A stretch of 64,000 bases of DNA from Pyrinomonadaceae bacterium. GTDB lineage: Bacteria > Acidobacteriota > Blastocatellia > Pyrinomonadales > Pyrinomonadaceae. Every line of letters starts with the position of its first letter. The first letter of the stretch is position 1. The notes beneath the pieces were generated by a model, which was not told the origin of the DNA, made no database searches, and saw only the letters and a program-made list of their open reading frames with translations. The stretch spans positions 2,679,836 through 2,743,835 of the forward strand of contig OY970256.1 of NCBI GenBank assembly GCA_963715565.1. Reading direction: 5' to 3'. Both the position numbers and the translations under genes were made by a program. Below are positions 1 through 64,000 of this stretch, one piece after another.

Positions 1-782
1 AAGGGGAGTTGCATTTTTGCCATGCGCGCTTGCGCCGGAAGCACTACTTTATTTATTCCGCCAGCATCCCTGACCAGACCGGGTTTCAGAAAAAACGCAA
101 GCGTCGGAGACGGCGGAGGAGTCGTAGAAGCGGCGGTGTTCCTGTTGCCGGTCGCTACCAACGCATCCGGAGTAGTCTTTGAATTCTCGGTACGCACGGG
201 CGGCTGCTGTAGCTCATCCGTGCGACGGGTGTTTTGAGTCGTTTGCTCATCACGCGCAGGGCTGGAGTTCTGTTGCTGCGGCACAGTGGATGACGGCCCG
301 TTCTTTTGCGCCTCAAGGGGCGAGGGGCGCGGCGACTGCCGTATTCGGACGACGAGCCACGAGACGCCTATGATGATTAATAAAGCGGCAGCCACGAGCG
401 CGAAGCTTTGCATGGGGCTGCGCTTGAAATTGAATAAAGCAAGAAATCTCTTCCAGATGGAAGGCGGCTGCGGCTCGGCAAGCGGTTCAGGCGAAGCGGC
501 GGGGACCGCATTCGTCGTCACATACTTTTTTAGCGCCCTGGAAAACCTCACATCCTCGTGCCGCTCGGGCGCGGATAAAAAATAGCTCTCGAATCCCTCG
601 CGCTCGTCCAAAGGAAGCGCATCATAAACGTACTCGTCAATCAACTCTTCCTCGGCCAGAAGCAGTTGCTGGAAGTGCTGGTCGTCCGTAAAGAGCGATT
701 GTTCAACGCGCAGATGTTCCGGCTCGGGCAATTTGCCCAGTAAATACTTCCGTATAAGCTGCTCGTCTATATTCTGCTTCAT
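1..782 (-). CDS. putative anti-sigma factor / single-pass membrane regulator (C-terminus beyond window edge)
   Basis: The minus-strand frame is open from the ATG (complement of 780-782) to the window edge; it is missing from the ORF track only because no stop lies in the window. It reads MKQNIDEQLIRKYLLGKLPEPEHLRVEQSLF..., has one hydrophobic helix FALVAAALLIIIGVSWLVV, then a P/T/Q-rich tail. It lies ~70 nt downstream of the ECF sigma gene on the same strand. Confidence 0.45.
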   Translation of the reverse strand, partial: MKQNIDEQLIRKYLLGKLPEPEHLRVEQSLFTDDQHFQQLLLAEEELIDEYVYDALPLDEREGFESYFLSAPERHEDVRFSRALKKYVTTNAVPAASPEPLAEPQPPSIWKRFLALFNFKRSPMQSFALVAAALLIIIGVSWLVVRIRQSPRPSPLEAQKNGPSSTVPQQQNSSPARDEQTTQNTRRTDELQQPPVRTENSKTTPDALVATGNRNTAASTTPPPSPTLAFFLKPGLVRDAGGINKVVLPAQARMAKMQLP

Positions 783-853
783 TATCCTGCTGACTAACGA
801 AATTTCATTCAATCTCTAATATGATATTGTGGAAACGCTTGATACATTTCACG

Positions 854-1426
854 CTAAACCCTTTGCCGCAGGCAATCCTGGACACATATTTTCAGATTCG
901 CCCGAATTCTGAAGGCCTGTAGCCTGAGCGTGTTGAGCTTGGTTCCGAGCTGTTCGGCCAGCACCCTGCGGCTTTCAATCTTTTTCTGTTTTTCGCCCTG
1001 ATAATATTGGAGCACCAGCTCGCGGTTGCGCCGCGAGAGTTGATCCAGACACTTTTCCAGACAGTCGTACTCCGGCTCTATATCTTCGCGCACGTCCGCC
1101 GGCGGCGGCGACTCATGGTGCTCGCTCTTTTTCCTCAAGTATTCCAGATGAACGTTGTGGGCGACGCCTATAAAATAGCGCAGCGGCTCGCCCACATAGG
1201 TCGGCATGATTTCCGGCAACTTCTTCGTCACACGGTTAATTGTCTCGTCCGTTAATTCTTCAGCTTCGCGACAGCCGCGACATTTGAAAAGTTTGATGAG
1301 CCGTAAGCGAATCTCCTCATACCTGATTCCGGCGCGCTCGCGATCCGCATCAAGCCATGAGAGAAGCTGATCGAAAGATTCTTGAGTTAAACTCCATTCA
1401 TTCCGATGTGCGGGCACGTTGTTCAA
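854..1426 (-). CDS. ECF-type (sigma-70 family) RNA polymerase sigma factor
   Basis: 190-aa ORF. Region-2-like AEELTDETINRV...PLRYFIGVAHNVHLEYLRK and region-4-like HTH RRVLAEQLGTKLNTLRLQAFRIRANL. Flanked on the same strand by the CHAT-TPR gene and the putative anti-sigma gene. Confidence 0.7.
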   Translation of the reverse strand: MNNVPAHRNEWSLTQESFDQLLSWLDADRERAGIRYEEIRLRLIKLFKCRGCREAEELTDETINRVTKKLPEIMPTYVGEPLRYFIGVAHNVHLEYLRKKSEHHESPPPADVREDIEPEYDCLEKCLDQLSRRNRELVLQYYQGEKQKKIESRRVLAEQLGTKLNTLRLQAFRIRANLKICVQDCLRQRV

Positions 1427-1481
1427 ATGTTGACACTCAGAGCGCAGCGAAATTCAGGGCTCGATTTCGCCGCGATGGATG

Positions 1482-4400
1482 TCACCTCCACTCTCCTTGG
1501 AGTACGAAGCCTGCCCAGTAATAGGGCGAGCGCCAGAGCTTTTGTGCACGAACTTCTTCCTGCGCAGCCTTCAAAGCTGCCGGTGGCGAGATACCTTCCT
1601 TCAAAATTTTCCGGTAAAAACGTTTCATCAAGTCGGCAGTGGCATCGTCGTCAACTTTCCACAGGCTGGCGACCACGCGAGACGTTCCGGCAGACATGAA
1701 ACCGCGCGTCAGGCTGATGATGCCTTCGCCTCTGACTTCTTTGCCCACTCCGGTTCGACAGGCACTCAAAACTACCATATCAACCGGCAAGCTCAAATTA
1801 TAAATATCCTGTAGCCGTAGGAAGCCGTTTTGTGAGCGCCCCTGCTCGTCAACCAGTGAGAGAACGATGCCGGAGAACTCCGGGTGCGAATCATTGAGCA
1901 CGCTGTGCGTCGCGAAATGCACTATTCGATAACGGCTCAGCTCGTTGCTCGTCGCTGTGCTGCGGTTGGCCTGAAAGCCGACGAGCATGGTGGCCTTGCC
2001 CGGCGCGGCCATCGACACGATTTCCTTCGCCTCGTCCAGAGAAGAACGCAGCCGTGGCAGTTGGTCGCCCGTCTCTCCCACATCTTTCAGGAGGCGGTCC
2101 ACAACCTCGGAACGCATGAGCTTTGCAGTTTCGGCGTTACCCGGTTTCCCGCTCTGCTGAACTCGCCTGTCACGGCTGTCAAAAACAGGGTCGGCCAGAA
2201 CGATGACCTCTTTCGGGGCGGGCTTGCGCGGCAACTCCCGCAACAGTGTAATCACCGAAGCCGATTGCTCATAAACTATCTCATGCTTATTTCCCAAGGT
2301 GACAGGCCCGCTATCTTCGCGGCTGTGATTGTAGCGAGCAAGCGCGCCGTCTTTGCCCTGCACGACGGGTTCGGGCAACGCGGCGAAAGGAATAAAGTGC
2401 AGGAGCCCGTCGGGAATGACCAGCAGCTTCTTGGTTCCGAGCTGCGCGGCAACCGGACCAACTATTTTATCGCTCAGCGCAGACGCGCTTTGCCAGTATT
2501 GCGCCTGCGCTTCTGCCAGACGCTTGCGATAATCCGTCTCCGTCAGCATGTCGCGAACCGGACGCGCGAGTTTCTCAATTTCCGCACGGCCCGGAAGCTG
2601 CGCTGCCGTGGCCGTGCGTCGCGTCACTACACACACGTAGCTGCGTTCACCGCCGAGGGCGTATTCAAGCATCACTGTATCGTCATCAAGCGATTGTTGA
2701 ATCTCTTTCAGGCTTAAGGGGCGGCCCTGCGCCGTGATGGCTGAAGCCGGATTCTGTTTTTTAATCCCCGCCTGCACGGCGTCATAGCGGGCCACGAGCT
2801 TGTTAAGATTAACCTCAACCGCGTCCGCGTCTGCTTTGAAGTTCTTACCGCGCAGGACCACCAGCTTTTCGGCGTTGTCATTTATTTGACGCTCAAGAGA
2901 GCGTTTTTCTTCGACGAGCGCCGCGCTTGCGCCCCCGTCGATTTGGACGCGCGCCTCGGCCAGCGTGTCCAGCAGGCTGCGCGCACGCGATTTCTCGTTC
3001 GCCAGTAGCGCAGCGGCCAGATGTTCTTCCGCGCCCGTGCGCCTGTACAACTGCATACGCACGTCTACGTCCAGCTCGTAGTAGTCCTGTTGCCTCGCAA
3101 GATAAGAGATGCGCAACTGCTGGCTCGTGACCCTCGTCCGTAGAGATTCGACAATGTCTACGGCCTTCTCTATCTTCTCGCGGGCATCGTCCAGATTATT
3201 ACGCGCGCGTGCGACGACCGCCAGACCATAAAATGTTTGCGCCTCTCCACGCCGCTCCGCCACTTGCTGCCAGAGCGGGAGCGCTTGCTGGTAACTGTCT
3301 GCGGCTTCCTGTAGGCGGCCCAGCGCCGTGTAAGTCTGGCCGAGCTTGGTGAAGACCAGAGCCTGCGTGCGCGGGTCTTGTAGCTGTTTGCTCGCGCTGA
3401 GCAGCGTGGCCTCGATTTCGCTCGCCTGCCGGTAACATTCAAGCGCCGACTGAAAATCTCCGAGCCTGTAGTAGGCCGCGCCCATCACGATGAGCGTGTA
3501 AGCACGTCCATGTTTTTCGTTCGTCTCAGTGTAGAGCTTCAGCGCCTGCTTGTAATTCTCCAGCGCTTGATTGTAATCGCCAAGGACGTTGTAGGCGTAA
3601 CCCATGTTGTTGAGTGAAACGGCGATGCCTCTAGGCGTCTTCAGGACTTCTTTTCTCAGGCGCAGCGATTCTTCAAACATCTTGAGGGCGCTTTGCCCGT
3701 CGCCAAGGTCGGCATAATACATGCCAAAGTTTTCGAGCGTCTGCGCCGTTCCATTCGGATTATCCTTGGCGAGCAAGAGCGCATCGCTGTAATGTTTGCG
3801 CGCCTCTTCGGACTCGCCCCAGGTGTCGTAAATCTTGCCTATGTTGTTGTGTGCGACGACGAGCTTGGCGGCGATATCTTTATTGTTGATGTCCAGACCC
3901 TGCCAGATTCGTAGCGCCTGCGTGTAGTAGTCCAGCGCCGTCTGCGATTGGCCCAGCTCATCAAGCGCGCCCGCGAGGTTGTTCAGCGTGTTGGCCTCCT
4001 GATAAGCATCACGCGCCTCGCGCCAGAGAGATAAAGCCTGCTCATAATAGCCTGCGGCCTGCGTCTGTTGTCTGGCCCCACGGCTATAGATGAGACCGAT
4101 GTTATTAAGGAGCTGGGCCTGTCCCCATTTATCGCCCGCGCCCTGGCGCAGCTTGAGCGCCACCTCATAATCGGGCAGCGCCTTGAGCGGGTCGCCCAAA
4201 TCTCTCTGCGCCGCTCCCCTTTCGTTGAGCACGTAAGCCTGACCCGCCGTGTCTCCAATCCTTGCCAGCAGAAGACGCGCCTGCTCAAAATTATCAAGCG
4301 CGTCCTGCAAAAAGTCCTTGCCCTTCCGGCGATACAGAGAGCCCAGATTCGCGCGCGTGTATGCTTCGCCTTGACGGACTTCCAGATTCTTCCAGAGAGG

Positions 4401-5015
4401 CAGAGCCTGGGTGTACAACTCAAGAGCTTTATCCAGATGTTCGCCCCCACGCGAAACCAGACCTTGCCCTTCCGTGAGCAGGCGCTCGGCGCGGGCGCGG
4501 TCTCTGTCCGCGGAGGTCGGCTCGCGCGGCTGTTCAAATTTAATCTGATATCTACCGGGCGGCGACCACTGATTCCCTGAGCCTATCTCCAACACGTAGT
4601 CGCCCGCCGCCTCTGCGATGGTCGAGACGAACTCCGGCCCGTACTTCCCGTTCGGGTTGTCGCTCTCCATGATTAACCGGCGTTGGGGGTCAAACAATTT
4701 GACTCTTAAATCTATTCCCTGCTGCTCGACCAGAACGTGTGCATACTGTCCGGGACCGACGGCTAGACGGTAGGCGTGCATCTCGCCGCCCGCACACTCT
4801 CTGTTGACTGTCTCACCGGGTTTGAGAAAGGGAGCGGCTGTGTTGTCCTGAACGGATTGCTCGGGCAGCGCGTAGGCGCTTGCCAATACCTGTTCGTAGC
4901 GGCCCGCGAAGGCGGTCTCAATCCAGCAAAGCTTTGCCGCGACCACCAGGAGTGAAGACAGGACGACGAGCCAGAGCCATCTCTGGCGTGTCGCAAAAGA
5001 GGATAGAAGTCTCAT
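1482..5015 (-). CDS. secreted/membrane-anchored TPR-repeat protein with C-terminal CHAT (caspase-like) domain
   Basis: 1177-aa ORF. N-terminal hydrophobic segment WLWLVVLSSLLVVAAKL, then a beta-sandwich-like segment and a long array of TPR-like repeats. The C-terminal CHAT fold has a His (VHFATHS) and Cys (VVLSACRTG) dyad. Confidence 0.85.
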   Translation of the reverse strand: MRLLSSFATRQRWLWLVVLSSLLVVAAKLCWIETAFAGRYEQVLASAYALPEQSVQDNTAAPFLKPGETVNRECAGGEMHAYRLAVGPGQYAHVLVEQQGIDLRVKLFDPQRRLIMESDNPNGKYGPEFVSTIAEAAGDYVLEIGSGNQWSPPGRYQIKFEQPREPTSADRDRARAERLLTEGQGLVSRGGEHLDKALELYTQALPLWKNLEVRQGEAYTRANLGSLYRRKGKDFLQDALDNFEQARLLLARIGDTAGQAYVLNERGAAQRDLGDPLKALPDYEVALKLRQGAGDKWGQAQLLNNIGLIYSRGARQQTQAAGYYEQALSLWREARDAYQEANTLNNLAGALDELGQSQTALDYYTQALRIWQGLDINNKDIAAKLVVAHNNIGKIYDTWGESEEARKHYSDALLLAKDNPNGTAQTLENFGMYYADLGDGQSALKMFEESLRLRKEVLKTPRGIAVSLNNMGYAYNVLGDYNQALENYKQALKLYTETNEKHGRAYTLIVMGAAYYRLGDFQSALECYRQASEIEATLLSASKQLQDPRTQALVFTKLGQTYTALGRLQEAADSYQQALPLWQQVAERRGEAQTFYGLAVVARARNNLDDAREKIEKAVDIVESLRTRVTSQQLRISYLARQQDYYELDVDVRMQLYRRTGAEEHLAAALLANEKSRARSLLDTLAEARVQIDGGASAALVEEKRSLERQINDNAEKLVVLRGKNFKADADAVEVNLNKLVARYDAVQAGIKKQNPASAITAQGRPLSLKEIQQSLDDDTVMLEYALGGERSYVCVVTRRTATAAQLPGRAEIEKLARPVRDMLTETDYRKRLAEAQAQYWQSASALSDKIVGPVAAQLGTKKLLVIPDGLLHFIPFAALPEPVVQGKDGALARYNHSREDSGPVTLGNKHEIVYEQSASVITLLRELPRKPAPKEVIVLADPVFDSRDRRVQQSGKPGNAETAKLMRSEVVDRLLKDVGETGDQLPRLRSSLDEAKEIVSMAAPGKATMLVGFQANRSTATSNELSRYRIVHFATHSVLNDSHPEFSGIVLSLVDEQGRSQNGFLRLQDIYNLSLPVDMVVLSACRTGVGKEVRGEGIISLTRGFMSAGTSRVVASLWKVDDDATADLMKRFYRKILKEGISPPAALKAAQEEVRAQKLWRSPYYWAGFVLQGEWR

Positions 5016-5205
5016 CGGATGCTCCGGATATGCCCTGGGCTTTGTAAAGCGCGGTCTTGACCTTTCTGGCCGAAGTCAAAGATAGGAAATGCGCCCGTGC
5101 TCGATTTGCCCCCTGAAAAAAAGTTACGGCAAGCGCTGCTTAATATTCGTTGATAGCCTGCTGCTGCCGGATGGGGAGCATTGCTGCTTCATGGCAAGCA
5201 GAAGC

Positions 5206-5238
5206 GACGCATTACACGTCAAGAGCGTGTAATGCGTC
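5206..5238 (-). terminator. 13-bp perfect hairpin downstream of the small hypothetical gene (no U-tract)
   Basis: GACGCATTACACG-TCAAGAG-CGTGTAATGCGTC. Confidence 0.3.
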
Positions 5239-5333
5239 GTGTCATCACTTTCCGTGATACAGGGCCGGAAGGTGGTCTGCCTTGTAATAACTCAACAACT
5301 CGGACTCATTATACCGGAGTCCGCCGGGGCAGC

Positions 5334-5774
5334 TTAATAGGCTTGGCTTGCGTCTCCGGTTTTATTCTGTCCCTGCTCTTCACCCTGCTCATCTTCGGAA
5401 GGAGGCGGGCCGGGCGAGCCTTCCTTGGACGATTCCCATGTTCCGGAATCGCCTTCGCCGGGATGGCCGTTCTGGCTTTCGACAATGAACGTGCCACCGC
5501 TAATTTTGTTGACCTTAACTTCTCCATCCAAATACCTGAACGTATTATTACCTTCCGGGCGCTCGAAACTGAGAACGTGTTTCGAGCCATGTTTGCACTT
5601 GCCCTTGATATTGCCCCCTGAATTGTGATGCTTGCCGCTGATGTTACCTTGACCATCCTCATTCGCGATGGTGTTGACGCCATCAGCCACCTGGAGAGGG
5701 GGATCCACTGCTTCGCCGTCCTTGAACGAATAAAACAGCGTCGTCTCCCAGGCACCATTACATTCCTTAGCCAT
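5334..5774 (-). CDS. hypothetical small protein (Gly/His/Asn-rich core, acidic tail)
   Basis: GGAGG lies 5 nt upstream of the ATG at 5774, which is Met12 of the 157-aa track ORF. No recognisable domain. Local GC is lower than the flanks. Confidence 0.5.
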   Translation of the reverse strand: MAKECNGAWETTLFYSFKDGEAVDPPLQVADGVNTIANEDGQGNISGKHHNSGGNIKGKCKHGSKHVLSFERPEGNNTFRYLDGEVKVNKISGGTFIVESQNGHPGEGDSGTWESSKEGSPGPPPSEDEQGEEQGQNKTGDASQAY

Positions 5775-6208
5775 CTCGTCCTCCTTTATCGGCCCGGTTG
5801 CGGCCAAAGCTCCGGGTCTGGTTTCAGGTCTCGTAAATGAACGGCATCAGAGCATATCATGTTCTCCCCTTCAGAAATCATGCCGTTCGCTCAAACGCTC
5901 GGAGCGATGCGTTTATCATGTCGCTTCGGCATTATTTATTTTGAGCCGGACAGGTGAAGGTATTAGCCGCCGGGTCGCACAAGTTTGTAGACACTTGCCC
6001 CAACCGGCAACCTGAGAACGGATGAGCAGCGCCAGCACGGGCCGCTCTCCCTGCCCGGCATTCAAGTGATGCTTTGCTACTTAGTTATGACGGCAGCGGG
6101 CAAAATGTTTCACCCGTAAATTTTGTCTGGGAAGTGCGCGAAAGAATTTTCAAAATCGTTGCCGCAGAGGTGCACACGTTGAAGATCGTCTGCCCGACAT
6201 CGGCGCGT

Positions 6209-6237
6209 TTGCCGATAACTTCCGGCTCGGTTATAAT
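6209..6237 (+). promoter_or_regulatory. sigma-70-type promoter for tRNA-Met
   Basis: TTGCCG (6209-6214), 17-nt spacer, TATAAT (6232-6237). The tRNA 5' end is 11 nt further downstream. Confidence 0.6.
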
Positions 6238-6248
6238 TTCGCTTCTAT

Positions 6249-6322
6249 GGCGGGGTAGCTCAGCTGGTTAGAGCGTGAGATTCATAACCTCAAGGCCGGG
6301 AGTTCAAGTCTCCCCCCCGCTA
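6249..6322 (+). tRNA. tRNA-Met (anticodon CAT); a lysidine-modified tRNA-Ile2 cannot be excluded
   Basis: Hand-folded cloverleaf: acceptor GGCGGGG/CCCCGCT, D arm GCTC-AGCTGGTTA-GAGC, anticodon loop TTCATAA, T arm GGGAG-TTCAAGT-CTCCC, discriminator A. No encoded CCA. Confidence 0.85.
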
Positions 6323-6746
6323 TTTCCCTTAATTCTGCAATGTGCTTATTCCAACAATAGTCTTTGGCCCACCGGATATATTTTTCCTGCTTATTTAGAG
6401 TGGGCTCAATTCTTAGTGATGCCGACCCCTTCGCGGCCTCAAAAGACATTCCGTATAGCTCATTCAACTGTGGACAGTAAATAGCAAAATAATCTACCTC
6501 GCCTTTTTTGTACCTTCTCATTGTCCGATCATAGTTCGCATTTCTTCTCCTCGTCCTGCACTGTATGCAACCTTTCCCGAAAGTGGCGGTCTTAACCTGC
6601 ACTTTCACAATCCGAGTGCCTGTATCAACAGCCAGATCATAAGGCCCGCCCGTCCCGAATGGAATGCAGACCCTAAATCCAGCTTTGATATAGTTGCCGA
6701 GCACAATACCTTCCGCCTCATTCCCGATATCAAATGTGGTTCGCAT
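6282..6746 (-). CDS. PD-(D/E)XK nuclease-like protein (resembles the PDDEXK_5 / group-I-intron endonuclease family)
   Basis: 154-aa ORF. Motif layout GNEAEGIVL...GFRVCIPFGTGGPYDLAVD...IVKVQVKT fits E...D...(E/Q)xK. The gene is ~40% GC in a ~60% GC context. Its last ~41 nt are antisense to the tRNA-Met 3' half. Confidence 0.55.
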   Translation of the reverse strand: MRTTFDIGNEAEGIVLGNYIKAGFRVCIPFGTGGPYDLAVDTGTRIVKVQVKTATFGKGCIQCRTRRRNANYDRTMRRYKKGEVDYFAIYCPQLNELYGMSFEAAKGSASLRIEPTLNKQEKYIRWAKDYCWNKHIAELREIAGGRLELPALRL

Positions 6747-6970
6747 TTGCAGCTCCTTCCATTTTATCGGCGCATTATTGTTCTTAGATTACGGCTTGAA
6801 GATGGTTAATGAGGCAGCAACATTATAATACAGGCAGCACAAAGGCGATGAGGTTTTTATCCGGTGTATCACTGCTATAAATTGCTTCCGCCCGTCATGC
6901 GGTTTGCCCTTGTGTGTCGCGGGCACGTATTATCTTCGTGCTGATTTTAGACAAAAGAGGTGTGAGCAGG

Positions 6971-7945
6971 ATGCATGATCTGGTTCATCGCCCGCGACGG
7001 TTGAGGCGGCGCGAGCCCTTGCGCGCGCTGGTGCGCGAGGCGCGGCTCGGGCGTGAGGATTTCGTTCTCCCGTTGTTTGTTTGCGCAGGCGAAAATGTTC
7101 GGCGTGAAGTCGCTTCGATGCCCGGAGTCTTTAACCTCTCGGTGGATGAGACGGTGCGCGAAGCCGAGAGCGCGTTTGAAATGGGAGTGCAAGCACTGCT
7201 GCTGTTTGGTCTGCCGGAGACGAAGGATGAGACGGCGACGGGCGCGTACGCCGAAAATGGTATCGTGCAGCAAGCCACGCGGGCCGTGCGCCGCGCCGTG
7301 CCCGAGATGGTCTTGATCGCAGATACCTGTCTCTGCGAGTACACTTCGCACGGCCATTGCGGCGTGGTGCGAGATGGCGAGGTGCTGAACGACGAATCTT
7401 TGCGCCTGCTCGCACGCACGGCAGTCAGTCAGGCCGAAGCAGGCGCGGACATCGTCGCGCCCTCGGCGATGATGGACGGGCAGGTCGCAAGCATTCGCGA
7501 AGGGCTCGATGATGCAGGCTTCGAGCACATAGCCATTATGTCTTACGCTGTGAAGTATGCTTCGGCCTTTTACGGCCCGTTCCGCGAAGCGGCGGCGTCG
7601 GCCCCGGCTTTCGGCGACCGCCGCGCCTACCAGATGGATGCGGCCAACGCGCGCGAGGCTTTGCGCGAAGCGGAGCTGGATTACGCGGAAGGCGCAGACA
7701 TGCTGATGGTCAAGCCCGCGACCGTTTATCTGGATGTCCTGCGCGCCGTGCGCGACCGCTTTGACCTCCCCTTAGCCGCCTATCACGTCTCGGGCGAGTA
7801 CGCGATGATTAAGGCGGCAGCCGAGCGCGGCTGGATAGACGAAGAACGCGTCATGCTCGAAACCCTGACCAGCATCAAACGCGCAGGCGCAGACGTCATC
7901 ATCACCTACTACGCGCGCGAAGCGGTAAAAGCGTTAAAGGATTGA
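6971..7945 (+). CDS. hemB: porphobilinogen synthase (delta-aminolevulinate dehydratase), Zn-type
   Basis: HRPRRLR N-terminus, Cys-rich metal site [14 protein letters not shown], and Schiff-base lysine context DMLMVKPA. Start taken at the internal ATG 6971 ([12 protein letters not shown]). Confidence 0.92.
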
Positions 7946-7948
7946 TTC

Positions 7949-7999
7949 ATTGATTCATCGGTTCATTGAATCAATGAAGAAATGAACCGATGAATCAAT
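7949..7999. repeat. unit-built hairpin, family D (octamer TGATTCAT/CGGTTCAT units)
   Basis: Arms ATTGATTCATCGGTTCATT (7949-7967) and AATGAACCGATGAATCAAT (7981-7999) are perfect complements. The hairpin fills the 59-nt gap between convergent hemB and the GH5 gene. Confidence 0.9.
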
Positions 8000-8004
8000 T
8001 CTTT

Positions 8005-9810
8005 TCATCTTATTTCTATCTCGACAGGTTTCGCGCCGCGTGCGTCGTAGCCTTCGGGCCAGTTGGAGATGTTGAGGCCGAAGGGATTGTCGGCATCCGG
8101 TTTGACGGCGAAGCTGATGTTGAGAGGTTGGCCCCTTGAGGCTCCAAGACGCACGAGCCACGAATCAATCTGCCATTCCTGAACGAGCGCCTGCCCCTTT
8201 CCCTTCTCCACGGGAACAAGACGCGAGCCGTAATCTCTGCCGTTTATCAAGAGCGTGACGCGCGTGGAGATTTCCGAAGGCTGTAATCCTTCCACCGGCA
8301 CGGGCTGGATGTGCGCGCGGACGATGATTTTCGTCACGCTCCGCCAGCCGTCCTCCCGGCGCGGCACGATGTAGGTGAAAGAGCCGACGCCGTAACCCCA
8401 GATGTAGCCCGCTCCTCGGCCAAGTTTTTCAAAGCGGCCACTCGCGGCCTGCTCGGGCGAAAACCTGTAGAGCAGCGCTCCGTCAGGCTGCGCGATTCGT
8501 TCCGGGATAATGGATGCTTCCGTTTCGGAACGCTTGAAAGCGAACTGCCTCGGGATGAGATGGCGGCGCTTGTCGAGGAGCACGGGCGGCGGCGGCCAAT
8601 CGTACTGTAAGGATTTAAAAAGCTGAGCGCCGCGACGAATCTCCGCGCGCACGCGCTCGTCATCCGGCACGTTGTAGCTAACGTTGTAATCGCGCACGGT
8701 ATCCGGCGTCCAGCGCCAGAACATCGCGCCGCTCACGCCCGCACGCGCCACGCTCTCGAAATAGGCCCGGTACCAATCGGTTTGCGAATAGCCTTTGTAA
8801 CCGTCGGGCGTCATGCCGAACTCGCCGAAGACGAGCGGCTTGCGCACCTCGAACGAAGCGGCGGCGCGGTTGTCTACAAACTCGCGCAGAGCCTGCGGTG
8901 AATCCACGTAGCTGTTGAGGTCGTCGCGCGGGTAGATGTGCACGTCGCAGTAATCTATCGTTGGAATGCGATGTTCCGCGAGCCACTCGCGGCGCTCCCA
9001 CGCCGTGCGATAACCCCACGTGCCGGGCGCGACGAGATGATTGGCATCAAGCGATTTGATAAAGCGGCTCATCTCCGCGACCCACGCGCGGCGCGCGGGC
9101 CAACCCTTCGGCGTGGCCTGCGCCTCGTTCATCAACTCGTAGCCCATGATGACGGGGTCTTCGCTGTAGAGCGTGCCGGTCACTGTGTTGCGGCGCGTGA
9201 CTATGCGGCGGACGTGCTCGCGATAAAGGGAGCGCACGCGCTCGTCCGTGTAAAAGAGCATGGCGCGCTCGACGTTGATGCCGAAGGGCTGTGTGTCGTC
9301 TGCGGCGTCCGCCAATCCCGCCCAGCGCAGATAACGCACGACGCCGCCAGTGTCGCGCCACCAGTTTGTCAAACAAATCTGCACGCGCAGATTATGACGC
9401 GCAGCTTCCGCTATGACGCGATCAAGATTGACGAAGGCGTCCTCGTTCCAATCATCAGGGCCGCGACGAAAAGGATTAAGACCGAGCCAACTGTTGCGCG
9501 CAACGCCCGTTGGTTGTGAATCGTCCGCGCCGCTCTCGCCAAAAGCCCAGAGGCGTATGACGCTCACGCCGTCGCGCCCCGCCTCGCGCATGGTGTCCGA
9601 CATATAGGCGCGTTCTTCCGTGCCGTAGATGACGGCGGCGTTCGCGCCTACAAAACGAAATGGACGACCGTTGACAAAGAAGCGTGGGCCTTGTGCGGTG
9701 ACAAACCCGCGCGGCGCACGCGCACGAGGCGCGCCCAGCTGCGTCGCAAAAAGAAGCGCCGCGCCCAACAGCAGCAGGGACGCGGCGATGAAAAACTTTC
9801 TCTTACCCAT
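8005..9810 (-). CDS. secreted glycoside hydrolase family 5-like protein with C-terminal extra domain
   Basis: Signal peptide MGKRKFFIAASLLLLGAALL. GH5-like acid/base GYELMNEA and nucleophile LVFGEFG motifs. Confidence 0.7.
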   Translation of the reverse strand: MGKRKFFIAASLLLLGAALLFATQLGAPRARAPRGFVTAQGPRFFVNGRPFRFVGANAAVIYGTEERAYMSDTMREAGRDGVSVIRLWAFGESGADDSQPTGVARNSWLGLNPFRRGPDDWNEDAFVNLDRVIAEAARHNLRVQICLTNWWRDTGGVVRYLRWAGLADAADDTQPFGINVERAMLFYTDERVRSLYREHVRRIVTRRNTVTGTLYSEDPVIMGYELMNEAQATPKGWPARRAWVAEMSRFIKSLDANHLVAPGTWGYRTAWERREWLAEHRIPTIDYCDVHIYPRDDLNSYVDSPQALREFVDNRAAASFEVRKPLVFGEFGMTPDGYKGYSQTDWYRAYFESVARAGVSGAMFWRWTPDTVRDYNVSYNVPDDERVRAEIRRGAQLFKSLQYDWPPPPVLLDKRRHLIPRQFAFKRSETEASIIPERIAQPDGALLYRFSPEQAASGRFEKLGRGAGYIWGYGVGSFTYIVPRREDGWRSVTKIIVRAHIQPVPVEGLQPSEISTRVTLLINGRDYGSRLVPVEKGKGQALVQEWQIDSWLVRLGASRGQPLNISFAVKPDADNPFGLNISNWPEGYDARGAKPVEIEIR

Positions 9811-9865
9811 TTATAAAGAACTCAAAAAAAACTTCCTGAATCAACCGCGCGTGAAAGCCCGCGCT

Positions 9866-10213
9866 TTAACTCGGATCGGTAAGCTTGACGAACCCCATGA
9901 TGGCGCACACTCCTGCCAGCACGATGAAGAGATTAAAGAAAGCTCCGACGTTGAGGCCCATGTCCGCATCGCTCACCACGGCAAAGGCGAGCAACAGAAA
10001 TTGCAGGTGATAAATAATCAGGCACACGGCGCAGAAGGCGAACCAGCGCGTCGAAGGGCCAAAGGCGCGCGCGCGTTGAAACCCGAGCACGGCGGCTATC
10101 AACCATGCCAGCACGCCCGCGATTAAGAGAATCAGTACGACGGGTAAGAAAAAGGTCGGCTGTGTGCCGCGCGTCTCGGCCTGCGCGAGCATCCAGAATA
10201 GAGCCGGAAACAT
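9866..10213 (-). CDS. hypothetical integral membrane protein (3-4 TM helices)
   Basis: 115-aa hydrophobic ORF with GAGGAG about 10 nt upstream of the ATG. Confidence 0.55.
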   Translation of the reverse strand: MFPALFWMLAQAETRGTQPTFFLPVVLILLIAGVLAWLIAAVLGFQRARAFGPSTRWFAFCAVCLIIYHLQFLLLAFAVVSDADMGLNVGAFFNLFIVLAGVCAIMGFVKLTDPS

Positions 10214-10474
10214 TCCGTTTGTTTCTCCTCGGAAAGGGATGTCCGTAGAACTTTTTGAAGTTCTCTCCTGACGAAAATAATCAAAAGCGCCGTTTGGGCT
10301 TTCGGAACAAATGGTCTCGTTCCCGAGAGCGCAAACGGCGTCAAGATTTATTCATCACGAGGTTCGAGAGCCGCCCGGAGCACCAAAAGTCTTGCGACCC
10401 ACAGGGCGACCCCCAAGCGCTTCGTTCAACACCACTCGTAGATGCAAACTTCCATCGGAGGACATCAAAGCAAA

Positions 10475-10693
10475 TTACTGCGTGATGTGAATCTCCTCCT
10501 CCTTGTTGACGCGACCGGCGAAAAAGATAACTCCGCAGATGACGGCAACCACTGCGGCCACCCCCGCCCAAATCGCGTGCATGGTTCCGCTTTGTGCTCC
10601 CGGCATTTTGAGGAACACAACGAACTGCCAAACCGCGACGATGGCGGCGGCGATGCCTATAACCAAACTCAGAATGTCTTTCAGGCTACTCAT
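10475..10693 (-). CDS. hypothetical small membrane protein (2 TM helices)
   Basis: Internal start MSSLKDILSLVIGIAAAIVAVW is preceded by GGAGG. The longer track ORF (to 10822) has no RBS. Confidence 0.5.
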   Translation of the reverse strand: MSSLKDILSLVIGIAAAIVAVWQFVVFLKMPGAQSGTMHAIWAGVAAVVAVICGVIFFAGRVNKEEEIHITQ

Positions 10694-10981
10694 ATATTGA
10701 ACCTCCGGCGTTCGCTTGAAGATCAAAAATGATGGCTCGTAAAAGCTTCTCGCGCCTGTAATTAAGCGTCTACATGAGAACCACGTCGGGCAAACACCAT
10801 CATCCACGAAGGACGACGGCATTTCTCAATTATCTATTTCTGAGGGAGCATGTTACCGCTAAGGAAGGGTAAAGGTAAAGCGCAAAGATGCAGATTTCCG
10901 CAGAGAGGGATAAAGAAAAGCGCGGGGCCAAACCGCTCTTGCCTACTCTGGAAGCCGTTGGAAAGTGACCTACATCCGTTT

Positions 10982-11138
10982 AGCTCCGTAGGAGCAGAAT
11001 GTTTATAGCTTGATTTTCATCATCAAGAATCAAGCTCCGTAGGAGCGGCATGTGCGTCATCCCTGACATGACGCTCCTACGGAGCTTGATATGTTTTTGT
11101 CACTTGCCAGCTATAAACATCCTCGCTCCTACGGAGCT
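10982..11138. repeat. ~155-bp nested-palindrome element (REP/MITE-like), copy 1
   Basis: Outer arms AGCTCCGTAGGAGCAGAATGTTTATAGCT and AGCTATAAACATCCTCGCTCCTACGGAGCT. Inner hairpin ATCAAGCTCCGTAGGAGCG...ATGACGCTCCTACGGAGCTTGAT. Four copies of the 14-mer AGCTCCGTAGGAGC or its complement. Confidence 0.85.
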
Positions 11139-11207
11139 ACAAACAAATTACACCTTCCTCGCCGGAACTCCTAATGATTTATCGTCGCCGCGTTATCTCC
11201 GCACCTT

Positions 11208-13121
11208 TTACACGATACGGCGGCGGTCGCCCGCGCGCTGCGTGATGCGCTCGCGGTCCAGATATTCCAGAAGCGGGATGGCGTACTTGCGCGTGACATT
11301 CGCCAAATCCTTAAAAGCCGCCACGTCTATCAAACGCTCCGGCTCGTGCTCGACGGCGTAGGCGCGCAAGTCTCGGACGAGGCGGTCGAGCGCCTCGCGA
11401 TGAAACAGAAGGTCAGGCGCGACGCGCACGAGGATGCCAGCGTCCAAAAGCAGTTGCAGAATTTTGCGCCCGTGCTCGGCTTCGGTCTTTGCCCCACGGG
11501 ATGCGCGCGCGTGCGCCTCTTCAAAGGAAGGAACTTCCAGCTCCGCCTCCCTGTAAATTTCTTCCAGGCGGTCGCGCAAAGAAGCGTCTTCCCCCGAAAG
11601 CTCAAGCGTGTGCGTCGCAGAGCGCACAATCTCTTTTTCGGAGACGAGCTTTTCATCACGCTCAAGCGCGTAGAGCGCGGCGCGAAAAATTTCCGGCTGG
11701 GCGTGTGCAAAGAGACGCTCGCGCAAGGTCTCGCGCGAGAGCCCGCGCGATAAGGGCTCGCGCCTATGATGAGCCATGACTTCTTCAAGCGCGGCTTGCG
11801 CCAGCGCGTCAAAGCTCGTGCGCGACAAATACACGCCCTCCGCATCCACGACCGCGCCGCTCGCACGCGCAGCGCGCAGAGCCTCTTCCAGAACTTCATC
11901 GCGCCAGCCCGTGCGCGCCAGTAAATCCGCGCGACGCAGGCTTGTCGAAGCCGCGACGAAGGCAGCGACCTGCGCCGCCCTGTCTCCGTTCATCAAATCA
12001 GAGAGAGCTGCGCGCGTTTCTCTTATCTCGCGCCCGCGATGTTTTGTCGCCAGTGGGTCCAGCACGCGCCCGCCCGCGATGGTGTGCGAAGGCGAATAAG
12101 AACGGATGATGAAATGCTCGCCCATGAGCGTGGCGACAGGCGTTTCCAGCCGCAACTGCGCAAAGCCCGCCTCGCCCGGAGCAATCTCGCCGCCTTCTTC
12201 CAGAACGCGCACACGCGCTAAAACTTCCGCAGCTCCAAGATGCACGCGCACGCGCGAGCGTGAACGCAAACCGCGCGGCGCGCTTTTTAAGACTTCGACG
12301 CGCGCGTCCATGATTTGCGAAGGACGCAGCCGACCCGTCTGCGCCAGCACCATCCCGCGCTCAAGCTGTCCTGTTTCGACGCCTCCCAGGTTAACAGCCG
12401 TGCGCTGGCCTGCCACGGCGCGCTCAACCGCCTGCCCGTGCACCTGTAGCCCACGCACGCGCACGCGACGCTCCAAGGGCAAAAGCTCCAGCTCGTCGCC
12501 CTCGCCGATTTCGCCCGCGACGAGTGTGCCCGTTACCACCGCGCCGAAGCCGCGCATGGTAAAGGCTCTATCCACGGGCAGCCGCGCCACCGTTTCCGAA
12601 AGACGAGCAGGCGCAGCTAGAGCCACTTCGCGCAAGCTCTCCTTTAACTCCGCGAGCCCCTCGCCCGTGCGCGAGCTGACGGACAGGATGGGCGCGTCTT
12701 CGAGAAATGAATTTTTGACCAGCTCCTCTGCCTCCGCGCGAACAAGCTGAAGCAGCTCCTCGTCAACCGCGTCCCGTTTAGTGATAACGACGAGGCCCGC
12801 CTGGACGCCTAGCAGGCGGCAGATATCAAAGTGCTCGCGTGTTTGCGGCATGACGCCTTCGTCCGCCGCGATGACGAGCGCCACCAGATCAATCCCGTGC
12901 GCGCCCGCCAGCATGTTCTTCACAAACCGCTCGTGGCCCGGCACGTCCACAAAGCCTACGCGCACGTCACGAAGATCAAGCTCTGCAAACCCTAGATCAA
13001 TCGTAATCCCGCGCCGCTTTTCTTCAGGCAGGCGATCCGCGTCCACGCCCGTCAGGGCGCGCACCAGAGCAGTTTTTCCGTGGTCTATGTGACCGGCTGT
13101 GCCGACGATGATTGAACGCAT
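11208..13121 (-). CDS. selB: selenocysteine-specific translation elongation factor SelB
   Basis: GTPase motifs [16 protein letters not shown] and TKRD, followed by long winged-helix-type C-terminal domains. Start taken at [11 protein letters not shown]; the 9 upstream codons of the track ORF are read from repeat family A. Confidence 0.9.
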
Positions 13122-13203
13122 AAAAGCAATGCAAAAGTCAAAATGCAAAATGCAGAGTTAAAGAAGGTCTTTTCTTTTCATTTTGCATTTTGCACTTTGC
13201 ATT
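13122..13203. repeat. unit-built hairpin, family A (TGCAAAR heptamers)
   Basis: AAAAGCAATGCAAAAGTCAAAATGCAAAATGCAG ... TCATTTTGCATTTTGCACTTTGCATT. Directly abuts the selB start codon. Confidence 0.85.
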
Positions 13204-13320
13204 CATCATTTTCTTGTGCCTTTTATTTTACTATTTTGAAATCAATGAGCCTAATTGACGCGAGCCGTGCGGCACGGAATGTTGGACCAGAGCGGTGCAA
13301 AAGTTTCTCATCCCGTGCTT

Positions 13321-13336
13321 TTACATAACTATTACA
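13321..13336 (+). promoter_or_regulatory. direct repeat TTACA-N6-TTACA upstream of desaturase gene (possible OmpR-type regulator site)
   Basis: TTACATAACTATTACA has an 11-bp period and lies ~92-107 nt upstream of ATG 13428. The functional link is speculative. Confidence 0.25.
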
Positions 13337-13427
13337 AAGCGCGTGTCCGTGTGCTGTTACGATGATGGAGGGCAGAAACCATTCACAACTGAAAATCCGA
13401 CTGTTAGTTATAGGGGAGAGGGAAAAA

Positions 13428-14324
13428 ATGGGAACAAGCGTGGAGCGTAAAAAGGAGAAGGGCGAGATTATCTGGGTGACGACCATTTTCATGGTCCTCT
13501 TTCACGCGGCGGCCATTGTGGGACTTTTCATGTTTACGTGGAAGGCGCTCTTTGTGACGCTTGTGCTGTGGTGGATTTCGGGCAGCCTCGGGATAGGCAT
13601 GGGCTATCACAGGCTCCTGACGCATCGCGGCTACAAGACGCCGAAAGTGGTCGAATACTTTTTGACGTTGTGCGGCTCGCTTGCTTTGGAGAGCGGCCCG
13701 CTGCAATGGGTCGTGACGCATCGCATACACCACGCGCACACGGAGGTTCCCGGTCTTGACCCGCACACACCGCGCGAGGGCGGGTGGTGGGCGCACATGG
13801 GCTGGATTCTGCGCGGGCCTGCGCAGCATCATGACCAGGCGACAATGGAGCGTTACGCGCCCGACCTCTTGAAAGACCGTTTCCACGTCTGGCTCTCGAC
13901 CTGGTACTTCCTTCCCTTAGTCCTGCTTGGCATTGGTCTCTTTATTTTCGGCGGCTGGTCCGTGATGATGTGGGGCATCTTCGTGCGGACGACGATTGGG
14001 CTTCATGCCACATGGCTCGTCAATTCCGCTACGCACATGTGGGGCTCCAAGCGCTACGACATCAACGACGACTCGACCAACAACTGGCTCGTCGCCCTCG
14101 TGACCTTTGGCGAAGGCTGGCATAATAATCACCACGCGCACCCGCGCTCCGCGCGCCACGGCGTCGCATGGTACGAGTTGGACATCAACTGGTGGGGCAT
14201 ACGCACGCTGCAGCTTTTAGGTCTCGCACGCTCCGTCAAGCTCATCAGCGAAGTGAAATCGAGGCCGCGCGCTGTGGACACAGGAGCAGCGGCGACGGCG
14301 GAAAAGCTGACGGAAGCGGCTTAA
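13428..14324 (+). CDS. acyl-CoA / acyl-lipid delta-9 fatty acid desaturase
   Basis: Three His boxes HRLLTH, HRIHHAH and HNNHHAH, plus 4 TM segments. GGGGAGAGGG RBS upstream of ATG 13428. Confidence 0.88.
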   Translation: MGTSVERKKEKGEIIWVTTIFMVLFHAAAIVGLFMFTWKALFVTLVLWWISGSLGIGMGYHRLLTHRGYKTPKVVEYFLTLCGSLALESGPLQWVVTHRIHHAHTEVPGLDPHTPREGGWWAHMGWILRGPAQHHDQATMERYAPDLLKDRFHVWLSTWYFLPLVLLGIGLFIFGGWSVMMWGIFVRTTIGLHATWLVNSATHMWGSKRYDINDDSTNNWLVALVTFGEGWHNNHHAHPRSARHGVAWYELDINWWGIRTLQLLGLARSVKLISEVKSRPRAVDTGAAATAEKLTEAA

Positions 14325-14355
14325 TCAATCCGGACACGATGCGGAAACAAGCGAG

Positions 14356-14386
14356 AGGCGCGCTCCATGAAAGGGTGCGCCTTTTG
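14356..14386 (+). terminator. probable intrinsic terminator after desaturase gene
   Basis: AGGCGCGCTCC...GGGTGCGCCT stem (with G-U pairs) followed by TTTT. Confidence 0.5.
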
Positions 14387-14418
14387 CTATTTCCACGACT
14401 AGAGTTTTAGAATTTCAC

Positions 14419-15342
14419 ATGCGCATTCGTAGCTATCGCCGTGGCTATCGCCGGTCGGTCATCTTCTTTATCACGTTCGGCGTCTGTCTGGTCGTTTTAG
14501 CCGTCGCGCTCAACGTCGGGTGGATACTCTTGAACTGGCGCGAAGTCGCCATCCTCATCTTCGGCATCATCTTCTTCATAGCCATCATCACCGGCCTTGT
14601 CCTCAATACCATCTTTCTAGTGCGCGAAATCCGTCGCAACGAACAGCACGATGCTTTCATCAACGCCGTCACGCACGAGCTGAAGACGCCGATTGCTTCC
14701 ATACGCCTGTACCTTGAAACACTAAAGACGCGCGAAGTCACGGAGCAGAAGCGCGCGGAGTTTTACGACATCATGCTGGCCGACAGCGACCGTTTGCTGC
14801 ACACTGTCGAGCAAGTCCTGCGCGCCGGACAGAGCATGCACCGCCGCAAGCTCGGGCAGGAAGGCCCTGTGGATTTACGCGAGGTGGCGCGCGAATGCGT
14901 GCAACTGGCGCGCACGCGCTACCCGCAGCTTTCCGAAACAGCGTTTGCTTATGAAGAGAGCTTAACAAACGGCGGTCACGCTTCCGTGCGGGGCGATGCA
15001 GAAGAGTTGCGCGCCGCGCTGACGAACCTGATTGACAACGCAGTCAAGTACTCGCACGAAGACGTGCACATCTCTGTAGAGGTTGGTGAAGCGGATGCTA
15101 AACGTCTTCAACTTCGCGTGAGCGACGAAGGCATAGGCATCCCGCGCGCGCAGTTAAAGCGTATCTTCGGTCGTTTTCACCGCGTGCCGGGCCGTTTTAT
15201 GAGCGGCATTAAGGGAACGGGCCTTGGGCTCTTTATCGTGCAGGCGATTGTTAAAAGACACGGAGGCCGCGTCTTCGCAGAGAGCGCGGGCGAAGGACGC
15301 GGCTCGACCTTTACTATCCAATTGCCGAGGGTTAAAGAATGA
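14419..15342 (+). CDS. sensor histidine kinase lacking an extracytoplasmic domain (intramembrane-sensing type)
   Basis: Two TM helices joined by a ~4-aa loop run directly into the H-box THELKTP. N box DNAVKYS, G1 DEGIGI, G2 GTGLGL. Confidence 0.85.
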   Translation: MRIRSYRRGYRRSVIFFITFGVCLVVLAVALNVGWILLNWREVAILIFGIIFFIAIITGLVLNTIFLVREIRRNEQHDAFINAVTHELKTPIASIRLYLETLKTREVTEQKRAEFYDIMLADSDRLLHTVEQVLRAGQSMHRRKLGQEGPVDLREVARECVQLARTRYPQLSETAFAYEESLTNGGHASVRGDAEELRAALTNLIDNAVKYSHEDVHISVEVGEADAKRLQLRVSDEGIGIPRAQLKRIFGRFHRVPGRFMSGIKGTGLGLFIVQAIVKRHGGRVFAESAGEGRGSTFTIQLPRVKE

Positions 15343-16121
15343 ACGGGCCGCGCATACTGATTGTCGAAGACGAGCAGCATCTGGCCGAAGGGCTGCGCTT
15401 TAACCTTGAGGCCGAAGGCTACATGGTCGAAATCGTGGGCGAAGGCGAAACGGCGCTGGCGCATCTTTTAGGCAAAGACAGCGACTACGACGCGGTCGTG
15501 CTCGACGTGATGCTTCCGGGCAAAGACGGCTTCAAGGTGGTTGCGGAATTGAGGGCGGCGGGGCAATTCGTGCCGGTCCTGATGCTGACGGCGCGCGGGC
15601 GTCCCGAAGATGTCTTGCGCGGCTTTGAAGCGGGCGCGGACGATTATCTTCCAAAACCTTTTGAGCTGGCGATACTGCTGGCGCGCGTGCGCGGCCTACT
15701 GCGTCGTAGAGAGTGGCTCGTGCACGAGCACGATCAGGCAACGGCTGCAAACTCGACCCTTCCATCATCAGTCAAAGAAGCGAGCGCGCCCGCGTCTTCC
15801 GCACAGAGAGGAGGCTCGTTCTCCTTTAACGGCAAGACGATTGATTTCAGCGCGCTGGAGCTGCGCACAAAAACGCGCGTCGTGCGGCTCACGTTGATGG
15901 AAGCGGAGCTGCTTCGCTTTTTAATCGAGCACGCGGAGCGCGCCGTCTCGCGCAAGGAGATGTTGGAAGAAGTCTGGAACCTGCGCGAAGACACCGACAC
16001 GCGCGCCATAGACAACTTCATCGTCCGCCTGCGCAAATACATAGAAGACGAACCCTCCAGCCCCAAACACCTCCTCACCGTCCGCGGCGTCGGCTATCGC
16101 TTCATCGCTAAACCGCAGTGA
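15339..16121 (+). CDS. OmpR/PhoB-family response regulator
   Basis: ATGA overlap with the kinase gene. Receiver VVLDVMLPGKDG...LMLTAR and winged helix LLTVRGVGYRF. There is an unusually long S/A-rich linker (HEHDQATAANSTLPSSVKEASAPASSAQRGG). Confidence 0.88.
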   Translation: MNGPRILIVEDEQHLAEGLRFNLEAEGYMVEIVGEGETALAHLLGKDSDYDAVVLDVMLPGKDGFKVVAELRAAGQFVPVLMLTARGRPEDVLRGFEAGADDYLPKPFELAILLARVRGLLRRREWLVHEHDQATAANSTLPSSVKEASAPASSAQRGGSFSFNGKTIDFSALELRTKTRVVRLTLMEAELLRFLIEHAERAVSRKEMLEEVWNLREDTDTRAIDNFIVRLRKYIEDEPSSPKHLLTVRGVGYRFIAKPQ

Positions 16122-16196
16122 CAAGTGACAAGTGACGAGTGACAAGATAAGAAGCTTTTCTCTTGCTTGTCACTTGTCACTCGTCACTTGTCACTG
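16116..16196. repeat. unit-built hairpin, family B (GTGACRA heptamers)
   Basis: 31-nt arms CAGTGACAAGTGACAAGTGACGAGTGACAAG and CTTGTCACTTGTCACTCGTCACTTGTCACTG. The response-regulator TGA stop lies inside the left arm. Fills a convergent gap. Confidence 0.9.
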
Positions 16197-16199
16197 CTC

Positions 16200-18353
16200 T
16201 TACTTGATTATCTCGAAATCAATCCATTGAGTAGTGATGCGCTCCTTCGGTTTAGCAAGGAGGTCTGTGACGATGACTTGTAAGACATATTCTCCCGGTG
16301 TCATGTCGGAGCCGAGTTGCAGACCGCTGCCTGCGACTAGGCGCGTGAAGTCCGTTTGATTCGTTACGTCTAAGGGCTGCGTCTGGCCCGTGAAGAGTAA
16401 GCGGCCTTCGCGGAAGAGTCGCAGTTGAGTTTGAATTTGCGGGCGGCGCGTTGCTTTATCAAGCTGCGCGTTGTAGATGACATAGCCGAACTGCATCACC
16501 ATTCCGCGACGAAAACGGCGCACGGCTGCTCCGGCCTGCGGGTCAAGCTCATCTTCCGCGCCTTCCGTATTGCTCGCGGCGCTGGCTTGCGCGCCGGCCT
16601 GTGCGGGGGGAGCGCCCTGCGCAGCCTTCGGCTCGTAGCCGTTGACGGCTATGCCTGAAAGCGTCAGCCGCTTTGTGATGTCCGGCACTTCTATGAACTG
16701 GCTGGCAGAGCCTACCTTCTCCGTGGCCGAATCGCGAATGGCTATGCGCAACTGGTACGCGCCGGGTTTCTTGATAGGCACGTTCAGAAAATAGACCAGC
16801 CCGTTCTTGAGCACGTTCTGGAAAGTCGCGCCGCGCACGCGAATCGTCTGCACCTTGTTGACCTGGTCAATCACCTGGCCGTTGTCGCCGAAGGTCACAG
16901 CCGCGACATCTATCACGGTCTTGTGCCAGCCGTCAGCTTCTTCCGTAAACGTCAATTCGCGCGCATCTATGTAGAGAAGCGAGCGCATGAAAGAACCCAT
17001 GCGTGCGTCGTTGCCAAAGAGCGAGGTCAGCCTGAGGTCTATAGCGTTAGCGTTGAAAGGAGAGATGAGCGCGCCTGCCATCTGCTGTTCGCGCGTGCGG
17101 CGCACGGACGCCACCTGCTCATCCGTCACGCCGTAAAAGCCCGTGCGCGAGCGAACCTGCAAGCCGCTGCGCTTTACCTTGACGCCTATTTTGTGAAAGA
17201 GCCGCTGCCCCGTCTTTTGATTGAAGGTAGATTCTTCAGGGCGATAGCCTATGAGATAGTAGCCGCTCTGGTCTTCCATCACACGACGTATGCCGCCGCT
17301 CAGGTCGTTACTGTTGCGAATGTTAAAGCCGCCCGTCTGCTGCGACAGATAGATGAGGCCGCCCTGCGTGTCGTAGAATCTATCACGACGCTGTTGCAGC
17401 TTAGCGATATCATCCCCTGTGCCTCTGATGTCGTCGGCGGCTGTCAGGCCAAGCGTTTGCAGCCCGCGCGCATCCATCGTGTAGATGACGACCGACGCGC
17501 GATTTGCCAGATCGGTAAAACGCTCCAAGTTCGGAGTATTGATACCGATGCCGTCGGAGATGAGCAGCACGGACTTGCGACCCGGCATCTCTCTTAAACC
17601 ACGCACCACGTAGTTGAGCGCGCCGAGCGTGCCGATGGCAGAGACCTGCGAGCGAAACGCATCCGCCTCGCGCGCCTTGCGATTTATATCCTCATGAAAC
17701 TGCTCATCTCCCTCTCTGGCAGATTCGATAGCATCGCCTGTAATCGGAGGAACGCCGCTGACGCCGCCGCCGCCCCTCAGGTTCCAGCGAATGCGCTCGA
17801 TGGCGGCGTAGAGTTGTCGCTTGTCGGACGTGAATTGCTGAAGGACGCCGATGCCGCCGCCCGTGCGAATGATGGCGACTAAATCGCCGGGCTGCATCTC
17901 TTCATCGACAAACTTCTTAACTGCGCGCCGCACGTCGCCGATGCTTTCAAAAGAGAGTGTGAGGTCGTCTACGACAATCGCCATCGTGCGTTGCACCTGT
18001 TCGCGGCGCAGGGGCACGGGAGGCACAGGCGGAGCCAGTTTATCGCTCTTCGTAGCAACAGCAGCGGGCGACTGTGTGGCAGCAGGCCGTGTCGCGGTCG
18101 AGACGTACGAAAGATTGGTGATCTTCTGCGGGCGGCCATCTTCCGTAATCTCGAAATCTTCCGCCCTGAGGTCTGTCACGGGCTGGCCCTTTTTGTCGGT
18201 CACGACGGCGTCAATCTGTACTAGGTTGGTCGTGATGCGTACGACTTCGTCCTGAGCAGCGTCTTGTTCGGATGTCTGCTTAGGTGTCTGCCCGTAGGCC
18301 GAGACAAAAAGCGAAAGGGAGAGAAGCAGGGCAAGCGAGGAACGTTTATTCAT
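16200..18353 (-). CDS. secreted VWFA-domain protein (acidobacterial TIGR03436-like), paralog 1
   Basis: Signal peptide, N-terminal VVRITTNLVQIDAVVTDKKGQPVTDL module and a VWA-like core (AIVVDDLTLSFES). Its C-terminal ~100 aa are nearly identical to the neighbouring paralog. Confidence 0.8.
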   Translation of the reverse strand: MNKRSSLALLLSLSLFVSAYGQTPKQTSEQDAAQDEVVRITTNLVQIDAVVTDKKGQPVTDLRAEDFEITEDGRPQKITNLSYVSTATRPAATQSPAAVATKSDKLAPPVPPVPLRREQVQRTMAIVVDDLTLSFESIGDVRRAVKKFVDEEMQPGDLVAIIRTGGGIGVLQQFTSDKRQLYAAIERIRWNLRGGGGVSGVPPITGDAIESAREGDEQFHEDINRKAREADAFRSQVSAIGTLGALNYVVRGLREMPGRKSVLLISDGIGINTPNLERFTDLANRASVVIYTMDARGLQTLGLTAADDIRGTGDDIAKLQQRRDRFYDTQGGLIYLSQQTGGFNIRNSNDLSGGIRRVMEDQSGYYLIGYRPEESTFNQKTGQRLFHKIGVKVKRSGLQVRSRTGFYGVTDEQVASVRRTREQQMAGALISPFNANAIDLRLTSLFGNDARMGSFMRSLLYIDARELTFTEEADGWHKTVIDVAAVTFGDNGQVIDQVNKVQTIRVRGATFQNVLKNGLVYFLNVPIKKPGAYQLRIAIRDSATEKVGSASQFIEVPDITKRLTLSGIAVNGYEPKAAQGAPPAQAGAQASAASNTEGAEDELDPQAGAAVRRFRRGMVMQFGYVIYNAQLDKATRRPQIQTQLRLFREGRLLFTGQTQPLDVTNQTDFTRLVAGSGLQLGSDMTPGEYVLQVIVTDLLAKPKERITTQWIDFEIIK

Positions 18354-18431
18354 CTATCGTCTCCTGAATTTCCTGAGCTTTCAGTTGCGCCTTTTCATTC
18401 ATCATTGCGTCATTCAGATTTCCGCACTGCT

Positions 18432-20765
18432 TTATTGCGCTATCTCGAAATCAATCCATTGAGTAGTGATGCGTTCCTTGGGTTTGGCGAGGAGGTCTGT
18501 GACGACAAGTTGCAGGACGTACTCGCCGGGAGTTATGTCGGAGCCGAGCTGCAAACCACCGCCCGCGACTAGGCGCGTGAAGTCCGTTTGATTCGTCATG
18601 TTCAATGGCTGTGTCTTACCTGTAAAGATTAAGCGGCCTTCGCGGAAGAGGCGCAGTTGAGTTTGAATTTGCGGGCGGCGCGTTGCTTTATCAAGCTGCG
18701 CGTTGTAGATAACGTAGCCGAACTGCATCACCATCCCTCTACGAAAACGGCGCACCGCTGCACTGGCCTGTGCGTCCGACTCTTCGGATGCGCCCTCTGT
18801 GTTGCCTGTCGCTGCGGGAGGCGTGGCGGCGACGGCAGTAGTCGGCGTGGCCGTTGACGGAGCTATAGAATTTGTCGCTGTGCCCGCGTTCGACACTGTG
18901 TCTGTGTTTGATGCTGTGCCTGCGTTTGTTGCCGTGCCCGCCGTAGTTTTGTTCGCTATGATCTTCGGGTCGTAACCGCTGACGACCAGGCCCGAGAGCG
19001 TGAGCCGCTTTTTGGCGAGATTGGGGACTTCTATAAACTGGCTGGCAGAGCCGACGCGCTCGGTCGTCGCATCTCGCACGGCGATGCGTAGCTGGTACGC
19101 GCCAGCCTTCTTGACCGGCACGTTCAGGAAATAGACAAGGCCGTTTCTGAGCACACGCTGGTAGATCTCGCCGCGCACGCGGATGGTCTGCGTTTTGTTG
19201 AGCCTATCGACGACCTGTCCTTCCTCGCCGAAAGTGAGCGCCATGACATCCATCACGGTCTTGTGCCAGCCGTCCGCCTCCTTTGTAAAGGTCAGGTCTC
19301 TGGCATCTATGTAAAGCAGCGAGCGCATGAAGGAGCCCGTGCGCGCTTCGTTGCCGAAGAGCGAAGTCAGGCGCAGGTCTATAGCATCCGTGTTAAATGG
19401 CGAAGCGATTGCGCCGAGCATCTGTTCGGCGCGTGTGCGGCGCACCGCGACAGCCGTTTCATCCGTCACACCATAAAAGCCCGTCCGCGAGCGAACGCTC
19501 AGACCGCCACGCTTTACCTTGACCGTAATCTTGTGAAAGCTCCTGCGCCCGGTCTGCGTGTCAAACGTGGATTCTGCGGGGCGGTAAGCAATCAAGTAAT
19601 AGCCCTTCTGGTCTTCGAGGACGCGGCCCACGCCTTCGCTCAAATTATTTGTGTTGCGCACGTTGAAGCCGCCCGTTTGCTGCGCCAGGTAAATCAGCCC
19701 GCTCTGTGTGTCGAACATCTCTTCGCGGCGGCTAGACAACTGCGTTTCGACCTGTTCGGCGGTCATCCCGGAAACATCATCCGCCGCTGTTATCCCTAAA
19801 GTTTGAAGCCCGCGCGCGTCCATCGTGTAGATGACGACAGAGGCGCGGTTGGCTAAATCGGTCAGGCGTCGCAGCGCTTCCAGAACGCGACCGCTATCAT
19901 TGCCTTTATTGAAGAGGCTAAAGCCGTCGGAGATGAGCAACACGGACTTGCGACCGGGAAGGTCTCTTAATCCGCGCACGATGTAGTTGAGCGCGCCCAG
20001 TGTTCCGACCGAAAAGATTTCCGAGCGTAAAGCGTTCAATTCATCCGATGCGCTGCGCGGAGCCCCGACGCCCGTGTCGTCCGAATTATCTTCATCATTC
20101 ACACTCTCACTCTCTGATGAAGATGATGCTATCGCGTCTTGCGTAATCGGCGCAAAGGGGGTTGCGCCAGCGCCGCCGCGCATGTTCCAGCGCACGCGCT
20201 CTATGGCGGCGTAGAGCTGTTGCTTATCGCTTGTGAACTGCTGCAAAGCGCCGATGCCGCTTCCAGTGCGAATGATGGCGACTAAATCTCCGGGCTGCAT
20301 CTGCTCGTCCACAAATTTTTTGAGCATGCGCCGGACGTAAGCAGTGCTCTCGAACGAAAGCTGCAGGTCGTCAACCACGAGCGCGATGGTGCGCCGCACC
20401 TGTTCGGGCCGCAGGCGCACGGGAGGCGCGGGCGCTCCCTGTTTATCAGAAGGAGCAGGCGTAGCCGTCTCTGTCTTGGGAGATGCAATCGAGACGTAGG
20501 AAAGATTTGTAATCTCCTGCCGCTTTCCGTCTTCGTAAATCTCAAAATCAGCGCTGGTGAGGTCCGTGACCTGCTGGCCCTTTTTGTCCGTGACGACGGC
20601 ATCCACCTGCACTAGGTTGGTGGTGATGCGTACGACCTCGTCCTCTTCTGGCTGTTGCGGCTGCGGTGTCACAGCCGGAGTCTGGCCCTGAGCAGTCGAA
20701 AAGGCGGCGCACACAAAGAGCGCGGCTATGAGCAGTAGTTGTGCGAGCGAGGAAAGTTTGTTCAT
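18432..20765 (-). CDS. secreted VWFA-domain protein (TIGR03436-like), paralog 2, with T/A/N-rich insert
   Basis: Same architecture as 16200-18353. Start taken at MNKLSSLAQLLLIAALF (signal peptide). Contains a low-complexity insert ANKTTAGTATNAGTASNTDTVSNAGTATNS. Confidence 0.8.
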   Translation of the reverse strand: MNKLSSLAQLLLIAALFVCAAFSTAQGQTPAVTPQPQQPEEDEVVRITTNLVQVDAVVTDKKGQQVTDLTSADFEIYEDGKRQEITNLSYVSIASPKTETATPAPSDKQGAPAPPVRLRPEQVRRTIALVVDDLQLSFESTAYVRRMLKKFVDEQMQPGDLVAIIRTGSGIGALQQFTSDKQQLYAAIERVRWNMRGGAGATPFAPITQDAIASSSSESESVNDEDNSDDTGVGAPRSASDELNALRSEIFSVGTLGALNYIVRGLRDLPGRKSVLLISDGFSLFNKGNDSGRVLEALRRLTDLANRASVVIYTMDARGLQTLGITAADDVSGMTAEQVETQLSSRREEMFDTQSGLIYLAQQTGGFNVRNTNNLSEGVGRVLEDQKGYYLIAYRPAESTFDTQTGRRSFHKITVKVKRGGLSVRSRTGFYGVTDETAVAVRRTRAEQMLGAIASPFNTDAIDLRLTSLFGNEARTGSFMRSLLYIDARDLTFTKEADGWHKTVMDVMALTFGEEGQVVDRLNKTQTIRVRGEIYQRVLRNGLVYFLNVPVKKAGAYQLRIAVRDATTERVGSASQFIEVPNLAKKRLTLSGLVVSGYDPKIIANKTTAGTATNAGTASNTDTVSNAGTATNSIAPSTATPTTAVAATPPAATGNTEGASEESDAQASAAVRRFRRGMVMQFGYVIYNAQLDKATRRPQIQTQLRLFREGRLIFTGKTQPLNMTNQTDFTRLVAGGGLQLGSDITPGEYVLQLVVTDLLAKPKERITTQWIDFEIAQ

Positions 20766-20919
20766 CGACAATCTCCAAAATCCACGGCGCGCTCGATTCG
20801 GGGAGAGGGTCGCGGGCCAGGGCGTTTCAGGCTTTAAGTTCAGCAAATGGCGACTGGCATTTTCCAGTTTGATGTGCCATGCTTTCCGACTGAATCAACT
20901 ACAACCGGGAGGAGCAATA

Positions 20920-21360
20920 ATGCCAGAGCAGGCGAAAAAAGGCGATACGGCAAAGGTCCACTACACGGGCCGTTTGGAGAGCGGAGAGGTTTTTGATTCA
21001 TCACGCGACGGCGACCCACTGGAATTCGAGGTCGGCTCGGGACAGGTCATCGCGGGCTTTGACGAAGGCATCGAGGGCATGACGGTTGGAGATCAAAAGA
21101 CCATCGAGATCGAGCCGACGGAAGCTTACGGGCAGCGCGTCGATGCGCTCATACAATCAATCGGTCGCGAAGGCATCAAGCTCGACCGCGAGCCTGAAGT
21201 CGGCATGCGCCTCGGGCTCCAATTGCCCGACGGCAACGAGATTCCCGTCACCATCACGGAAGTCACGCCCGACTCAATCACGATTGACGCCAATCACCCG
21301 CTCGCAGGCCAGAAGCTCATCTTCGACGTCGAGCTGGTCGACGTCAAACAAGCAGCGTAA
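20920..21360 (+). CDS. slyD: FKBP-type peptidyl-prolyl isomerase with insert-in-flap domain (SlyD-like, no His-rich tail)
   Basis: KVHYTGRLESGEVFDSS, VIAGFDEGIEGM and HPLAGQKLIFDVELV motifs. GGAGGAG RBS upstream of ATG 20920. Confidence 0.85.
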   Translation: MPEQAKKGDTAKVHYTGRLESGEVFDSSRDGDPLEFEVGSGQVIAGFDEGIEGMTVGDQKTIEIEPTEAYGQRVDALIQSIGREGIKLDREPEVGMRLGLQLPDGNEIPVTITEVTPDSITIDANHPLAGQKLIFDVELVDVKQAA

Positions 21361-21446
21361 AAGCAATGCAAAGTGCAAAATGCAGAATGCAGAATGAAAA
21401 GAAAGAGCTTCTTTAATTCTGCATTTTGCACTTTGACTTTTGCATT
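21359..21446. repeat. unit-built hairpin, family A
   Basis: AAAGCAATGCAAAGTGCAAAATGCAGAATGCAGAAT ... ATTCTGCATTTTGCACTTTGACTTTTGCATT. Fills the convergent gap between slyD and the NYN gene. Confidence 0.9.
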
Positions 21447-21925
21447 TATTCTTCGTCTTCCGGCCCGACGCCGAAGTAGCGCATCCAGTCGGGCAGGTCT
21501 CCTTCGGCGACCGTGTCGTTTTCTTCGGGCGCATCTTCTCTTCCCTTTGCAGCTTCATCAAGGCGGCGTCGGAAATCACCGGAGCGCATGACCTGTGCGC
21601 CCAGTGCACGCACGTAAGCGGCGAGCGCGCGGTCGGAGGTGACGACCACGAGCGTCTTGCGCTCGCGCGAATGTTCGGCCAGTTCTTTGATGCGCTCGTC
21701 TGCGTTTGACCCGCGCGCTGCATAAAAAAGGCGCACGCCCCTGTAGGTCGAGCCGTCTGCAAAGTGCTGCTCGGGCGCGCCGTCGAACACGACCGTCACG
21801 CTCACGCGCCGCGAGCGCATGAGTTCCGCCGCTTCATTCATCAAACGACGCCGCGCCGCAGGCTTGTCCCTGTGCCAGCCCACCCTCTGCGCCATCACGT
21901 TGTTGCCGTCAACCAGGTAAGGCAT
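21446..21925 (-). CDS. NYN/PIN-like (YacP-type) predicted ribonuclease
   Basis: MPYLVDGNNV N-terminus, VVFDG and VVVTSDRAL motifs; 159 aa. Confidence 0.7.
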   Translation of the reverse strand: MPYLVDGNNVMAQRVGWHRDKPAARRRLMNEAAELMRSRRVSVTVVFDGAPEQHFADGSTYRGVRLFYAARGSNADERIKELAEHSRERKTLVVVTSDRALAAYVRALGAQVMRSGDFRRRLDEAAKGREDAPEENDTVAEGDLPDWMRYFGVGPEDEE

Positions 21926-21931
21926 AAGAGA

Positions 21932-22015
21932 ATTTTCGATTTTGGATTTGCGATTTGCGATTTAAAAGAAAAAGCTTTGTTGCTTTCTTTAAATCGCAAA
22001 TCCAAAATCGAAAAT
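21932..22015. repeat. unit-built hairpin, family F (GATTTKS heptamers)
   Basis: ATTTTCGATTTTGGATTTGCGATTTGCGATTTAAAAGAAA ... TTTCTTTAAATCGCAAATCCAAAATCGAAAAT. Lies between the nth stop and the NYN gene start. Confidence 0.85.
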
Positions 22016-22018
22016 TAC

Positions 22019-22732
22019 TTATATCACTGTCTGACCGTAATCGCAGTACTCGACGATTGGGCAGCGTTCGCACAAGGGGTCGCGCGGGCGGCAAAGAGTG
22101 CGACCGTGGCGTATGAGGTTGACGTGAAAGGAATAGAATTTTCCCTCGGGCACTGTGCGGTTCATGATTTCGTGTGCGCGACGGTCGGTGCATTTTTGCG
22201 GGATGAGGCCGACGCGGCGCAGTATGCGGAAGATGTGCGTGTCGAGCGGGAAGACCTCTTTGCGACAGGCGAACAGCAGCGTACACGCGATGGTCTTCGG
22301 GCCGATGCCGCGAAATTGTTGTAAATAGCTTGTGGCCGCTTCCTCGTCCAGCTCATGCAGAAAATCGAGGTCGAGCGTGCCGTGCTCATCTTTAATTTGT
22401 CGCAGGAGGTCTTTGATGACCGTCGCTTTCTGATTGCTGAGGCCGCCTTCGCGTATGGTCGTGGCAATGGTTTCGGTGCGTGCGCGCAGAACTTTGTCCC
22501 AGGTGGGAAAGCGTTTTTTGAGCGCGGCAAAGGTACGCCTGCTGTTGGTGTCCGAGGTGGCCTGCGACAAAATAATCTTGACGAGCATGTCCAAGGGATC
22601 GGACGAACGACGGTTCAAGGGCACGCCGTAAACGCGCTCAAGATTCTGTATGATGTAGTGTACGGGTTTGTCTGTGGCGGAAAATTCTTCCGCTTCCCGG
22701 TTGGCCGTCTTACCCGGCGAGGACGCGCTCAT
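22019..22732 (-). CDS. nth: endonuclease III-family HhH-GPD DNA glycosylase with [4Fe-4S] loop
   Basis: HhH-GPD core (ILSQATSD..., GIGPKT) and Cys cluster CRPRDPLCERCPIVEYC. Confidence 0.8.
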   Translation of the reverse strand: MSASSPGKTANREAEEFSATDKPVHYIIQNLERVYGVPLNRRSSDPLDMLVKIILSQATSDTNSRRTFAALKKRFPTWDKVLRARTETIATTIREGGLSNQKATVIKDLLRQIKDEHGTLDLDFLHELDEEAATSYLQQFRGIGPKTIACTLLFACRKEVFPLDTHIFRILRRVGLIPQKCTDRRAHEIMNRTVPEGKFYSFHVNLIRHGRTLCRPRDPLCERCPIVEYCDYGQTVI

Positions 22733-23834
22733 AAAAATTTATGTACTGTGGGATAACAAGGTCCGTGCTGTAACGAGAGACGGCGGATTCGCGCGCGCGC
22801 GTGCCCATCTCGCGTCTGAAATCTTCATCCTTGAGCAAGCGCGCAGCGTCCGCGCTCATCTTTTCCACGTCGCCTACGTCGCTCAAAAATCCGGTCTCGC
22901 CGTCCGTCACGACTTCCGGAATGCCGCCGACGCGAGAGGCTATGACGGGCACTTCGCAAGCCATCGCTTCGAGCGCCGCAAGCCCGAAAGATTCCTGCTC
23001 GCTGGGAAGCAGGAGCACGTCCGCGACCGAAAGATAATCTACAATCTTCGGCTGCTTGCCGACGAACACGCAGAACTCTGCGACGTTCAGACAGCGCGCG
23101 CGGTGCTCTACGTTGACGCGCTCCGGCCCGTCGCCGACCATCACGAGCCGCGCGTTCACGCCTCTTTGCCTCGTGCGCGCCAGAATCTCCACGCAATCGA
23201 CGGGTCGCTTGACGGGCCGAAAGTTTGAGACGTGAACCAGAAGCCGCTCGCCGTTCGGCGCAAGCTCCGCGCGCAGGGCTTCGTTCGGATGTCTTTGATA
23301 ATCCGAGTCGCAGATAAAATTCGGAATCACTTCGATGCGGTTAAACTGAAAAGTCTCTTCCGTCTCGCGCTTCAGGTAATGCGAGATGGCCGTCACACCG
23401 TCCGACTGTGCGATGCCGTAGCGCGTGATGGGCAGGTAGGAACGGTCTGCGCCGACGAGCGTGATGTCCGTGCCATGCAGCGTTGTAATTACTGGAAGAC
23501 GGCGTTGCGGCTTCAAAGATTCGCGCGCGAGGATGGCGCTGATGGAATGCGGGATGGCGTAATGCACATGGAGCAGGTCAAGATTTTCATGCTCGGCGAC
23601 GGTCGCCATCTTGGTCGCCAAAGCGAGCGTGTACGGCTGATGCTCAAAGAGCGGGTAAGACATCATCTCAACTTCGTGAAAGCGCACGCGCTCGTTCAAT
23701 TCCGTCAGGCGTGTGGGCAAAGCCGAAGCTATAAAATGCACCGTGTGCCCGCGCGCGGCCAGCTCCTTGCCCAGCTCGGAGCCGACAATCCCGCTTCCAC
23801 CGTAAGTCGGATAAACAGTGATGCCGATGTTCAT
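22710..23834 (-). CDS. bshA: GT4 glycosyltransferase, most like N-acetyl-alpha-D-glucosaminyl L-malate synthase BshA
   Basis: N-terminus MNIGITVYPTYGGSGIVGSELGKELAARGHTVHFI is BshA-like. GT4 C-terminal motif ESFGLAALEAMACEVPVIASRVGGIPEVV. A BshB1-like deacetylase lies 3 kb away. Confidence 0.72.
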   Translation of the reverse strand: MNIGITVYPTYGGSGIVGSELGKELAARGHTVHFIASALPTRLTELNERVRFHEVEMMSYPLFEHQPYTLALATKMATVAEHENLDLLHVHYAIPHSISAILARESLKPQRRLPVITTLHGTDITLVGADRSYLPITRYGIAQSDGVTAISHYLKRETEETFQFNRIEVIPNFICDSDYQRHPNEALRAELAPNGERLLVHVSNFRPVKRPVDCVEILARTRQRGVNARLVMVGDGPERVNVEHRARCLNVAEFCVFVGKQPKIVDYLSVADVLLLPSEQESFGLAALEAMACEVPVIASRVGGIPEVVTDGETGFLSDVGDVEKMSADAARLLKDEDFRREMGTRARESAVSRYSTDLVIPQYINFYERVLAG

Positions 23835-23838
23835 GATG

Positions 23839-23920
23839 CAGTTTTCAGTTTTTAGTTTTCAGTTTTCAGAAAAGACGGGCAGGCTTGTGCTCTTTTCTGA
23901 AAACTGAAAACTAAAAACTG
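23839..23920. repeat. unit-built hairpin, family E (GTTTTCA heptamers)
   Basis: CAGTTTTCAGTTTTTAGTTTTCAGTTTTCAGAAAAG ... CTTTTCTGAAAACTGAAAACTAAAAACTG. Starts 4 nt upstream of the bshA start codon. Confidence 0.85.
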
Positions 23921-23984
23921 TTTGCTGATTTTACCAGTAAGCGTGATTGAAGTCCCGGCGGGAGCGGGCGTGCAATGAGGGCAC

Positions 23985-24030
23985 AAAAAAATTCGAGAGG
24001 CAGACAACCCTCGCAATTGTCTGCCTCTCG
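23985..24030 (-). terminator. intrinsic terminator on the minus strand with no annotated gene upstream of it
   Basis: 14-bp stem CGAGAGGCAGACAA (23994-24007) with TTGTCTGCCTCTCG (24017-24030), 9-nt loop. On the minus strand it is followed by GAA then T7 (complement of 23985-23991). Confidence 0.7.
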
Positions 24031-24370
24031 TCCTCAACTTGTCTCACCTGTAAAGGGGGGTCAAGCGAGGGATAGAATTGTACGGTTGCTGACGTAGTCT
24101 TAGCAATACTCCTTTTGGGGGATATTTCTGTTAAATTTTTGGGTCAAAACTAAATAAAGCCCGGTAAAATTACGGTGCTACAGAGCGCGGCCCCAACGCA
24201 TCAAATTGTCTTGCGCCGGAGAGCCGAGATTGCGTATGGGACGTTGACTGCTCCGGTGCGCTTCGGCAAAGAGCCGTGAAAGAGAGTATAATTCAGTTAT
24301 TCTTTTACTCGTACTTATTTAGACGCGCGCTTTTAGAGAGACAACCAGCGCGCAGAGCTTTGGAGATGTG

Positions 24371-24931
24371 ATGCCGAAAATCAGTGACATACAGGAAACG
24401 CCGAATCCGAACGCGGTCAAATTTATACTCAAAGAGCCCGTCAGCAACGGCACGGCCCGCCAGTTTGCTTCCAGCGCCGATGCCGCAGACGACCCTTTGG
24501 CCCGCGCGCTTTTTGAAGTGGGCGAAGTCGCCTCCGTGTTCTACATGGACCGTATGATTACGGTCGAGAAGGGGGACGAGGCGGATTGGGACGAGTTGTT
24601 GCCGAAATTGGCCGTGCCGATTCGCGCCGCCGAATCGACGACCGAAGCGGCCAGCGCCGCAGCCGCAGCCGTTGGTGGAGCCATCGCGGCTGTGACGAGC
24701 GACGACCCGCGTCTCGTACGTATCAACGAAATTCTGGACGAGCGCATACGTCCAGCCCTAGCGGGCGACGGTGGCTGGCTGGAGGTGCTGAGCTTGAAAG
24801 AACACACGCTCGCCATACGCTATCAGGGCGCGTGCGGCAGTTGTCCAAGCTCACTGTCGGGGACGTTGATGGCTATCGAAGGAATGCTCAGGGCCGAAGT
24901 AGACCCGGAGCTAGAAGTCATCGCGGCCTAA
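24371..24931 (+). CDS. nfu: Nfu-type Fe-S cluster carrier (Nfu_N + NifU C-terminal domain)
   Basis: [13 protein letters not shown]-domain and a C-domain with CGSCPSS. ATG 24371 is preferred to the GTG at 24368. Confidence 0.8.
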
Positions 24932-24960
24932 ACGCGGCTCTTTTCATCAAGCAGAACGGA

Positions 24961-24997
24961 AGCGGCGAGTCCTTTGGGGGAACTCGCCGCTTTTTTC
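24961..24997 (+). terminator. intrinsic terminator after nfu
   Basis: AGCGGCGAGT-CCTTTGGGGGA-ACTCGCCGCT followed by TTTTTT. Confidence 0.8.
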
Positions 24998-25158
24998 AGA
25001 GTAGCATCTTCCTATCCTTCTTTTTCTATAATTACTTCGCGGCGGAAATTAGTTCCCTGAATTTGTCTTTTCGGAACTGACGGGCGCTCTGCGCGTGTAA
25101 TAATGCGGTCGGAATCACGCCTGCAAGTACCAGAATCAAGCTATCAACAGGAGCAGAA

Positions 25159-27066
25159 ATGATCATCTCTCGTCTTTTCTCCCTAACGGTCGCGGCCCTT
25201 TGTGTAGTCTCTCTCACGGCTACGGCCAGCGCACAGGCAGGAGCAACGAAGCCCGCCGTCTCTACGGAGAAGCCTGCGGCACCGCGCCGTTCAACAAAAG
25301 CACCGGCAGACCCATTACTGGAAGCGCGACGCCAGATGGCGACGACGCTGGTGATTAATCTGGCGGACGAGGCGCGCTCATTTCGTAGCGGGATGCTTGC
25401 CGCGCGTGTTCAGGCGCGCGCCGCAGATGCTTTGTGGGAAGTGGACAACGAGCGTGCGCGCGCTCTTTTCCGTCGCGCGTGGGAGGCCGCAGACACAGCC
25501 GACCGCGAGAATCTGCGCCGCGCGGAAGAACAACGCCGCGCGCAACAGGCTGCGACCGGCAGTTATGCGCAGGGCGGCACGCCCAACCTGCGCGCGGAAG
25601 TCCTGAGGCTCGCGGCGCGTCGCGACCGTGCACTCGGCGAAGAGTTTTTAGCCAAGCTCGACGAAGCGAAAAAACAAGATGACGCGAGCGGCACGAATAG
25701 GAATGAAACAGCCCTCTCGCGCCTTGACCCTTCGCGCCCCACGCAATCCATGCAGCAGCGTTTGCAGCTCGCGCAATCGCTCCTCCAATCTGACGAAACA
25801 GAGCGCGCCGTAGAGTTCGCAGACCCCGTGCTTGAACGCCCGACCATGCAGGGTCTCTCTTTCCTGTCGCGGCTGAGGGAGAAAAACGCGAAGGCGGCTG
25901 ACGAGCGATATGCGGCGATGCTTGCGCGTGCTGTGCTCGATCCACAGTCGGATGCGAACACCGTCTCGCTCCTGGCCTCTTACGTTTTCACGCCCCATCT
26001 TTTCATCACGCTCGATCCGGAGGGCAGCGTTAACAGCAGCCGCTTTAACGCGGAGGTTCCGCCGCCCGATGTTCCACAGCTCAAGAGCGCCTACCTGCGC
26101 GCCGCCGCACAGATTCTACTGCGTCCACTGCCGCCTGCGGACCAGGACCCGACCACATCGGGGCGCACCGGAATTTATTTCGTCATCGCGCGCCTGCTCC
26201 CGCTCTTTGACCGCTTCGCGCCCGACGGAGCGCCCGCCCTGCGCGCTCAACTTGCGGCTCTGGCGCAGAGCGTTTCGGATGAGCTGCGCAACGGCAAGAA
26301 CGAATGGCTGACCGAAGGGCTCGTGCCTGATGAAGAACAGCCGACGGACGAATTAAAGGGTGCGCTTGAAGAGGCGGAGCGCGAGACAAATCCGGAGCGG
26401 CGCAACTCGGCTTACGCAACCGCCGCGCTGGCCGCAGCCAGAAAGGGCGACCTGCGCGCGCGTGATTATGCTGACAAGATTGAAGACACGGTGATGCGCA
26501 AGTCTGCGCGCGCCTACGTGGATTACGAGCTGTTGGCCGCGGCTCTCAAGCGCAAGGACGCGCAGGAAGCGGCGAGGCTCGCGCGCACTGGCGAGCTGAC
26601 GAATATTCAACGCGTCTGGGGCTACACGGAAGCGGCGCGACTTTTCATCAAGTCGGACCCGGCGCGTGCGACAGAGCTTTTAGAGGAGGCCGCGACCGAA
26701 GCACGGCGCATCGGAGGCACAGACGCAGACCGCGTGCGTGCGCTCGTCGCGGTCGCCACGCAGATGTTCGAGATTAGTCGCCAGCGCGGCTGGGAGCTGA
26801 TGTCGGAAGTCGTCAAGGCGTCGAATTCCGCTGAAGGTTTTACAGGCGAAGACGGAAGAATCGTGGCGCGTTTTTCCACCAAGGGCTCGACTTCGCTTTC
26901 CACTTCCTCCATGCCCGCGTTCGATCTGGCTGGCATCTTCGCCGCGCTCGCCCGAGACGATATGAACCGCGCCGTCGAGCTGGCGAAAGACTTCGACACG
27001 GAAGCCCCACGCGCCGCCGCCACGCTCGCCATCGCCCGCACCGTTCTGAATGAAAAAAGGAAATAA
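25159..27066 (+). CDS. hypothetical secreted alpha-helical repeat protein
   Basis: 635-aa ORF with signal peptide MIISRLFSLTVAALCVVSLTATASA and RBS AGGAG. Ala/Arg/Leu/Glu-rich (mostly alpha-helical is my inference), with no motif I recognise. Confidence 0.6.
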   Translation: MIISRLFSLTVAALCVVSLTATASAQAGATKPAVSTEKPAAPRRSTKAPADPLLEARRQMATTLVINLADEARSFRSGMLAARVQARAADALWEVDNERARALFRRAWEAADTADRENLRRAEEQRRAQQAATGSYAQGGTPNLRAEVLRLAARRDRALGEEFLAKLDEAKKQDDASGTNRNETALSRLDPSRPTQSMQQRLQLAQSLLQSDETERAVEFADPVLERPTMQGLSFLSRLREKNAKAADERYAAMLARAVLDPQSDANTVSLLASYVFTPHLFITLDPEGSVNSSRFNAEVPPPDVPQLKSAYLRAAAQILLRPLPPADQDPTTSGRTGIYFVIARLLPLFDRFAPDGAPALRAQLAALAQSVSDELRNGKNEWLTEGLVPDEEQPTDELKGALEEAERETNPERRNSAYATAALAAARKGDLRARDYADKIEDTVMRKSARAYVDYELLAAALKRKDAQEAARLARTGELTNIQRVWGYTEAARLFIKSDPARATELLEEAATEARRIGGTDADRVRALVAVATQMFEISRQRGWELMSEVVKASNSAEGFTGEDGRIVARFSTKGSTSLSTSSMPAFDLAGIFAALARDDMNRAVELAKDFDTEAPRAAATLAIARTVLNEKRK

Positions 27067-27071
27067 GAAAT

Positions 27072-27161
27072 TTCGTAAATCGTAAATCGTGAATCGTAAA
27101 TAGACGAACGAGCGATAAACAGCTTTTCTCTATTTACGATTCACGATTTACGATTTACGAA
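27072..27161. repeat. unit-built hairpin, family C (CGTAAAT heptamers)
   Basis: Perfect 33-bp stem: TTCGTAAATCGTAAATCGTGAATCGTAAATAGA (27072-27104) is the exact reverse complement of 27129-27161. Convergent gap; overlaps the bshB1 stop. Confidence 0.92.
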
Positions 27162-27901
27162 TAAATGTTCATCGGGCGCGTCAGGAGCGCGAAGGGGTCT
27201 TCGACGTTGAGGGCTTCGCGGACGTAGAAGGCTTCGCCCGCCGCCGCGCCGATGAGCGAGCCGTAGTAACGCATGCGGAATTCAATCTGCTGTAAAAAAC
27301 CTTTGCTGCTGATGCGCGTCTCGGGCTCGGACGAATCAGGACGGTAGAACTGCGAGGCGTGCGCCTTGATAGCTTCCATCTTTTCCGCGACGAAATCCGA
27401 AACATCGACGATAAAAGAAGGCACGACGTGGCGCGAATAGACCGCGTGCGCCAGCGCAGGCATGGGCACGGAATCCAGCCCTGAGCTTTCATCATAACGA
27501 CGCATGCTGGCGAGGCGCGCCGCTTCGCGCACTATACGCGCGGTTGCCGCGTGGTCCGGGTGCGGGTCGTCCCAGTGAGAGGTGAGCATCACGCGCGGCT
27601 CGTAGGTGCGTATCATCCTCACCATCGCGGTGCGTGATTCTTCCGTGAGCCAGACGTGGCCGTCCGGCTGCTCAAGATTAAGCCGCACGTCGAGCTTCAT
27701 AATCCGCGCCGCCTCAATCGACTCCTGCGCGCGTCCCTCGATAGTTCCGCGTGTGCCCATCTCGCCGCGCGTCATGTCAAGCACGCCCGTGCGATAGCCC
27801 AAAGACTTCAACTTGAGCAGCGTGCCCGCCGCCGTCAGCTCCGCATCATCCGGGTGCGAGAAGACGGCCAGCACGTCCAGCTTTACCTTTTCATCGCTCA
27901 T
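27155..27901 (-). CDS. bshB1: PIG-L/LmbE-family deacetylase, BshB1-like
   Basis: VLAVFSHPDDAELTAAGT and DDPHPDH metal-binding motifs. Start taken at MSDEKVKLDVLAVF; the longer track ORF would overlap the divergent MBL gene. Confidence 0.7.
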   Translation of the reverse strand: MSDEKVKLDVLAVFSHPDDAELTAAGTLLKLKSLGYRTGVLDMTRGEMGTRGTIEGRAQESIEAARIMKLDVRLNLEQPDGHVWLTEESRTAMVRMIRTYEPRVMLTSHWDDPHPDHAATARIVREAARLASMRRYDESSGLDSVPMPALAHAVYSRHVVPSFIVDVSDFVAEKMEAIKAHASQFYRPDSSEPETRISSKGFLQQIEFRMRYYGSLIGAAAGEAFYVREALNVEDPFALLTRPMNIYS

Positions 27902-28002
27902 ATGGAGATTGTGTATCGTAACGCACAAGGCCCGGTCAAGCGCAGAGTTTGACCGTTGGGCCTTCGCTTGTGTAGCCTTGGGCAATCTGGAAAGGAAAAG
28001 CG

Positions 28003-28779
28003 ATGCAGTTGACGGTCCTCGGGTCGGGCACATCCGTCCCTCATCCGCGCCGCGCTTCAAGCGCGCACTGGCTGGCTTGTGAGGGCGGCTCGCTTCTGCT
28101 CGACGCCTCGGCTTCAGCCGTGCATCGCATGGCGCAGGAAGGTTTCGACTGGGTAAATCTGGATGCAATCTGGATTAGCCACTTTCATCTGGACCACGTG
28201 GGAGGACTCGCACCCTTCCTGTTTGGGACCAAGCACGCGCCGCAAACACAGGAGCGCCGCAAGCCGCTCACAGTCTATGGCCCGCGCGGATTGAAAAAAC
28301 TTTTCGAGGGCTTTGACCGCGCGGGCGACTATCGCCTGACGCAACAGCCCTTCCCGCTGGAGTTTCGCGAAGTGAGCCCGCTGGAAAATTTCGAGCTGCT
28401 GCCGGGACTCGCGGCCCGCACCTTCAAGACACCGCACACGAGCGAAAGCCTTGCCCTTCGCCTGACGTATGAAACTGGCGCTTCGCTCTGCTACACTTCG
28501 GACACCGGCTATACAGAATCGCTCGCCGATTTCGCCTCGGGCGTTGACCTCTTTGTGATGGAGTGCTCTTTCCGGCGAGAGAAGCCCGTCGAGACTCATC
28601 TGGAATTAAAGGACGCGATGCTTTTGGCCGAGCGAGCACGCCCGCGCCGAGTGCTCCTCGCGCATCTCTATCCGGAATGGGACAACGTGGACTTGAGCGC
28701 GGAAGCTGCGAAGCTCTGGCCCGGCGAAACTATTGAAGCCACAGACGGTCTGCGATTGGAGATAACAAAAGAAGGGTAG
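28003..28779 (+). CDS. MBL-fold metallo-hydrolase (RNase Z/ElaC-like short form)
   Basis: HxHxDH motif ISHFHLDHVGG; 258 aa. Confidence 0.8.
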   Translation: MQLTVLGSGTSVPHPRRASSAHWLACEGGSLLLDASASAVHRMAQEGFDWVNLDAIWISHFHLDHVGGLAPFLFGTKHAPQTQERRKPLTVYGPRGLKKLFEGFDRAGDYRLTQQPFPLEFREVSPLENFELLPGLAARTFKTPHTSESLALRLTYETGASLCYTSDTGYTESLADFASGVDLFVMECSFRREKPVETHLELKDAMLLAERARPRRVLLAHLYPEWDNVDLSAEAAKLWPGETIEATDGLRLEITKEG

Positions 28780-28781
28780 CA

Positions 28782-29993
28782 ATGAACAAGGCACAGCGTC
28801 TCAAAAATCTTTACGCATACTTCTTCCTTCTTCTTTTCACCTTTTTACTTTTAACTTTTTCATTCGCCGTGCGCGCTGTGGATAATCGTGCGCTCCTTGA
28901 AACCGGGAGCGCGCGTCGGCTGGTGGCTCACGCGCCCGCACCTTCGGAAATCAAAATCGTCTCTTACAACATACGCTGGCGCGGTGGACAAGACCTTCAG
29001 GAGATTATCGCTCTACTGAAAAGCGACCCCGAAATAGGCGGAGCTTCCATCATCGGCTTGCAGGAAGTTGACCGCAACAAGAAGCGCACGGGCAACACCA
29101 ACACCGTGCGCTTGATGGCCGAAGCCCTGGGGATGCATTATGCGTGGGCCGCGCCTCCGCTTTCGGAGCGCACGAAGGAGACCGAAGAAGAGACGGGCGT
29201 GGCAATCCTCAGCCCTTATCCGCTGTCCGAAGTCGAGCGCATTGTGCTGCCCATCGAAGGACCGGGAGGCCGCCGCCGCGTGGCTCTAGGCGCAACCGTC
29301 CGCATCGGTGAAAAGCACGTCCGCGCCTACTCCGTACACGCAGAGACGCGCATCTCCAGCCGCAAGCGTGTAGAGCAATTTCAGGCCGTGCTCGATGATT
29401 TAAGCCGCTACACGAATGCGACGCGCGCCGTCGTCCTCGGCGATTTCAACACCGCCTGGACGCAGGACGTAGAGGACGCGACGCGCCTCTTCACACAGGC
29501 TCAATTCGAAACGCCCATCCCGAACAATAAGTCCACCTGGAGAACTTTTATCCTCGAACTCAAGCTCGACTGGATTTGGATCAAGGGTTTGCAGGCGACC
29601 GAATACGGCATAGACAAAAAGATAGGTTACTCGGACCACTGGCCGCTCTGGGTCAAGGCGCGGCTGGACGCTGGCACCTCCGGGCAGGTGGAATTTAACG
29701 GGCGCATCGCAAAGATTGAGCGCACAGACAGAGCGCAGGCCGTAGGAAGCGGAACGGAGCAAGTGCTCGGCACAATTTTGATAGAAGGCGACGGCGGCCC
29801 GAAAGCGAAATTCACAAAAGCAGACGTCACCGTGACCGCCGCGACGCGCATCCTCGTCGAAGACGACAACGCCACCCGCAACGCCTCCTTCGACGCCCTC
29901 AAAAAAGGCAAACGCGTACGCGTCCGCCTCACTACTCCCATCACGGAATCAACGCCCCTGCGAGCGACAGCAAGCGAAATCAAAGTACAGTGA
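28782..29993 (+). CDS. secreted endonuclease/exonuclease/phosphatase (EEP) family protein with C-terminal beta-rich domain
   Basis: Signal/TM at the N-terminus. EEP motifs IVSYNIRW, GLQEVD, VLGDFN and SDHWPLWV. Start is 2 nt after the MBL gene stop. Confidence 0.75.
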   Translation: MNKAQRLKNLYAYFFLLLFTFLLLTFSFAVRAVDNRALLETGSARRLVAHAPAPSEIKIVSYNIRWRGGQDLQEIIALLKSDPEIGGASIIGLQEVDRNKKRTGNTNTVRLMAEALGMHYAWAAPPLSERTKETEEETGVAILSPYPLSEVERIVLPIEGPGGRRRVALGATVRIGEKHVRAYSVHAETRISSRKRVEQFQAVLDDLSRYTNATRAVVLGDFNTAWTQDVEDATRLFTQAQFETPIPNNKSTWRTFILELKLDWIWIKGLQATEYGIDKKIGYSDHWPLWVKARLDAGTSGQVEFNGRIAKIERTDRAQAVGSGTEQVLGTILIEGDGGPKAKFTKADVTVTAATRILVEDDNATRNASFDALKKGKRVRVRLTTPITESTPLRATASEIKVQ

Positions 29994-30086
29994 AAAGCAA
30001 TGCAAAGTGCAAAGTGCAGAATGCAGAATTAAAGAAGCTCTTTCTTTTCATTTAGCATTTTGCACTTTGCACTTTGCATTGCTTTT
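29993..30086. repeat. unit-built hairpin, family A
   Basis: AAAAGCAATGCAAAGTGCAAAGTGCAGAATGCAGAAT ... TCATTTAGCATTTTGCACTTTGCACTTTGCATTGCTTTT. Spans exactly from the EEP gene stop to the permease gene stop. Confidence 0.9.
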
Positions 30087-31383
30087 ATCCTAGCTGTTTA
30101 CGGAAACGCCACGCGCTGACCCAGACGAGGAGGACGGCGAAGAAGAGCAGCGCGAGCATGTTCGGATAGAGCACTTCGAGGCCCGTGCCCTTGAGCATCA
30201 CGCCGCGCGCAACCACTGCGAAGTGTCGCACGGGGTTCAGCAGGGTAAACGGCTGAAGCCATTCAGGCATCGCTTCAATAGGCGTCGTCGCACCCGAAAG
30301 GAGCGCTAACGGAGGGTTAACGAAAAAGCCCATCAACTGCGCCTGCTGCTGCGAGCGTGTGAAGGTGGCAATCAACGTCCCGATGCCAATGCCGGAGAGC
30401 ACGCAGAGCGCGCCTGCGAAGAACAGAAGCCCGAGGCTTCCACGCACAGGCACGCCGAACACCATGCGCCCGACGATTAAAGCAAGACCTATATCCGCCG
30501 TCAGCAACAAAAAGATGGGCGCGATTTTCGCCACGATAATCTCCGTGTTCCCGGCGGGCGTCATCAACAATTGCTCGACCGTCCCAATCTCCTTTTCCCT
30601 CACGAGCGACGCCGCCGAAACCAACGAGCCTTGCAGGACCAATAGCAGCCCTATCATCCCCGTCACGATAAACCAGGCGTTCTGCAAACCCGGATTATAG
30701 AGCAGCGCCACGCGCGGAACGATGCGCGCACGCGCTGCCGGAGGCGCAGTCACGTTCAAAGCCACGCTCGATGCGGCGGCTGTGGGCGCGTTTGAGAAAG
30801 CGTCCTGCGCGGCTGCTTCATCCGGCGCAAATTGTGCGGGCGGCGTAGAGGTACGCGCGTCCCGTTGCTGTGTCTGTACGTTCGTTTGCGCTGTCGTGGG
30901 CGGCTGCTCCGCACGCGCCAGCCGCTCGTTCAGAGCATTGATGATTCTGGAAGCATAGCCCGCCGCAATGGCCGCCGTGTTTGAGTTAACAGCATCAATC
31001 AAAAGCTGCACTTCAGCCGTCTCGCGCCTCATGCGCCGCCTCGCGTAGTCGTGCGGAATAACCAGCCCCGCATCAAGCTCGCCCGCGCTCAATGCTTCAC
31101 CCAAATCATTCGCGGATACGTAGTAGCTGTGAATCTGAAACGTCCCGCTCTCCGTAAAAGCAGAAGTCAGCTCGCGGCTCTCCGTCGTGCGGCTTTCGTC
31201 CACGACTCCGAGACGCAGGTGCGTCACCTTCGGATTCAGGGCAAAGCCGAAGAGGATGATATTGAGCGTCGGCGGGATGATGAGAATGACGACCAGGCGG
31301 CGATTGCGCTTTAACTGCCGCAGCTCTTTGACAAAGAGCGGCCAGAAGCGTGAGCCGAAAAGATTTTCATAAAATCTTTTCAT
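30085..31383 (-). CDS. ABC-2 type transporter permease (YbhS/YbhR-like) with low-complexity loop insert
   Basis: Start MKRFYENLF forms an ATGA overlap with the upstream permease stop. Six C-terminal TM helices. The loop carries a Q/T/A-rich insert. Confidence 0.8.
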   Translation of the reverse strand: MKRFYENLFGSRFWPLFVKELRQLKRNRRLVVILIIPPTLNIILFGFALNPKVTHLRLGVVDESRTTESRELTSAFTESGTFQIHSYYVSANDLGEALSAGELDAGLVIPHDYARRRMRRETAEVQLLIDAVNSNTAAIAAGYASRIINALNERLARAEQPPTTAQTNVQTQQRDARTSTPPAQFAPDEAAAQDAFSNAPTAAASSVALNVTAPPAARARIVPRVALLYNPGLQNAWFIVTGMIGLLLVLQGSLVSAASLVREKEIGTVEQLLMTPAGNTEIIVAKIAPIFLLLTADIGLALIVGRMVFGVPVRGSLGLLFFAGALCVLSGIGIGTLIATFTRSQQQAQLMGFFVNPPLALLSGATTPIEAMPEWLQPFTLLNPVRHFAVVARGVMLKGTGLEVLYPNMLALLFFAVLLVWVSAWRFRKQLG

Positions 31384-32486
31384 GCTTCGACCTGCATGTC
31401 TTTCATCTTGACCCACGCCATCATGAAACAGAAGAGACCTATGACTGTGAGCGCAAGCGGCACGTGCCAGACGCCGGGCCAGCCTCCCCCGCGCACAAAT
31501 GCGTCACGCACCACCTCTATGTAATAACGCGCCGGGACGACGTAGGAAATCCAGCGCAGGCCCGAAGGGATGTTTGAAACAGGAAAGATAAAACCCGAAA
31601 GCAGAAACGAAAGCAGAAAGCCCACGAGCTGCACGGCCTGAATCGCTGCAGCCTGATTGGGAATCCGCGCGCCGATCATGGTCCCGAACGCGACGTTGCA
31701 GACGAGATAGATAAACGTGCTCAAGAGAAACGGCGTCGGGTCGCCCGCGAACCATAACCCGAACAGCCAGATGGCGAGCACCAGACAGAGCGCCCACTCG
31801 GCTATAGCAATCAGGGTGTAAGCTAAAATTTTTCCGAGCAGGAATTCGTGCGCCGTGATGCTTGAGACGTAAACTTGCAGGATGGTCTTCTGCTCGCCCT
31901 CGCGCGACATGGCGAGCGCGGCCAGCAGAGGCGGGAAAAGCGCAAGGCCCACGGCGAACATTCCCGGCCCTATGTACTTGCTGGACTCGCGACCGGGGTT
32001 GTACCACAGGCGCACGCTTGGTTTGATGGCCGGTTGGCGTGCGCGCGGAAAATTCTGCGCCATGAAACTCTGCGTCACGGCCACTGCCTGCCCGCGCATG
32101 ATGTTGGCCGTATTAGCATCCGTCCCGTCTATCAGCCACTGGATTTCCGCGTCCATCCCGCGCTCTATATTGCGCTCGAAATCCGCAGGGATGATGAGCG
32201 CGCCGCGCGCCACGTTCATCTCAAGCGCACGGTCGGGCTGCACGTTCTCTGCCAGCTCTACGATGTGAAACGTGAGAGACGCGCGATAAGCATCCACGTA
32301 GCGGCGCGACATCGGCGACTTGTCCATGTCCTGCACGACGATGGCGATATCTTTGACTTCGAGCGAGATGGCCGAGCCCATCAGCGCCAGCAGAATAAGC
32401 GGCAGCACGAGCGCAAGCACGAGCGTCAAACGGTCGCGCGCCGTCTGCGTCAACTCCTTACGCGCCTGTGCAATGATGCGTTTCAT
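31380..32486 (-). CDS. ABC-2 type transporter permease (YbhS/YbhR-like)
   Basis: 368 aa; N-terminal TM helix, large loop, then 5 C-terminal TM helices. Confidence 0.85.
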   Translation of the reverse strand: MKRIIAQARKELTQTARDRLTLVLALVLPLILLALMGSAISLEVKDIAIVVQDMDKSPMSRRYVDAYRASLTFHIVELAENVQPDRALEMNVARGALIIPADFERNIERGMDAEIQWLIDGTDANTANIMRGQAVAVTQSFMAQNFPRARQPAIKPSVRLWYNPGRESSKYIGPGMFAVGLALFPPLLAALAMSREGEQKTILQVYVSSITAHEFLLGKILAYTLIAIAEWALCLVLAIWLFGLWFAGDPTPFLLSTFIYLVCNVAFGTMIGARIPNQAAAIQAVQLVGFLLSFLLSGFIFPVSNIPSGLRWISYVVPARYYIEVVRDAFVRGGGWPGVWHVPLALTVIGLFCFMMAWVKMKDMQVEA

Positions 32487-32516
32487 TCGTCAATCGTGAA
32501 TCGTTAGCAGATTCAA

Positions 32517-32662
32517 ACAGGATGGACAGGATGGACAGGATAAGAAGAAATGATAAATGCAAAGTGCAAAGTGCAAAATTAAAGAGATTCTTTCTGTTCA
32601 TTCATCATTTTGCGTTTTGACTTTTGCATTGCTTTTATCCTGTGTATCCTGTCCATCCCTGT
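32517..32662. repeat. nested hairpin: outer nonamer (GGATGGACA) arms enclosing a family-A hairpin
   Basis: Outer arms ACAGGATGGACAGGATGGACAGGATAA (32517-32543) and TTATCCTGTGTATCCTGTCCATCCCTGT (32635-32662). Inner family-A arms at 32555-32579 and 32607-32636. Lies between the ABC ATPase stop and the permease start. Confidence 0.85.
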
Positions 32663-32682
32663 TAATTTCTTTCCTCACATTT

Positions 32683-34734
32683 TTATTCCTCAGTTGCCGC
32701 GAGGCCCATTTTTCGCGCACGCTCGACGACGACGATGAAAACGTCTTCGAGCGAGTAAGGCTCTTCATAAGCTTTCAGGACGCGTATGCCTTCTCGCGCG
32801 AGTCGCGTGGTGATGTGGCTTATGCCGCTTTCTGCATCTTCGTCCGTGATGACGTGCAGGCGCTCCCCAAAGAGCGAGACGCGCCAGCGTTCCATCTCCG
32901 CTTTCAAAAGATTGGCCGCGCGCTGCGGCTCCGACGTGATGATTTCCAGCAGGTGTCCTCCCTGCTCGGCTTTCAAAGCGGTCGGCGTCCCTTGTGCCAC
33001 AAGCTCGCCCGCGACCATCAGCCCCAGTCGATTACACTGCTCCGCCTCTTCCAGATAATGTGTAGTGACGAGCACGGCCACGCCCTGATCCGCAAAGGTC
33101 GTGATCATTTTCCAGAAGGCGCGGCGCGCAAGCGGGTCAACGCCGGAGGTCGGCTCGTCCAGAAAGAGCACCGAAGGCTCGTGCATGACGGCAGCGCCAA
33201 AGGCCACGCGCTGTTTCCACCCTCCGGGCAGGCTTCCAGTAAGCTGGTCGCCCTTGCCTTCAAGACCCGAGAAGGCAAGCACCCATTTCTTCTTCTCTTC
33301 GCGCTCTGCGCGCGGCACTTGATAGACGCCCGCGAAAAAATCCAGGTTCTCCGCGATGGTCAAATCGTCGTAGAGCGAAAACTTCTGCGACATGTAGCCG
33401 ATGCGCTGCCGCACAAAGCCCGAGCGCAGGCTACCGCGCTCGCCCGCCAATTCCACTTCGCCGCTCGTCGGCTCTAATAAGCCACAGAGCATTTTAATCG
33501 TAGTCGTTTTCCCGGCACCGTTCGCGCCCAACAATCCATATATCTCGCCGTAGCGAACTTCTATGTGCACGTCCTTGACGGCTACGAAATCTCCGAACTC
33601 TTTGCGTAAATCCCACGCGCCGATGGCGACCGAATCGGGCGCACGCTCGCGGAACTCGCGACGGCGCGGAAACTCTACGGGCTTGATTTCCGAACCCATC
33701 TCTCGTAAGACCGCGACGAAAACATTTTCCAGCATGGGCGCAGCAGGGCTGATTTCCGTCGCCTCGATGCCAGCCGCAGCCAACGTCTCGCGCACAACGC
33801 GCTCCCCCTCTTTCACATCTTTGACCATCACGTCGAGGCGGTCGCCGTAGCGCTGCACGTCGTCAAGCCCCGCGACCTGCATAAGCACATCTTCGGCGCG
33901 GCTCAGATTCGAGGCGCGCACTTCCAATCTTTCAAGACCGAGATGCTCGCGTAGCTCTGCGGGCGTTCCCACCTGATGAATCGCGCCTTCGTACATGAGC
34001 GCGACGCGCGTGCAGCGCTCGGCCTCGTCAAGGTAAGGCGTGGCGACGACAATCGTCATGCCCTCGCTGGAGAGATTGGCGAGCGTGTCCCAGAACTCGC
34101 GGCGCGAGACGGGATCGACGCCCGTCGTCGGCTCGTCCAGAAGAAGAATGCGCGGCTCGGCGATGAGCGCGCACGCGAGGGCAAGCTTCTGTTTCATGCC
34201 GCCGCTCAAGCGGCCCGCGAGCCGGTTAGTAAAGCGGTCCATGTCGAACATGCGCAGGTAACGCATCCCGCGCTCTTCGATTTCGGCGCGCGTCAGCTCT
34301 CGCAGCTCGCCTATGTAACGCAGGTTTTCCCAGACGCTTAAATCCTGATAGAGACTAAAGGCTTGCGTGAGATAGCCTACAAAGGCTCGCGCGTCGCGCG
34401 CCGTCTCGCCGAACATCAGGGCTTCGCCAGAGGTGGCACGCATGACGCCGCCTAGAATTTGAAAAGTAGAAGTCTTGCCCGCGCCGTCCGGTCCTATGAG
34501 TCCAAAAATCTCGCCCGCGTAGATGTCCAGATTTAGCCCTCGCACGGCTTCGAGCGTGCCGTAAGATTTACGCAGGTCGCGTATGCGAACAGCTATCTCG
34601 CGTGAGCTTTCAGGCGGAGTTGTGGTCGAAGAAGGAAGAGGAACACCCTGCGGCGGAGACGGATACTGCTCACTGCTTACTGCTTTCTGCTCACTTTTCT
34701 CGCCGCTCATTTTTGTCTCGTGCCGGTCGGCCAT
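32683..34734 (-). CDS. ABC transporter ATP-binding protein with two fused ATPase cassettes (YbhF-like)
   Basis: Walker A GPDGAGKTS and GANGAGKTT; signatures LSGGMKQKL and LPGGWKQRV. An alternative start at 34710 abuts the HlyD-like stop. Confidence 0.9.
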   Translation of the reverse strand: MADRHETKMSGEKSEQKAVSSEQYPSPPQGVPLPSSTTTPPESSREIAVRIRDLRKSYGTLEAVRGLNLDIYAGEIFGLIGPDGAGKTSTFQILGGVMRATSGEALMFGETARDARAFVGYLTQAFSLYQDLSVWENLRYIGELRELTRAEIEERGMRYLRMFDMDRFTNRLAGRLSGGMKQKLALACALIAEPRILLLDEPTTGVDPVSRREFWDTLANLSSEGMTIVVATPYLDEAERCTRVALMYEGAIHQVGTPAELREHLGLERLEVRASNLSRAEDVLMQVAGLDDVQRYGDRLDVMVKDVKEGERVVRETLAAAGIEATEISPAAPMLENVFVAVLREMGSEIKPVEFPRRREFRERAPDSVAIGAWDLRKEFGDFVAVKDVHIEVRYGEIYGLLGANGAGKTTTIKMLCGLLEPTSGEVELAGERGSLRSGFVRQRIGYMSQKFSLYDDLTIAENLDFFAGVYQVPRAEREEKKKWVLAFSGLEGKGDQLTGSLPGGWKQRVAFGAAVMHEPSVLFLDEPTSGVDPLARRAFWKMITTFADQGVAVLVTTHYLEEAEQCNRLGLMVAGELVAQGTPTALKAEQGGHLLEIITSEPQRAANLLKAEMERWRVSLFGERLHVITDEDAESGISHITTRLAREGIRVLKAYEEPYSLEDVFIVVVERARKMGLAATEE

Positions 34735-35909
34735 TGACCCTCGACAAGAATTTCGCCGTCGGCGGGCATTCCCGGCTTGGCGAATCCCTGCGGATTTGTA
34801 ATTACCAGCTTGACGCCCACGACCTGCTTGACGCGGTCGTCGCGAAAGTAAGTGTTCTCGGGCGTAAACGATGCTTCCGGGTCAATGCGCGAGACAACGG
34901 CGTCGAGCGGCACGTTCGGGTTGGAATCAAGATAGACGCGCGCGGGCTGGCCCACACGCACGCGACCTATCTCGCCTTCGGGCACAAAGGCGCGCAGGTA
35001 AACTTGATCGAGGTTGACGAGCGTGACGATCGCCGTGCCCGGCGTGATGACTTCGCCGGGCTCTGCCGAGCGCGTGGCGACCGTGGCGTTAAAGGGCGCG
35101 ACGATTTGAAGGTCGTTGCGGTTGGCTTCAGCTTCGCGAAACTGCGCGCGTGCGCGTTCGGCGTCGGCCTGTGCGGCGGCGATATCGGATTGGGCCTGTG
35201 ATATCTGCTGCTCTATGGCCGCCGATTGCGCGGCGCGTATGCGCGGGTTAGAGAGATTGGCGCGCGCTGCTGTCAAAGCGCCGCGAGCCGCGTCAACCTG
35301 TTTGCGAGCGGCTCGCACGGCTGCGGCCTGCGCCTCGGCAGTAGTGCGCGCCTGACGGCCTGCGCGTTCCGAAACATCGCCTTCGTTGGCAAGCTTTGTA
35401 AATTTCTCTTCGTCGTAGCGCGCCTGCGCGTAAGCAGCCTCGGCTTGCGCGAGCTGAGCTTCGGCGGCGGCGACCTCGGATTCGGCCACGCGGACGCGGC
35501 CCTGCGCATCCATGCGCGCCTGCTCGACACTTATACGGCTCTGCTCAAGCTGTGCGCCGAGCACGGCAACCTGTTGCTCTGCGCGGCGAAGGCGTGCTTC
35601 CGATTGCTGAATCGCAGCCGCCGCCTGCTCCTCTCGCGCCTTGACCTGATCGTCGTCGAGCAGCGCTATGACCTGTCCCGCACTTACCGTGTCGCCTTCG
35701 CGCACCGTAATCTCACGCACGCGCCCGGCCACCTTAGTAGAAACCGCCGCGTCGTCGCTCTCAATACGCCCGCTCGTGGTAATCACGTTGCGCGGCGCGG
35801 GCCGCGTGCGCAACACAAACCACCAGACGAGAAAGCCCGCCCCCAGCAGCACGACGAGCACCAACGCAACCCTTGCAGCTTTTTGAACCCGCTCCCGTTT
35901 TTCAGGCAT
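34707..35909 (-). CDS. HlyD-family membrane fusion protein (YbhG-like)
   Basis: N-terminal TM helix, long Ala/Gln/Arg/Glu-rich segment taken as coiled coil, and a C-terminal beta-barrel segment. Start taken at MPEKRERV; the upstream 10 codons are read from repeat family A. Confidence 0.85.
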   Translation of the reverse strand: MPEKRERVQKAARVALVLVVLLGAGFLVWWFVLRTRPAPRNVITTSGRIESDDAAVSTKVAGRVREITVREGDTVSAGQVIALLDDDQVKAREEQAAAAIQQSEARLRRAEQQVAVLGAQLEQSRISVEQARMDAQGRVRVAESEVAAAEAQLAQAEAAYAQARYDEEKFTKLANEGDVSERAGRQARTTAEAQAAAVRAARKQVDAARGALTAARANLSNPRIRAAQSAAIEQQISQAQSDIAAAQADAERARAQFREAEANRNDLQIVAPFNATVATRSAEPGEVITPGTAIVTLVNLDQVYLRAFVPEGEIGRVRVGQPARVYLDSNPNVPLDAVVSRIDPEASFTPENTYFRDDRVKQVVGVKLVITNPQGFAKPGMPADGEILVEGQWPTGTRQK

Positions 35910-35916
35910 AAGAAAG

Positions 35917-35994
35917 GCAGTGCAAAAGTCAAAATGCAAAATGCAGAATGAAAAGAAAGGGCTTCTTTAATTCATCACTTTGCACTTTGCATTT
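35917..35994. repeat. unit-built hairpin, family A
   Basis: GCAGTGCAAAAGTCAAAATGCAAAATGCAGAATGAA ... TTCATCACTTTGCACTTTGCATTT. Starts 7 nt upstream of the HlyD-family gene start. Confidence 0.85.
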
Positions 35995-36198
35995 ATCATT
36001 TCTTAGAGAGGTGGTGGAGCCTCGCCCCCAGGCCCACCACCTCATCGTCGTGAGGTGCGCAGAAGAGGGGAGACCTTCTTTCTGCGCAACGCAGTTCACG
36101 ACGCACCCAGATTGTTTTCCGTCTCGAAGAAGATGGGGACGGAAATTTCCACGCACGATTTTCGAAGCGTGCCTAGCGCTTTTAAGCGTGCTCAAATT

Positions 36199-37068
36199 TC
36201 AGGCGAGGTCTTCAATCATGGAAGCGGCGCGCGGCTTCCATCCTAAAAGCTCCACGGCCTTTTGGCCTGAAACCTGCTGGTCCAGGACAAGTGCGTCGGC
36301 GTAAGGGCCAAGCGCACTGCGCGCTTCTTCCAGAGGCCAACTCTCGGTGCGCCCGCCTGCTCCGCCCACACGACTCGCGCTCTGGGCGATGTCGCGCACA
36401 CGGACGGATTCACCGGTCGATGCATTGAGCAGCGTCCCTGCCGGAGCATGTTCCAGAGCGCGCACGTAGAGGTCTGCCAGATCGTCAACGTGAACGTGCG
36501 GCCAGCGGTTCTCGCCTGTGCCCACAAAGCGCGCCACGCCTTTTTCTTTCGCCTCGTTAATCATAGAGCCGGGGATGCCGCCGCCGTGGCCGTAAACCAT
36601 CGCCGGTCGAATGACGATAGAGCGCACGCCGCGCTCGTTCGCATTTAGCACAAGCTGTTCATGCGGTGGACGCCAACTGACGAGCGGCACAGGATCAAGC
36701 TCGCTCTCTTCGGTGACAACCCGGTCGCCCGTCGGGCCGTAGACCCAGATGCCGCTTGTATAGATAAAAGGCTTGCCCGTTCCTTCAAGGGCGTTGAGTA
36801 TGGTTACGACTGCGGTGCGGTCTGCGCTGGGCGCGCCCGCGCCGTGTGGTAATGCGGTGTGAATCGTTGCTTCGTTTTCGCGCGCCGCGAGGGTGAGACT
36901 TTGGGAATCGTTCAAATCTCCAAGGTGTGCGCGCAAGCCCCGCGTCTGTAGACGCTCGGCTGCTTCTTCGGAGCGGGCCAGACCCGTAACTTCGTGGCCC
37001 GCAGAACGGAGCGCATCCGACAGGGCGCTGCCGATATAACCTGTGGCTCCGGTCACTAAGACTTTCAC
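36199..37068 (-). CDS. NAD(P)-dependent epimerase/dehydratase-family (atypical SDR) protein
   Basis: Rossmann motif MKVLVTGATGYIGS; 289 aa. Confidence 0.8.
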   Translation of the reverse strand: MKVLVTGATGYIGSALSDALRSAGHEVTGLARSEEAAERLQTRGLRAHLGDLNDSQSLTLAARENEATIHTALPHGAGAPSADRTAVVTILNALEGTGKPFIYTSGIWVYGPTGDRVVTEESELDPVPLVSWRPPHEQLVLNANERGVRSIVIRPAMVYGHGGGIPGSMINEAKEKGVARFVGTGENRWPHVHVDDLADLYVRALEHAPAGTLLNASTGESVRVRDIAQSASRVGGAGGRTESWPLEEARSALGPYADALVLDQQVSGQKAVELLGWKPRAASMIEDLA

Positions 37069-37214
37069 GAAAACTCCTCGCAGGTCAAGGATAAATTTTC
37101 AGCCCGGCGCGTCGGCGCGTCCCTTGAGGCGCACATCACGCGGACATAAATTGTTCACTGCGCCTGAAACTCTTTAGAGTCTCAAGCGATTTATGCGAGG
37201 ATTTTCAACCGTCT

Positions 37215-39401
37215 TCAGCGCACGCTGATCGTTACGTTATTGACTTCGAGCGCGTTGCCGGTGGCGCGTTGCAACTCGGCGATTGATTTGTTCAAGTCCG
37301 TCTGCGCGCGCAGTTCGTTACCGCGCGCGTTGGTCAAAGCCGTCTGGCGCTCAAGCACCAGAAAGAGCGTTGACTGGCCCGCGTCGAACCGGCGCTGCTC
37401 GCTCTGGTACTGCTGCTCGGACGCTGCGCGGGCCGAAGCCGCCGCGCGGAGTCTGGATTCAGCCGTCCGCACGGATTGAATAGCATTGCGCACATCAACC
37501 TGAATCAACTGCTCAAGCTGCTCGCGCTGCGTCTCGATGCGCTGACCTTCGACCAGGGATCGGCCAAGGTTGGCTTCCGCCGTGCGATTTCTTAAAGGCA
37601 GGTTCAACTGCACGCCGACGCGAAAATTGTTGTAGCGATTCGCGGCCAGGTTCGAGAGCGATTGGCCGAAGCCTCCGACCAGATTTTCGGGCAGCGTCTG
37701 CGGCGCGGGTTCCGGAATCGGCGGGATGCCGTTAATCAAGGAGAGCAGGTTAACTTGCTGGCGCAATATTTCCGTCGAAGAGAACGGGTTGATAGTTGCT
37801 CCTGTATTAATCGATCCCGCGTTGCCGACCACGCCGTAGCTGCCGATTAAATCGACCTGTGGCTTTGTCTGATCGCGATAGAGCCGCTGGTCTATCTCGT
37901 TAATCGCGCGCGCAACATCTGCTTGCTTTAGTTCCGGGCGGTTCGCGAGCGCCGTCTGTATAGCCTCTGGCAAAGAGGCAGGCGGCGCGTTTAAATCAAC
38001 CGGGTCGGTAGGAATCAGGGAGACGTTCCACAACCGGGACTCGCGATTTTCGGCAATCAGGTTCTTGAGGTTGTTCTCAAAGCGCCCGACCTCTTCGAGC
38101 GCCGTGTAAACGCTCTGCTCAAAACCGGAGACCTGCGCTTCCGCCGCGACGACGTCAATCGGCGCGAGCACGCCTTCTTTCACAAGTCGCTTGTTGTGCT
38201 CAAGCTGCGTGCGCGCATCACGCACGGCGTCGCGTTGAATCTGCAAGTTGCGAAGCGCAAAGACCAAATCCCAGTAGGCGCGCTGAACAGCGGTGATGGT
38301 CTCTATGGCGCGCTGGCGAAACTGCGCGTCCGTCAAAGAGAGATTCTTTTTCGCGACCTCTATCTGGCGGCGGCTAGGGTCAATACGAAAGCCGCGCAGG
38401 AGCGGCTGCGTGTAGCTGAAGGTAAGCGCCGCAGGGTACGACGGGTTGAGCGCCGTGAACTGGTTGTCGGTCGTCAGGCGAATGGAAGAGAAGTCTATGC
38501 GATAGCCTCCGCCGTAGCGCGGCGTGAGACCTTCAAGGCGAAACGTGCCCGTGTAATCGGTCTGTGTGACCGCGCCATCGACAGCTCCGCTCAGGAAACT
38601 GGTCGCGGGTGTGTTGATGCGCTCGTAGTAAGAGAGCGAACTCAAGCGCGGGTCGTATGCTCCGCGAGAGCCCTGTAGATCAAACTCCGCGATACGCACA
38701 TTCTGGCGCGCGACCTCTATGTCCTTGTTGTTGGCGAGCGCCATCGCAATCGCTTCGCGCAGAGAGAGCGGGCGTTGGTCTGTCATGTCAACGCCGACGC
38801 GGCTCAATTCGGGAAAGGGCTGCGCGTTGGCGCGGAAGTTTGGCGCGACGACAGGCACGGGCGGCAATTGATCCGGCGCAGGCGTCGGCACGCTCTCGCG
38901 TCCCGGCGGCGGAGGCGAAGCGGGCGGCTGCACACCGGGAATCTGCTGCTGCCCCTGCGACAGGGGCCGCACAGTAATTCCTGAAGGCAAGCTGTCCGAA
39001 GTCGGAATAGATGTGACGCCGCCTGCTGCTCCGCCCTGCGGCGTCTGCGGCTGTGTCGCGGGCACTGGAGTTGTTCCACGGCCCTGCTGGTCTGATTGCG
39101 TAGAGGGCTGTACGCTCTGCTCTGTTTGTCCTGCGGGTGTAACGGGCCGTGCGTTTGAGCCGGGCGCGGGCGCAACGGTTTGCGGCGCGTTGCCCGACGG
39201 CGCAATATTCACACCGCCAGGGGAAGACGCGGGCGGCGTACCTTGCGGCGGGTTGTTGCCCGAAGGCGCTGACGCGGGCGGCGTCGTAGTCGGCGGAGAG
39301 CCCGGCTGCGTCTGCGCCTGCACAGTAGAAGAGAGAGCCGCCGACACGCAAAGAAGCGCGAGGAAGAATGCGACGCGGATTTTGAAAATCAGAGTTTTCA
39401 T
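37215..39401 (-). CDS. TolC-family outer-membrane efflux protein with ~190-aa P/Q/T-rich N-terminal extension
   Basis: Signal peptide MKTLIFKIRVAFFLALLCVSAALSSTVQA, then a long low-complexity region, then two OEP-type repeats. Last gene of the RND operon. Confidence 0.85.
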   Translation of the reverse strand: MKTLIFKIRVAFFLALLCVSAALSSTVQAQTQPGSPPTTTPPASAPSGNNPPQGTPPASSPGGVNIAPSGNAPQTVAPAPGSNARPVTPAGQTEQSVQPSTQSDQQGRGTTPVPATQPQTPQGGAAGGVTSIPTSDSLPSGITVRPLSQGQQQIPGVQPPASPPPPGRESVPTPAPDQLPPVPVVAPNFRANAQPFPELSRVGVDMTDQRPLSLREAIAMALANNKDIEVARQNVRIAEFDLQGSRGAYDPRLSSLSYYERINTPATSFLSGAVDGAVTQTDYTGTFRLEGLTPRYGGGYRIDFSSIRLTTDNQFTALNPSYPAALTFSYTQPLLRGFRIDPSRRQIEVAKKNLSLTDAQFRQRAIETITAVQRAYWDLVFALRNLQIQRDAVRDARTQLEHNKRLVKEGVLAPIDVVAAEAQVSGFEQSVYTALEEVGRFENNLKNLIAENRESRLWNVSLIPTDPVDLNAPPASLPEAIQTALANRPELKQADVARAINEIDQRLYRDQTKPQVDLIGSYGVVGNAGSINTGATINPFSSTEILRQQVNLLSLINGIPPIPEPAPQTLPENLVGGFGQSLSNLAANRYNNFRVGVQLNLPLRNRTAEANLGRSLVEGQRIETQREQLEQLIQVDVRNAIQSVRTAESRLRAAASARAASEQQYQSEQRRFDAGQSTLFLVLERQTALTNARGNELRAQTDLNKSIAELQRATGNALEVNNVTISVR

Positions 39402-39475
39402 GACTCGTATCAAAGCTAACGGCGCGCTCGAAGAGGCTAAAAGTTTTTACAGCCGCCTCTCGCGCGCCTCGTACA

Positions 39476-42400
39476 TCATTTATTAAAGAGACTAAAGAGA
39501 GAGGCCGTGGCGGTCGCGGCCTTGCGACGCGCCCACGCAAACGGCGCAGTGGCGCGACTCCCCATCCAACTCCACACGCGGCTCTTACCCAGATCGTCAA
39601 AGAGCGAGTAGAAGACCGGCACGGCTAAAAGTGTTAAGAGCAAACACAGGCTCTGCCCGCCGACCACCAGCACGCCTATCGAGCGATTGGTTCCAGCGCC
39701 GGGGCCGGTCGCCAAAACGAGCGGCATCATGCCCGCGACGAGCGCTATCGTCGTCATCAAAATCGGGCGCAGGCGGTCGCGGTTCGATTGAATAATCGCC
39801 TCGTAGCGATCCATGCCGCGCGCGCGCAGCTCGTTCGTGTGATCAATCTGCAAAATGGCGTTCTTCTTGACCACGCCGAACAAGAGCAGCAATCCGAGAC
39901 CCGAAAAGATGTTCACGGTCTGTCCTGTTATGAGCAAGCTGAGGATGCCGAACGGGATGGCGAGCGGCAGCGTCAGCAGGATTGTCACAGGGTGTATGAA
40001 CGATTCGAACTGCGCGGCCAGCACCATGTACATAAAGACGAACGAGAGCACAATCGCGAGCAGGAAGTAGTAGCCCGCGCGGCCAAGCTCTTTGGAGCGA
40101 CCGGCTGTGCCGGTTTTGTAGGCCGGGTCGAGTTTCAACTCGCGCACGTACTGATCCATCTTTTCCAGCACGGCGGACTGAGAGCCGCCGGGACGCACGT
40201 TGCCGAGCAATGAGACCTGTCGCTGGCGATTAAGACGGTCAATCGCGGACGGCCCCGCGCCTTCTTCTATCCGCACGAGATTGTCCAGGCTCACCCATCC
40301 AATCTTGGCCGAAGGCACAATCATGCGGCTCAAGCCCTCGACGCTCGTGCGGAATTCGCCTATGGCGCGCACGCGCACCGGATACTGGTCCGTGCCCGCG
40401 TTAAAGGTCGAAACCTCCTGCCCCGCGACGAGCGTGTTCAAAGCCTGCGCGATGTCGCCGACGCGCACGCCCAGATCGGCAGCGCGCGCGCGGTCAATCA
40501 CCACGCGCAGTTCGGGCTTGCCTAAGATAAGAGTTGAATCCACGTCCACCACATCGGGAATGGTCTTCATCTTGGCGAGCAGCTCTTCGGAATACTTAAT
40601 CAGCTTATCTAAATCAGGCCCGCCGATGACATACTGAATATCCGCGTTGCGGAAGCCGCCGCCCGAAATGGCCGCGACCTGTTGAACGCTCGTGCGCAGC
40701 TCCTTCGGATAGCTCTGAAGAATCTTGCGCGCCGCGATCATCAAATCGTCCTGAGTTTTGTTACGCTCCTTAATCAGCTTGAGCTTGACGTAGATGGATG
40801 CGTTGTTGACCAATTCCTGCTGGCCGCCGCCGACCGTGACGAGCGTGTCCGTTACACCGTCCAGCCCGCGCAGGTCTTTCGCGATGCGCTCGACGATGGC
40901 CGAAGTCGCTTCCAGAGTATTGCCCTCGGGCGTGCGTACGTTGACCTCAAACTGCGACTGGTCGTCGACGGGAAGAAAGTTTTTGCCGACGAACATAAAG
41001 AGCGGAACGATGCTCACGATCACAGCCGCGCACAGGAGGACGACGGCCCAGCGATGCGCGAGCGACCATTTCAACATTGCCGTGTAGCTGCGATCAATCG
41101 GGCGATAGAAGCGCGACTCCTTGGACGAGCGCTCATCTCTGGGCACGTCCGGCTTCACAGTCCTCGCGCCCTCGGCTGTAGCACCCGCAGCCCACGCGCT
41201 TTCGTCGTCTTCAATATTCTTCAAAGGCTCGGCTTCGGAAGCCGTGACGCGCGATTCGTTCGCTAAAGCAATCGTGTCTTCGCTCTCGGAAGGCTCGCTG
41301 CCCACAGCAGCCGGAAGCGGGTCGTCCTTGCGCTTGATGAGACGCGCGGCAAGCATCGGCGTCAGCGTGAAAGAGACGAGCAACGAGACGGCGATGGCGA
41401 ACGAAGAGGTCAGACCAAACGAGGACATGAAGCGCCCGACGATGCCGCCCATAAAGCCCACGGGCAGAAAGACCGCGAGCAGCGAGAGCGTCGTCGCCAT
41501 CACCGCCATGCCAATCTCGCGCGTGCCTTCGATGGCCGCTTGAAACGGCGGCATCCCCTTCTCTTCCACAAAGCGGTAGATGTTTTCTAAAACTACAATC
41601 GCGTCGTCAATCACGATGCCGACCATCAGGGTCAAAGCGAGCATCGTGATGTTGTTAAGCGTGTAGCCCATCGCCGCCATCAGGCCAAAGGTGGCGATGA
41701 TGGAGGTCGGAATAGCTATCGCCGCAATAAAGGTCGAGCGGACGCTCCACAAAAAGATAAAGACGACGATGGCCGCCAGAATGCCGCCTTCGATTAAGTG
41801 CGTCTGGATTGATTCGAGCGATGCCTTGATGAAGACCGACTGGTCGCCGACAATTTCCGTGCGAAAGCCGGGCGGAAGCGTTGGCTTAATCTCTTCGAGG
41901 CGGGCTTTGACTTCATCCGCGACCGCCACGGTGTTCTGACCGGATTGCTTCGAGACGACGAGCGTCACGGCTGGTTGGCCGTTCAGGCGAGCTTCGGTGC
42001 GCGGCTCCTCCGCGCCGTCTTCGACATAGCCTATGTCGCTCACCTTGACGGAATAGTTGCCGCGCGTCGCCACCACCAGATTATTAAATTCCGCAGGGTT
42101 CTGGATGCGGCCCATCGTGCGTACGGTCAACTCGCGCGCGCCCTCTTCGACGCGACCGCCCGGTACTTCCAGATTCTGCGCGCGCACAGCCGCCGCGACT
42201 TCCGCGACCGTGACGTTAAAGGCGCGCAGTTTGTCCGGGTCTACCCAGACCTGAATCTCGCGCGAGCGGCCACCGACAATTTCGACGTTGCCGACGCCGT
42301 TGATGGATTCGATGCGCTCCTTAATCTGCTTGTCCGCGATGTCCGTGACTTCGCGCAAACTGCGGGGCGCGCTGACGGCTATGCGCAGCACGGGCGCAGC

Positions 42401-42805
42401 ATCCGTATCAAGCTTCTGCACAATCGGCTGCTCGGCGGTATCAGGCAAATCGCCGACGATGAGATTGATTTTGTCGCGGATTTCCTGTGCGGCGACGTCC
42501 GCGTTCTTCTCTAAGATAAAAGTGATAAAGACCTGCGAGACGCCTTCGACGGAGGTCGAGCGCAGCTCGTCTATGCCGCTAACGGTATTGACTGCGCCCT
42601 CTACCTTGTCCGTAATCTCGGTCTCAATCTCCTGCGGCGATGCGCCGGGATTGACGACCGTCACGGTAATCGTCGGCAGGTCAATCTTCGGAAACAAATC
42701 CACACCGAGCGACTTGTAAGAGAAAATACCAACCACCGTCAGCGACAAAATCAACATCGTCGCAAACACCGGTCGCCGCACACAGATTTCAGCAAGCTTT
42801 TGCAT
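39476..42805 (-). CDS. RND (HAE1/AcrB-like) efflux transporter permease
   Basis: 1109 aa with AcrB-like N-terminus MQKLAEICVRRPVFATMLILS and 12-TM topology. There is an acidic insert in the central cytoplasmic loop. Confidence 0.92.
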   Translation of the reverse strand: MQKLAEICVRRPVFATMLILSLTVVGIFSYKSLGVDLFPKIDLPTITVTVVNPGASPQEIETEITDKVEGAVNTVSGIDELRSTSVEGVSQVFITFILEKNADVAAQEIRDKINLIVGDLPDTAEQPIVQKLDTDAAPVLRIAVSAPRSLREVTDIADKQIKERIESINGVGNVEIVGGRSREIQVWVDPDKLRAFNVTVAEVAAAVRAQNLEVPGGRVEEGARELTVRTMGRIQNPAEFNNLVVATRGNYSVKVSDIGYVEDGAEEPRTEARLNGQPAVTLVVSKQSGQNTVAVADEVKARLEEIKPTLPPGFRTEIVGDQSVFIKASLESIQTHLIEGGILAAIVVFIFLWSVRSTFIAAIAIPTSIIATFGLMAAMGYTLNNITMLALTLMVGIVIDDAIVVLENIYRFVEEKGMPPFQAAIEGTREIGMAVMATTLSLLAVFLPVGFMGGIVGRFMSSFGLTSSFAIAVSLLVSFTLTPMLAARLIKRKDDPLPAAVGSEPSESEDTIALANESRVTASEAEPLKNIEDDESAWAAGATAEGARTVKPDVPRDERSSKESRFYRPIDRSYTAMLKWSLAHRWAVVLLCAAVIVSIVPLFMFVGKNFLPVDDQSQFEVNVRTPEGNTLEATSAIVERIAKDLRGLDGVTDTLVTVGGGQQELVNNASIYVKLKLIKERNKTQDDLMIAARKILQSYPKELRTSVQQVAAISGGGFRNADIQYVIGGPDLDKLIKYSEELLAKMKTIPDVVDVDSTLILGKPELRVVIDRARAADLGVRVGDIAQALNTLVAGQEVSTFNAGTDQYPVRVRAIGEFRTSVEGLSRMIVPSAKIGWVSLDNLVRIEEGAGPSAIDRLNRQRQVSLLGNVRPGGSQSAVLEKMDQYVRELKLDPAYKTGTAGRSKELGRAGYYFLLAIVLSFVFMYMVLAAQFESFIHPVTILLTLPLAIPFGILSLLITGQTVNIFSGLGLLLLFGVVKKNAILQIDHTNELRARGMDRYEAIIQSNRDRLRPILMTTIALVAGMMPLVLATGPGAGTNRSIGVLVVGGQSLCLLLTLLAVPVFYSLFDDLGKSRVWSWMGSRATAPFAWARRKAATATASLFSLFNK

Positions 42806-42813
42806 AAACCTTT

Positions 42814-42901
42814 AAGTCCCAAATCCCAAGTCCCAAATCTCAAGTCTTAAATCCCAAAATACTGTCGTTTGACTTGGGACTTTGGACTTGGGACTTGAGA
42901 C
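42814..42901. repeat. unit-built hairpin, family G (CCCAARTC-type 7-8-nt units), imperfect
   Basis: AAGTCCCAAATCCCAAGTCCCAAATCTCAAGTC ... GACTTGGGACTTTGGACTTGGGACTTGAGAC. Lies between the adaptor stop (42904) and the RND start (42805). Confidence 0.75.
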
Positions 42902-42903
42902 CT

Positions 42904-44163
42904 CTATTGCCTGACGCTCATCCCGTCGCTCAACATCTCTACGTTGCTGGTGGCGACTACTTCATCAGCGGCGAGGCCGGTTCGGATTTCGACCAGATCG
43001 CCTTCGGTTTGTCCCAGTTGCACAATGCGCTGTTCGGCGCGCCCGTCGCGTATGACGTAGACGCGGCTCGTCCCGGCTTCCGTGCGTACGGCGCGTAGCG
43101 GCACGAGCACGGCGGGCTCAGATTGCGGCAGCAGGATGCGGACGGTGCCAAACTGTCCGGGCTTTAAAAGATTGTCGCCGTTATCCACTTCGGCCTCGAC
43201 CGTCAGGGTGCGCGAATTCGGCGTCACGCTCGGCGAGATGTGATGCACGCGCCCGCTGAAGGTGCGGTCGGGGTAAGCGCTCACCGTGACGGAAACGCTC
43301 TGGCCCACCTGCACCGACCCGACCGCCTGCTCCGGAATGTCTATACGCATGCGCAAAGGGTTGGTGCGGACGATGGTCGCAATCTTGGAAGACGGCGTGA
43401 CGTATTCGCCTATGTCCGCCGGGCGGTCCGCGACAAAGCCGCTGATGGGCGCAGCCACCACCGCGTCTGCGATGGCCTTGCGCGCAGAAGCGACCTGTGT
43501 TTGCGCTGCGTCAACAGCCGCACGCGCCGTGTGCACCGCAGCGTAATTCTGCCGTGCCTGCGTCAGGGCGACTTCGTACTGCTGGCGCAACTGGTCGCGC
43601 TGCGCCCTCTGCTGGTCATAGTCCGAGCGCGACACGTCGCCCGACTCCAGCAGGCGCTCGAAGCGGCGCAACTGTTTTTCGGCCAACTCAAGCGCGACAC
43701 GCGCCGCGCCGACTTCTGCAACACGCTCTGCGTCAAACGCCTGACCCGGACGTAGTCCAATGCGAGCTTCTGCCTGACGAACGCTTGCCTGCGCCTGCGC
43801 GACCTGCGCCGTGGCCTGCTCGTAGCGTATGCGTGAGTCGCGGTCGTCCAGTCGGACGAGAACCGTGCCCTGCTGTACAAACGTGCCGAGGTCTACGCCG
43901 ACCGAGACGACCTTGCCGGAAACGGCGGGCGCAACTTCCGTCTGCTCGTCTGCGGCAAGGCTGCCAGTGGCTTCCAGAAAGCGCGGCAACTGGCGCTGAA
44001 TAGCAGGCGAAGTCGTGACTTCAACCACCTGCGGAGCTTGCGCGTTGGCGTTGGCTGTCTTGTTCGATTGCGCTTTAGAGCCGCTGCAAGCCCCAATCAA
44101 AAGTGCGAGACTGAGGAGCGCGACGAGGAGCGCGGTAAATTTTAAATGCTTACGCGAAATCAT
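42904..44163 (-). CDS. RND efflux periplasmic adaptor (membrane fusion lipoprotein)
   Basis: Lipobox LLIGAC, coiled-coil hairpin and beta-barrel segments. ATGA overlap with the tetR stop. Confidence 0.88.
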   Translation of the reverse strand: MISRKHLKFTALLVALLSLALLIGACSGSKAQSNKTANANAQAPQVVEVTTSPAIQRQLPRFLEATGSLAADEQTEVAPAVSGKVVSVGVDLGTFVQQGTVLVRLDDRDSRIRYEQATAQVAQAQASVRQAEARIGLRPGQAFDAERVAEVGAARVALELAEKQLRRFERLLESGDVSRSDYDQQRAQRDQLRQQYEVALTQARQNYAAVHTARAAVDAAQTQVASARKAIADAVVAAPISGFVADRPADIGEYVTPSSKIATIVRTNPLRMRIDIPEQAVGSVQVGQSVSVTVSAYPDRTFSGRVHHISPSVTPNSRTLTVEAEVDNGDNLLKPGQFGTVRILLPQSEPAVLVPLRAVRTEAGTSRVYVIRDGRAEQRIVQLGQTEGDLVEIRTGLAADEVVATSNVEMLSDGMSVRQ

Positions 44164-44930
44164 CTCGATAGCTTTTTCTTTGTACGATTGCCGTTAGTAG
44201 TTCTGCCCGTGCGGCGCGCTCTCGTTCGCGGCGCGCCCGCCTGCGCTGTAGTCGTAATAGTGATGCCCTTTAACAGGATGTCCGTGAAGCTGCGCGCGGC
44301 CTCTTCGTTTGAGATGTCGAGCAACAGCCGGTCGGGATCCCACAGGGTGTTGTTGAGCGAATGATGAATAATCGTCCCGATAAAGGTACGGACGATGACG
44401 CGCGGCTCGATGTCGCGCATGATGCCGTCCCGTTGACGCTCGACAATGTAGGCGCACAGGAATTCGTAGAACCTCTTGACAGTCCTTTCCCAGAACATCT
44501 GTGCCAACTCGTGGCCTTCGAGCGCGGCGTAAAGCAGTAGACGATGAAACTCCGTGTCGTCGTCGTGATGCTGTAGAGCATGAAAGGCCAGCCCCTCGAA
44601 AACGGCGCGGTCGTCCTTGCGCTGGATGGCGTCAGCGACCACCTCCGCCGGGTCGTCCATGCCGCCCTCGCAGGCGACGTGGTCCAGGATGGCCGAATAA
44701 AGCTCGTCCTTGGTGGCGAAGTGGCGGAAGATGATGGCCTCGGAGACGCCTGCGGCCTGCGCTATCTCCTTGGTGGTCGTGCCGCGAAAGCCTCGCTGCG
44801 AAAAGAGCTTGACGGCGACGCGCACAATCTCTCGCCGCCGCTCCTGTGCGGAAAGGCGTGCAGACGGAACAGGAGATGCGGGGTTTGCCCCGGCGACATC
44901 TGTCTTGGGGAGCGTTAGTTCTTTGGTCAT
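44160..44930 (-). CDS. TetR/AcrR-family transcriptional regulator
   Basis: HTH TTKEIAQAAGVSEAIIFRHFATKDELY. First gene of the efflux operon. ATG at 44930; the track ORF adds one TTG codon. Confidence 0.85.
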   Translation of the reverse strand: MTKELTLPKTDVAGANPASPVPSARLSAQERRREIVRVAVKLFSQRGFRGTTTKEIAQAAGVSEAIIFRHFATKDELYSAILDHVACEGGMDDPAEVVADAIQRKDDRAVFEGLAFHALQHHDDDTEFHRLLLYAALEGHELAQMFWERTVKRFYEFLCAYIVERQRDGIMRDIEPRVIVRTFIGTIIHHSLNNTLWDPDRLLLDISNEEAARSFTDILLKGITITTTAQAGAPRTRARRTGRTTNGNRTKKKLSR

Positions 44931-44952
44931 CAATATTCTCTGGCTGTGGAAA

Positions 44953-44968
44953 AAGTAAGTACTTACTT
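44953..44968. promoter_or_regulatory. perfect 16-bp palindrome, candidate TetR operator
   Basis: AAGTAAGTACTTACTT starts 23 nt upstream of the tetR start codon, in the divergent intergenic region. Confidence 0.5.
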
Positions 44969-45289
44969 ACCATCTTCGATAAACGAAGTCAAGAGGCGGG
45001 AGGTTTCATCAAATTTCAGCGCGTGGGGGCCGGAATTCGCGCGCCCAGCCTGTACTGTTCCCGACCTTTGCGCTATCTTTACTCGTACCTTTTCGCAACA
45101 AAACTGAGAGAGGGCCGCACTTGCGCCATGGCTTCCCTTCCGCGTCTTTCGCGTGTGAAGCGGGGCACAGGCGTTGTCGGCACATTGTTTGCTCGTAAGG
45201 GACGGGAACGGCCCAAGATGGCGAGCTTCTCACATGCACTTAAAAATGCTATGCGAGATTAATTTTTGATTTTAAGGAGAACGAGAAAG

Positions 45290-45724
45290 ATGTCACAGAA
45301 CTTTTCTTCAGGTGGATCGAATCAGGGACAGGGCACGACAGGCGGCTCGGGCAGCACCGGCTCGACCGGTAGCACGACGAGTTCCTCCGGTTCCACGTCG
45401 GGCGCGGGCCAGCAAGGGTTGACGCCCTCCACAGGCGGGCAGAGCGCAGGCGGCGGCGCGGGCGCTGGCACAGCCACGGGCCTTGCACAGACGGCGCAGG
45501 AATACGGCAAGAAGGTGGCCGAGGCGGCCTCGACTGCCAGGGAATTCGTCACCGACAAGGTGAGCGTCGTCGGCGACAAGATTACCGATCTGCGCAACAA
45601 GGATTTCTCAGAGGTCGCTACCGAGGCCAAAGAATATGCGCGGCAGAATCCGGGTCAGGCGCTTCTGATCTCAGCCGCCGCCGGTTTCGTCCTCGGGCTT
45701 CTCATTCGCGGAAGCCGCAGATAA
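45290..45724 (+). CDS. DUF883 (ElaB/YqjD-like) tail-anchored stress protein
   Basis: AAGGAGA RBS. G/S/T-rich N-terminus. C-terminal NPGQALLISAAAGFVLGLLIRG matches the ElaB/YqjD tail-anchor pattern. Confidence 0.7.
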   Translation: MSQNFSSGGSNQGQGTTGGSGSTGSTGSTTSSSGSTSGAGQQGLTPSTGGQSAGGGAGAGTATGLAQTAQEYGKKVAEAASTAREFVTDKVSVVGDKITDLRNKDFSEVATEAKEYARQNPGQALLISAAAGFVLGLLIRGSRR

Positions 45725-45726
45725 AA

Positions 45727-45805
45727 CAGTGACAAGTGACGAGTGACAAGTGACAAGTTAAAAGCTTGTTCCTGCTTGTCACTTGTCACTTGTCACTTGT
45801 CACTG
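45727..45805. repeat. unit-built hairpin, family B
   Basis: CAGTGACAAGTGACGAGTGACAAGTGACAAG ... CTTGTCACTTGTCACTTGTCACTTGTCACTG. Lies between the YqjD-like and YqjE-like genes. Confidence 0.9.
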
Positions 45806-45824
45806 ATTTAGGGAGGCACAAGCC

Positions 45825-46280
45825 ATGGCCGATTTAGAGAGAAGTACGGCTGCCGCTCCCGCGCCGGTGACGACGACGGCGGAGCTTGAGCAGCTACCGT
45901 CGCTGTTCGGGCGTCTGGGCGACGATGTCATAAAGCTTCTGGACACGAAGATCAGTCTGCTCAAGGTCGAAGTCTCAGAGGATGTCAACGCTTACGTGCG
46001 CGACGGCGCGATGATTGCCGTCGGCGGTGTGATTGCGGCCATCGGGTTTGCGATTCTTAACATCGCCGTGGCCTTCGGCATCTCGACGCTCATGCCGCAG
46101 GACTGGAGTCAACCGGCAAGATACGCGCTCGGCTTTTTGGCGACGGGTGCGCTGTATCTAATCGTCGGCGGCATCATCCTCCTGGTGATGAAGAATCGTC
46201 TAGCCAAGCTCAAATTTGTGCCGGAGAAAAGCGTGGAAGAATTCAGAAAGGATAAGCAATGGCTGAAGAAAGAAATCTAG
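45825..46280 (+). CDS. YqjE-like (holin-X / DUF1469-type) inner-membrane protein
   Basis: GGGAGG RBS, amphipathic LLDTKISLLKVEVSED segment, then 2 TM helices. Gene order follows the E. coli yqjD-yqjE-yqjK pattern. Confidence 0.55.
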   Translation: MADLERSTAAAPAPVTTTAELEQLPSLFGRLGDDVIKLLDTKISLLKVEVSEDVNAYVRDGAMIAVGGVIAAIGFAILNIAVAFGISTLMPQDWSQPARYALGFLATGALYLIVGGIILLVMKNRLAKLKFVPEKSVEEFRKDKQWLKKEI

Positions 46281-47179
46281 CAATCGCGCGCGCGCCGGAG
46301 GCGGACGACGACATAGATTCCACGAAAGCCGAGCTTCAACGTCGTATGGAGGAGGCGCGCGAATCCATTACACAGACCGTTACGGAGATTAAGGATACAG
46401 TGGCAAACCAATATCAAGCAGTCAGGCACACGGTTACGGAAGCGTTGGACTGGCGCGAGCAGTATCGCAAACGCCCCGTGGCCTTCACGGTCGGCGCACT
46501 CTCTGCCGGATTCCTTCTAGGCTACACGGTCGCTGGCACATTCAAGGGTGACGGGTCCAGTTACGAAGAGGACTACTGGTCTATTCCTTCCGAAGAGACG
46601 GACGTGTACGCGCGCACCGGAGCAGAGCCCGCGCGGCTCGCCCAGTCGCCTTACGCAGAGCGCGGTCTGGCAAGTAGCTCGCCGCCGCAAGCCTCCACGC
46701 GTCCAACGAGCGCACATGCCTCGTCGGCCACGGGCTCTTACGGCTCGACCGCGTATCAGGCGGCTGCGCCCGTAGAGGCCGATTACAGTGATTCGTCCGC
46801 AGCGGAAGACAAGGGGCCGGGTCTCTACGCACGTTTCAAAGAGACGCGCGCTTACGACAAGCTACAGGAAGAAGTCTCCTCGCTCGGCGAACGCTTTGTA
46901 GAAGAACTGTCGGGCGTTGCGGCATCAGTGGTCTTGCCCGCGCTCTTTGGCAAGATCAAAGACCTGTTCGGCGTGGATCTTTCCAACAAGCAGCGCGGTG
47001 GCAGCGCATCGGGCGGGACATCCGCCAAAGGCGTTGCGGCAGCAGGAAGCGCGGCTTCGGCCTCGTCCGCAGGGGCTGGCGTAGGCAGCACGCGCCAGGG
47101 CGGTGCTTCTCAGAGCGGCTCGTCTTACGCCACGAGCGAGAACCGTCCCTACTCCGGCTCTACGCCAGACCAAGCGTAA
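46259..47179 (+). CDS. hypothetical membrane-anchored protein (helical N-terminus, one TM, S/A/G-rich tail)
   Basis: 306-aa ORF overlapping the previous gene by 22 nt. TM helix VAFTVGALSAGFLLGYTVAG. Third gene of the YqjD-like cluster. Confidence 0.5.
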   Translation: MAEERNLAIARAPEADDDIDSTKAELQRRMEEARESITQTVTEIKDTVANQYQAVRHTVTEALDWREQYRKRPVAFTVGALSAGFLLGYTVAGTFKGDGSSYEEDYWSIPSEETDVYARTGAEPARLAQSPYAERGLASSSPPQASTRPTSAHASSATGSYGSTAYQAAAPVEADYSDSSAAEDKGPGLYARFKETRAYDKLQEEVSSLGERFVEELSGVAASVVLPALFGKIKDLFGVDLSNKQRGGSASGGTSAKGVAAAGSAASASSAGAGVGSTRQGGASQSGSSYATSENRPYSGSTPDQA

Positions 47180-47187
47180 CGAATTTC

Positions 47188-47268
47188 GGAATGAAGAGAT
47201 TGATTCATCGGTTCATTTTTTCATTGAATCAATGAACCGATGAATCAATGAATCAATTTCTTCATTCC
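47188..47268. repeat. unit-built hairpin, family D
   Basis: Carries the same 19-nt core arms as 7949-7999 (47199-47217 and 47231-47249), plus outer pairing GGAATGAAGA/TCTTCATTCC. Confidence 0.88.
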
Positions 47269-47330
47269 GCAATCGGTTGTCTTTCGGAAGTAAAGCGATT
47301 CCGATTTCACTTCTCTTTCGAGAGGCTTTC

Positions 47331-48239
47331 ATGTCCTCGCAGGTCGCCGTCATCATCAACACCGGTTCGGGCACGGACGATAAAGAGGAGGCGCGCGAGC
47401 GTCTCACAGCTTTTTTCAAATCACGAAATTGTGACGCCAGCATCCATTGTGCGCGCGACGGTGGGGAGCTAATCCTGTTGACGCACCGTGCTGTGGAAGA
47501 GGGCGCGCAAATCATCGTCGCGGGCGGCGGCGACGGGACCATCAACGCCGTCGCGCAAGAGGTTGTAGCCACAAACCACACGCTCGGCGTGCTCCCTTTG
47601 GGGACGTTCAACCACTTCGCCAAAGACCTGCGCATCCCGCTCGATTTGGAAGAGGCCGCGCGTGTTTGCCTTGAAGGACGCACGGCACGTGTGGACGTAG
47701 GCGAAGTCAACGGGCGCATGTTTCTGAACAATTCGAGTCTGGGGCTTTACCCGAGCATCGTGCGCGAGCGTGAAAAGCTGCAAGAGCGGCTGGGCCACGG
47801 AAAATTTCGCGCCTTCATCTGGGCCGCGCTCACCGTCCTGCGCCGCTACCCTTTTCTAACGATTCGTCTGAGCACGGACGAGCGCGAGATGCTGCGCCGC
47901 ACCCCTTTTCTGTTCATAGGCAATAACGAATACGAGATGGAGAATTTCAACATCGGCTCGCGCGCCTGTCTGGATCGCGGGCTGTTGAGCATGTACATTG
48001 CGCACAGCACGGGACGTTTGGGTCTGCTGCGTCTGGGATGGCGAGCCCTCTTCGGCGGCCTCCGCGACGAAGAGGATTTCGACGCGCTGTGCACCAAAGA
48101 GATTTGGATTGAGACGCGACGACGACGTCTCAGGGTCGCAACCGACGGCGAAGTGACAATCATGCAGTCGCCCTTGCACTACCGCGTTCGCCCCGGCGCT
48201 CTGCGCGTCCGAGTTCCAAAAGTGACAAGTGACGAGTGA
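47331..48239 (+). CDS. diacylglycerol/lipid kinase family protein (YegS/BmrU-like)
   Basis: VAVIINTGSG, IIVAGGGDGTINAV and LGVLPLGTFNHFAKD motifs. The stop codon lies inside a family-B repeat. Confidence 0.8.
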   Translation: MSSQVAVIINTGSGTDDKEEARERLTAFFKSRNCDASIHCARDGGELILLTHRAVEEGAQIIVAGGGDGTINAVAQEVVATNHTLGVLPLGTFNHFAKDLRIPLDLEEAARVCLEGRTARVDVGEVNGRMFLNNSSLGLYPSIVREREKLQERLGHGKFRAFIWAALTVLRRYPFLTIRLSTDEREMLRRTPFLFIGNNEYEMENFNIGSRACLDRGLLSMYIAHSTGRLGLLRLGWRALFGGLRDEEDFDALCTKEIWIETRRRRLRVATDGEVTIMQSPLHYRVRPGALRVRVPKVTSDE

Positions 48240-48300
48240 CAAGTGACAAGCTAAAATAGCTTGCTCTTGCTCGTCACTTGTCACTCGTCACTTGTCACTG
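48220..48300. repeat. unit-built hairpin, family B
   Basis: AAGTGACAAGTGACGAGTGACAAGTGACAAG ... CTTGCTCGTCACTTGTCACTCGTCACTTGTCACTG. The lipid-kinase TGA stop (48237-48239) is inside the left arm. The right arm ends 5 nt before the next start codon. Confidence 0.9.
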
Positions 48301-48305
48301 CTTTT

Positions 48306-49199
48306 ATGCGTAGAATCTTACATCTCTCTGACTTGCATTTCGGGCGCGTGGATTACCGCGTGGCGGAGACTCTCGTTGAAACTGTGAAGGAGTTGAAGCC
48401 GGATTTGGTTGCCGTCTCGGGCGATCTGACGCAGCGCGCGCGGGCCGCTCAATTCCGCGAGGCCAGAAAATTTCTTGACTCGTTGCCCAAGCCGCAAATC
48501 GTCGTCCCCGGTAATCACGACGTGCCGCTCTGGAATTTTTACGCACGCTTTTTCCAGCCGCTCACAAACTATCGCCGCTACATCACGGACGACACGCGCC
48601 CCTTCTACGCCGACGATGAAATTGCCGTGCTCGGCATCAACACCGCGCGCTCTTTGACGACCAAGTACGGGCGCATCAACGAATCACAGGTGGCGCACAT
48701 GCGCGACGTGATGTGCAAGCTCAATGACCGGATGGTGAAAATCATCGTCACGCACCATCCCTTCGAGCTGCCGGAGGGACACGATCAGGATGACCTTGTA
48801 GGTCGCGCGAAGATGGCTATGGCGGCAATGGCCGAATGCGGCGCGGACGTACTTCTGGCGGGCCACCTGCACGTAGGCCACACAGGCCACACCGCCGAGC
48901 GTTACAAAATCGCGGGCCACAGCGCGCTTGTCGTTTCGGCGGGCACGGCTACATCCACGCGCGCTCGCGGAGAAACCAATTCCTTCAACCTGCTGCGCGT
49001 CAATCATCCTTACGTAGAGGTCGAGCGTTACAGTTGGCAAACCCAGACCAATCGCTTCGCGCCCGCGTCCGCAGAGCACTTTCAACACACCGACGGAGGC
49101 TGGAAACGGCTCTCGGACGAAGTGGCCGCAGGTATCACTTACGCCGAAGGGTCGGACGCGTTGCAGCCGCACATTCCTTCCAAAAATTCGACAGGCTAA
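48306..49199 (+). CDS. calcineurin-like metallophosphoesterase
   Basis: LHLSDLHFG, SGDLT, GNHD and VTHHP motifs. Start taken at MRRILHLSDLHFG, after the repeat-derived codons. Confidence 0.8.
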   Translation: MRRILHLSDLHFGRVDYRVAETLVETVKELKPDLVAVSGDLTQRARAAQFREARKFLDSLPKPQIVVPGNHDVPLWNFYARFFQPLTNYRRYITDDTRPFYADDEIAVLGINTARSLTTKYGRINESQVAHMRDVMCKLNDRMVKIIVTHHPFELPEGHDQDDLVGRAKMAMAAMAECGADVLLAGHLHVGHTGHTAERYKIAGHSALVVSAGTATSTRARGETNSFNLLRVNHPYVEVERYSWQTQTNRFAPASAEHFQHTDGGWKRLSDEVAAGITYAEGSDALQPHIPSKNSTG

Positions 49200-49401
49200 G
49201 CGGCGCTCCGGCCTAGCCTCGCCGCCTTGAAGTAATAGAACCAAATGTTTAGCGCCCGCCCGTCTTTTCCATAAAAATACAAATCACAGGCCGTGTGCCT
49301 CGTTGACAACGCGGTTTCGTCAGTCATAGACTCGCCATCAGACACTCAAAGGATGGGGCTCCCCCTCGAACGCTGTCGGATTCTTCAAGAGGAAACTTTT
49401 C

Positions 49402-50655
49402 ATGCTCAAGTCTGCTCTGGCCTCGCGGCGCAAACACCTCGCCGCCGCATTCATCAGCGTCTTTGTCCTGGCTCTAGCAGCCTCCGCGCCGCTCCACGCG
49501 CTCGCACAGGATAAAGAGGAGTACGAAGCGCGCCGTCGTCGCGCCTTTGAGTTCATAGACGCCAGCAAGTTCGCAGAGGCCCGCCAGATATTTGAAGAGC
49601 TGGCGATGGAGAAGCCTACGGACGGCCCCGTCATGTTCGGTCTGGGTTTTAGCACGATGGCTACGGCCAAGAACATCAAGGATCCTGATGAACGGCGCAA
49701 GGCGCGTCTGCGCGCACGCAAGGCTCTGCTACGCGCTAAAGAGCTGGGCGTGGAAAACGAGTTGCTCGACGCGATCATCGCCGCCATCCCGCCCGACGGC
49801 GGCGAAGAGACTCCCTTCTCCGACAACGCGGAGGCGGACCGCGCTATGGAAGAAGGCGAGGCCGCTTTTACGCGCGGCGATTTCGACGCAGCCATCACGG
49901 CCTACAGCCGCGCCTACAAACTGGACCCCAAGCTTTACGAAGCCGCGCTCTTTATAGGCGACATGTACTTTAGAAAGAAGGACGCGGACCGCGCGGGCGA
50001 GTGGTTCACGCGCGCCATCAGTATTGACCCGAACCGCGAGACGGCCTATCGCTACTGGGGCAACGCCCTGATGGCTGCCGAGCGCACGGACGAAGCGCGC
50101 AATAAATACATAGAAGCCATCATCGCCGCGCCCTACAGCCGCATGACATGGGAGAACGGTCTCATTCGCTGGGCCAACGACATGGACGTGCGTCTCAGTC
50201 ATCCGAAGATAGACGTTCCCACGGATGTCTCGTCTTCAAAGAACGGCGAAGTTAACATCACGATTGACCCGAGCCTCTTCGGCAACAAGGAGGACGGCTC
50301 GACCGCCTGGATTATGTACAGCATTACACGCGCCAACTGGCGCAAGGAGAAGTTTGCCAAAACCTTCCCGAAGGAGAAGACCTATCGCCATAGCCTGATG
50401 GAAGAAGCTGAAGCGCTGCGTCTTGTCGCCGCCACGGCGAAGGCCGACAAGAAAGCGAAGAAGCTGAGCCCCTCGCTCTCCAGCCTCGTGCAGCTCACGG
50501 ACGCCGGGCTTCTGGAAGCCTACATTCTCTTAGGCAGACCTGACGACGGCATCGTCAACGACTACGAAGAGTACCGCAAGACCAACCGCGACAAGCTCCG
50601 GCAATACCTGCTCGAATACGTCGTCGGCGTCAAGAAGAATCAGGGCAAGTTTTAA
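49402..50655 (+). CDS. secreted TPR-repeat protein
   Basis: Signal peptide ending APLHALA. TPR-like repeats (e.g. AITAYSRAYKLDPKLYEAALFIGDMYF). Confidence 0.65.
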   Translation: MLKSALASRRKHLAAAFISVFVLALAASAPLHALAQDKEEYEARRRRAFEFIDASKFAEARQIFEELAMEKPTDGPVMFGLGFSTMATAKNIKDPDERRKARLRARKALLRAKELGVENELLDAIIAAIPPDGGEETPFSDNAEADRAMEEGEAAFTRGDFDAAITAYSRAYKLDPKLYEAALFIGDMYFRKKDADRAGEWFTRAISIDPNRETAYRYWGNALMAAERTDEARNKYIEAIIAAPYSRMTWENGLIRWANDMDVRLSHPKIDVPTDVSSSKNGEVNITIDPSLFGNKEDGSTAWIMYSITRANWRKEKFAKTFPKEKTYRHSLMEEAEALRLVAATAKADKKAKKLSPSLSSLVQLTDAGLLEAYILLGRPDDGIVNDYEEYRKTNRDKLRQYLLEYVVGVKKNQGKF

Positions 50656-50973
50656 ATCATAAGATTCGGATAAGCGATGCTCTTAGTCGATGAGACTGAG
50701 CGAATTGTAATTTAGTGTCAGTTAATCTATCTCATGTTAGGTTCACCCGCACTTTTGATGAAGTATAGGTAGATCAGCCCTGACGTGATATAGTCCGCGC
50801 CGAATTGAACGGAAGCCCCTCGCCTACCAGCTTCTCTGGTATTCAATCAGACCATCTGAAATCCATAGCTCAACCGACCTGGTGCGCTCTCGCGCCGCAC
50901 AGCCAGAGGGGTTGAGTTAGCCAAACTGCCCAGGTAAGAACGACCGAACTTCAACCTGTCACAAAGGAGAATC

Positions 50974-51345
50974 TTGAAATTGCGACATCAATCTAACTTC
51001 AGTAGAACATTGCTGCTTGCTTGCACAGCGCTTGTTCTCGTGAGCTTCGCCGTAAGCTCCGGTTATGCTCACAAAGCACGCACGCCTCAGTACACATACA
51101 AGGTGCACAACAAGAGTAGAAATGTCATTCTCGCGCTGCTGGTGTCGGAAAAGGGGAAAAAGTGGAGGACGTTTGATATTGGAGCCGGGTTAGATCCCGG
51201 TAAGACCGTCACGCTGGAGTGGGATGAGTCCACCGAGACTAGCGGTTGTGAGTGGTGGATTAAGGCAGTCTACGACGACGGCAATCTGTCTCAGGCTGCG
51301 AAGTTCGACTTCTGCGAGAAAGACCTTGTGTTAGAGTTTAATTGA
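50974..51345 (+). CDS. hypothetical small secreted protein
   Basis: AAGGAGA RBS with a TTG start per the track, a signal-like LLLACTALVLVSFAVSSGYA and two Cys. Sits in a locally AT-richer stretch. Confidence 0.45.
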   Translation: MKLRHQSNFSRTLLLACTALVLVSFAVSSGYAHKARTPQYTYKVHNKSRNVILALLVSEKGKKWRTFDIGAGLDPGKTVTLEWDESTETSGCEWWIKAVYDDGNLSQAAKFDFCEKDLVLEFN

Positions 51346-51440
51346 TAATTGCCCGTCACTTTGTCAACCACGGAGTCTAATGTTTAGGGTCTTGATCCTA
51401 GTGTGAAAGACCTTGCACCTGAAACAATATTACGGACTAA

Positions 51441-51476
51441 GAAGGGCGGCTTCTCAGGAAGCCGCCCTTCGTCTTT
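51441..51476 (+). terminator. 13-bp perfect GC-rich hairpin between the small secreted-protein gene and the convergent M28 gene
   Basis: GAAGGGCGGCTTC-TCAG-GAAGCCGCCCTTC followed by GTCTTT (short U-tract). Confidence 0.5.
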
Positions 51477-51526
51477 AAACTCAAGTGTGAGCCCCTGAAA
51501 GGGGCTGGCGATTGCTTTCTAATTCT

Positions 51527-53209
51527 TCAGCTCTTCTTGACGGGCTTGCGCGGCAATCGCTCGTTCATCATCGCGGCGTTGTAGATAAAGGCGGCCATGA
51601 TGGTCGCGGCCTGCTGCATGTCGTCGGCCTGTATGCGGTCGTAGACATCCTGGTTCGAGTGATGCGTGCGCGTGCTGTACTCTATCTCGTCCTGTATGAA
51701 CTGGAATCCGGGCAGCCCGATTGAGTCGAAAGAGAGATGGTCTGTGCCGCCCGTGTTTGAGATTGAAAGCGTGGCCGCGCCCATGTCTCGAAACGGCAGG
51801 AGCCAGCGCCGAAACAATGGCCGCGCAGCCTCGTTGCCCTGCAAGTAGACGCCGCGAATCCGCCCCGTGCCGTTGTCCAGATTAAAGTAGGCTTGGAATT
51901 TTTCGTAAGCGGGTTTAGTTATCAAGGGCAGCGTTCGACCATCCGCGAGCGCCGCCGTCGCCGTCTCGCGCGAGCCGTCGCCGAGCGTGCCGAAATTTTG
52001 CTTCACGTAGGCGCGCGAGCCCAACAATCCCTGTTCTTCGCCCGACCAGAGCGCGATGCGTACGGTGCGACGCGGGCTCAAGTTCAAAGCTTTTAAGATT
52101 CGCACGGCTTCCATCGCCACGGCCACGCCCGCCGCGTTGTCTGTCGCGCCCGTGCCCGCGTGCCACGAATCCATGTGCGCGCCGAGCATCACGATTTCGT
52201 CTTTCAAGTCAGTGCCCGGAATCTCCGCCACAGTGTTGTAGCCCATCAAGTCTTTGTCCTGATACTCGACCGCCAGGTCTACGTTCATCTTGAGATGCGC
52301 CCCCTGCCCTATCATACGCACCATGCGGTTGTAGTGCTCCGCTGCGACGACAATCTGCGCGGGCATGCGCGGCGCTCGTGGGTCCCAAGGCTGTATACGA
52401 CGCGTGTCGGAAGGACTTTCCGAAAAGGGTTGAGGCACGCTGGCCTGCTGTACAAAGAGAGTGCCGCCGTCGCCGCGACTCGTCTCGACAAGCAATGCCG
52501 CGCCTTCGTCGGTCGCGAATTGCAGCTTACGCGCGGCGAAGGCAGCCTGTGCGCGCTGGTCCGGCGTCTGTTGAAAGCGGCGGCGCGGCACAGTTCCAGG
52601 CTCCGGCGCGTCTGCCAACTCAAGCAGCTCTTTTTCAGTCAGCCTGTCACCGAGCGGCGTGAAATTCGCTCGAAGCTCACGCGGCCCAGTCATCAGAACC
52701 ACCGCGCCCTTGAGCTTGCCCCTGTACTTTTCAAGACCCGCCTCGTCCTTTGCATCAAGGTAAACAACGTCGGCAGAGAGTTGTCCCTTTGTGCCCGGCG
52801 ACCAGGCTTTCGGATAGGCTATGAGCGGAATCGTTTGCGGCTCTGTGACCTGCGCCGAAAATCTTTTCAACGTCCAGCCGCGACCAAACGGCCCCCACGC
52901 TTCGAGGCGCGCGTTCTCCAATCCCCACTGCGTGAGCCTGTCGCGCGTCCATTCGTTGGCGCGCCGCATCCCCGGCGATGCAGTCAGACGCGGCCCTATA
53001 ACATCCGTCAAATACCCCAACGTCTGCATCACCTGAGAGCGTTTCATCCCCTCATCCTTGATACGCACGATGGGGTCGTTGGGGTCTTCCTGCGCCGGCT
53101 TATCTTGCGCCGAAGGCGCGGGCGTTGGCGCGGGCTGCTGGCCCACGGCGAAGACCGGCACGAGTAAAGAACAAACCAGCAGAGCGACTGCAAAGCGGCG
53201 TCGAAACAT
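51527..53209 (-). CDS. secreted M28-family metallo-aminopeptidase
   Basis: Signal peptide. M28 motifs [22 protein letters not shown] and [11 protein letters not shown]. Confidence 0.85.
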
Positions 53210-53395
53210 GAATCACAAATCTCCTGAAATGATTGAGCGCGAACTCGCCCATGCCCGTAGAGCAAACAAGCGAGCTGCCTTTATTGAAGAGGTAACGCTT
53301 AATACTCTAATAAAACGCGGAAGGTTTCAAGAAGCGGCGAGACTAAAACGACTTGCTGTGAGTATGCCCTATTTCCAGCCCCTGAAAGGGGCGTG

Positions 53396-53547
53396 ATATC
53401 AGTAGCCCAGCACGTCAGTGCTGGGAACACGGCATGACCATGACGGTTAAGCCCCGTAGGGGCGACATCAATCGTATGTCGCCCCTACGGGGCTTGATAA
53501 TATTTGCTGATACATGACCCATGGCTGACGCCGTGGGCTACTGATAT
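53396..53547. repeat. ~155-bp nested-palindrome element (REP/MITE-like), copy 2
   Basis: Outer arms ATATCAGTAGCCCA...GTCAG and CTGAC...TGGGCTACTGATAT. The inner stem is a perfect 20 bp: AAGCCCCGTAGGGGCGACAT (53449-53468) with ATGTCGCCCCTACGGGGCTT (53476-53495). Confidence 0.85.
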
Positions 53548-53569
53548 GCCGCCCCTCGCGGGGCTTCCT

Positions 53570-56125
53570 TTATCTTATCGCGCGGCGCTCGTCCGTCGTG
53601 GAAGCTTGCGCGGGCTGCGTGGTCGTGACGATTGGCGCGCGATAGCCGCACTCTTCCCTTGCGCAGTGTAGGACCGTGCCCTCTTTCTTCGTGGTCTTCT
53701 CCAGAAGGAAGGGCGCTTTGCATTGGGGACAGGGTTCGGCAATGGGCTTGTCCCAGAAAACCGTGTCGCACTTAGGGTATTCCGAGCAGCCGTAGAACGC
53801 TTTGCCGCGCTTAGACTTTTTGACCACAATCTCGCCGCGACAACCCGCGCGCGAGCACGGCACGCCCGTCGTCTCGCGTTTAATATAGGTGCACTTCGGA
53901 TAGTTAGAGCACGAGACGAACTCGCCGAAGCGACCGTGACGCCGCACCAGATGCGCGCCGTCCACCGGACACTTCTCGTCAAGCGGCACGGCGGCGGGCG
54001 CAGCCTGACCGCTCTTCGCAATCTTGCGTATGTTGCGGCACTCCGGATAGCCCGTGCATCCCAGAAACTGTCCGAATCGCCCGCGCTTCAAAGCCATAGG
54101 CTTGCCGCACAACTCGCATTCCTCTTCCGTCTCGCCAGAGCCTTCCGCTTTGCTCTCCGCGCTTGCGCTCGAAGAGGCTGTCGCAGTTTCCGTTTCGCCG
54201 TTCGCCGCTGGACGTGCTATCTCGCGCGTCGTGCGACATTCGGGATAGTTCGAGCAGGCCAGAAATTGTCCGAAGCGCCCGAACTTGATGACCATCGCCG
54301 CGCCGCAGTTGTCGCACACCTCATTGGTCGGGATGGCCTGTTGTTTGGCCGCGCGCATCGTCGCTTCGGCGTTCTTCAAATCCTTTGCAAACTTTTCATA
54401 AAACTCGCGCAGCGCCTCGGTCCACGCGAGCTTGCCTTCTTCAATCTCGTCCAGCTCCTCTTCCATCCGCGCCGTGTAGGTCTCGTTAAAGAGATCGTCA
54501 AAGCTGGCGACTAGAAGATCGTTGACGGTTGTGCCGAGCGCCGTCGGATGAAAACGGCTCTCGACCTTTTCGACATACTCGCGGTCCAGAATCGTCGTCA
54601 TGATGGCGGCGTAGGTCGAAGGCCGACCGATGCCCTTCTCTTCCAGAGCCTTGACGAGCGTGGCTTCCGTGTAGCGCGGCGGCGGCTCCGTAAAATGCTG
54701 CTCGGGCTTCACGGAATTGAGCCGTAAGTCCTCGCCCTTTTCCACGACGGGCAAGGTGCGCTCGGCCTCTTCTTCCTCTTCCGTCTTTTCGTCGCGCCCC
54801 TCCTGATAAACTTTCAGGAAGCCGTCGAACTTCTGCACAGAGCCCGTAGCGCGAAACAGAAAACGCCCCGCCTCTATGTCAATCGTCGTCTGGTCAAAGA
54901 GCGCGGCCATCATCTGCGAAGCAACGAAGCGCTGCCAGATGAGACGATAAAGCTTCTGCTCTTCGCGGTTGAGATAATGAGCAACCGAGTCCGGCGTGCG
55001 CGTCACATCGGTCGGGCGTATGGCTTCGTGCGCGTCCTGCGCGCCCTTCTTCGAGCGATAGTGGACCGCCTTTTCCGGCAGGTAATTCGCGCCGTACTGC
55101 GTGCCTATAAAATCTCTGACTTCGCCCAGTGCCGTGTCCGACACGCGCGTCGAATCCGTACGCATGTAAGTGATAAGACCGACCGCGCCTTCCGCGCCAA
55201 GCTCCACGCCTTCGTAAAGCTTCTGCGCGAGCATCATCGTTTTCTTCACCGCAAAGCCTAATTTTCGCGAAGCCTCCTGCTGCAACTTCGAAGTCACAAA
55301 CGGCGGCACTGGATTGCGCTTGCGCTCTTTGGTCGAAACGTCCGCGACCCTGTAAGGCTGCTGGGCAGCTTCGCTGACAATCTCAGCGGCCTGCTCCTCG
55401 TTGCCAATCAGAATCTCGTTCTTCTTCAAGTCCTGATCGAAGTTGCCGGTCTTGACGGTCTGCTCACCTATCTTTAACAGTCGCGCGTCAAAGGCTGGCG
55501 GGAGCTTGGCAGAGAGATTGGCAATGATGGTCCAGTACTCGGTTTTGACGAAAGCTTCTATCTCGCGCTCGCGCTCGACGACCATGCGCAGCGCCACGGA
55601 TTGAACGCGGCCCGCGCTCAAACGGCCTCCGACCGTGCGGCACAAAAGCGGCGAGACCTTGTAGCCCACCAGACGGTCGAGCACGCGACGGGCCTGCTGC
55701 GCGTCCACAAGATGCTTGTCTATTTCCTTAGGCTCTTTGAAAGCATCCTGCACGGCGCGCTTAGTTATCTCGTTGAACATCACGCGATAGGAAGGTTTTT
55801 TGGGGCGCTTCGGCACTATCTCTTCCGCCAGGTGCTGGCAAATAGCTTCGCCTTCACGATCCGGGTCAGCCGCCAGATAAATGGCGTCCGCGTCTTTCGC
55901 GGCCTTCTTCAGCTCCGAGATGATCTTTCTGTTGTTGCGCTTTTTTGAATCGGGGATGATTTCGTAGGTCGGCTCGAAGTTGTGCTCTACGTCCACGCCC
56001 AATCCCTTCGACGGTAAATCCTTGATGTGGCCGATGGAGGCCATCACGCGATAATCGTTACCCAGATATTTATTAATCGTCTTCGCCTTGGCAGGCGATT
56101 CCACGATGACTAGATTCTTTCCCAT
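53570..56125 (-). CDS. topA: DNA topoisomerase I
   Basis: Toprim N-terminus LVIVESPAKAKTINKYLG, catalytic-core motifs, and four C-terminal CxxC...CxxC zinc ribbons. Confidence 0.95.
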   Translation of the reverse strand: MGKNLVIVESPAKAKTINKYLGNDYRVMASIGHIKDLPSKGLGVDVEHNFEPTYEIIPDSKKRNNRKIISELKKAAKDADAIYLAADPDREGEAICQHLAEEIVPKRPKKPSYRVMFNEITKRAVQDAFKEPKEIDKHLVDAQQARRVLDRLVGYKVSPLLCRTVGGRLSAGRVQSVALRMVVEREREIEAFVKTEYWTIIANLSAKLPPAFDARLLKIGEQTVKTGNFDQDLKKNEILIGNEEQAAEIVSEAAQQPYRVADVSTKERKRNPVPPFVTSKLQQEASRKLGFAVKKTMMLAQKLYEGVELGAEGAVGLITYMRTDSTRVSDTALGEVRDFIGTQYGANYLPEKAVHYRSKKGAQDAHEAIRPTDVTRTPDSVAHYLNREEQKLYRLIWQRFVASQMMAALFDQTTIDIEAGRFLFRATGSVQKFDGFLKVYQEGRDEKTEEEEEAERTLPVVEKGEDLRLNSVKPEQHFTEPPPRYTEATLVKALEEKGIGRPSTYAAIMTTILDREYVEKVESRFHPTALGTTVNDLLVASFDDLFNETYTARMEEELDEIEEGKLAWTEALREFYEKFAKDLKNAEATMRAAKQQAIPTNEVCDNCGAAMVIKFGRFGQFLACSNYPECRTTREIARPAANGETETATASSSASAESKAEGSGETEEECELCGKPMALKRGRFGQFLGCTGYPECRNIRKIAKSGQAAPAAVPLDEKCPVDGAHLVRRHGRFGEFVSCSNYPKCTYIKRETTGVPCSRAGCRGEIVVKKSKRGKAFYGCSEYPKCDTVFWDKPIAEPCPQCKAPFLLEKTTKKEGTVLHCAREECGYRAPIVTTTQPAQASTTDERRAIR

Positions 56126-56137
56126 TCTCTTAACCCC

Positions 56138-56339
56138 GGTGACAAGTGACGCGTGACAAGTGACAAGTTAAATCAGCTTGCCACATAGCCACCGTCCTTT
56201 TATCACTTAATTTTCTTATTCAATCCCATTTAGATGCACAAGGGCGCTCTTTCGCACCCTTATATTAATGTCACGCGTAAAACAAACGACGACGAAAACC
56301 TATCCTTACTTGTCACTCGTCACCTGTCACTTATCACTG
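56138..56339. repeat. family B arms separated by a ~137-nt AT-rich spacer (split or decayed copy)
   Basis: Left arm GGTGACAAGTGACGCGTGACAAGTGACAAG (56138-56167) and right arm CTTACTTGTCACTCGTCACCTGTCACTTATCACTG (56305-56339). The spacer holds arm-like fragments TTATCACTT and GTCACGCGT. Confidence 0.75.
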
Positions 56340-56343
56340 CTTT

Positions 56344-57477
56344 TCACAGCTTTCTCACAAAACATTTACCGGGCAACTGGCGCACTAGCTCTCTCATTTC
56401 AAGCGCCAGCAGCGCGCTCATTAATTCCGGCAAAGCGAGCCCGGAAGCCTGCGCGAGCGCATCAATATGCACGCCTGCATCCACGGAAAGCAACTTCCAG
56501 ACGGCGTGCTCTGCGGTTGAGAGGTCGCCCGGCACAAGCTCAAGCTGTTGGCCCAGCGCGTCCTCGTCCGTCGTCTTTTTAGACTCGGGCGGCAAGAGCC
56601 GCGCAGCCACGTCGGGAGGCAACTCAGCCGCGACGTCCTGCCATTGCTGCACGAGTTTCGCGCCCGCGCCCTTGATGAGATAGTTCGTCCCGAAAGAGTT
56701 TCTAGAAGTGATGTTGCCCGGCACGGCAAACACTTCGCGTCCCTGTTCAAGAGCCAGACGCGCCGTTATCAAAGAGCCGCTCGATTCCGCCGCCTCTACA
56801 ATCACGACGCCGAGGCTCAAGCCGCTAATAACGCGATTGCGATACGGAAAGTTCTGCGGCGCGGGCGGCGTCTCCAATGGAAACTCGGAAACGAGCGCGC
56901 CGCCGTGCTCTAAAATCTCGTCCGCAAGCCGCCGGTGGTCGCGCGGGTAAACCTGGTCCAGCCCGGTTCCCATCACAGCCGCCGTGCGGCCTCCGGCTTC
57001 AATCGCGCCGCGATGCGCCGCCGCGTCAATCCCACGCGCAAGGCCCGAGATAATCGTCACGCCGCGTTCTGCCAGATCGCGCGCCAGCATAGTGGCAGCG
57101 TTCTGCCCGTAGGTGGAGGAGCGGCGCGAGCCTACAATCGCCACGCACGGCTCGTCCAGACACGCGGCCCACTCGCCCTTCACGTACAACGTAATCGGCG
57201 GGTCAAAGATCTCGCGCAGGAGCGCAGGGTACACACCGTCGTCCAACAGCAAGAGGTCCGCACCCAGAGAGCGCACGCGCAATATCTCTGCTGCGGCGCG
57301 CTCGAAGAGTTCGCGCGCCATGATGCTCTCGACCGCTTCCGGACGAAGACGCAAGGCTTCAAGCTCCATGCGCGTCGCACTGAAAACAGATTCGGCAGAG
57401 CCGAAACGTTCAAGGAGCTTGGTGGCTGCGCGCGGCCCCACGCCCGGCGTCATGTTGAGCGCAATCCATTCTTTCAT
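56344..57477 (-). CDS. dprA: DNA-processing protein DprA (Smf)
   Basis: GLARGIDAAAHRGAIEAGG Rossmann-like motif. Start taken at ATG 57477 (MKEWIALN). The TTG-initiated extension to 57552 runs through repeat sequence next to tRNA-Sec. Confidence 0.85.
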   Translation of the reverse strand: MKEWIALNMTPGVGPRAATKLLERFGSAESVFSATRMELEALRLRPEAVESIMARELFERAAAEILRVRSLGADLLLLDDGVYPALLREIFDPPITLYVKGEWAACLDEPCVAIVGSRRSSTYGQNAATMLARDLAERGVTIISGLARGIDAAAHRGAIEAGGRTAAVMGTGLDQVYPRDHRRLADEILEHGGALVSEFPLETPPAPQNFPYRNRVISGLSLGVVIVEAAESSGSLITARLALEQGREVFAVPGNITSRNSFGTNYLIKGAGAKLVQQWQDVAAELPPDVAARLLPPESKKTTDEDALGQQLELVPGDLSTAEHAVWKLLSVDAGVHIDALAQASGLALPELMSALLALEMRELVRQLPGKCFVRKL

Positions 57478-57550
57478 GATTTCAGACTTTCGCTTTTTGG
57501 ATTCAAGACAGGGTTCCGGATTGTGAGGCGCAATCCTTATCTCTTCAGAC

Positions 57551-57583
57551 AATCCAAAATCGAAAATCTAAAATCCAAAATCG
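57551..57583. repeat. tandem heptamers (AATCNAA x4.7) without a full partner arm
   Basis: AATCCAA AATCGAA AATCTAA AATCCAA AATCG lies immediately 3' of tRNA-Sec (as GATTTTN on the tRNA strand). The unit is related to family F. Confidence 0.8.
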
Positions 57584-57586
57584 TTT

Positions 57587-57685
57587 TGGCGGAGGCGTGT
57601 AGGAATCGAACCTACCCAAGCCTGCTCTCACAGGCTCACAGACGGTTTTGAAGACCGCGCCGTTCACCAGAACAGATGCGCCTCC
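57587..57685 (-). tRNA. selC: selenocysteine tRNA (anticodon UCA)
   Basis: 99 nt, hand-folded. Acceptor GGAGGCG/CGCCTCC followed by G-CCA, and a 6-bp D stem CTGTTC/GAACGG with 4-nt loop TGGT, which is the bacterial tRNA-Sec hallmark. Anticodon loop CTTCAAA. Long variable arm AGCCTG-TGAGAG-CAGGCT. T arm GTAGG-TTCGATT-CCTAC. Confidence 0.85.
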
Positions 57686-57718
57686 CAACCCTCGCTAACC
57701 GAGACGAAACGCCTCAAG

Positions 57719-57748
57719 ACCCTACGCGCCAGATGCGGCGACTGTCAA
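57719..57748 (-). promoter_or_regulatory. possible promoter for tRNA-Sec
   Basis: On the minus strand: TTGACA (complement of 57743-57748), 18-nt spacer, TAGGGT (complement of 57719-57724), ~33 nt upstream of the tRNA 5' end. The -10 is weak. Confidence 0.3.
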
Positions 57749-58068
57749 GCGGCCCCGACGTCCCGACGCCCCGCGGGAAGTTATAAGCCATTGAAGCTCA
57801 GCCCTTTAGAAGCTCCCCGAACGACATCGCCTGATGCGACATTGCATCCTCCACGGTGCTTGCGCGCGGCCTCTTCCCTCCGTAGCTTTGACCTGAAAGC
57901 TTGGACATTCTTGATGCATCTATGCTTGAATGCTGCTGCTCTCGCGCCGCAAAGCTTTGGCAGTGAAGTTCGCTATACGACCGCAGCGAAGGTGAGCCAG
58001 ACCACTACTCAGCCACGCTCGCACGGCTTAACCTCAAAGCTGCTCAATCATTCACAGGAACTGCTCCC

Positions 58069-61000
58069 ATGCAAGACCGACACATCTTTATCTCACATAG
58101 CAGCCAGGACGACGAATTTGCCAAAGAGCTCCACGATGCTCTTGTGAGCTTCGGATTAACCGTTTGGGTTGATTCCCAAAACCTGCGCGGCGGAAACAAG
58201 CTCGCCATGGAAATTGACGCAGCCATAGAAGGAGCGCGCCAAGTCATCGCCGTGCTCAGTCCCAAGACAATTAACTCCTCCTGGGTGCGTACGGAGATTC
58301 AAAAGGCTTTAGAGGTTGAAGCAAACCGTCAGCATGAAGGCTACAGAGTGATTCCGCTCCTCCTGCCCGGAATTGAGCCCTCAGCTTTGCCTGCGTGGTT
58401 TGACAAAGAACCCGTGGGTATTACCGTCGAAATCAAAGTCGGCGGATTGATTGAAGCCATGCCGGACATTCTCGCAGCCCTGGGCGAGCGTCTGTCTACC
58501 GACCGTCAACCTGTTAAAGAAGTCGCTTCCAAACCCGTCGAAGAATTGACGCTCAAGCTGAATGATTTACAGATTGAAACAAAAGACGGTAAGCGCCGCG
58601 CCCGAGCTGTCGGTCAATTGACTTATGAGCCTTCAGACAATTCAACTCATAAACGAGTTGAGAGCAGACGCTACAGCTTCACCGCGCCGATAGGAATTAT
58701 CGAGACGGAAGATTTGCGCTGGTATCTGGAAGAATATTTTGTCTGGCCCATTGGAGTCTTCCGCGAACGCGCCGAACGCATCGAAGCCCAACTGCCCAAA
58801 TGGGGACAGGCTTTATACCAGTCGGCCTTCGCGCCGGAGGTCGCACATGAAGCTCTCAGGTCATGGCAACAAGCAGGCATGGATGGCGAACGTCGCTTCT
58901 CCGTCTTCGTAGAGGAAGAGTTGCCCGTCGGAGCAAGCCCGGAGGAACAGACTACCGCCAGCGAAGAGAAACAAGCTGCCGCCAGCGAGGCCGCGAGCCT
59001 CTTGCTTTCGCTGCCGTGGGAACTCCTGCACGACGGGCGCGGCTTTCTCTTTCACGGCAAACATCCGGTTCGCGTGCGTCGTCGCCTTCCAAACCGTCAC
59101 TCGCAAACCGTCAGGCCCACGCAACTGCCTATTCGCATCCTGCTCGTGAGCCCGCGTCCTGAAGAAGAGCTTCGCATAGGCTACATAGACCATCGCATCA
59201 GCGCCAAACCACTGGTTGAAGCAGTAGAGAGTTTAGGCGAACTGGCAAAGCTGACCTTACTCACTCCCCCCACCTTCCCCGCGCTCGAAGAAGCATTACA
59301 CAAGGCTGCCGAGGATGGCGTGCCTTTCGATGTCGTACACTTTGACGGCCACGGCGTCTACGACCACAGGGTCGGACTAGGCGGTCTGTGCTTTGAAGAC
59401 CCGAACGACACGGAGAAGTTAGAACAGCGCCGGATGCAGTTAATTCACGCCGAACGGCTGGCCGAGGTCATACGCGACCACAGCATCCCGCTCGTCTTCC
59501 TGGAAGCCTGTCAAACCGCGAAGACCGAAGAAGACCCCACCGCTTCGGTCGCCGCGAAACTTCTGGAAGAAGGCGTCAGCTCAGTCGTTGCGATGAGCCA
59601 CAGCGTGCTCGTCGAAACCGCGCATCGCTTCGTCAAAGCCTTCTATCAAGAGCTGGCCGAAGGAAGGCGCATCGGCACGGCCATGCTCGCAGGACAGCGC
59701 GAGCTTCATCGAGAAACCCTCAGGGGCAAGATGATGGGCGCAGGCGAGCTACACCTACAAGACTGGTTCGTCCCCGTCCTCTATCAGGAAGAACAAGACC
59801 CGCAATTAATCACCCGGTTGCAGTCCCAACAGGTACAGCAGCTTCAAGTCACACAACGCCACTTGAGCTTAGGCGCGTTGCCTCAGCCTCCACCCCACGA
59901 ATTTCAAGGACGCAGCCGCGAGCTGCTGGCCTTAGAGCGCCTGCTCTATAACGAGCCTTACGCGGTCGTGCGCGGTCAGGGCGGAGCGGGAAAGACCACG
60001 CTCGCAGTCGAGCTAGCACGCTGGCTCGTACGCCTGGGCCGCTTCCGCCGCGCAGCCTTCGTCAGCCTTGAACAGTATACCGACGCCCGCACCGTCCTCG
60101 ACCATCTAGGTCGCCAACTCCTGCCCAAAAGTGATAACTGGTCCGTCGCCCAGTTCCCCGACATGAAGCAGGCGCTCCAACCCATAGAGCGCGCACTCGC
60201 CGACCGTGCCACCATCATCGTCCTCGATAACATGGAAAGCGTCCTTCCAGACCACATAGCAAACCTGCCGTCAGGCACACAGCAACTTCAAGAGGAAGAG
60301 CTTCAACGACTCTTCCAACTCTGCCAACAGCTTCTCCAAGCTGACCCCGCCACGCGTATTCTCTTCACCAGCCGCGAGTCATTGCCCGCGCCCTTCGATA
60401 ACAGGCGCAGAGAAATCTCCCTCGGCCCATTGAGCCAGGAAGATGCCATCAAGCTCGTCGGCGAGGTCATGAAGCAAGAGGGCCTGACCCCCAAAGCGGA
60501 AGACCCCGGCGGCGACCCCAAAGAAATCACAGACCTCGTCGAAGCCGTCAATCGCCACGCCCGCGCCCTCGTCCTGCTCGCCCGTGAAGTTGCCCGTCGC
60601 GGAGTGCGAACGACCACCGAAAACCTACATCAACTGATGGCCGAACTCGACAGTAAGTACCCCGGCGACCGTGAGAACTCACTATACGCGAGCGTGGAGT
60701 TGTCGCTGCGGCGTCTGCCCCCGGAAGTGCGAGACCAGCTCAAGCCGCTGGCCGTCTTTCACGGCGGAGCGCACATACAGGTGTTCGATTACGTGTTGGG
60801 TATTGCTGAAGACGATGTGGAAACAGTTCCCGGTATATTCCGCCATCTGGTAGAAGTCGGCCTTGCTGAAGATATGGGGTATGGACACCTTGTGCTGGAC
60901 CCGGCCCTGCCGCCCTATCTGCTCAGGGAGTTGAGTGAAGAGGAGCAGGAAGAGGCGAGAGGACGATGGGCTGAAGGTATGAGATGGTTAACGAGCTTTC

Positions 61001-62487
61001 TCTATCAGCAGTTATTTAAGGATGCCGAATTATCCGCTCGATTGACGCTGCTGGAGTTGCCGAACCTGCTGGCGATGCTGCAGTGGATGCAGCAGCAGGA
61101 TGCGCCGGAAGAAGTTGTAGGGCTAGCGAGTAAGGTAGAAACACTGCTCGCCAATTTAGGCCGACCACAGGCGCTGGCAGAAGCGACCAGAGTGCGAGAG
61201 CAAGCGGCCAAGGGATTGAGTGAGTGGAGCCATGCTCGGTTCGTGACGGAAAACGAAAGCATCAACCGGATGTTGGACAGTGGTGCTCTGCCGTCAGCCT
61301 ACGCCGCAGCACAACAGCTTCTGCAACGAAGTTTGGCATCAGGCGAAGAGGCTTATCCAGAGGCAGCTTATGACCTCGCTTTTGCACATTGGAAGCTTGG
61401 GAGAGTGCTCAGCAGGGGAGGAGCAGCCGAAGAGGCGCTAATTCAACTGGCTGAGGTTCAGCGGCGGTTTCAGGCACTATCAGATGCAGGTGATACCGAT
61501 GCTGAACAGATGGTCTCGACAGCGATCACTGAGAGCGGCGGGTGCTTGAGAGCTTTAGGGCGATTAGATGCTGCTGCCGCAGCTTATCAGGAAGCTATCA
61601 GGCGTAGTGAGAAACTTAAGGATCGGAGAACTATAGCTGTCAGCAAAGGCAATCTCGGGACAGTCCGTATGTTGCAAGAGCGCTATGCTGAGGCACTGAA
61701 AATCTATACTGAAGCGCGAGATATCTTTGCAACCTTGGGAGAGCCAATCAGCGTCGCTACCACGTGGCATCAAATCGGGATGACACATAAAAATGCTGGG
61801 CAATATGAACAGGCAGAACGAGCCTACCGTCAATCTTTGGCTATCAGAGTCCAACAGAAGAACCTCTCTGGTGAGGCTAGTAGTATGGGTGAATTGGGTA
61901 ATCTTTATAGTTTAATGGGACGTCTGGAAGAGGCCGTGATCTGTTATCGTCAAGCAGCGGATATTCACGTCAATCTACAAGACCAAATGTATGAAGGATT
62001 CGACCGTAACAATCTGGCTATTACGCTCATCCAGCTGCAACGCTACGATGAAGCGCGCCGCGAGTTACTCCGTGCGATTGAGTGCAAGAAGCCCTACGGC
62101 CACGCGGCTCAACCGTGGACAACTTGGGCCATTCTGTATGATCTAGAGCAGACCACAGAAGATACAACGGCTGCAGCGCAGGCACGGCAGCAAGCCATCG
62201 AGAGCTATTTGGCTTATCGTCGCGCTGGTGGTCAGAGTACAACAAGCGGTGCGCAGTTTTGCGGGATGGCAGCACAAGCAATCGAGCAGGGACAGACGAC
62301 CGAGATGGAACAAGCCCTTGCCCAGATTGCGGGAGCAGATGTTCCGCCGTCAGCCAAAGTGCTTATCTCCAAGCTGCAATCCATCCTGCGTGGTGATCGC
62401 AATCCCGCTCTCCCCGCTGACCCGAATTTAGATTACTCGAATGCTGTGGAGTTACAACTGCTATTGGAAGAGTTAAGTGCGCGATGA
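58069..62487 (+). CDS. TIR - CHAT (caspase-like) - NB-ARC/STAND NTPase - TPR multidomain protein (candidate conflict/defense protein)
   Basis: 1472-aa ORF. TIR: HIFISHSSQDDEFAKEL...VIAVLSPKTINSSWVRTEIQ. CHAT: LPWELLHDG...VVHFDGHG...LVFLEACQT. P-loop VVRGQGGAGKTTLAVEL, Walker B TIIVLDNMES, RILFTSRE. The C-terminal ~400 aa are TPR-like repeats. Confidence 0.85.
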   Translation: MQDRHIFISHSSQDDEFAKELHDALVSFGLTVWVDSQNLRGGNKLAMEIDAAIEGARQVIAVLSPKTINSSWVRTEIQKALEVEANRQHEGYRVIPLLLPGIEPSALPAWFDKEPVGITVEIKVGGLIEAMPDILAALGERLSTDRQPVKEVASKPVEELTLKLNDLQIETKDGKRRARAVGQLTYEPSDNSTHKRVESRRYSFTAPIGIIETEDLRWYLEEYFVWPIGVFRERAERIEAQLPKWGQALYQSAFAPEVAHEALRSWQQAGMDGERRFSVFVEEELPVGASPEEQTTASEEKQAAASEAASLLLSLPWELLHDGRGFLFHGKHPVRVRRRLPNRHSQTVRPTQLPIRILLVSPRPEEELRIGYIDHRISAKPLVEAVESLGELAKLTLLTPPTFPALEEALHKAAEDGVPFDVVHFDGHGVYDHRVGLGGLCFEDPNDTEKLEQRRMQLIHAERLAEVIRDHSIPLVFLEACQTAKTEEDPTASVAAKLLEEGVSSVVAMSHSVLVETAHRFVKAFYQELAEGRRIGTAMLAGQRELHRETLRGKMMGAGELHLQDWFVPVLYQEEQDPQLITRLQSQQVQQLQVTQRHLSLGALPQPPPHEFQGRSRELLALERLLYNEPYAVVRGQGGAGKTTLAVELARWLVRLGRFRRAAFVSLEQYTDARTVLDHLGRQLLPKSDNWSVAQFPDMKQALQPIERALADRATIIVLDNMESVLPDHIANLPSGTQQLQEEELQRLFQLCQQLLQADPATRILFTSRESLPAPFDNRRREISLGPLSQEDAIKLVGEVMKQEGLTPKAEDPGGDPKEITDLVEAVNRHARALVLLAREVARRGVRTTTENLHQLMAELDSKYPGDRENSLYASVELSLRRLPPEVRDQLKPLAVFHGGAHIQVFDYVLGIAEDDVETVPGIFRHLVEVGLAEDMGYGHLVLDPALPPYLLRELSEEEQEEARGRWAEGMRWLTSFLYQQLFKDAELSARLTLLELPNLLAMLQWMQQQDAPEEVVGLASKVETLLANLGRPQALAEATRVREQAAKGLSEWSHARFVTENESINRMLDSGALPSAYAAAQQLLQRSLASGEEAYPEAAYDLAFAHWKLGRVLSRGGAAEEALIQLAEVQRRFQALSDAGDTDAEQMVSTAITESGGCLRALGRLDAAAAAYQEAIRRSEKLKDRRTIAVSKGNLGTVRMLQERYAEALKIYTEARDIFATLGEPISVATTWHQIGMTHKNAGQYEQAERAYRQSLAIRVQQKNLSGEASSMGELGNLYSLMGRLEEAVICYRQAADIHVNLQDQMYEGFDRNNLAITLIQLQRYDEARRELLRAIECKKPYGHAAQPWTTWAILYDLEQTTEDTTAAAQARQQAIESYLAYRRAGGQSTTSGAQFCGMAAQAIEQGQTTEMEQALAQIAGADVPPSAKVLISKLQSILRGDRNPALPADPNLDYSNAVELQLLLEELSAR

Positions 62488-62522
62488 GGCTCAGAGTGGA
62501 GTAGTCTGAGAGGTGAGTGCGC

Positions 62523-62552
62523 TTGACTGGAAGGGCGAGGACTCGCTATTAT
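62523..62552 (+). promoter_or_regulatory. sigma-70-type promoter upstream of boxC
   Basis: TTGACT (62523-62528), 18-nt spacer, TATTAT (62547-62552). Confidence 0.5.
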
Positions 62553-62556
62553 GATT

Positions 62557-62574
62557 TTCGAACGGACGTTCGAA
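62557..62574. promoter_or_regulatory. 18-bp palindromic operator candidate overlapping the boxC transcription start region
   Basis: TTCGAACG-GA-CGTTCGAA has perfect 8-bp half-sites and starts 5 nt downstream of the -10 hexamer. Confidence 0.5.
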
Positions 62575-62599
62575 CGGGTTGGAAATTAGGGGATTGAGA

Positions 62600-64000
62600 A
62601 TGAAGACAATGGCTGTGGAGACGGGGAATTTGAAGGTTAATTTTGAAACGTCGCCGGGGGAGTACAGGCACTGGAAGCTGAAGCTGGACGGGGCGGTGGC
62701 GACGCTGTCGATGGATGTGCAGGAGGATGCGACGCTGGGCGATGGCTATAAGCTGAAGCTCAATTCTTATGATCTGGGTGTGGATATAGAGCTGGCGGAC
62801 GCTGTGCAGCGTTTGAGGTTCGAGCACCCGGAGGTTCGCGTGGTCGTCGTCAAGAGTCTCAAGCCTAGAATCTTCTGCGCGGGGGCAAACATTTATATGC
62901 TGGGCACTAGCCCGCACGCTTTTAAAGTCAATTTCTGTAAGTTCACAAACGAGACGCGGTGTGCGATTGAGGATGCGTCGCATCATTCCGGGCAGCGTTA
63001 TGTGGCGGCGCTGAATGGCACGGCTTCGGGCGGCGGTTATGAATTGGCAATCGCGTGCGATGAAATTTATCTGGTGGATGATGGCAATTCGGCTGTGTCG
63101 CTGCCGGAAGTTCCGTTGCTTGGCGTGTTGCCGGGCACGGGCGGGCTGACGCGTTTGGTGGACAAACGCAAGGTGCGGCGCGACCGTGCGGATGTGTTCT
63201 CTACGCTGGCCGAGGGCTTGAAGGCCAAGCGTGCTAAAGAGTGGGGGCTGATTGACGGTTATTTTCCGACGAGCAAGTTTGAAGATGGTATCGCGCACCG
63301 CCTTGACGAGATGGTCGAAGAAGACAAGACATCTACGACGAGCGCGGGTATCAAGCTCAATCCATTGGAAGTCGAAGCTACGGAAGCGGGGCGCGAGTAC
63401 AAGTACGTGAGCGTGCGTTTGAACCGCCAGAAGCGTTACGCGGATTTGACTGTGCGCGGTCCTGAAGTTGATTTGCCTACCACGCCTGAAGAGATAGAAA
63501 GGCTGGGCGATAGCTACTGGCCCTTGCGCGCGTTTCGAGAGTTGGATGATGCGCTCTTGCACCTGCGCGTTAACGAGTTGGAGATAGGTCTCGTCTGCCT
63601 GCGCACGGAAGGTGATGCGGAGCGTGTGCTGTCGGCTGATAAAACGCTGGTAGAGCATCGTGACCACTGGCTCGTGCGCGAAACGATTCTGCACATGGCG
63701 CGCGTGCTGCGCCGTCTTGATCTGACGGCCAAAAGCTTCTTTGCCATCATCGAGCCGGGAAGCTGCTTCGCAGGGAGTTTGCTTGAGCTGGCCTTGAGCG
63801 CAGACCGCACCTACATGCTCAACGACCCGGACCAGGAGGTCTTGATTGCTACGAGCGAGATGAACGCGGGCGCGCTTCCGATGAGCAACGGCCTGACGCG
63901 TCTTCAGTCGCGCTTTCTTGCAGAGCCTGAAAGAGCGAACGAAGTGCTCGCTCATGAAGGCGCGTTTGATACGGAAGAAGCGGAAAGTGTGGGCCTGGTG
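62600..64000 (+). CDS. boxC: benzoyl-CoA-dihydrodiol lyase BoxC (crotonase superfamily), 3' end beyond window
   Basis: Frame is open from ATG 62600 to the window edge, so it is absent from the ORF track. Translation reads ...YRHWKLKLDGAVATLSMDVQED...GYKLKLNSYDLGVDIELADAVQRLRFEHPEV...FCAGANIYML...VNFCKFTNETR...SLPEVPLLGVLPGTGGLTRL, which matches my memory of BoxC. Confidence 0.75.
   Translation, partial: MKTMAVETGNLKVNFETSPGEYRHWKLKLDGAVATLSMDVQEDATLGDGYKLKLNSYDLGVDIELADAVQRLRFEHPEVRVVVVKSLKPRIFCAGANIYMLGTSPHAFKVNFCKFTNETRCAIEDASHHSGQRYVAALNGTASGGGYELAIACDEIYLVDDGNSAVSLPEVPLLGVLPGTGGLTRLVDKRKVRRDRADVFSTLAEGLKAKRAKEWGLIDGYFPTSKFEDGIAHRLDEMVEEDKTSTTSAGIKLNPLEVEATEAGREYKYVSVRLNRQKRYADLTVRGPEVDLPTTPEEIERLGDSYWPLRAFRELDDALLHLRVNELEIGLVCLRTEGDAERVLSADKTLVEHRDHWLVRETILHMARVLRRLDLTAKSFFAIIEPGSCFAGSLLELALSADRTYMLNDPDQEVLIATSEMNAGALPMSNGLTRLQSRFLAEPERANEVLAHEGAFDTEEAESVGLV

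Follow-up and report, generated by a model that had tools for sequence, protein, structure and literature searches.

Tandem-heptamer hairpins in intergenic gaps of Pyrinomonadaceae genomes: persistent sites with rapidly rewritten sequences

Tandem repeats with heptanucleotide units have been described in several bacteria. In filamentous cyanobacteria, 7-bp STRR repeats form intergenic hairpins (PMC2670836). Xanthomonas genomes each contain 70–75 convergent pairs of GGGAATC heptamer arrays, which lie near the upstream ORF and keep their positions while their sequences vary (PMC4692102), and in Geobacter metallireducens palindromic sites consist of five heptanucleotide repeats (PMC2700814). The hairpins analyzed here had been regarded in a preliminary description as an undescribed class of element; considering these precedents, they are not a new class.

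We analyzed the hairpins of a window of 64 kb, i.e. the whole stretch of 64,000 nucleotides from a soil bacterium of the Pyrinomonadaceae (Acidobacteriota), and searched for similar elements in related genomes, in which genes were called simply as longest ORFs. For close comparison, two genomes 94–97% identical to the window were used. All 15 loci listed before were found at their coordinates and with their assigned families, and they comprise 16 hairpins, one of them nested, and a one-armed array (Table 1). The perfect stem reported for hairpin C was confirmed, as were by Pfam the neighboring genes ALAD/GH5, FKBP/NYN, and EEP/ABC-2 permease. For two copies the description has to be refined: A4 lies nested within the nonamer hairpin, in its loop, and the arms of B4 are split by a 138-nt insert, for which no match was detected elsewhere in the window or in the fetched loci. 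The general picture of intergenic hairpins with periodic arms, composed of several unit sequences and without a single REP consensus, also held, and ORFs do run into the hairpins; the selB ORF, for example, begins with MHFDFCIAF ahead of the true protein sequence.

Table 1. Hairpins and arrays with periodic units in the window and the corresponding sites in relatives
Element	Position	Units and structure	Genomic context	Site in relative
D1	7936–8004	8-nt units TGATTCAT/CGGTTCAT	fills 59-nt gap, convergent hemB (ALAD)/GH5	96% relative: conserved except for 3 adjacent substitutions converting one unit
A1	13122–13210	TGCAAAR	divergent gap, abuts ATG of minus-strand selB	A-type hairpin kept
B1	16115–16197	GTGACRA	convergent gap, response-regulator gene/717-aa gene	variant unit CGA shifted one register, giving a perfect stem
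A2	21356–21455	TGCAAAR	between convergent FKBP (slyD-like) and NYN genes	perfect B-type hairpin, ~46 bp, −72 kcal/mol; flanks 98–99% identical
F	21931–22016	GATTTKS; 26/26 perfect core	between two minus-strand genes, 5 nt upstream of NYN gene start	5.6 kb of extra genes, no hairpin
E	23839–23920	CAGTTTT; 30/30 perfect	divergent gap, 5 nt upstream of GT4 glycosyltransferase start	arms differ by one substitution; 16-nt loop is the exact reverse complement
C	27072–27161	CGTAAAT/CGTGAAT; 33/33 perfect	convergent gap	only 3′-arm-like sequence within irregular 133 nt
Degenerate array	28818–28860	7-nt, pyrimidine-rich, TACTTTT-like; probably a remnant		8-mer (GGAGACGC) hairpin
A3	29993–30086	TGCAAAR; 41-nt arms, 90% complementary	fills convergent EEP/ABC-2 permease gap	hairpin of CGGATTG/CGGAATG units
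Outer nonamer hairpin	32517–32658	9-nt units GGATGGACA; A4 in loop		
A4	32555–32630	TGCAAAR	inside loop of nonamer hairpin	inner 5′ arm short of one 7-nt unit (TGCAAAG)
A5	35917–35995	TGCAAAR; weaker stem, −20 kcal/mol	between minus-strand genes	hairpin of TCAGGAT units
G (site S1)	42814–42901	CCCAART	minus-strand efflux operon, HlyD-type membrane-fusion gene/1109-aa gene	periodic hairpin in 12 relatives, alphabets differ
B2 (site S2)	45722–45810	GTGACRA; stop codon TAA at stem base	DUF883 gene/holin-X-family gene; Shine-Dalgarno GGGAGG left free	rewritten in register in a close relative (locus L287)
D2	47178–47278	inner 8-mer palindrome, outer stem CGGAATGAAGA/TCTTCATTCCG		both close relatives: CGGAATG amplified on both arms, left arm of 8-mer palindrome lost
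B3 (site S3)	48220–48299	GTGACRA	DAG-kinase-like gene/metallophosphoesterase gene, whose ATG directly follows GCTTTT	97–99% identical in close relatives
B4	56138–56340	GTGACRA; arms 56138–56169 and 56308–56340, 138-nt insert		hairpin and insert conserved, 221/224 aligned columns
One-armed array	57551–57582	AATCYAA	directly 3′ of minus-strand tRNA-Sec	identical

The elements are palindromes of ~60–100 bp with arms of 3–5 tandem units; of 73 hairpins, 64 have units of 7 nt, eight have units of 8 nt, and one has units of 9 nt. Hairpins of the window have a median of ~33 paired bases and a span of ~88 nt, with RNA fold energies from −20 to −72 kcal/mol, and no Rfam family matched them. The detector found 28 periodic arrays in the window, while block shuffles yielded 2.7 arrays and no hairpins (50 trials); the hairpins far exceed the chance expectation. 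The window has 34 intergenic gaps with a length of 50 nt or more, and about 15 of them contain a hairpin. Between tandem genes, the hairpin begins at a median of ~3 nt past the stop codon of the upstream gene, and ~18 nt separate its end from the next start. The share of occupied gaps is about the same, roughly 20%, for tandem, convergent, and divergent gene pairs (divergent: 11 of 51), and two verified divergent copies abut start codons and are devoid of a ribosome-binding site. This equal occupancy and the two copies at start codons count against a role at 3′ ends. In 48 tandem-context hairpins, 40 G-U-type and 35 A-C-type mismatches were counted on the sense strand (30 and 36 in the viral set), i.e. 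the mismatch spectrum is strand-symmetric with no sign of RNA-level constraint. The fold energy favors the sense strand in 28 vs 19 hairpins (p = 0.048), which is marginal; this small advantage and the mismatches without RNA-level signal speak against a cistron-end role.

In the two close genomes, very fast change relative to the window is confined to the hairpins. At A2, A3, and A5 (21356, 29993, 35917) the alphabet of units was replaced within flanks 94–99% identical, and an alphabet specific to the lineage of the relatives, CGGAATG, is present at two of their sites. Hairpin C was gained or lost recently, as the relative has only sequence resembling its 3′ arm. Arms lengthen and shorten by whole units, and one arm appears to template the other, because arms with mixed unit variants still mirror each other perfectly and one loop is an exact inversion. 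Also, sequence transfers between loci; the 5′ arms of S2 and S3 agree at 30/30 positions, including the order of unit variants. Site, size (~4 units in each arm), and pairing persist through this rewriting. By growth and loss of whole units, apparent templating, and transfer between loci, the alphabet at a fixed site is thus rewritten much faster than the flanks mutate. Neither target-site duplications nor clean empty sites were found at the hairpin loci examined. For none of the replaced sites did we see a nearly identical donor copy of full length; the replacements were therefore no simple, recent copy-and-paste events. The earlier view of the alphabets as separate, fixed families is not supported: one orthologous site carries different alphabets across genomes, aligned in register, genomes ~96% identical have had one alphabet exchanged for another within conserved flanks, and a new alphabet was visibly amplified from a stem seed.

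The persistence of a site was followed at S2, where the hairpin is kept in about 19 of 21 unbiased genome loci across family-level divergence, in gaps of 80–107 nt. In an alignment of 13 S2 hairpins, 92.3% of the cells are paired, and compensatory changes, with both sides altered, are seen in 17 of 27 pairs. None of 500 shuffles reached these values of pairing and covariation, and slid controls were 29–60% paired. Arm-to-arm templating alone, without selection for pairing, could be the source of the compensatory changes, and preferential insertion or conversion into existing hairpins could account for the persistence of the site. Hairpins are common across genomes of the Pyrinomonadaceae and Blastocatellia, with a density of ~2 per 10 kb, which holds for 23 related genomes and for 432 kb from 24 genomes, and they also occur in phage contigs. 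A capsid protein is encoded in L038 and a virion-morphogenesis protein in L067; L067, two viral contigs without annotation (L178 and L205), and further ones have hairpins at gene junctions. Units were similar (rotational distance ≤1) for 21% of comparisons of the same site in different genomes and for 13% of different sites in the same genome; for unrelated pairs and for random 7-mers the values were 5% and 1.5%, respectively.

Several of these features would also fit selfish, self-propagating palindromes similar to REPINs or MITEs, which lack a host role and are copied into existing hairpins or gene ends, either through gene conversion or by a transposase whose gene lies elsewhere, so that the lasting occupancy of sites reflects a preference for hairpins as targets and not their usefulness. 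Copies of families A and B are scattered over the genome, A copies have an asymmetric loop in common, nested and split copies exist, and the cassette-like replacement of alphabets, the spread of CGGAATG to two sites, the equal filling of the gap orientations, the strand-symmetric mismatches, and the presence in phage contigs all agree with such an origin. However, no transposase or RAYT was detected among 30 window proteins scanned, and the missing target-site duplications, empty sites, and full-length donors as well as a similarity of only ~75% among the A copies of the window do not fit well. Moreover, the elements are not lengthened by replacement, as seen from the narrow range of S2 gaps, S2 is occupied in nearly all genomes, and in one compact phage contig most gene junctions carry a hairpin; we therefore consider a purely selfish nature rather unlikely. 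Quite improbable is a role at the DNA level, in which cruciform extrusion or binding of a structure-specific protein relieves or insulates transcription-driven supercoiling between genes. REP/BIME elements bind gyrase and IHF, and negative supercoils are expected to accumulate in divergent gaps. The strand-symmetric design without preference of G-U over A-C mismatches, the irrelevance of gap orientation, with divergent gaps included, the low GC content (41% vs 58% in the genome) with A/T-rich centers, and the perfect arms and flipped loop, which point to an exchange of sequence between arms in DNA, are consistent with it, but loops of 8–25 nt and frequent mismatches in the stems disfavor cruciform extrusion, and the tight placement 3 nt past stop codons with the ribosome-binding site spared is left unexplained.

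A role in termination had been implied before, and some observations support ordinary factor-independent terminators that would work in both directions between converging genes: in the window, each of the five convergent gaps measuring 59–91 nt is filled by such a hairpin, T-runs are commoner in convergent gaps (32%), some copies have an AAAAGC...GCTTTT base, and canonical terminator-like sites in the window (32 and 26 found, 22.9 ± 4.4 expected from shuffles) are not clearly above the shuffle level. Yet only 12–15% of tandem-context copies have a T-run following the stem or at the stem base, with no enrichment of the sense over the antisense strand, and the stems are AT-rich and 25–45 bp long rather than short and GC-rich. 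Hairpins are also located inside probable operons (the MFP-RND efflux genes at S1, the DUF883/holin-X pair at S2, and phage morphogenesis genes) and in divergent gaps adjoining start codons. The hairpin, lacking a U-tract and occupying divergent gaps as often as others, is not a canonical intrinsic terminator, and ordinary termination is very unlikely as its function.

The explanation we tentatively prefer, granting it somewhat less than an even chance, is that the hairpins are extragenic palindromes resembling REP elements, of the tandem-heptamer (STRR) type, which are produced and kept complementary by slippage and arm templating at the DNA level and likely mark cistron ends as RNA hairpins. 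The rewriting is probably driven by replication slippage in steps of 7 nt, to which template switching within the palindrome and between hairpins probably contributes, and selection would then retain a stable hairpin where genes adjoin. On the transcript, a hairpin ~3 nt past the stop codon would leave the ribosome-binding site of the next gene free. RNA hairpins so placed probably have a cistron-end role and would most likely work in the manner of REP elements or of RNase III sites between cistrons, as a barrier to 3′ exonucleases or as a processing or pause site, thereby setting the relative expression of neighboring cistrons; in convergent gaps they may insulate in both directions. With sites that persist and sequences that are rewritten unusually fast, the hairpins resemble the heptamer repeats of cyanobacteria and Xanthomonas, which are themselves poorly understood.

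All loci of the preliminary description were recovered by an inverted-repeat scan combined with Tandem Repeats Finder (TRF), and folding yielded one long hairpin per locus, with the strongest folds at 27072, 29993, and 45722 (see table). Two entries are more complex than they had been described: one copy of family A (TGCAAAR units) is nested in the loop of a nonamer hairpin, and the arms of one copy of family B (GTGACRA units) are split by a 138-nt insert. Pfam confirmed the flanking genes that had been named (ALAD/GH5, FKBP/NYN, and EEP/ABC-2 permease), and the reported extension of ORFs into the hairpins was also found. Within the 138-nt insert, which is conserved in a close relative, lies a small GC-rich hairpin (AAGGGCGC...GCACCCTT); no match to the insert was found elsewhere in the window or in the fetched loci. 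Candidate interpretations are a promoter, a small RNA, and a remnant.

Hairpins and related features of the window and their state in close relatives (contigs L287 and L288-L291). Positions are window coordinates; energies are in kcal/mol.
Position	Feature	State in close relatives
6116-6896	Stretch with tRNA-Met (6248-6323) and PD-(D/E)XK endonuclease gene (6282-6746, -)	Only long stretch of the first 20 kb not aligning to the 96-97% identical relative
7936	Hairpin	Unchanged or point differences only
10822-11208	Gap with four copies of the GTAG-centred palindrome in two inverted pairs (10959-11140)	
11208-13121 (-)	selB	
13122-13210	Hairpin A1, abutting the selB start codon without a ribosome-binding site	A-type hairpin kept, no base-by-base alignment
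16115	Hairpin	Variant unit CGA displaced by one register
21356	Family A hairpin	Alphabet replaced: perfect B-type stem of ~46 bp, -72
21931 (21929-22012)	Hairpin F (GATTTKS units)	No hairpin; 5.6 kb of extra genes at the junction (L289 4389-9997)
23839-23920	Hairpin with 16-nt loop	L289 2481-2562 (genome ~97% identical): arms identical but for one substitution, loop the exact reverse complement
27072-27161	Family C hairpin, perfect 33-bp CGTAAAT stem, -56 (among the strongest folds)	3'-arm-like sequence alone; perfect hairpin in the window only
29993-30086	Family A hairpin (TGCAAAG), -58	Alphabet replaced: CGGATTG
32517-32658	Nonamer hairpin	
32555-32630	Family A copy occupying the loop of the nonamer hairpin	One 7-nt unit absent
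35917	Family A hairpin	Alphabet replaced: TCAGGAT
42814	Site S1, hairpin G, in an efflux operon, separating the membrane-fusion gene from the gene that follows	
45722-45810	Site S2, hairpin B2 (GTGACAA), -59, between a DUF883 gene and a holin-X-family gene	Three genomes, three different states
47178	Inner 8-mer palindrome with outer stem	Both relatives: left arm of the inner palindrome lost, outer-stem seed CGGAATG amplified to 3-4 units on both arms
48220	Site S3, hairpin B3	Unchanged or point differences only
53377-53425 (-)	Acido-Lenti-1 RNA match	
53449-53495	GTAG-centred palindrome, perfect 20-bp stem	
53518-53565 (+)	Acido-Lenti-1 RNA match	
56138 and 56308	Family B arms, split by the 138-nt insert (56170-56307)	Unchanged or point differences only, including the insert
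57551-57582	T-rich one-armed heptamer array directly 3' of tRNA-Sec	Unchanged or point differences only
57587-57685 (-)	tRNA-Sec	

A detector was used that reports arrays with a period of 5-12 and a reverse-complement partner at most 300 nt away. It found 28 arrays in the window, compared with 2.7 arrays and no hairpin in block shuffles of the window (50 trials). Using a protein adjoining three of the hairpins as query, 23 loci were collected from Pyrinomonadaceae/Blastocatellia (Acidobacteriota subdivision 4; 41-68% identity), and nearly all relatives with enough sequence carry similar hairpins. The phylum is also indicated by an Acido-Lenti-1 RNA match in the window. Altogether, ~0.45 Mb of bacterial and ~2.1 Mb of viral loci were scanned. 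The 73 hairpins in 432 kb correspond to ~2 per 10 kb and to a projected copy number of at least 1,200 per genome. Their median size is 33 pairs with a span of 88 nt, their fold energies range from -21 to well below -70 kcal/mol, and according to TRF and the detector the unit period is 7 in 64 of them, 8 in eight, and 9 in one.

The hairpins have a GC content of 41% compared with 57.7% overall in the 432 kb. Their 5' arms consist of 32% A, 29% T, 27% G, and 11.5% C; because the 5' arm of a palindrome is the same on either strand, this composition is strand-independent. In the window and the 23 loci the 3' arm is depleted in G, matching the depletion of C in the 5' arm, and the viral hairpins described below show a purine-rich bias similar to that of the bacterial 5' arms. 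Runs of GGG are present in only a few units, e.g. GGGATGA in some relatives.

Only three of the 73 hairpins are intragenic, and of the 34 gaps in the window that measure 50 nt or more, ~15 contain one. Between tandem genes, the hairpin starts at a median of ~3 nt past the upstream stop codon and ends ~18 nt ahead of the next start (median). The orientation of the gap makes no difference to occupancy (tandem 48/213, convergent 11/57, divergent 11/51). Both divergent copies of the window are verified by Pfam. One ends at the selB start codon (ATG), the other lies 5 nt away from the start of a glycosyltransferase gene, and in neither case is there space for a ribosome-binding site. With selB and tRNA-Sec, selenocysteine machinery is encoded in the window, and both genes lie next to heptamer arrays (see table).

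In most relatives, hairpins with differing unit sequences (alphabets) occupy the intergenic positions that correspond to the orthologous sites S1, S2, and S3. At S2, the hairpin is kept in ~19 of 21 unbiased genome loci, and in metagenomes a long hairpin was present at all eight further sites, a biased set, as the search was limited to gaps of 75-105 nt. Throughout, 80-107 nt separate the stop codon from the Shine-Dalgarno sequence; in every genome the stop codon TAA lies at the stem base and the Shine-Dalgarno GGAGG is unpaired. Thirteen S2 hairpins with five alphabets could be aligned in register with four heptads per arm. RNAalifold predicted 27 pairs for this alignment, 17 of them with changes on both sides, and 92.3% of the cells are paired compared with 83.3% in shuffles; none of 500 shuffles reached any of these measures, and slid controls had 29-60% paired cells. 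Unit similarity was expressed as the share of pairs with a rotational distance of at most 1. It amounts to 21% for the same site in different genomes, 13% for different sites in the same genome, 5% for unrelated pairs, and 1.5% for random 7-mers. Site history, within-genome exchange, and a restricted unit pool all contribute to this sharing of units.

Two close relatives enabled a comparison on a short time scale, an NCBI MAG contig (L287; 94.7% identical to window 43474-49854) and a 229-kb ENA contig (L288-L291; 94-97% identical over most of the window). Single-base indels in the latter call for caution; each hairpin difference described here is either large or also seen in the independent L287. 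In this contig, ALAD (hemB) was called as four fragments (L288 11866-12845), which suggests frameshift errors of a long-read assembly. The non-aligning stretch at 6116-6896 may be a small insertion beside a tRNA.

The differences are listed hairpin by hairpin in the table. The inverted loop at 23839 represents a flip-flop inversion across the hairpin arms, and both isomers may coexist in populations. At hairpin F, the relative carries 5.6 kb of extra DNA, which encodes a 1249-aa TPR protein and a 395-aa protein, exactly at the hairpin position, so this hairpin marks an indel breakpoint. In L287, all four heptads of S2 and their partners are altered in register, with GTGATGA or GTGCAGA in the 5' arm where the window has GTGACAA or GTGACGA, and the flanks are identical right up to the hairpin. 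The S2 5' arm of the window agrees with that of S3 in all 30 of 30 positions, and the unit variants follow in the same order, which points to copying from a locus at a distance of 2.5 kb.

Over 300 nt, the flanks of replaced hairpins show 94-99% identity and those of S2 98% and 100%, in both cases matching the flanks of unchanged hairpins, and import of divergent DNA by homologous recombination therefore fails to explain the swaps. Purely stepwise drift of the alphabets in situ, for which the single-change chain linking GTGACAA, GTGATAA, GTGATGA, GGGATGA, and AGGATGA could be cited, is weakened by the wholesale replacements and the apparent copying between loci in close relatives. Point substitution within conserved hairpins is not raised; the fast changes are unit-wise, arm-mirroring, or cassette-like.

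With respect to function, ordinary terminators are unlikely, and the canonical intrinsic type is excluded by the U-tract counts outside the stem and at its base as well as by the AT-rich, 33-pair stems. The 8 nt past the stem contain 2.4 T on the sense and 2.9 T on the antisense strand; counting the stem base, runs of at least four T occur in 15% of the copies in tandem context and in 32% of those in convergent and divergent gaps. The number of canonical terminator-like sites in the window is close to that in shuffled sequence. In Rfam 15, no hairpin reached a gathering score, and the sub-threshold matches to eukaryotic microRNA precursor models represent generic long hairpins. Three further candidates were dropped. 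Providing stop codons in all frames does not account for the 7-nt unit, as 41% of the 5'-arm units contain a stop compared with 53% expected from composition. Promoter arrays were considered because TTGTCA and TTGCAT in 3' arms resemble -35 hexamers; the motif is absent from most alphabets. Binding of one sequence-specific protein was discarded on the same grounds.

According to RNAfold, the sense strand is slightly more stable, a marginal bias: it is favoured in 28 hairpins and the antisense strand in 19 (p=0.048), with 134 and 96 G-U pairs, respectively. S2 alone has 28 G-U and 10 A-C cells. A strand-neutral fold of 48 tandem-context hairpins resulted in 40 mismatches of the G-U type and 35 of the A-C type, and in the viral set in 30 and 36; a ratio of about 1:1 is the expectation for neutral transitions. 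Judged by G-U and A-C mismatches in these two sets, there is no robust sign of sense-transcript selection for pairing, and hence the compensatory pattern at S2 can arise from arm-to-arm templating and falls short of proving a functional RNA. An intercistronic RNase III site, as a putative function, would fit structure and position.

The A and B unit patterns and a Nostoc-type unit served as queries in scans of viral contigs. Many high-GC viral contigs (0.60-0.70) were returned, each with several hairpins of differing alphabets, and in some of them a hairpin is located at most gene junctions. A capsid protein in L038 and a virion-morphogenesis protein in L067 show that at least these two contigs are real phage sequence. 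Hairpins at gene junctions were found in L067, L083, L178, L205, and L200, among which only L067 has phage protein annotation. It carries six hairpins with five alphabets (1648-5836) in a 6.5-kb stretch of minus-strand morphogenesis genes. In L178 and in L205, both unannotated viral contigs, there are 5-6 near-identical hairpins of AATGCAG units, the loops of which resemble those of family A in the window. The hairpins of L067, L178, and L205 suggest host-phage exchange or a shared signal. The Nostoc-type unit, as a threefold repeat (TTGTCAG x3), is present in high-GC viral contigs bearing similar hairpins. With regard to the host of the hairpin-bearing phage contigs, homologues of a phage peptidase gave no usable taxonomy. 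Low-GC viral contigs (L034, L041, L059, and L085; GC 0.32-0.38) contain arrays of GTGACGA or GTGACAA, which form inverted pairs ~120-150 nt apart and thus have a different architecture; these contigs clearly belong to a different host lineage.

Taken together, the data show that the elements are DNA palindromes made of tandem 7-nt units which change by whole units, that one arm mirrors the other, that sequence moves between loci, and that site and architecture outlive sequence. The probable mechanism is slippage in 7-nt steps, as has been proposed generally for prokaryotic heptamer repeats (cited in PMC4679880 and PMC4692102), together with template switching within and between palindromes. 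Considering position, persistence, and presence at phage gene junctions, a REP-like role as RNA hairpin at the cistron end is most likely. Such a hairpin would block 3' exonucleases or be processed, and could tune expression inside operons and insulate convergent genes.

The main rival is a selfish element homing into hairpins, which would explain why gap orientation does not matter, why copies are nested, and why the swaps resemble cassettes. It accounts less well for the constant element length and for the dense occupancy in a compact phage contig, and no near-identical full-length donors were found for the replaced sites. Moreover, no transposase or RAYT (Y1 transposase) was detected among 30 window proteins scanned with Pfam (64 kb of the 6.27-Mb genome). 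A role in DNA topology is also possible. A more far-reaching reading, which we regard as improbable, is a self-renewing class of gene-boundary elements common to a bacterial lineage and its phages: a dedicated or polymerase-intrinsic mechanism would write 7-nt units, mirror them onto the opposite arm, and regenerate the palindrome at fixed sites, and host and phages would use it as sequence-independent punctuation for operon expression or DNA topology. If true, this would be a new way to maintain a cis-element, by templated rewriting instead of sequence conservation.

Genomes that are 94-97% identical to the window and differ from it almost only at hairpins are clean natural experiments; the mutational mechanism can be read directly from their unit indels, loop flips, mirrored arms, and alphabet swaps. 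The hairpins at phage gene junctions suggest a shared expression signal or an unusually invasive element, and an effect in transcript mapping would reveal a major undescribed feature of gene expression in a widespread soil phylum. The hairpins also cause systematic errors in calls of gene starts and stops and probably break short-read assemblies.

According to Mrazek 2007 (cited in PMC4679880 and PMC4692102), no other long simple repeats are as over-represented in prokaryotes as heptamers. The preliminary description did not recognise the hairpins as members of a described class; this has to be revised, since precedents exist in cyanobacteria (PMC2670836), Xanthomonas (PMC4692102), Geobacter (PMC2700814), and among REP/REPIN elements. 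As in the cyanobacterial STRRs (short tandemly repeated repetitive sequences), the elements studied here are intergenic, consist of 7-nt units in at least three tandem copies, and include inverted arrays folding into a hairpin between genes. Heptamer repeats were first described in cyanobacteria in 1990; named STRR units are CCCCAGT, TTGGTCA, and CAACAGT. Jackman and Mulligan reportedly described nif intergenic regions of closely related Anabaena strains as 'highly variable but structured' in 1995, and in 1997 STRRs were said by Vioque to lengthen a helix of RNase P RNA. Rewriting confined to the hairpin, inversion of the loop, and compensatory change of this kind are not known to us from reports on STRRs. 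Cyanobacterial genomes contain several unit sequences of these intergenic tandem 7-bp repeats (PMC2670836; repeat table in PMC2408588), and copies between hupS and hupL of filamentous cyanobacteria form hairpins (PMC2670836). Proposals for their function include effects on transcript stability, on translational coupling, and on termination (PMC2670836). In contrast to STRRs, the elements reside in Pyrinomonadaceae (Acidobacteriota) and have other units, without any of the named ones; the paired hairpin is the rule here, whereas STRRs are mostly described as direct arrays, and the elements are AT-rich in a GC-rich genome and also occur in phage contigs.

The GGGAATC heptamer arrays of Xanthomonas are 89-93% intergenic (Rehm et al. 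2015, PMC4692102), form 70-75 convergent (inverted) pairs per genome as potential stem-loops, and are much nearer to the upstream ORF (28 nt on average) than to the downstream ORF (PMC4692102). Most of them have the same neighbouring genes in two species and vary extensively in length and sequence, and the repeat was studied as a G-quadruplex former (PMC4692102). Convergent pairs near the upstream ORF, with conserved position and variable sequence, are likewise found here. Instead of the single G-rich unit of Xanthomonas there are many G-poor or AT-rich units which do not allow quadruplexes, and the hairpins are denser (~1 per 4-5 kb). Geobacter metallireducens has a multicopy element in which a heptanucleotide is repeated four times in tandem, and 15 sites at which there are five tandem heptanucleotide repeats, depicted as palindromes that switch strands; binding of regulators or a function as regulatory RNAs was the interpretation given (PMC2700814). 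Unlike the hairpins of the window and its relatives, these elements have few copies and fixed units, and were described without evolutionary analysis.

REP sequences (palindromic units, BIMEs) of enterobacteria and pseudomonads stabilise upstream mRNA, bind gyrase and IHF, and lower expression if located less than ~15 nt from a stop codon. Similar to REP/BIME elements, the hairpins are extragenic palindromes at gene ends and within operons, with hundreds of copies per genome and no U-tract. The REP consensus is species-specific, indicating concerted evolution, and a comparable feature is seen here: the hairpins are multicopy (five of family A and four of family B in 64 kb) and their units are genome-specific (13% vs 5%). 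REPINs are ~100-nt hairpins as well (PMC3116915; PMC3733652). Differences are the missing GTAG/CGTC tag, with variable ends instead (AAAAGCA..., CAGTG..., and others), the tandem heptamer arms compared with a single imperfect palindrome of 20-40 bp in REPs, and the many alphabets compared with one to three REP consensus sequences. Separately, the window contains a second palindrome family (AAGCTCCGTAGGAGC / AAGCCCCGTAGGGGC) with GTAG at the centre, which has the appearance of a classic REP/REPIN family present alongside the heptamer hairpins. The copy with the perfect stem is flanked by two inverted Acido-Lenti-1 RNA matches, one scoring 39 bits (gathering score 37) and the other, just below, 35 bits; the 360-nt gap that holds them is strongly structured along its whole length (-124 kcal/mol over 200 nt).

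Correia/NEMIS and other hairpin-forming MITEs are ~100-nt intergenic hairpins that are co-transcribed with their neighbours, processed by RNase III in Neisseria, and able to affect expression. Similar elements are discussed in PMC4853749. The long intergenic hairpins of ~100 nt agree with this type, but MITE arms are not periodic, and the terminal inverted repeats, target-site duplications, and parent insertion sequence of MITEs were not found here. The ends of family A and B copies show no target-site duplication, and the relatives have replacements or remnants rather than clean empty sites. In the polycistronic early mRNA of phage T7, the RNase III sites that separate consecutive cistrons are dsRNA hairpins with stems of 20 bp or more. 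Hairpins of this length and placement, phage genomes included, are shared with T7, with putative cleavage here, whereas the T7 sites are neither periodic nor DNA-level palindromes nor hypervariable. A description of such elements in Acidobacteria was not found in the literature searched. Compared with the known systems, what appears to be new is the occurrence in this phylum, the prevalence of the hairpin form, how many alphabets there are, the copies in phage contigs, and the direct evidence on hairpin evolution.

Follow-up and report, generated by a model that had tools for sequence, protein, structure and literature searches.

The gene at positions 58069–62487 of the window, the 64,000-nucleotide stretch of Pyrinomonadaceae DNA analyzed here, encodes a single polypeptide in which two effector-type domains, TIR and CHAT, precede a STAND NTPase and a TPR-like array. 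The original prediction proposed this protein as a candidate two-effector defense system and raised the possibility that the protease processes or releases the TIR module. The locus therefore poses the question of how two enzymes on one scaffold are controlled, and to what end.

Domain architecture and active-site residues

The features of the gene are as follows.

58069..62487, + strand: complete open reading frame (ATG start, 1472 aa plus stop codon) encoding TIR, beta-hairpin/helical module, CHAT, NB-ARC-type STAND NTPase and TPR-like sensor
58069..58479, + strand: TIR domain, aa 1–137 (Pfam TIR_2, phmmer, Foldseek)
58294..58296, + strand: putative catalytic Glu, E76, aligned with the Glu of the AbTir WTNYEL motif
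58480..58998, + strand: family-specific module, aa 138–310 (AF2 secondary structure and pLDDT)
58999..59823, + strand: CHAT (caspase-fold, clan CD) putative protease domain, aa 311–585 (Pfam, profile, Foldseek)
59350..59352, + strand: H428, in HFDGHG
59509..59511, + strand: C481, in LEACQ
59899..60933, + strand: STAND NTPase of the AP-ATPase/NB-ARC type, aa 611–955 (Pfam AAA_16, AAA_22 and NB-ARC; Foldseek)
60934..62484, + strand: TPR-like alpha-solenoid sensor, aa 956–1472, ~24 helices (AF2 model, Pfam TPR_12)

The predicted four-domain architecture is borne out by Pfam matches to TIR_2, CHAT, NB-ARC and TPR_12 and by intact catalytic and ATPase residues, while AlphaFold models (pLDDT 76 for aa 1–600 and 86.8 for aa 571–1472) and Foldseek back the TIR, CHAT, STAND and TPR folds. 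Every residue number given in that prediction is correct (E76 in SSWVRTEIQ, H428 in HFDGHG, C481 in LEACQ, K642 in GQGGAGKTT, D720 in IIVLDN). The domain order also holds, but the sensor starts earlier than the proposed position near 1090, with helical repeats beginning at about aa 956.

The TIR domain matches TIR_2 over residues 6–101 (E = 7e-24), is related by phmmer to AbTir/BtTir, and resembles AbTir, RUN1, SARM1 and the SPARTA TIR in fold. It combines a TIR fold with a Glu in an SxW...E motif, as expected of TIR NADases, and E76 is kept in 137/137 full-length relatives. The nearest TIRs among the matches listed are NAD-consuming effectors (SAVED-TIR, SPARTA TIR-APAZ, AbTir and Cat1), and among the PADLOC matches the ThsB models score below these NAD-depleting TIRs. 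The domain is thus a putative NAD+ hydrolase with E76 as its likely catalytic residue.

The CHAT domain is matched by Pfam over residues 311–550 (E = 4.5e-24) and carries the H(F)xGHG and xxAC motifs that hold a His-Cys dyad. A family profile aligns with SAVED-CHAT (8tl0; E = 6e-6), pairing HFDGHG with HFIGHG and LEAC with LNAC, and fold matches include SAVED-CHAT 8tl0, DdvA (8rot) and separase. Among full-length relatives H428 is present in 135/137 and C481 in 134/137, so that the domain is a putative protease with an H428/C481 dyad. It is preceded by the family-specific module, which has zero Pfam matches across aa 138–310 and consists of a short linker, a long beta-hairpin (157–187), three helices (210–268) carrying the invariant motif LRWYLEEY..WP, and an acidic, low-confidence linker (283–300). 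Both linkers around the hairpin are poorly conserved (per-50-residue identity 0.47–0.54), with pLDDT of ~56 at residues 141–150 and <50 at 287–294. The module is retained in relatives that lack the TIR domain, indicating that it is part of the CHAT core.

The NTPase is matched by AAA_16, AAA_22 and NB-ARC at 611–756, with NB-ARC scoring 30.5 bits against a cut-off of 23.5. An hhGRExE motif (FQGRSRE, 612–618) is followed by Walker A (GQGGAGKTT, 636–644, K642), Walker B (IIVLDN, 716–721, D720), a sensor-I-like TSR (R769), LGPLS and a winged-helix His (H940 in GYGHLVLDP). This order of motifs, the NB-ARC score and an NBD-helical-winged-helix fold place the domain in the AP-ATPase/NB-ARC clade; it does not belong with the bNACHT proteins, as the NACHT model (PF05729) scores 19.4 bits, below its cut-off of 26.7. 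K642 and D720 are each kept in 137/137 full-length relatives and, among 150 representatives, in every one whose sequence covers their positions. The closest structures are the STAND-TPR protein 6mfv (E = 3.4e-14), Apaf-1 (E = 1e-8) and CED-4 (E = 1.1e-8), with plant CNL resistosomes also matched, and these matches of the STAND-TPR half support the NLR/Avs-like layout originally suggested.

The sensor is modeled mostly with pLDDT >90 (AF2). TPR_12 and other TPR models match 1120–1400 (E = 2e-25), Foldseek and phmmer relate the solenoid to the LGN/Pins and KLC TPRs, and a conserved helix, LDYxxAVELQLLLEEL, closes the C-terminus.

Family distribution and natural variants

An identical protein is present in the database on a 6.27-Mb contig (P0001). 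The original prediction considered the combination of two effectors on a STAND scaffold unusual, yet the exact architecture is abundant: it occurs in at least 120 database clusters (61–81% identity, ~1450–1830 aa) and 48/69 full-length representatives contain the TIR domain. Relatives are mostly from Acidobacteriota, with copies in at least five other phyla, and are 50–80% identical across phyla.

The gene is solitary, as had been proposed. In the window it adjoins tRNA-SeC, dprA-topA and an enoyl-CoA hydratase gene; the last lies on the + strand, starts near 62600 and is the true downstream gene, a 468-aa minus-strand reading frame in this position being spurious. No neighboring gene is conserved across 34 genomic loci of homologues, which indicates that sensor, switch and effectors all reside within one protein.

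Domain states were counted in 69 full-length representatives of 50%-identity clusters. The TIR Glu is kept in 47 of the 48 that contain a TIR domain, and the CHAT dyad is broken in 8 of these 48. The remaining 21 lack the TIR domain, although misplaced start codons in metagenomic data could account for some of these absences, and 16 of them have an intact dyad; for one relative (L030) a genome contig that extends 10 kb upstream confirms the absence. In total the dyad is broken in 13/69, and five relatives have neither a TIR domain nor an intact dyad, which indicates that not all members have an enzymatic output. TIR-less and dyad-broken states are scattered over the tree, with at least 16 changes of the TIR state and at least nine of the dyad state on a core-region tree, whereas the Walker motifs are invariant. 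Other relatives carry a C-terminal PNP_UDP_1 domain in place of the TIR (P0236), three tandem TIRs (L004) or AAA_35 together with a TIR (L006). The putative nucleotide-degrading module is therefore swappable or multipliable within the family.

Activation, output and biological role

The independent losses of TIR and dyad, together with the invariant Walker motifs, favor two parallel outputs on one oligomerizing scaffold. By analogy with characterized STAND proteins, the protein may be a single-chain NLR/apoptosome-like switch that drives two independent, proximity-activated enzymes and leads to growth arrest or death, a reading to which a probability of about 0.55 is assigned. The resting state would be an ADP-bound inactive monomer, as in the STAND family. 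A conserved protein or peptide ligand, most likely a phage protein, would be captured by the C-terminal TPR solenoid, upon which the NTPase (K642, D720, R769, H940) would exchange nucleotide and then oligomerize. The oligomer would cluster the N-terminal modules, so that CHAT and TIR would each be switched on by induced proximity, and proteolysis and NAD+ loss together would halt growth or kill the cell. Proximity-activated proteases include caspase-9 on Apaf-1, CED-3 on CED-4 and the SAVED-CHAT filaments, and clustered TIR NADases are found in plant TNL resistosomes, SARM1, SPARTA and TIR-SAVED. The proposed independence of the two enzymes is drawn from other family members rather than from the query protein.

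An antiviral role for this protein may be proposed by analogy. The claim of a defense system gained no positive signal when the contexts of the homologues and the window were examined: the 241 neighboring ORFs at 33 homologue loci and the 64-kb window yielded only sporadic or generic PADLOC matches, with no defense-island association for either, and one transposase. Searches of plasmids gave no close relative, searches of phages gave no match, and there was no prophage association. Domain homology is thus what the proposed defense role rests on. These housekeeping-type contexts would also suit a conserved surveillance, regulated-cell-death or regulatory STAND protein that responds to stress, self-damage, kin or toxins, or that carries out DdvA-like regulatory proteolysis. 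Identity to the query in the sensor (0.54–0.69 per 50 residues) is similar to that in the remaining protein; a sensor as conserved as the enzymatic domains is not typical of fast-evolving defense sensors and would fit an endogenous ligand equally well. The same reading draws on the high whole-protein identity across classes and phyla, on two paralogues (L014 and L020; 68% identical, 40 kb apart) that coexist in one genome, on the structural match of the CHAT domain to the CHAT anti-sigma factor DdvA, and on the many STAND clades that are non-defense (PMC13581612). Against it, the interchangeable effectors, a TIR with its catalytic Glu, a CHAT with its active site and PNP, are typical of conflict systems (PMC7159879; PMC8195603), and the distribution across phyla, patchy and not accompanied by synteny, points to horizontal transfer of the kind seen in defense genes. 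Moreover, the bias of PADLOC models against Acidobacteriota makes the missing island signals weak evidence. A non-antiviral function is judged unlikely, at around one chance in five.

The proposal that the protease acts first is improbable and, as an obligate mechanism, disfavored. Here CHAT would cut its own linker (aa ~138–156 or ~283–300), either releasing or licensing the TIR NADase or releasing TIR and CHAT together. The hairpin module is indeed flanked by two poorly conserved, low-pLDDT linkers, and a separate substrate gene is not conserved beside the homologues. CHAT-family proteases are, in addition, usually site-specific, as for separase, Csx29 and SAVED-CHAT (see also the Discussion of 10.1101/2024.10.24.620036). 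Nonetheless, TIR and dyad have repeatedly been lost independently: the eight TIR-containing relatives without a dyad keep the TIR Glu and 16 of the 21 TIR-less relatives keep the dyad, so that across the family neither enzyme requires the other. Moreover, TIR NADases generally need clustering (TNL, SARM1, SPARTA), a state that would be lost if they were freed from the scaffold.

Least probable is the reverse order, a one-polypeptide type IV Thoeris in which a cADPR-type signal from the TIR would switch on CHAT in cis or in neighboring molecules; type IV Thoeris, with the same two domain types, is proven to work in this way, N7-cADPR activating the ThsE protease (10.1101/2024.10.24.620036), but TIR-less, dyad-intact and dyad-dead, TIR-intact relatives both occur, the NTPase directly follows CHAT with no counterpart of the C-terminal domain of ThsE that was proposed to bind ligand, a STAND scaffold by itself offers a proximity mechanism, and the TIR lies nearer, among the matches listed, to NAD-depleting effectors than to ThsB.

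Comparison with known systems

The preferred reading, a STAND switch with two parallel enzymes, can be set beside several known systems. Avs/AVAST and bacterial NLR-like receptors share the N-terminal effector, central STAND NTPase and C-terminal TPR-like sensor in one gene, and activation by ligand-induced oligomerization would be expected in both; 10.1101/2024.10.24.620036 counts both TIR domains and caspase-like proteases as effectors of Avs proteins. The query differs in its AP-ATPase/NB-ARC-type NTPase and in having two tandem enzymatic domains rather than one. It is not assigned to Avs/AVAST types 1–5, as the PADLOC families matched (the best 25 of 26) are domain-level TIR, CHAT or TPR families and none is AVAST, and no association with defense islands or mobile elements was seen, a test that is weak for under-studied phyla.

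Apaf-1 and CED-4 likewise couple a structurally matching NB-ARC NTPase to a caspase-fold protease that, in the query, would be expected to be activated by clustering. The query instead has a TPR solenoid rather than a WD40 propeller and a protease of the CHAT type, and it further contains a TIR domain and the family-specific beta-hairpin/helical module. In plant TIR-NB-ARC-LRR proteins (RPP1, ROQ1, RUN1), too, an NB-ARC scaffold bears a TIR with a catalytic Glu at the N-terminus; sequence and fold comparisons both relate the query TIR to RUN1 and ROQ1, and a NADase site formed by clustering would be expected in both. A 450-residue CHAT block separates TIR from NB-ARC in the query, with TPR in place of LRR, and the relation is convergent or modular, not orthologous.

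Of the solved CHAT structures, SAVED-CHAT of type III-B CRISPR (8tl0) comes closest both in the profile search and in fold; its His and Cys motifs align with those of the query, and its protease is activated within an oligomer or filament. In SAVED-CHAT and Csx29/Craspase the activator is SAVED or Cas7-11 and dedicated substrate genes lie nearby, whereas the query has a STAND NTPase and no such gene is conserved beside its homologues. The EACC1-caspase system reportedly described by Kaur et al. in 2020 comprises two genes, with a caspase beside the TM protein EACC1; the query scores 16.5 bits against the NCBIfam caspase_w_EACC1 cut-off of 140, has no conserved neighbor and is not a member. Type IV Thoeris also pairs a TIR with a caspase-fold protease, for cell-death immunity, but it is a two-gene operon, a short TIR protein and a separate caspase-like ThsE with a C-terminal sensor domain, linked by N7-cADPR and with neither STAND nor TPR; the query is set apart from it as a single polypeptide with an NTPase after CHAT and no conserved neighbor, ThsE itself being distinguished by description.

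The two elements of the architecture were known separately: TIR and CHAT in one putative conflict-system polypeptide, the Thiohalocapsa DGR-2 target protein, which by its description has a DGR-diversified CLec (C-type lectin) sensor and no STAND-TPR (PMC10907252), and caspase-like N-termini fused directly to the NTPase in bacterial Apaf-1 orthologues (PMC13581612). No functional study of the complete TIR-CHAT-STAND-TPR architecture was found in the searchable literature. The protein belongs to a large soil-bacterial family whose members would most likely set off cell death when they detect a conserved ligand.

Domain organization of the TIR-CHAT protein

The original prediction placed a TIR domain, a CHAT protease, an NB-ARC/STAND NTPase and a TPR array in one 1472-aa chain, and this set of domains is borne out, as each is matched by a Pfam model. 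The residues numbered in that prediction, namely the TIR glutamate (E76), the CHAT dyad (H428 and C481), Walker A (K642) and Walker B (D720), are all exact when checked against the sequence. The borders required revision, as the sensor starts near aa 956 and aa 138-310 form a separate module.

Features of the TIR-CHAT ORF and its product (domains from Pfam, motifs from the query sequence)
58069-62487, + strand: TIR-CHAT ORF, 4419 nt, ATG start, 1472 aa
aa 6-101: TIR_2, E=7e-24
aa 311-550: CHAT, E=4.5e-24
aa 611-756: P-loop/STAND models AAA_16 and AAA_22
aa 612-618: hhGRExE motif, FQGRSRE
STAND region: LGPLS motif
R769: TSR, sensor-I-like
H940: winged-helix His, in GYGHLVLDP
aa 1120-1400: many TPR models, TPR_12 at E=2e-25

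The fold of each domain was also probed using two usable AlphaFold models, each generated from 50-sequence alignments (pLDDT 76 for aa 1-600 and 86.8 for aa 571-1472), and Foldseek searches of the PDB. The TIR domain matches AbTir, RUN1, SARM1 and SPARTA, and in the alignment E76 pairs with the Glu of the AbTir WTNYEL motif. The CHAT domain matches SAVED-CHAT (8tl0), the CHAT anti-sigma factor DdvA and separase. A single-sequence phmmer search of the PDB with the CHAT segment alone gave no match, and a family profile of this region was required; the profile matches SAVED-CHAT (E=6e-6), with the HFDGHG/HFIGHG and LEAC/LNAC motifs paired. The STAND region matches the STAND-TPR protein 6mfv (E=3.4e-14), Apaf-1, CED-4 and plant CNL resistosomes, while the TPR region, which belongs to a helical sensor, matches LGN/Pins. 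The loop directly after C481 (residues 481-492) is predicted with low confidence (AlphaFold pLDDT). This loop sits where caspases have the L2 loop, which becomes ordered upon activation.

The region between the TIR and CHAT domains (aa 138-310, window 58480-58998) is a conserved module of a beta-hairpin and three helices with an invariant LRWYLEEY..WP motif. No Pfam model or family covers this module, which is kept in all TIR-less relatives and seems to represent an N-terminal extension, so far undescribed, of the CHAT clade to which the query belongs. At the other end of the protein, the extreme C-terminal helix (aa ~1447-1472, window 62407-62484, DPNLDYSNAVELQLLLEEL) is among the best-conserved parts of the sensor, and could serve as an autoinhibitory latch or docking element.

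Distribution and genomic context of the family

The TIR-CHAT-STAND-TPR family is abundant in nature. At E≤1e-10 there are 2380 protein-database matches, and the best 120 of these (clusters) have lengths of about 1444-1832 aa and share 61-81% identity with the query, nearly all of them over the full length. All of these best 120 carry TIR and CHAT annotations together with P-loop and TPR models, so that an architecture first described as unusual is in fact common. Named sources among these clusters are Pyrinomonadaceae, Blastocatellia, other Acidobacteriota and KSB1. A set of 34 homologous loci, drawn from data with one genome per species, likewise consists mostly of Acidobacteriota, including Thermoanaerobaculia and Holophagales, with homologues in Nitrospiraceae (61% identity), Verrucomicrobiota (57%), the isolate actinomycete Paractinoplanes durhamensis (55%) and Bacteroidota (49%), as well as in Poribacteria and Victivallales. 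Identity to the query is even along the protein (0.47-0.81 per 50-residue block; 0.54-0.69 in the sensor), and the catalytic residues are almost invariant across close relatives (n=137).

Genes adjacent to the TIR-CHAT ORF
53570-56125, - strand: topA, upstream
56344-57552, - strand: dprA, upstream
57587-57685, - strand: tRNA-SeC (Rfam 70.8 bits; ARAGORN anticodon TCA)
about 62600-64000 and past the window end, + strand: enoyl-CoA hydratase/isomerase-family gene (ECH_1, E=3.1e-27)

The tRNA-SeC gene lies 384 nt upstream of the ORF with dprA on its other side, and the enoyl-CoA hydratase-family gene follows after ~112 nt on the same strand. A 468-aa Arg-rich ORF (62549-63955, - strand) is an antisense artefact of this latter gene. 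The GC content of the TIR-CHAT ORF does not differ from that of its flanks. A genomic island inserted at tRNA-SeC was considered and rejected, as the ORF lies 5' of the tRNA, neither direct nor att-like repeats were found bracketing the gene, and the tRNA adjacency does not recur at homologous loci. No recognisable defence system was found within the 64-kb window, where the PADLOC matches are generic ATPases and dprA against the DprA-like ShosA model. The latter match does not make dprA a Shosta-like partner, since dprA forms a canonical pair with topA and is not conserved beside homologues.

Elsewhere in the window, an ORF at 11211-13148 (- strand) is a SelB-type elongation factor look-alike, as judged from its N-terminal sequence. 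A second, unrelated CHAT protein of 1177 aa (1485-5015, - strand) ends in a CHAT domain (Pfam, E=1.4e-61) that is preceded by TPR repeats. Two small ORFs directly downstream (857-1426 and 3-812, both - strand) look, by their N-terminal sequences, like an ECF sigma factor and its anti-sigma partner, and together with the CHAT protein they recall the DdvS/DdvA CHAT anti-sigma arrangement.

The gene was predicted to be solitary, and the homologous loci agree, with no conserved neighbour; the largest non-self cluster occurs in 4/35 loci, in close relatives only. The 241 neighbouring ORFs scanned are a housekeeping mix (Mur ligases, histidine and Ser/Thr kinases, sigma factors, tRNA synthetases) with a single transposase and sporadic defence-like matches (one type II methyltransferase, LeoA/BC-like and BrxH-like proteins). 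Consequently, the gene is a self-contained unit in varying chromosomal contexts. The family had no phage matches, and the plasmid matches are only distant CHAT-STAND relatives of 27-31% identity (cyanobacteria, Streptomyces, Acidisarcina). The proposed enrichment of homologues in defence islands thus found no positive result in the neighbour scan or in the plasmid and phage searches, and a defence role for the TIR-CHAT ORF, which is suggested by analogy to related families, is without contextual support. Given the housekeeping contexts and the conserved sensor, a function other than antiviral, such as stress or self-damage surveillance, kin recognition or regulatory proteolysis, stays a serious rival.

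STAND NTPases that carry effectors at the N-terminus and a repeat sensor at the C-terminus are a well-established class, described in the Avs literature and by the Aravind group (PMC7159879, PMC8195603). Bacterial Apaf-1 orthologues with caspase-like N-termini are mentioned in PMC13581612, and a Thiohalocapsa DGR target with CHAT and TIR in a single protein is mentioned in PMC10907252. Rousset et al. note caspase-like proteases in Avs, with roles stated as unknown (10.1101/2024.10.24.620036). The literature search found no paper describing or testing a TIR-CHAT-NB-ARC-TPR fusion, and neither PADLOC nor NCBIfam has a model for it as a system. The NB-ARC model is above its cut-off on the query (30.5 vs 23.5 bits, Pfam), but the NACHT model is below (19.4 vs 26.7 bits), excluding bNACHT membership. 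Membership in Avs1-5 was rejected, as no AVAST model is among the PADLOC matches listed and defence-island association was not found; the EACC1-caspase system was rejected on the NCBIfam caspase_w_EACC1 score (16.5 bits vs a cut-off of 140) and the lack of a conserved neighbour. The parts and logic of the fusion are familiar, and the fusion itself is uncharacterised.

Natural variants and the possible coupling of the two enzymes

A search with aa 140-1100 against 1.84 billion 50%-identity representatives gave 1196 matches at E≤1e-30. The best 150 of these were aligned to the family HMM, and 69 are full length (beta-hairpin module, CHAT, NTPase and TPR).

TIR and CHAT dyad status of full-length relatives
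With TIR: n=48; TIR Glu kept in 47; dyad intact in 40, broken in 8
Without TIR: n=21; TIR Glu not applicable; dyad intact in 16, broken in 5

All of the TIR-less proteins have a Met start just ahead of the hairpin, and the bimodal TIR coverage across the set argues against random truncation. At locus L030 the absence of TIR was verified on a genome contig that extends 10 kb further upstream, and the broken dyads of relatives P0149, P0173 and P0240 were confirmed by eye. K642 and D720 do not vary among the best 150 of the 1196 representatives wherever these positions are covered. A rough neighbour-joining tree built from the core region requires at least 16 changes of TIR state and at least nine of dyad state. 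Further variants include P0236, which is without TIR and carries a C-terminal PNP_UDP_1 domain (E=4.6e-24); locus L004 (9986-15840), with three tandem TIRs possibly split by a frameshift; and locus L006 (8885-14383), with an N-terminal AAA_35 ahead of the TIR in an 1832-aa protein. Loci L014 and L020 are paralogues in one acidobacterial chromosome, 68% identical and 40 kb apart. This pattern indicates a constant core of hairpin-CHAT-STAND-TPR to which the NAD/nucleotide-degrading domain is added in modular fashion, with either enzyme dispensable independently of the other.

Five relatives (P0149, P0165, P0173, P0254 and P0240) have no TIR and a broken dyad, and are therefore without recognisable enzymatic output; their Walker motifs are invariant and the full sensor is kept. 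P0240 has instead an unannotated N-terminal region of ~315 aa. These proteins could partner enzyme-bearing paralogues, acting as sensors, helpers or decoys.

The best-supported reading is a single-chain NLR/apoptosome-like switch with parallel outputs. First, the TPR solenoid would bind a conserved ligand. Next, the NB-ARC NTPase would undergo nucleotide exchange and then oligomerisation. Finally, the clustered N-terminal modules would become active in parallel, CHAT as a protease and TIR as an NADase. Beyond the presence of the domains and residues, these steps are modelled on the named families. In a less probable arrangement, which we consider unlikely, the enzymes of two-enzyme members such as the query would be coupled on the activated oligomer, with CHAT cutting flexible linkers to license or release the TIR NADase, or a TIR product gating the protease, and the enzyme-less relatives acting as sensor or helper partners comparable to paired plant NLRs. 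As the rule of the family, both release of the TIR by the CHAT protease and activation of CHAT by a TIR signal are disfavoured because TIR and dyad are lost independently, although the latter has a precedent in type IV Thoeris, where a TIR signal activates a caspase-like protease (10.1101/2024.10.24.620036). A purely structural adaptor role for the TIR is rejected, as 137/137 close and 47/48 distant TIR-containing relatives retain the catalytic Glu.

Implications

If the parallel-output model is true, one prokaryotic Apaf-1-like scaffold carries both of the death enzymes that are hallmarks of eukaryotic innate immunity, the caspase-fold protease and the TIR NADase, and the family would offer a compact system for studying how one oligomerisation event leads to two different outputs. 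If the enzymes were instead coupled, the protein would be a single-chain hybrid of an apoptosome and a TIR resistosome, and in its CHAT-first form a protease-gated NADase. With its natural 'mutants', which are TIR-less, protease-dead, PNP-swapped or triple-TIR, the family allows the dual-output question to be tested directly. The combination of an unusually conserved sensor with no defence-island signal raises the question of whether the trigger is phage or endogenous. Acidobacteriota are a dominant phylum in soils and, to our knowledge, have hardly figured in experiments on bacterial immunity; the parallel-output model, if true, would bring in from this phylum an NLR-like family that is abundant and unstudied.
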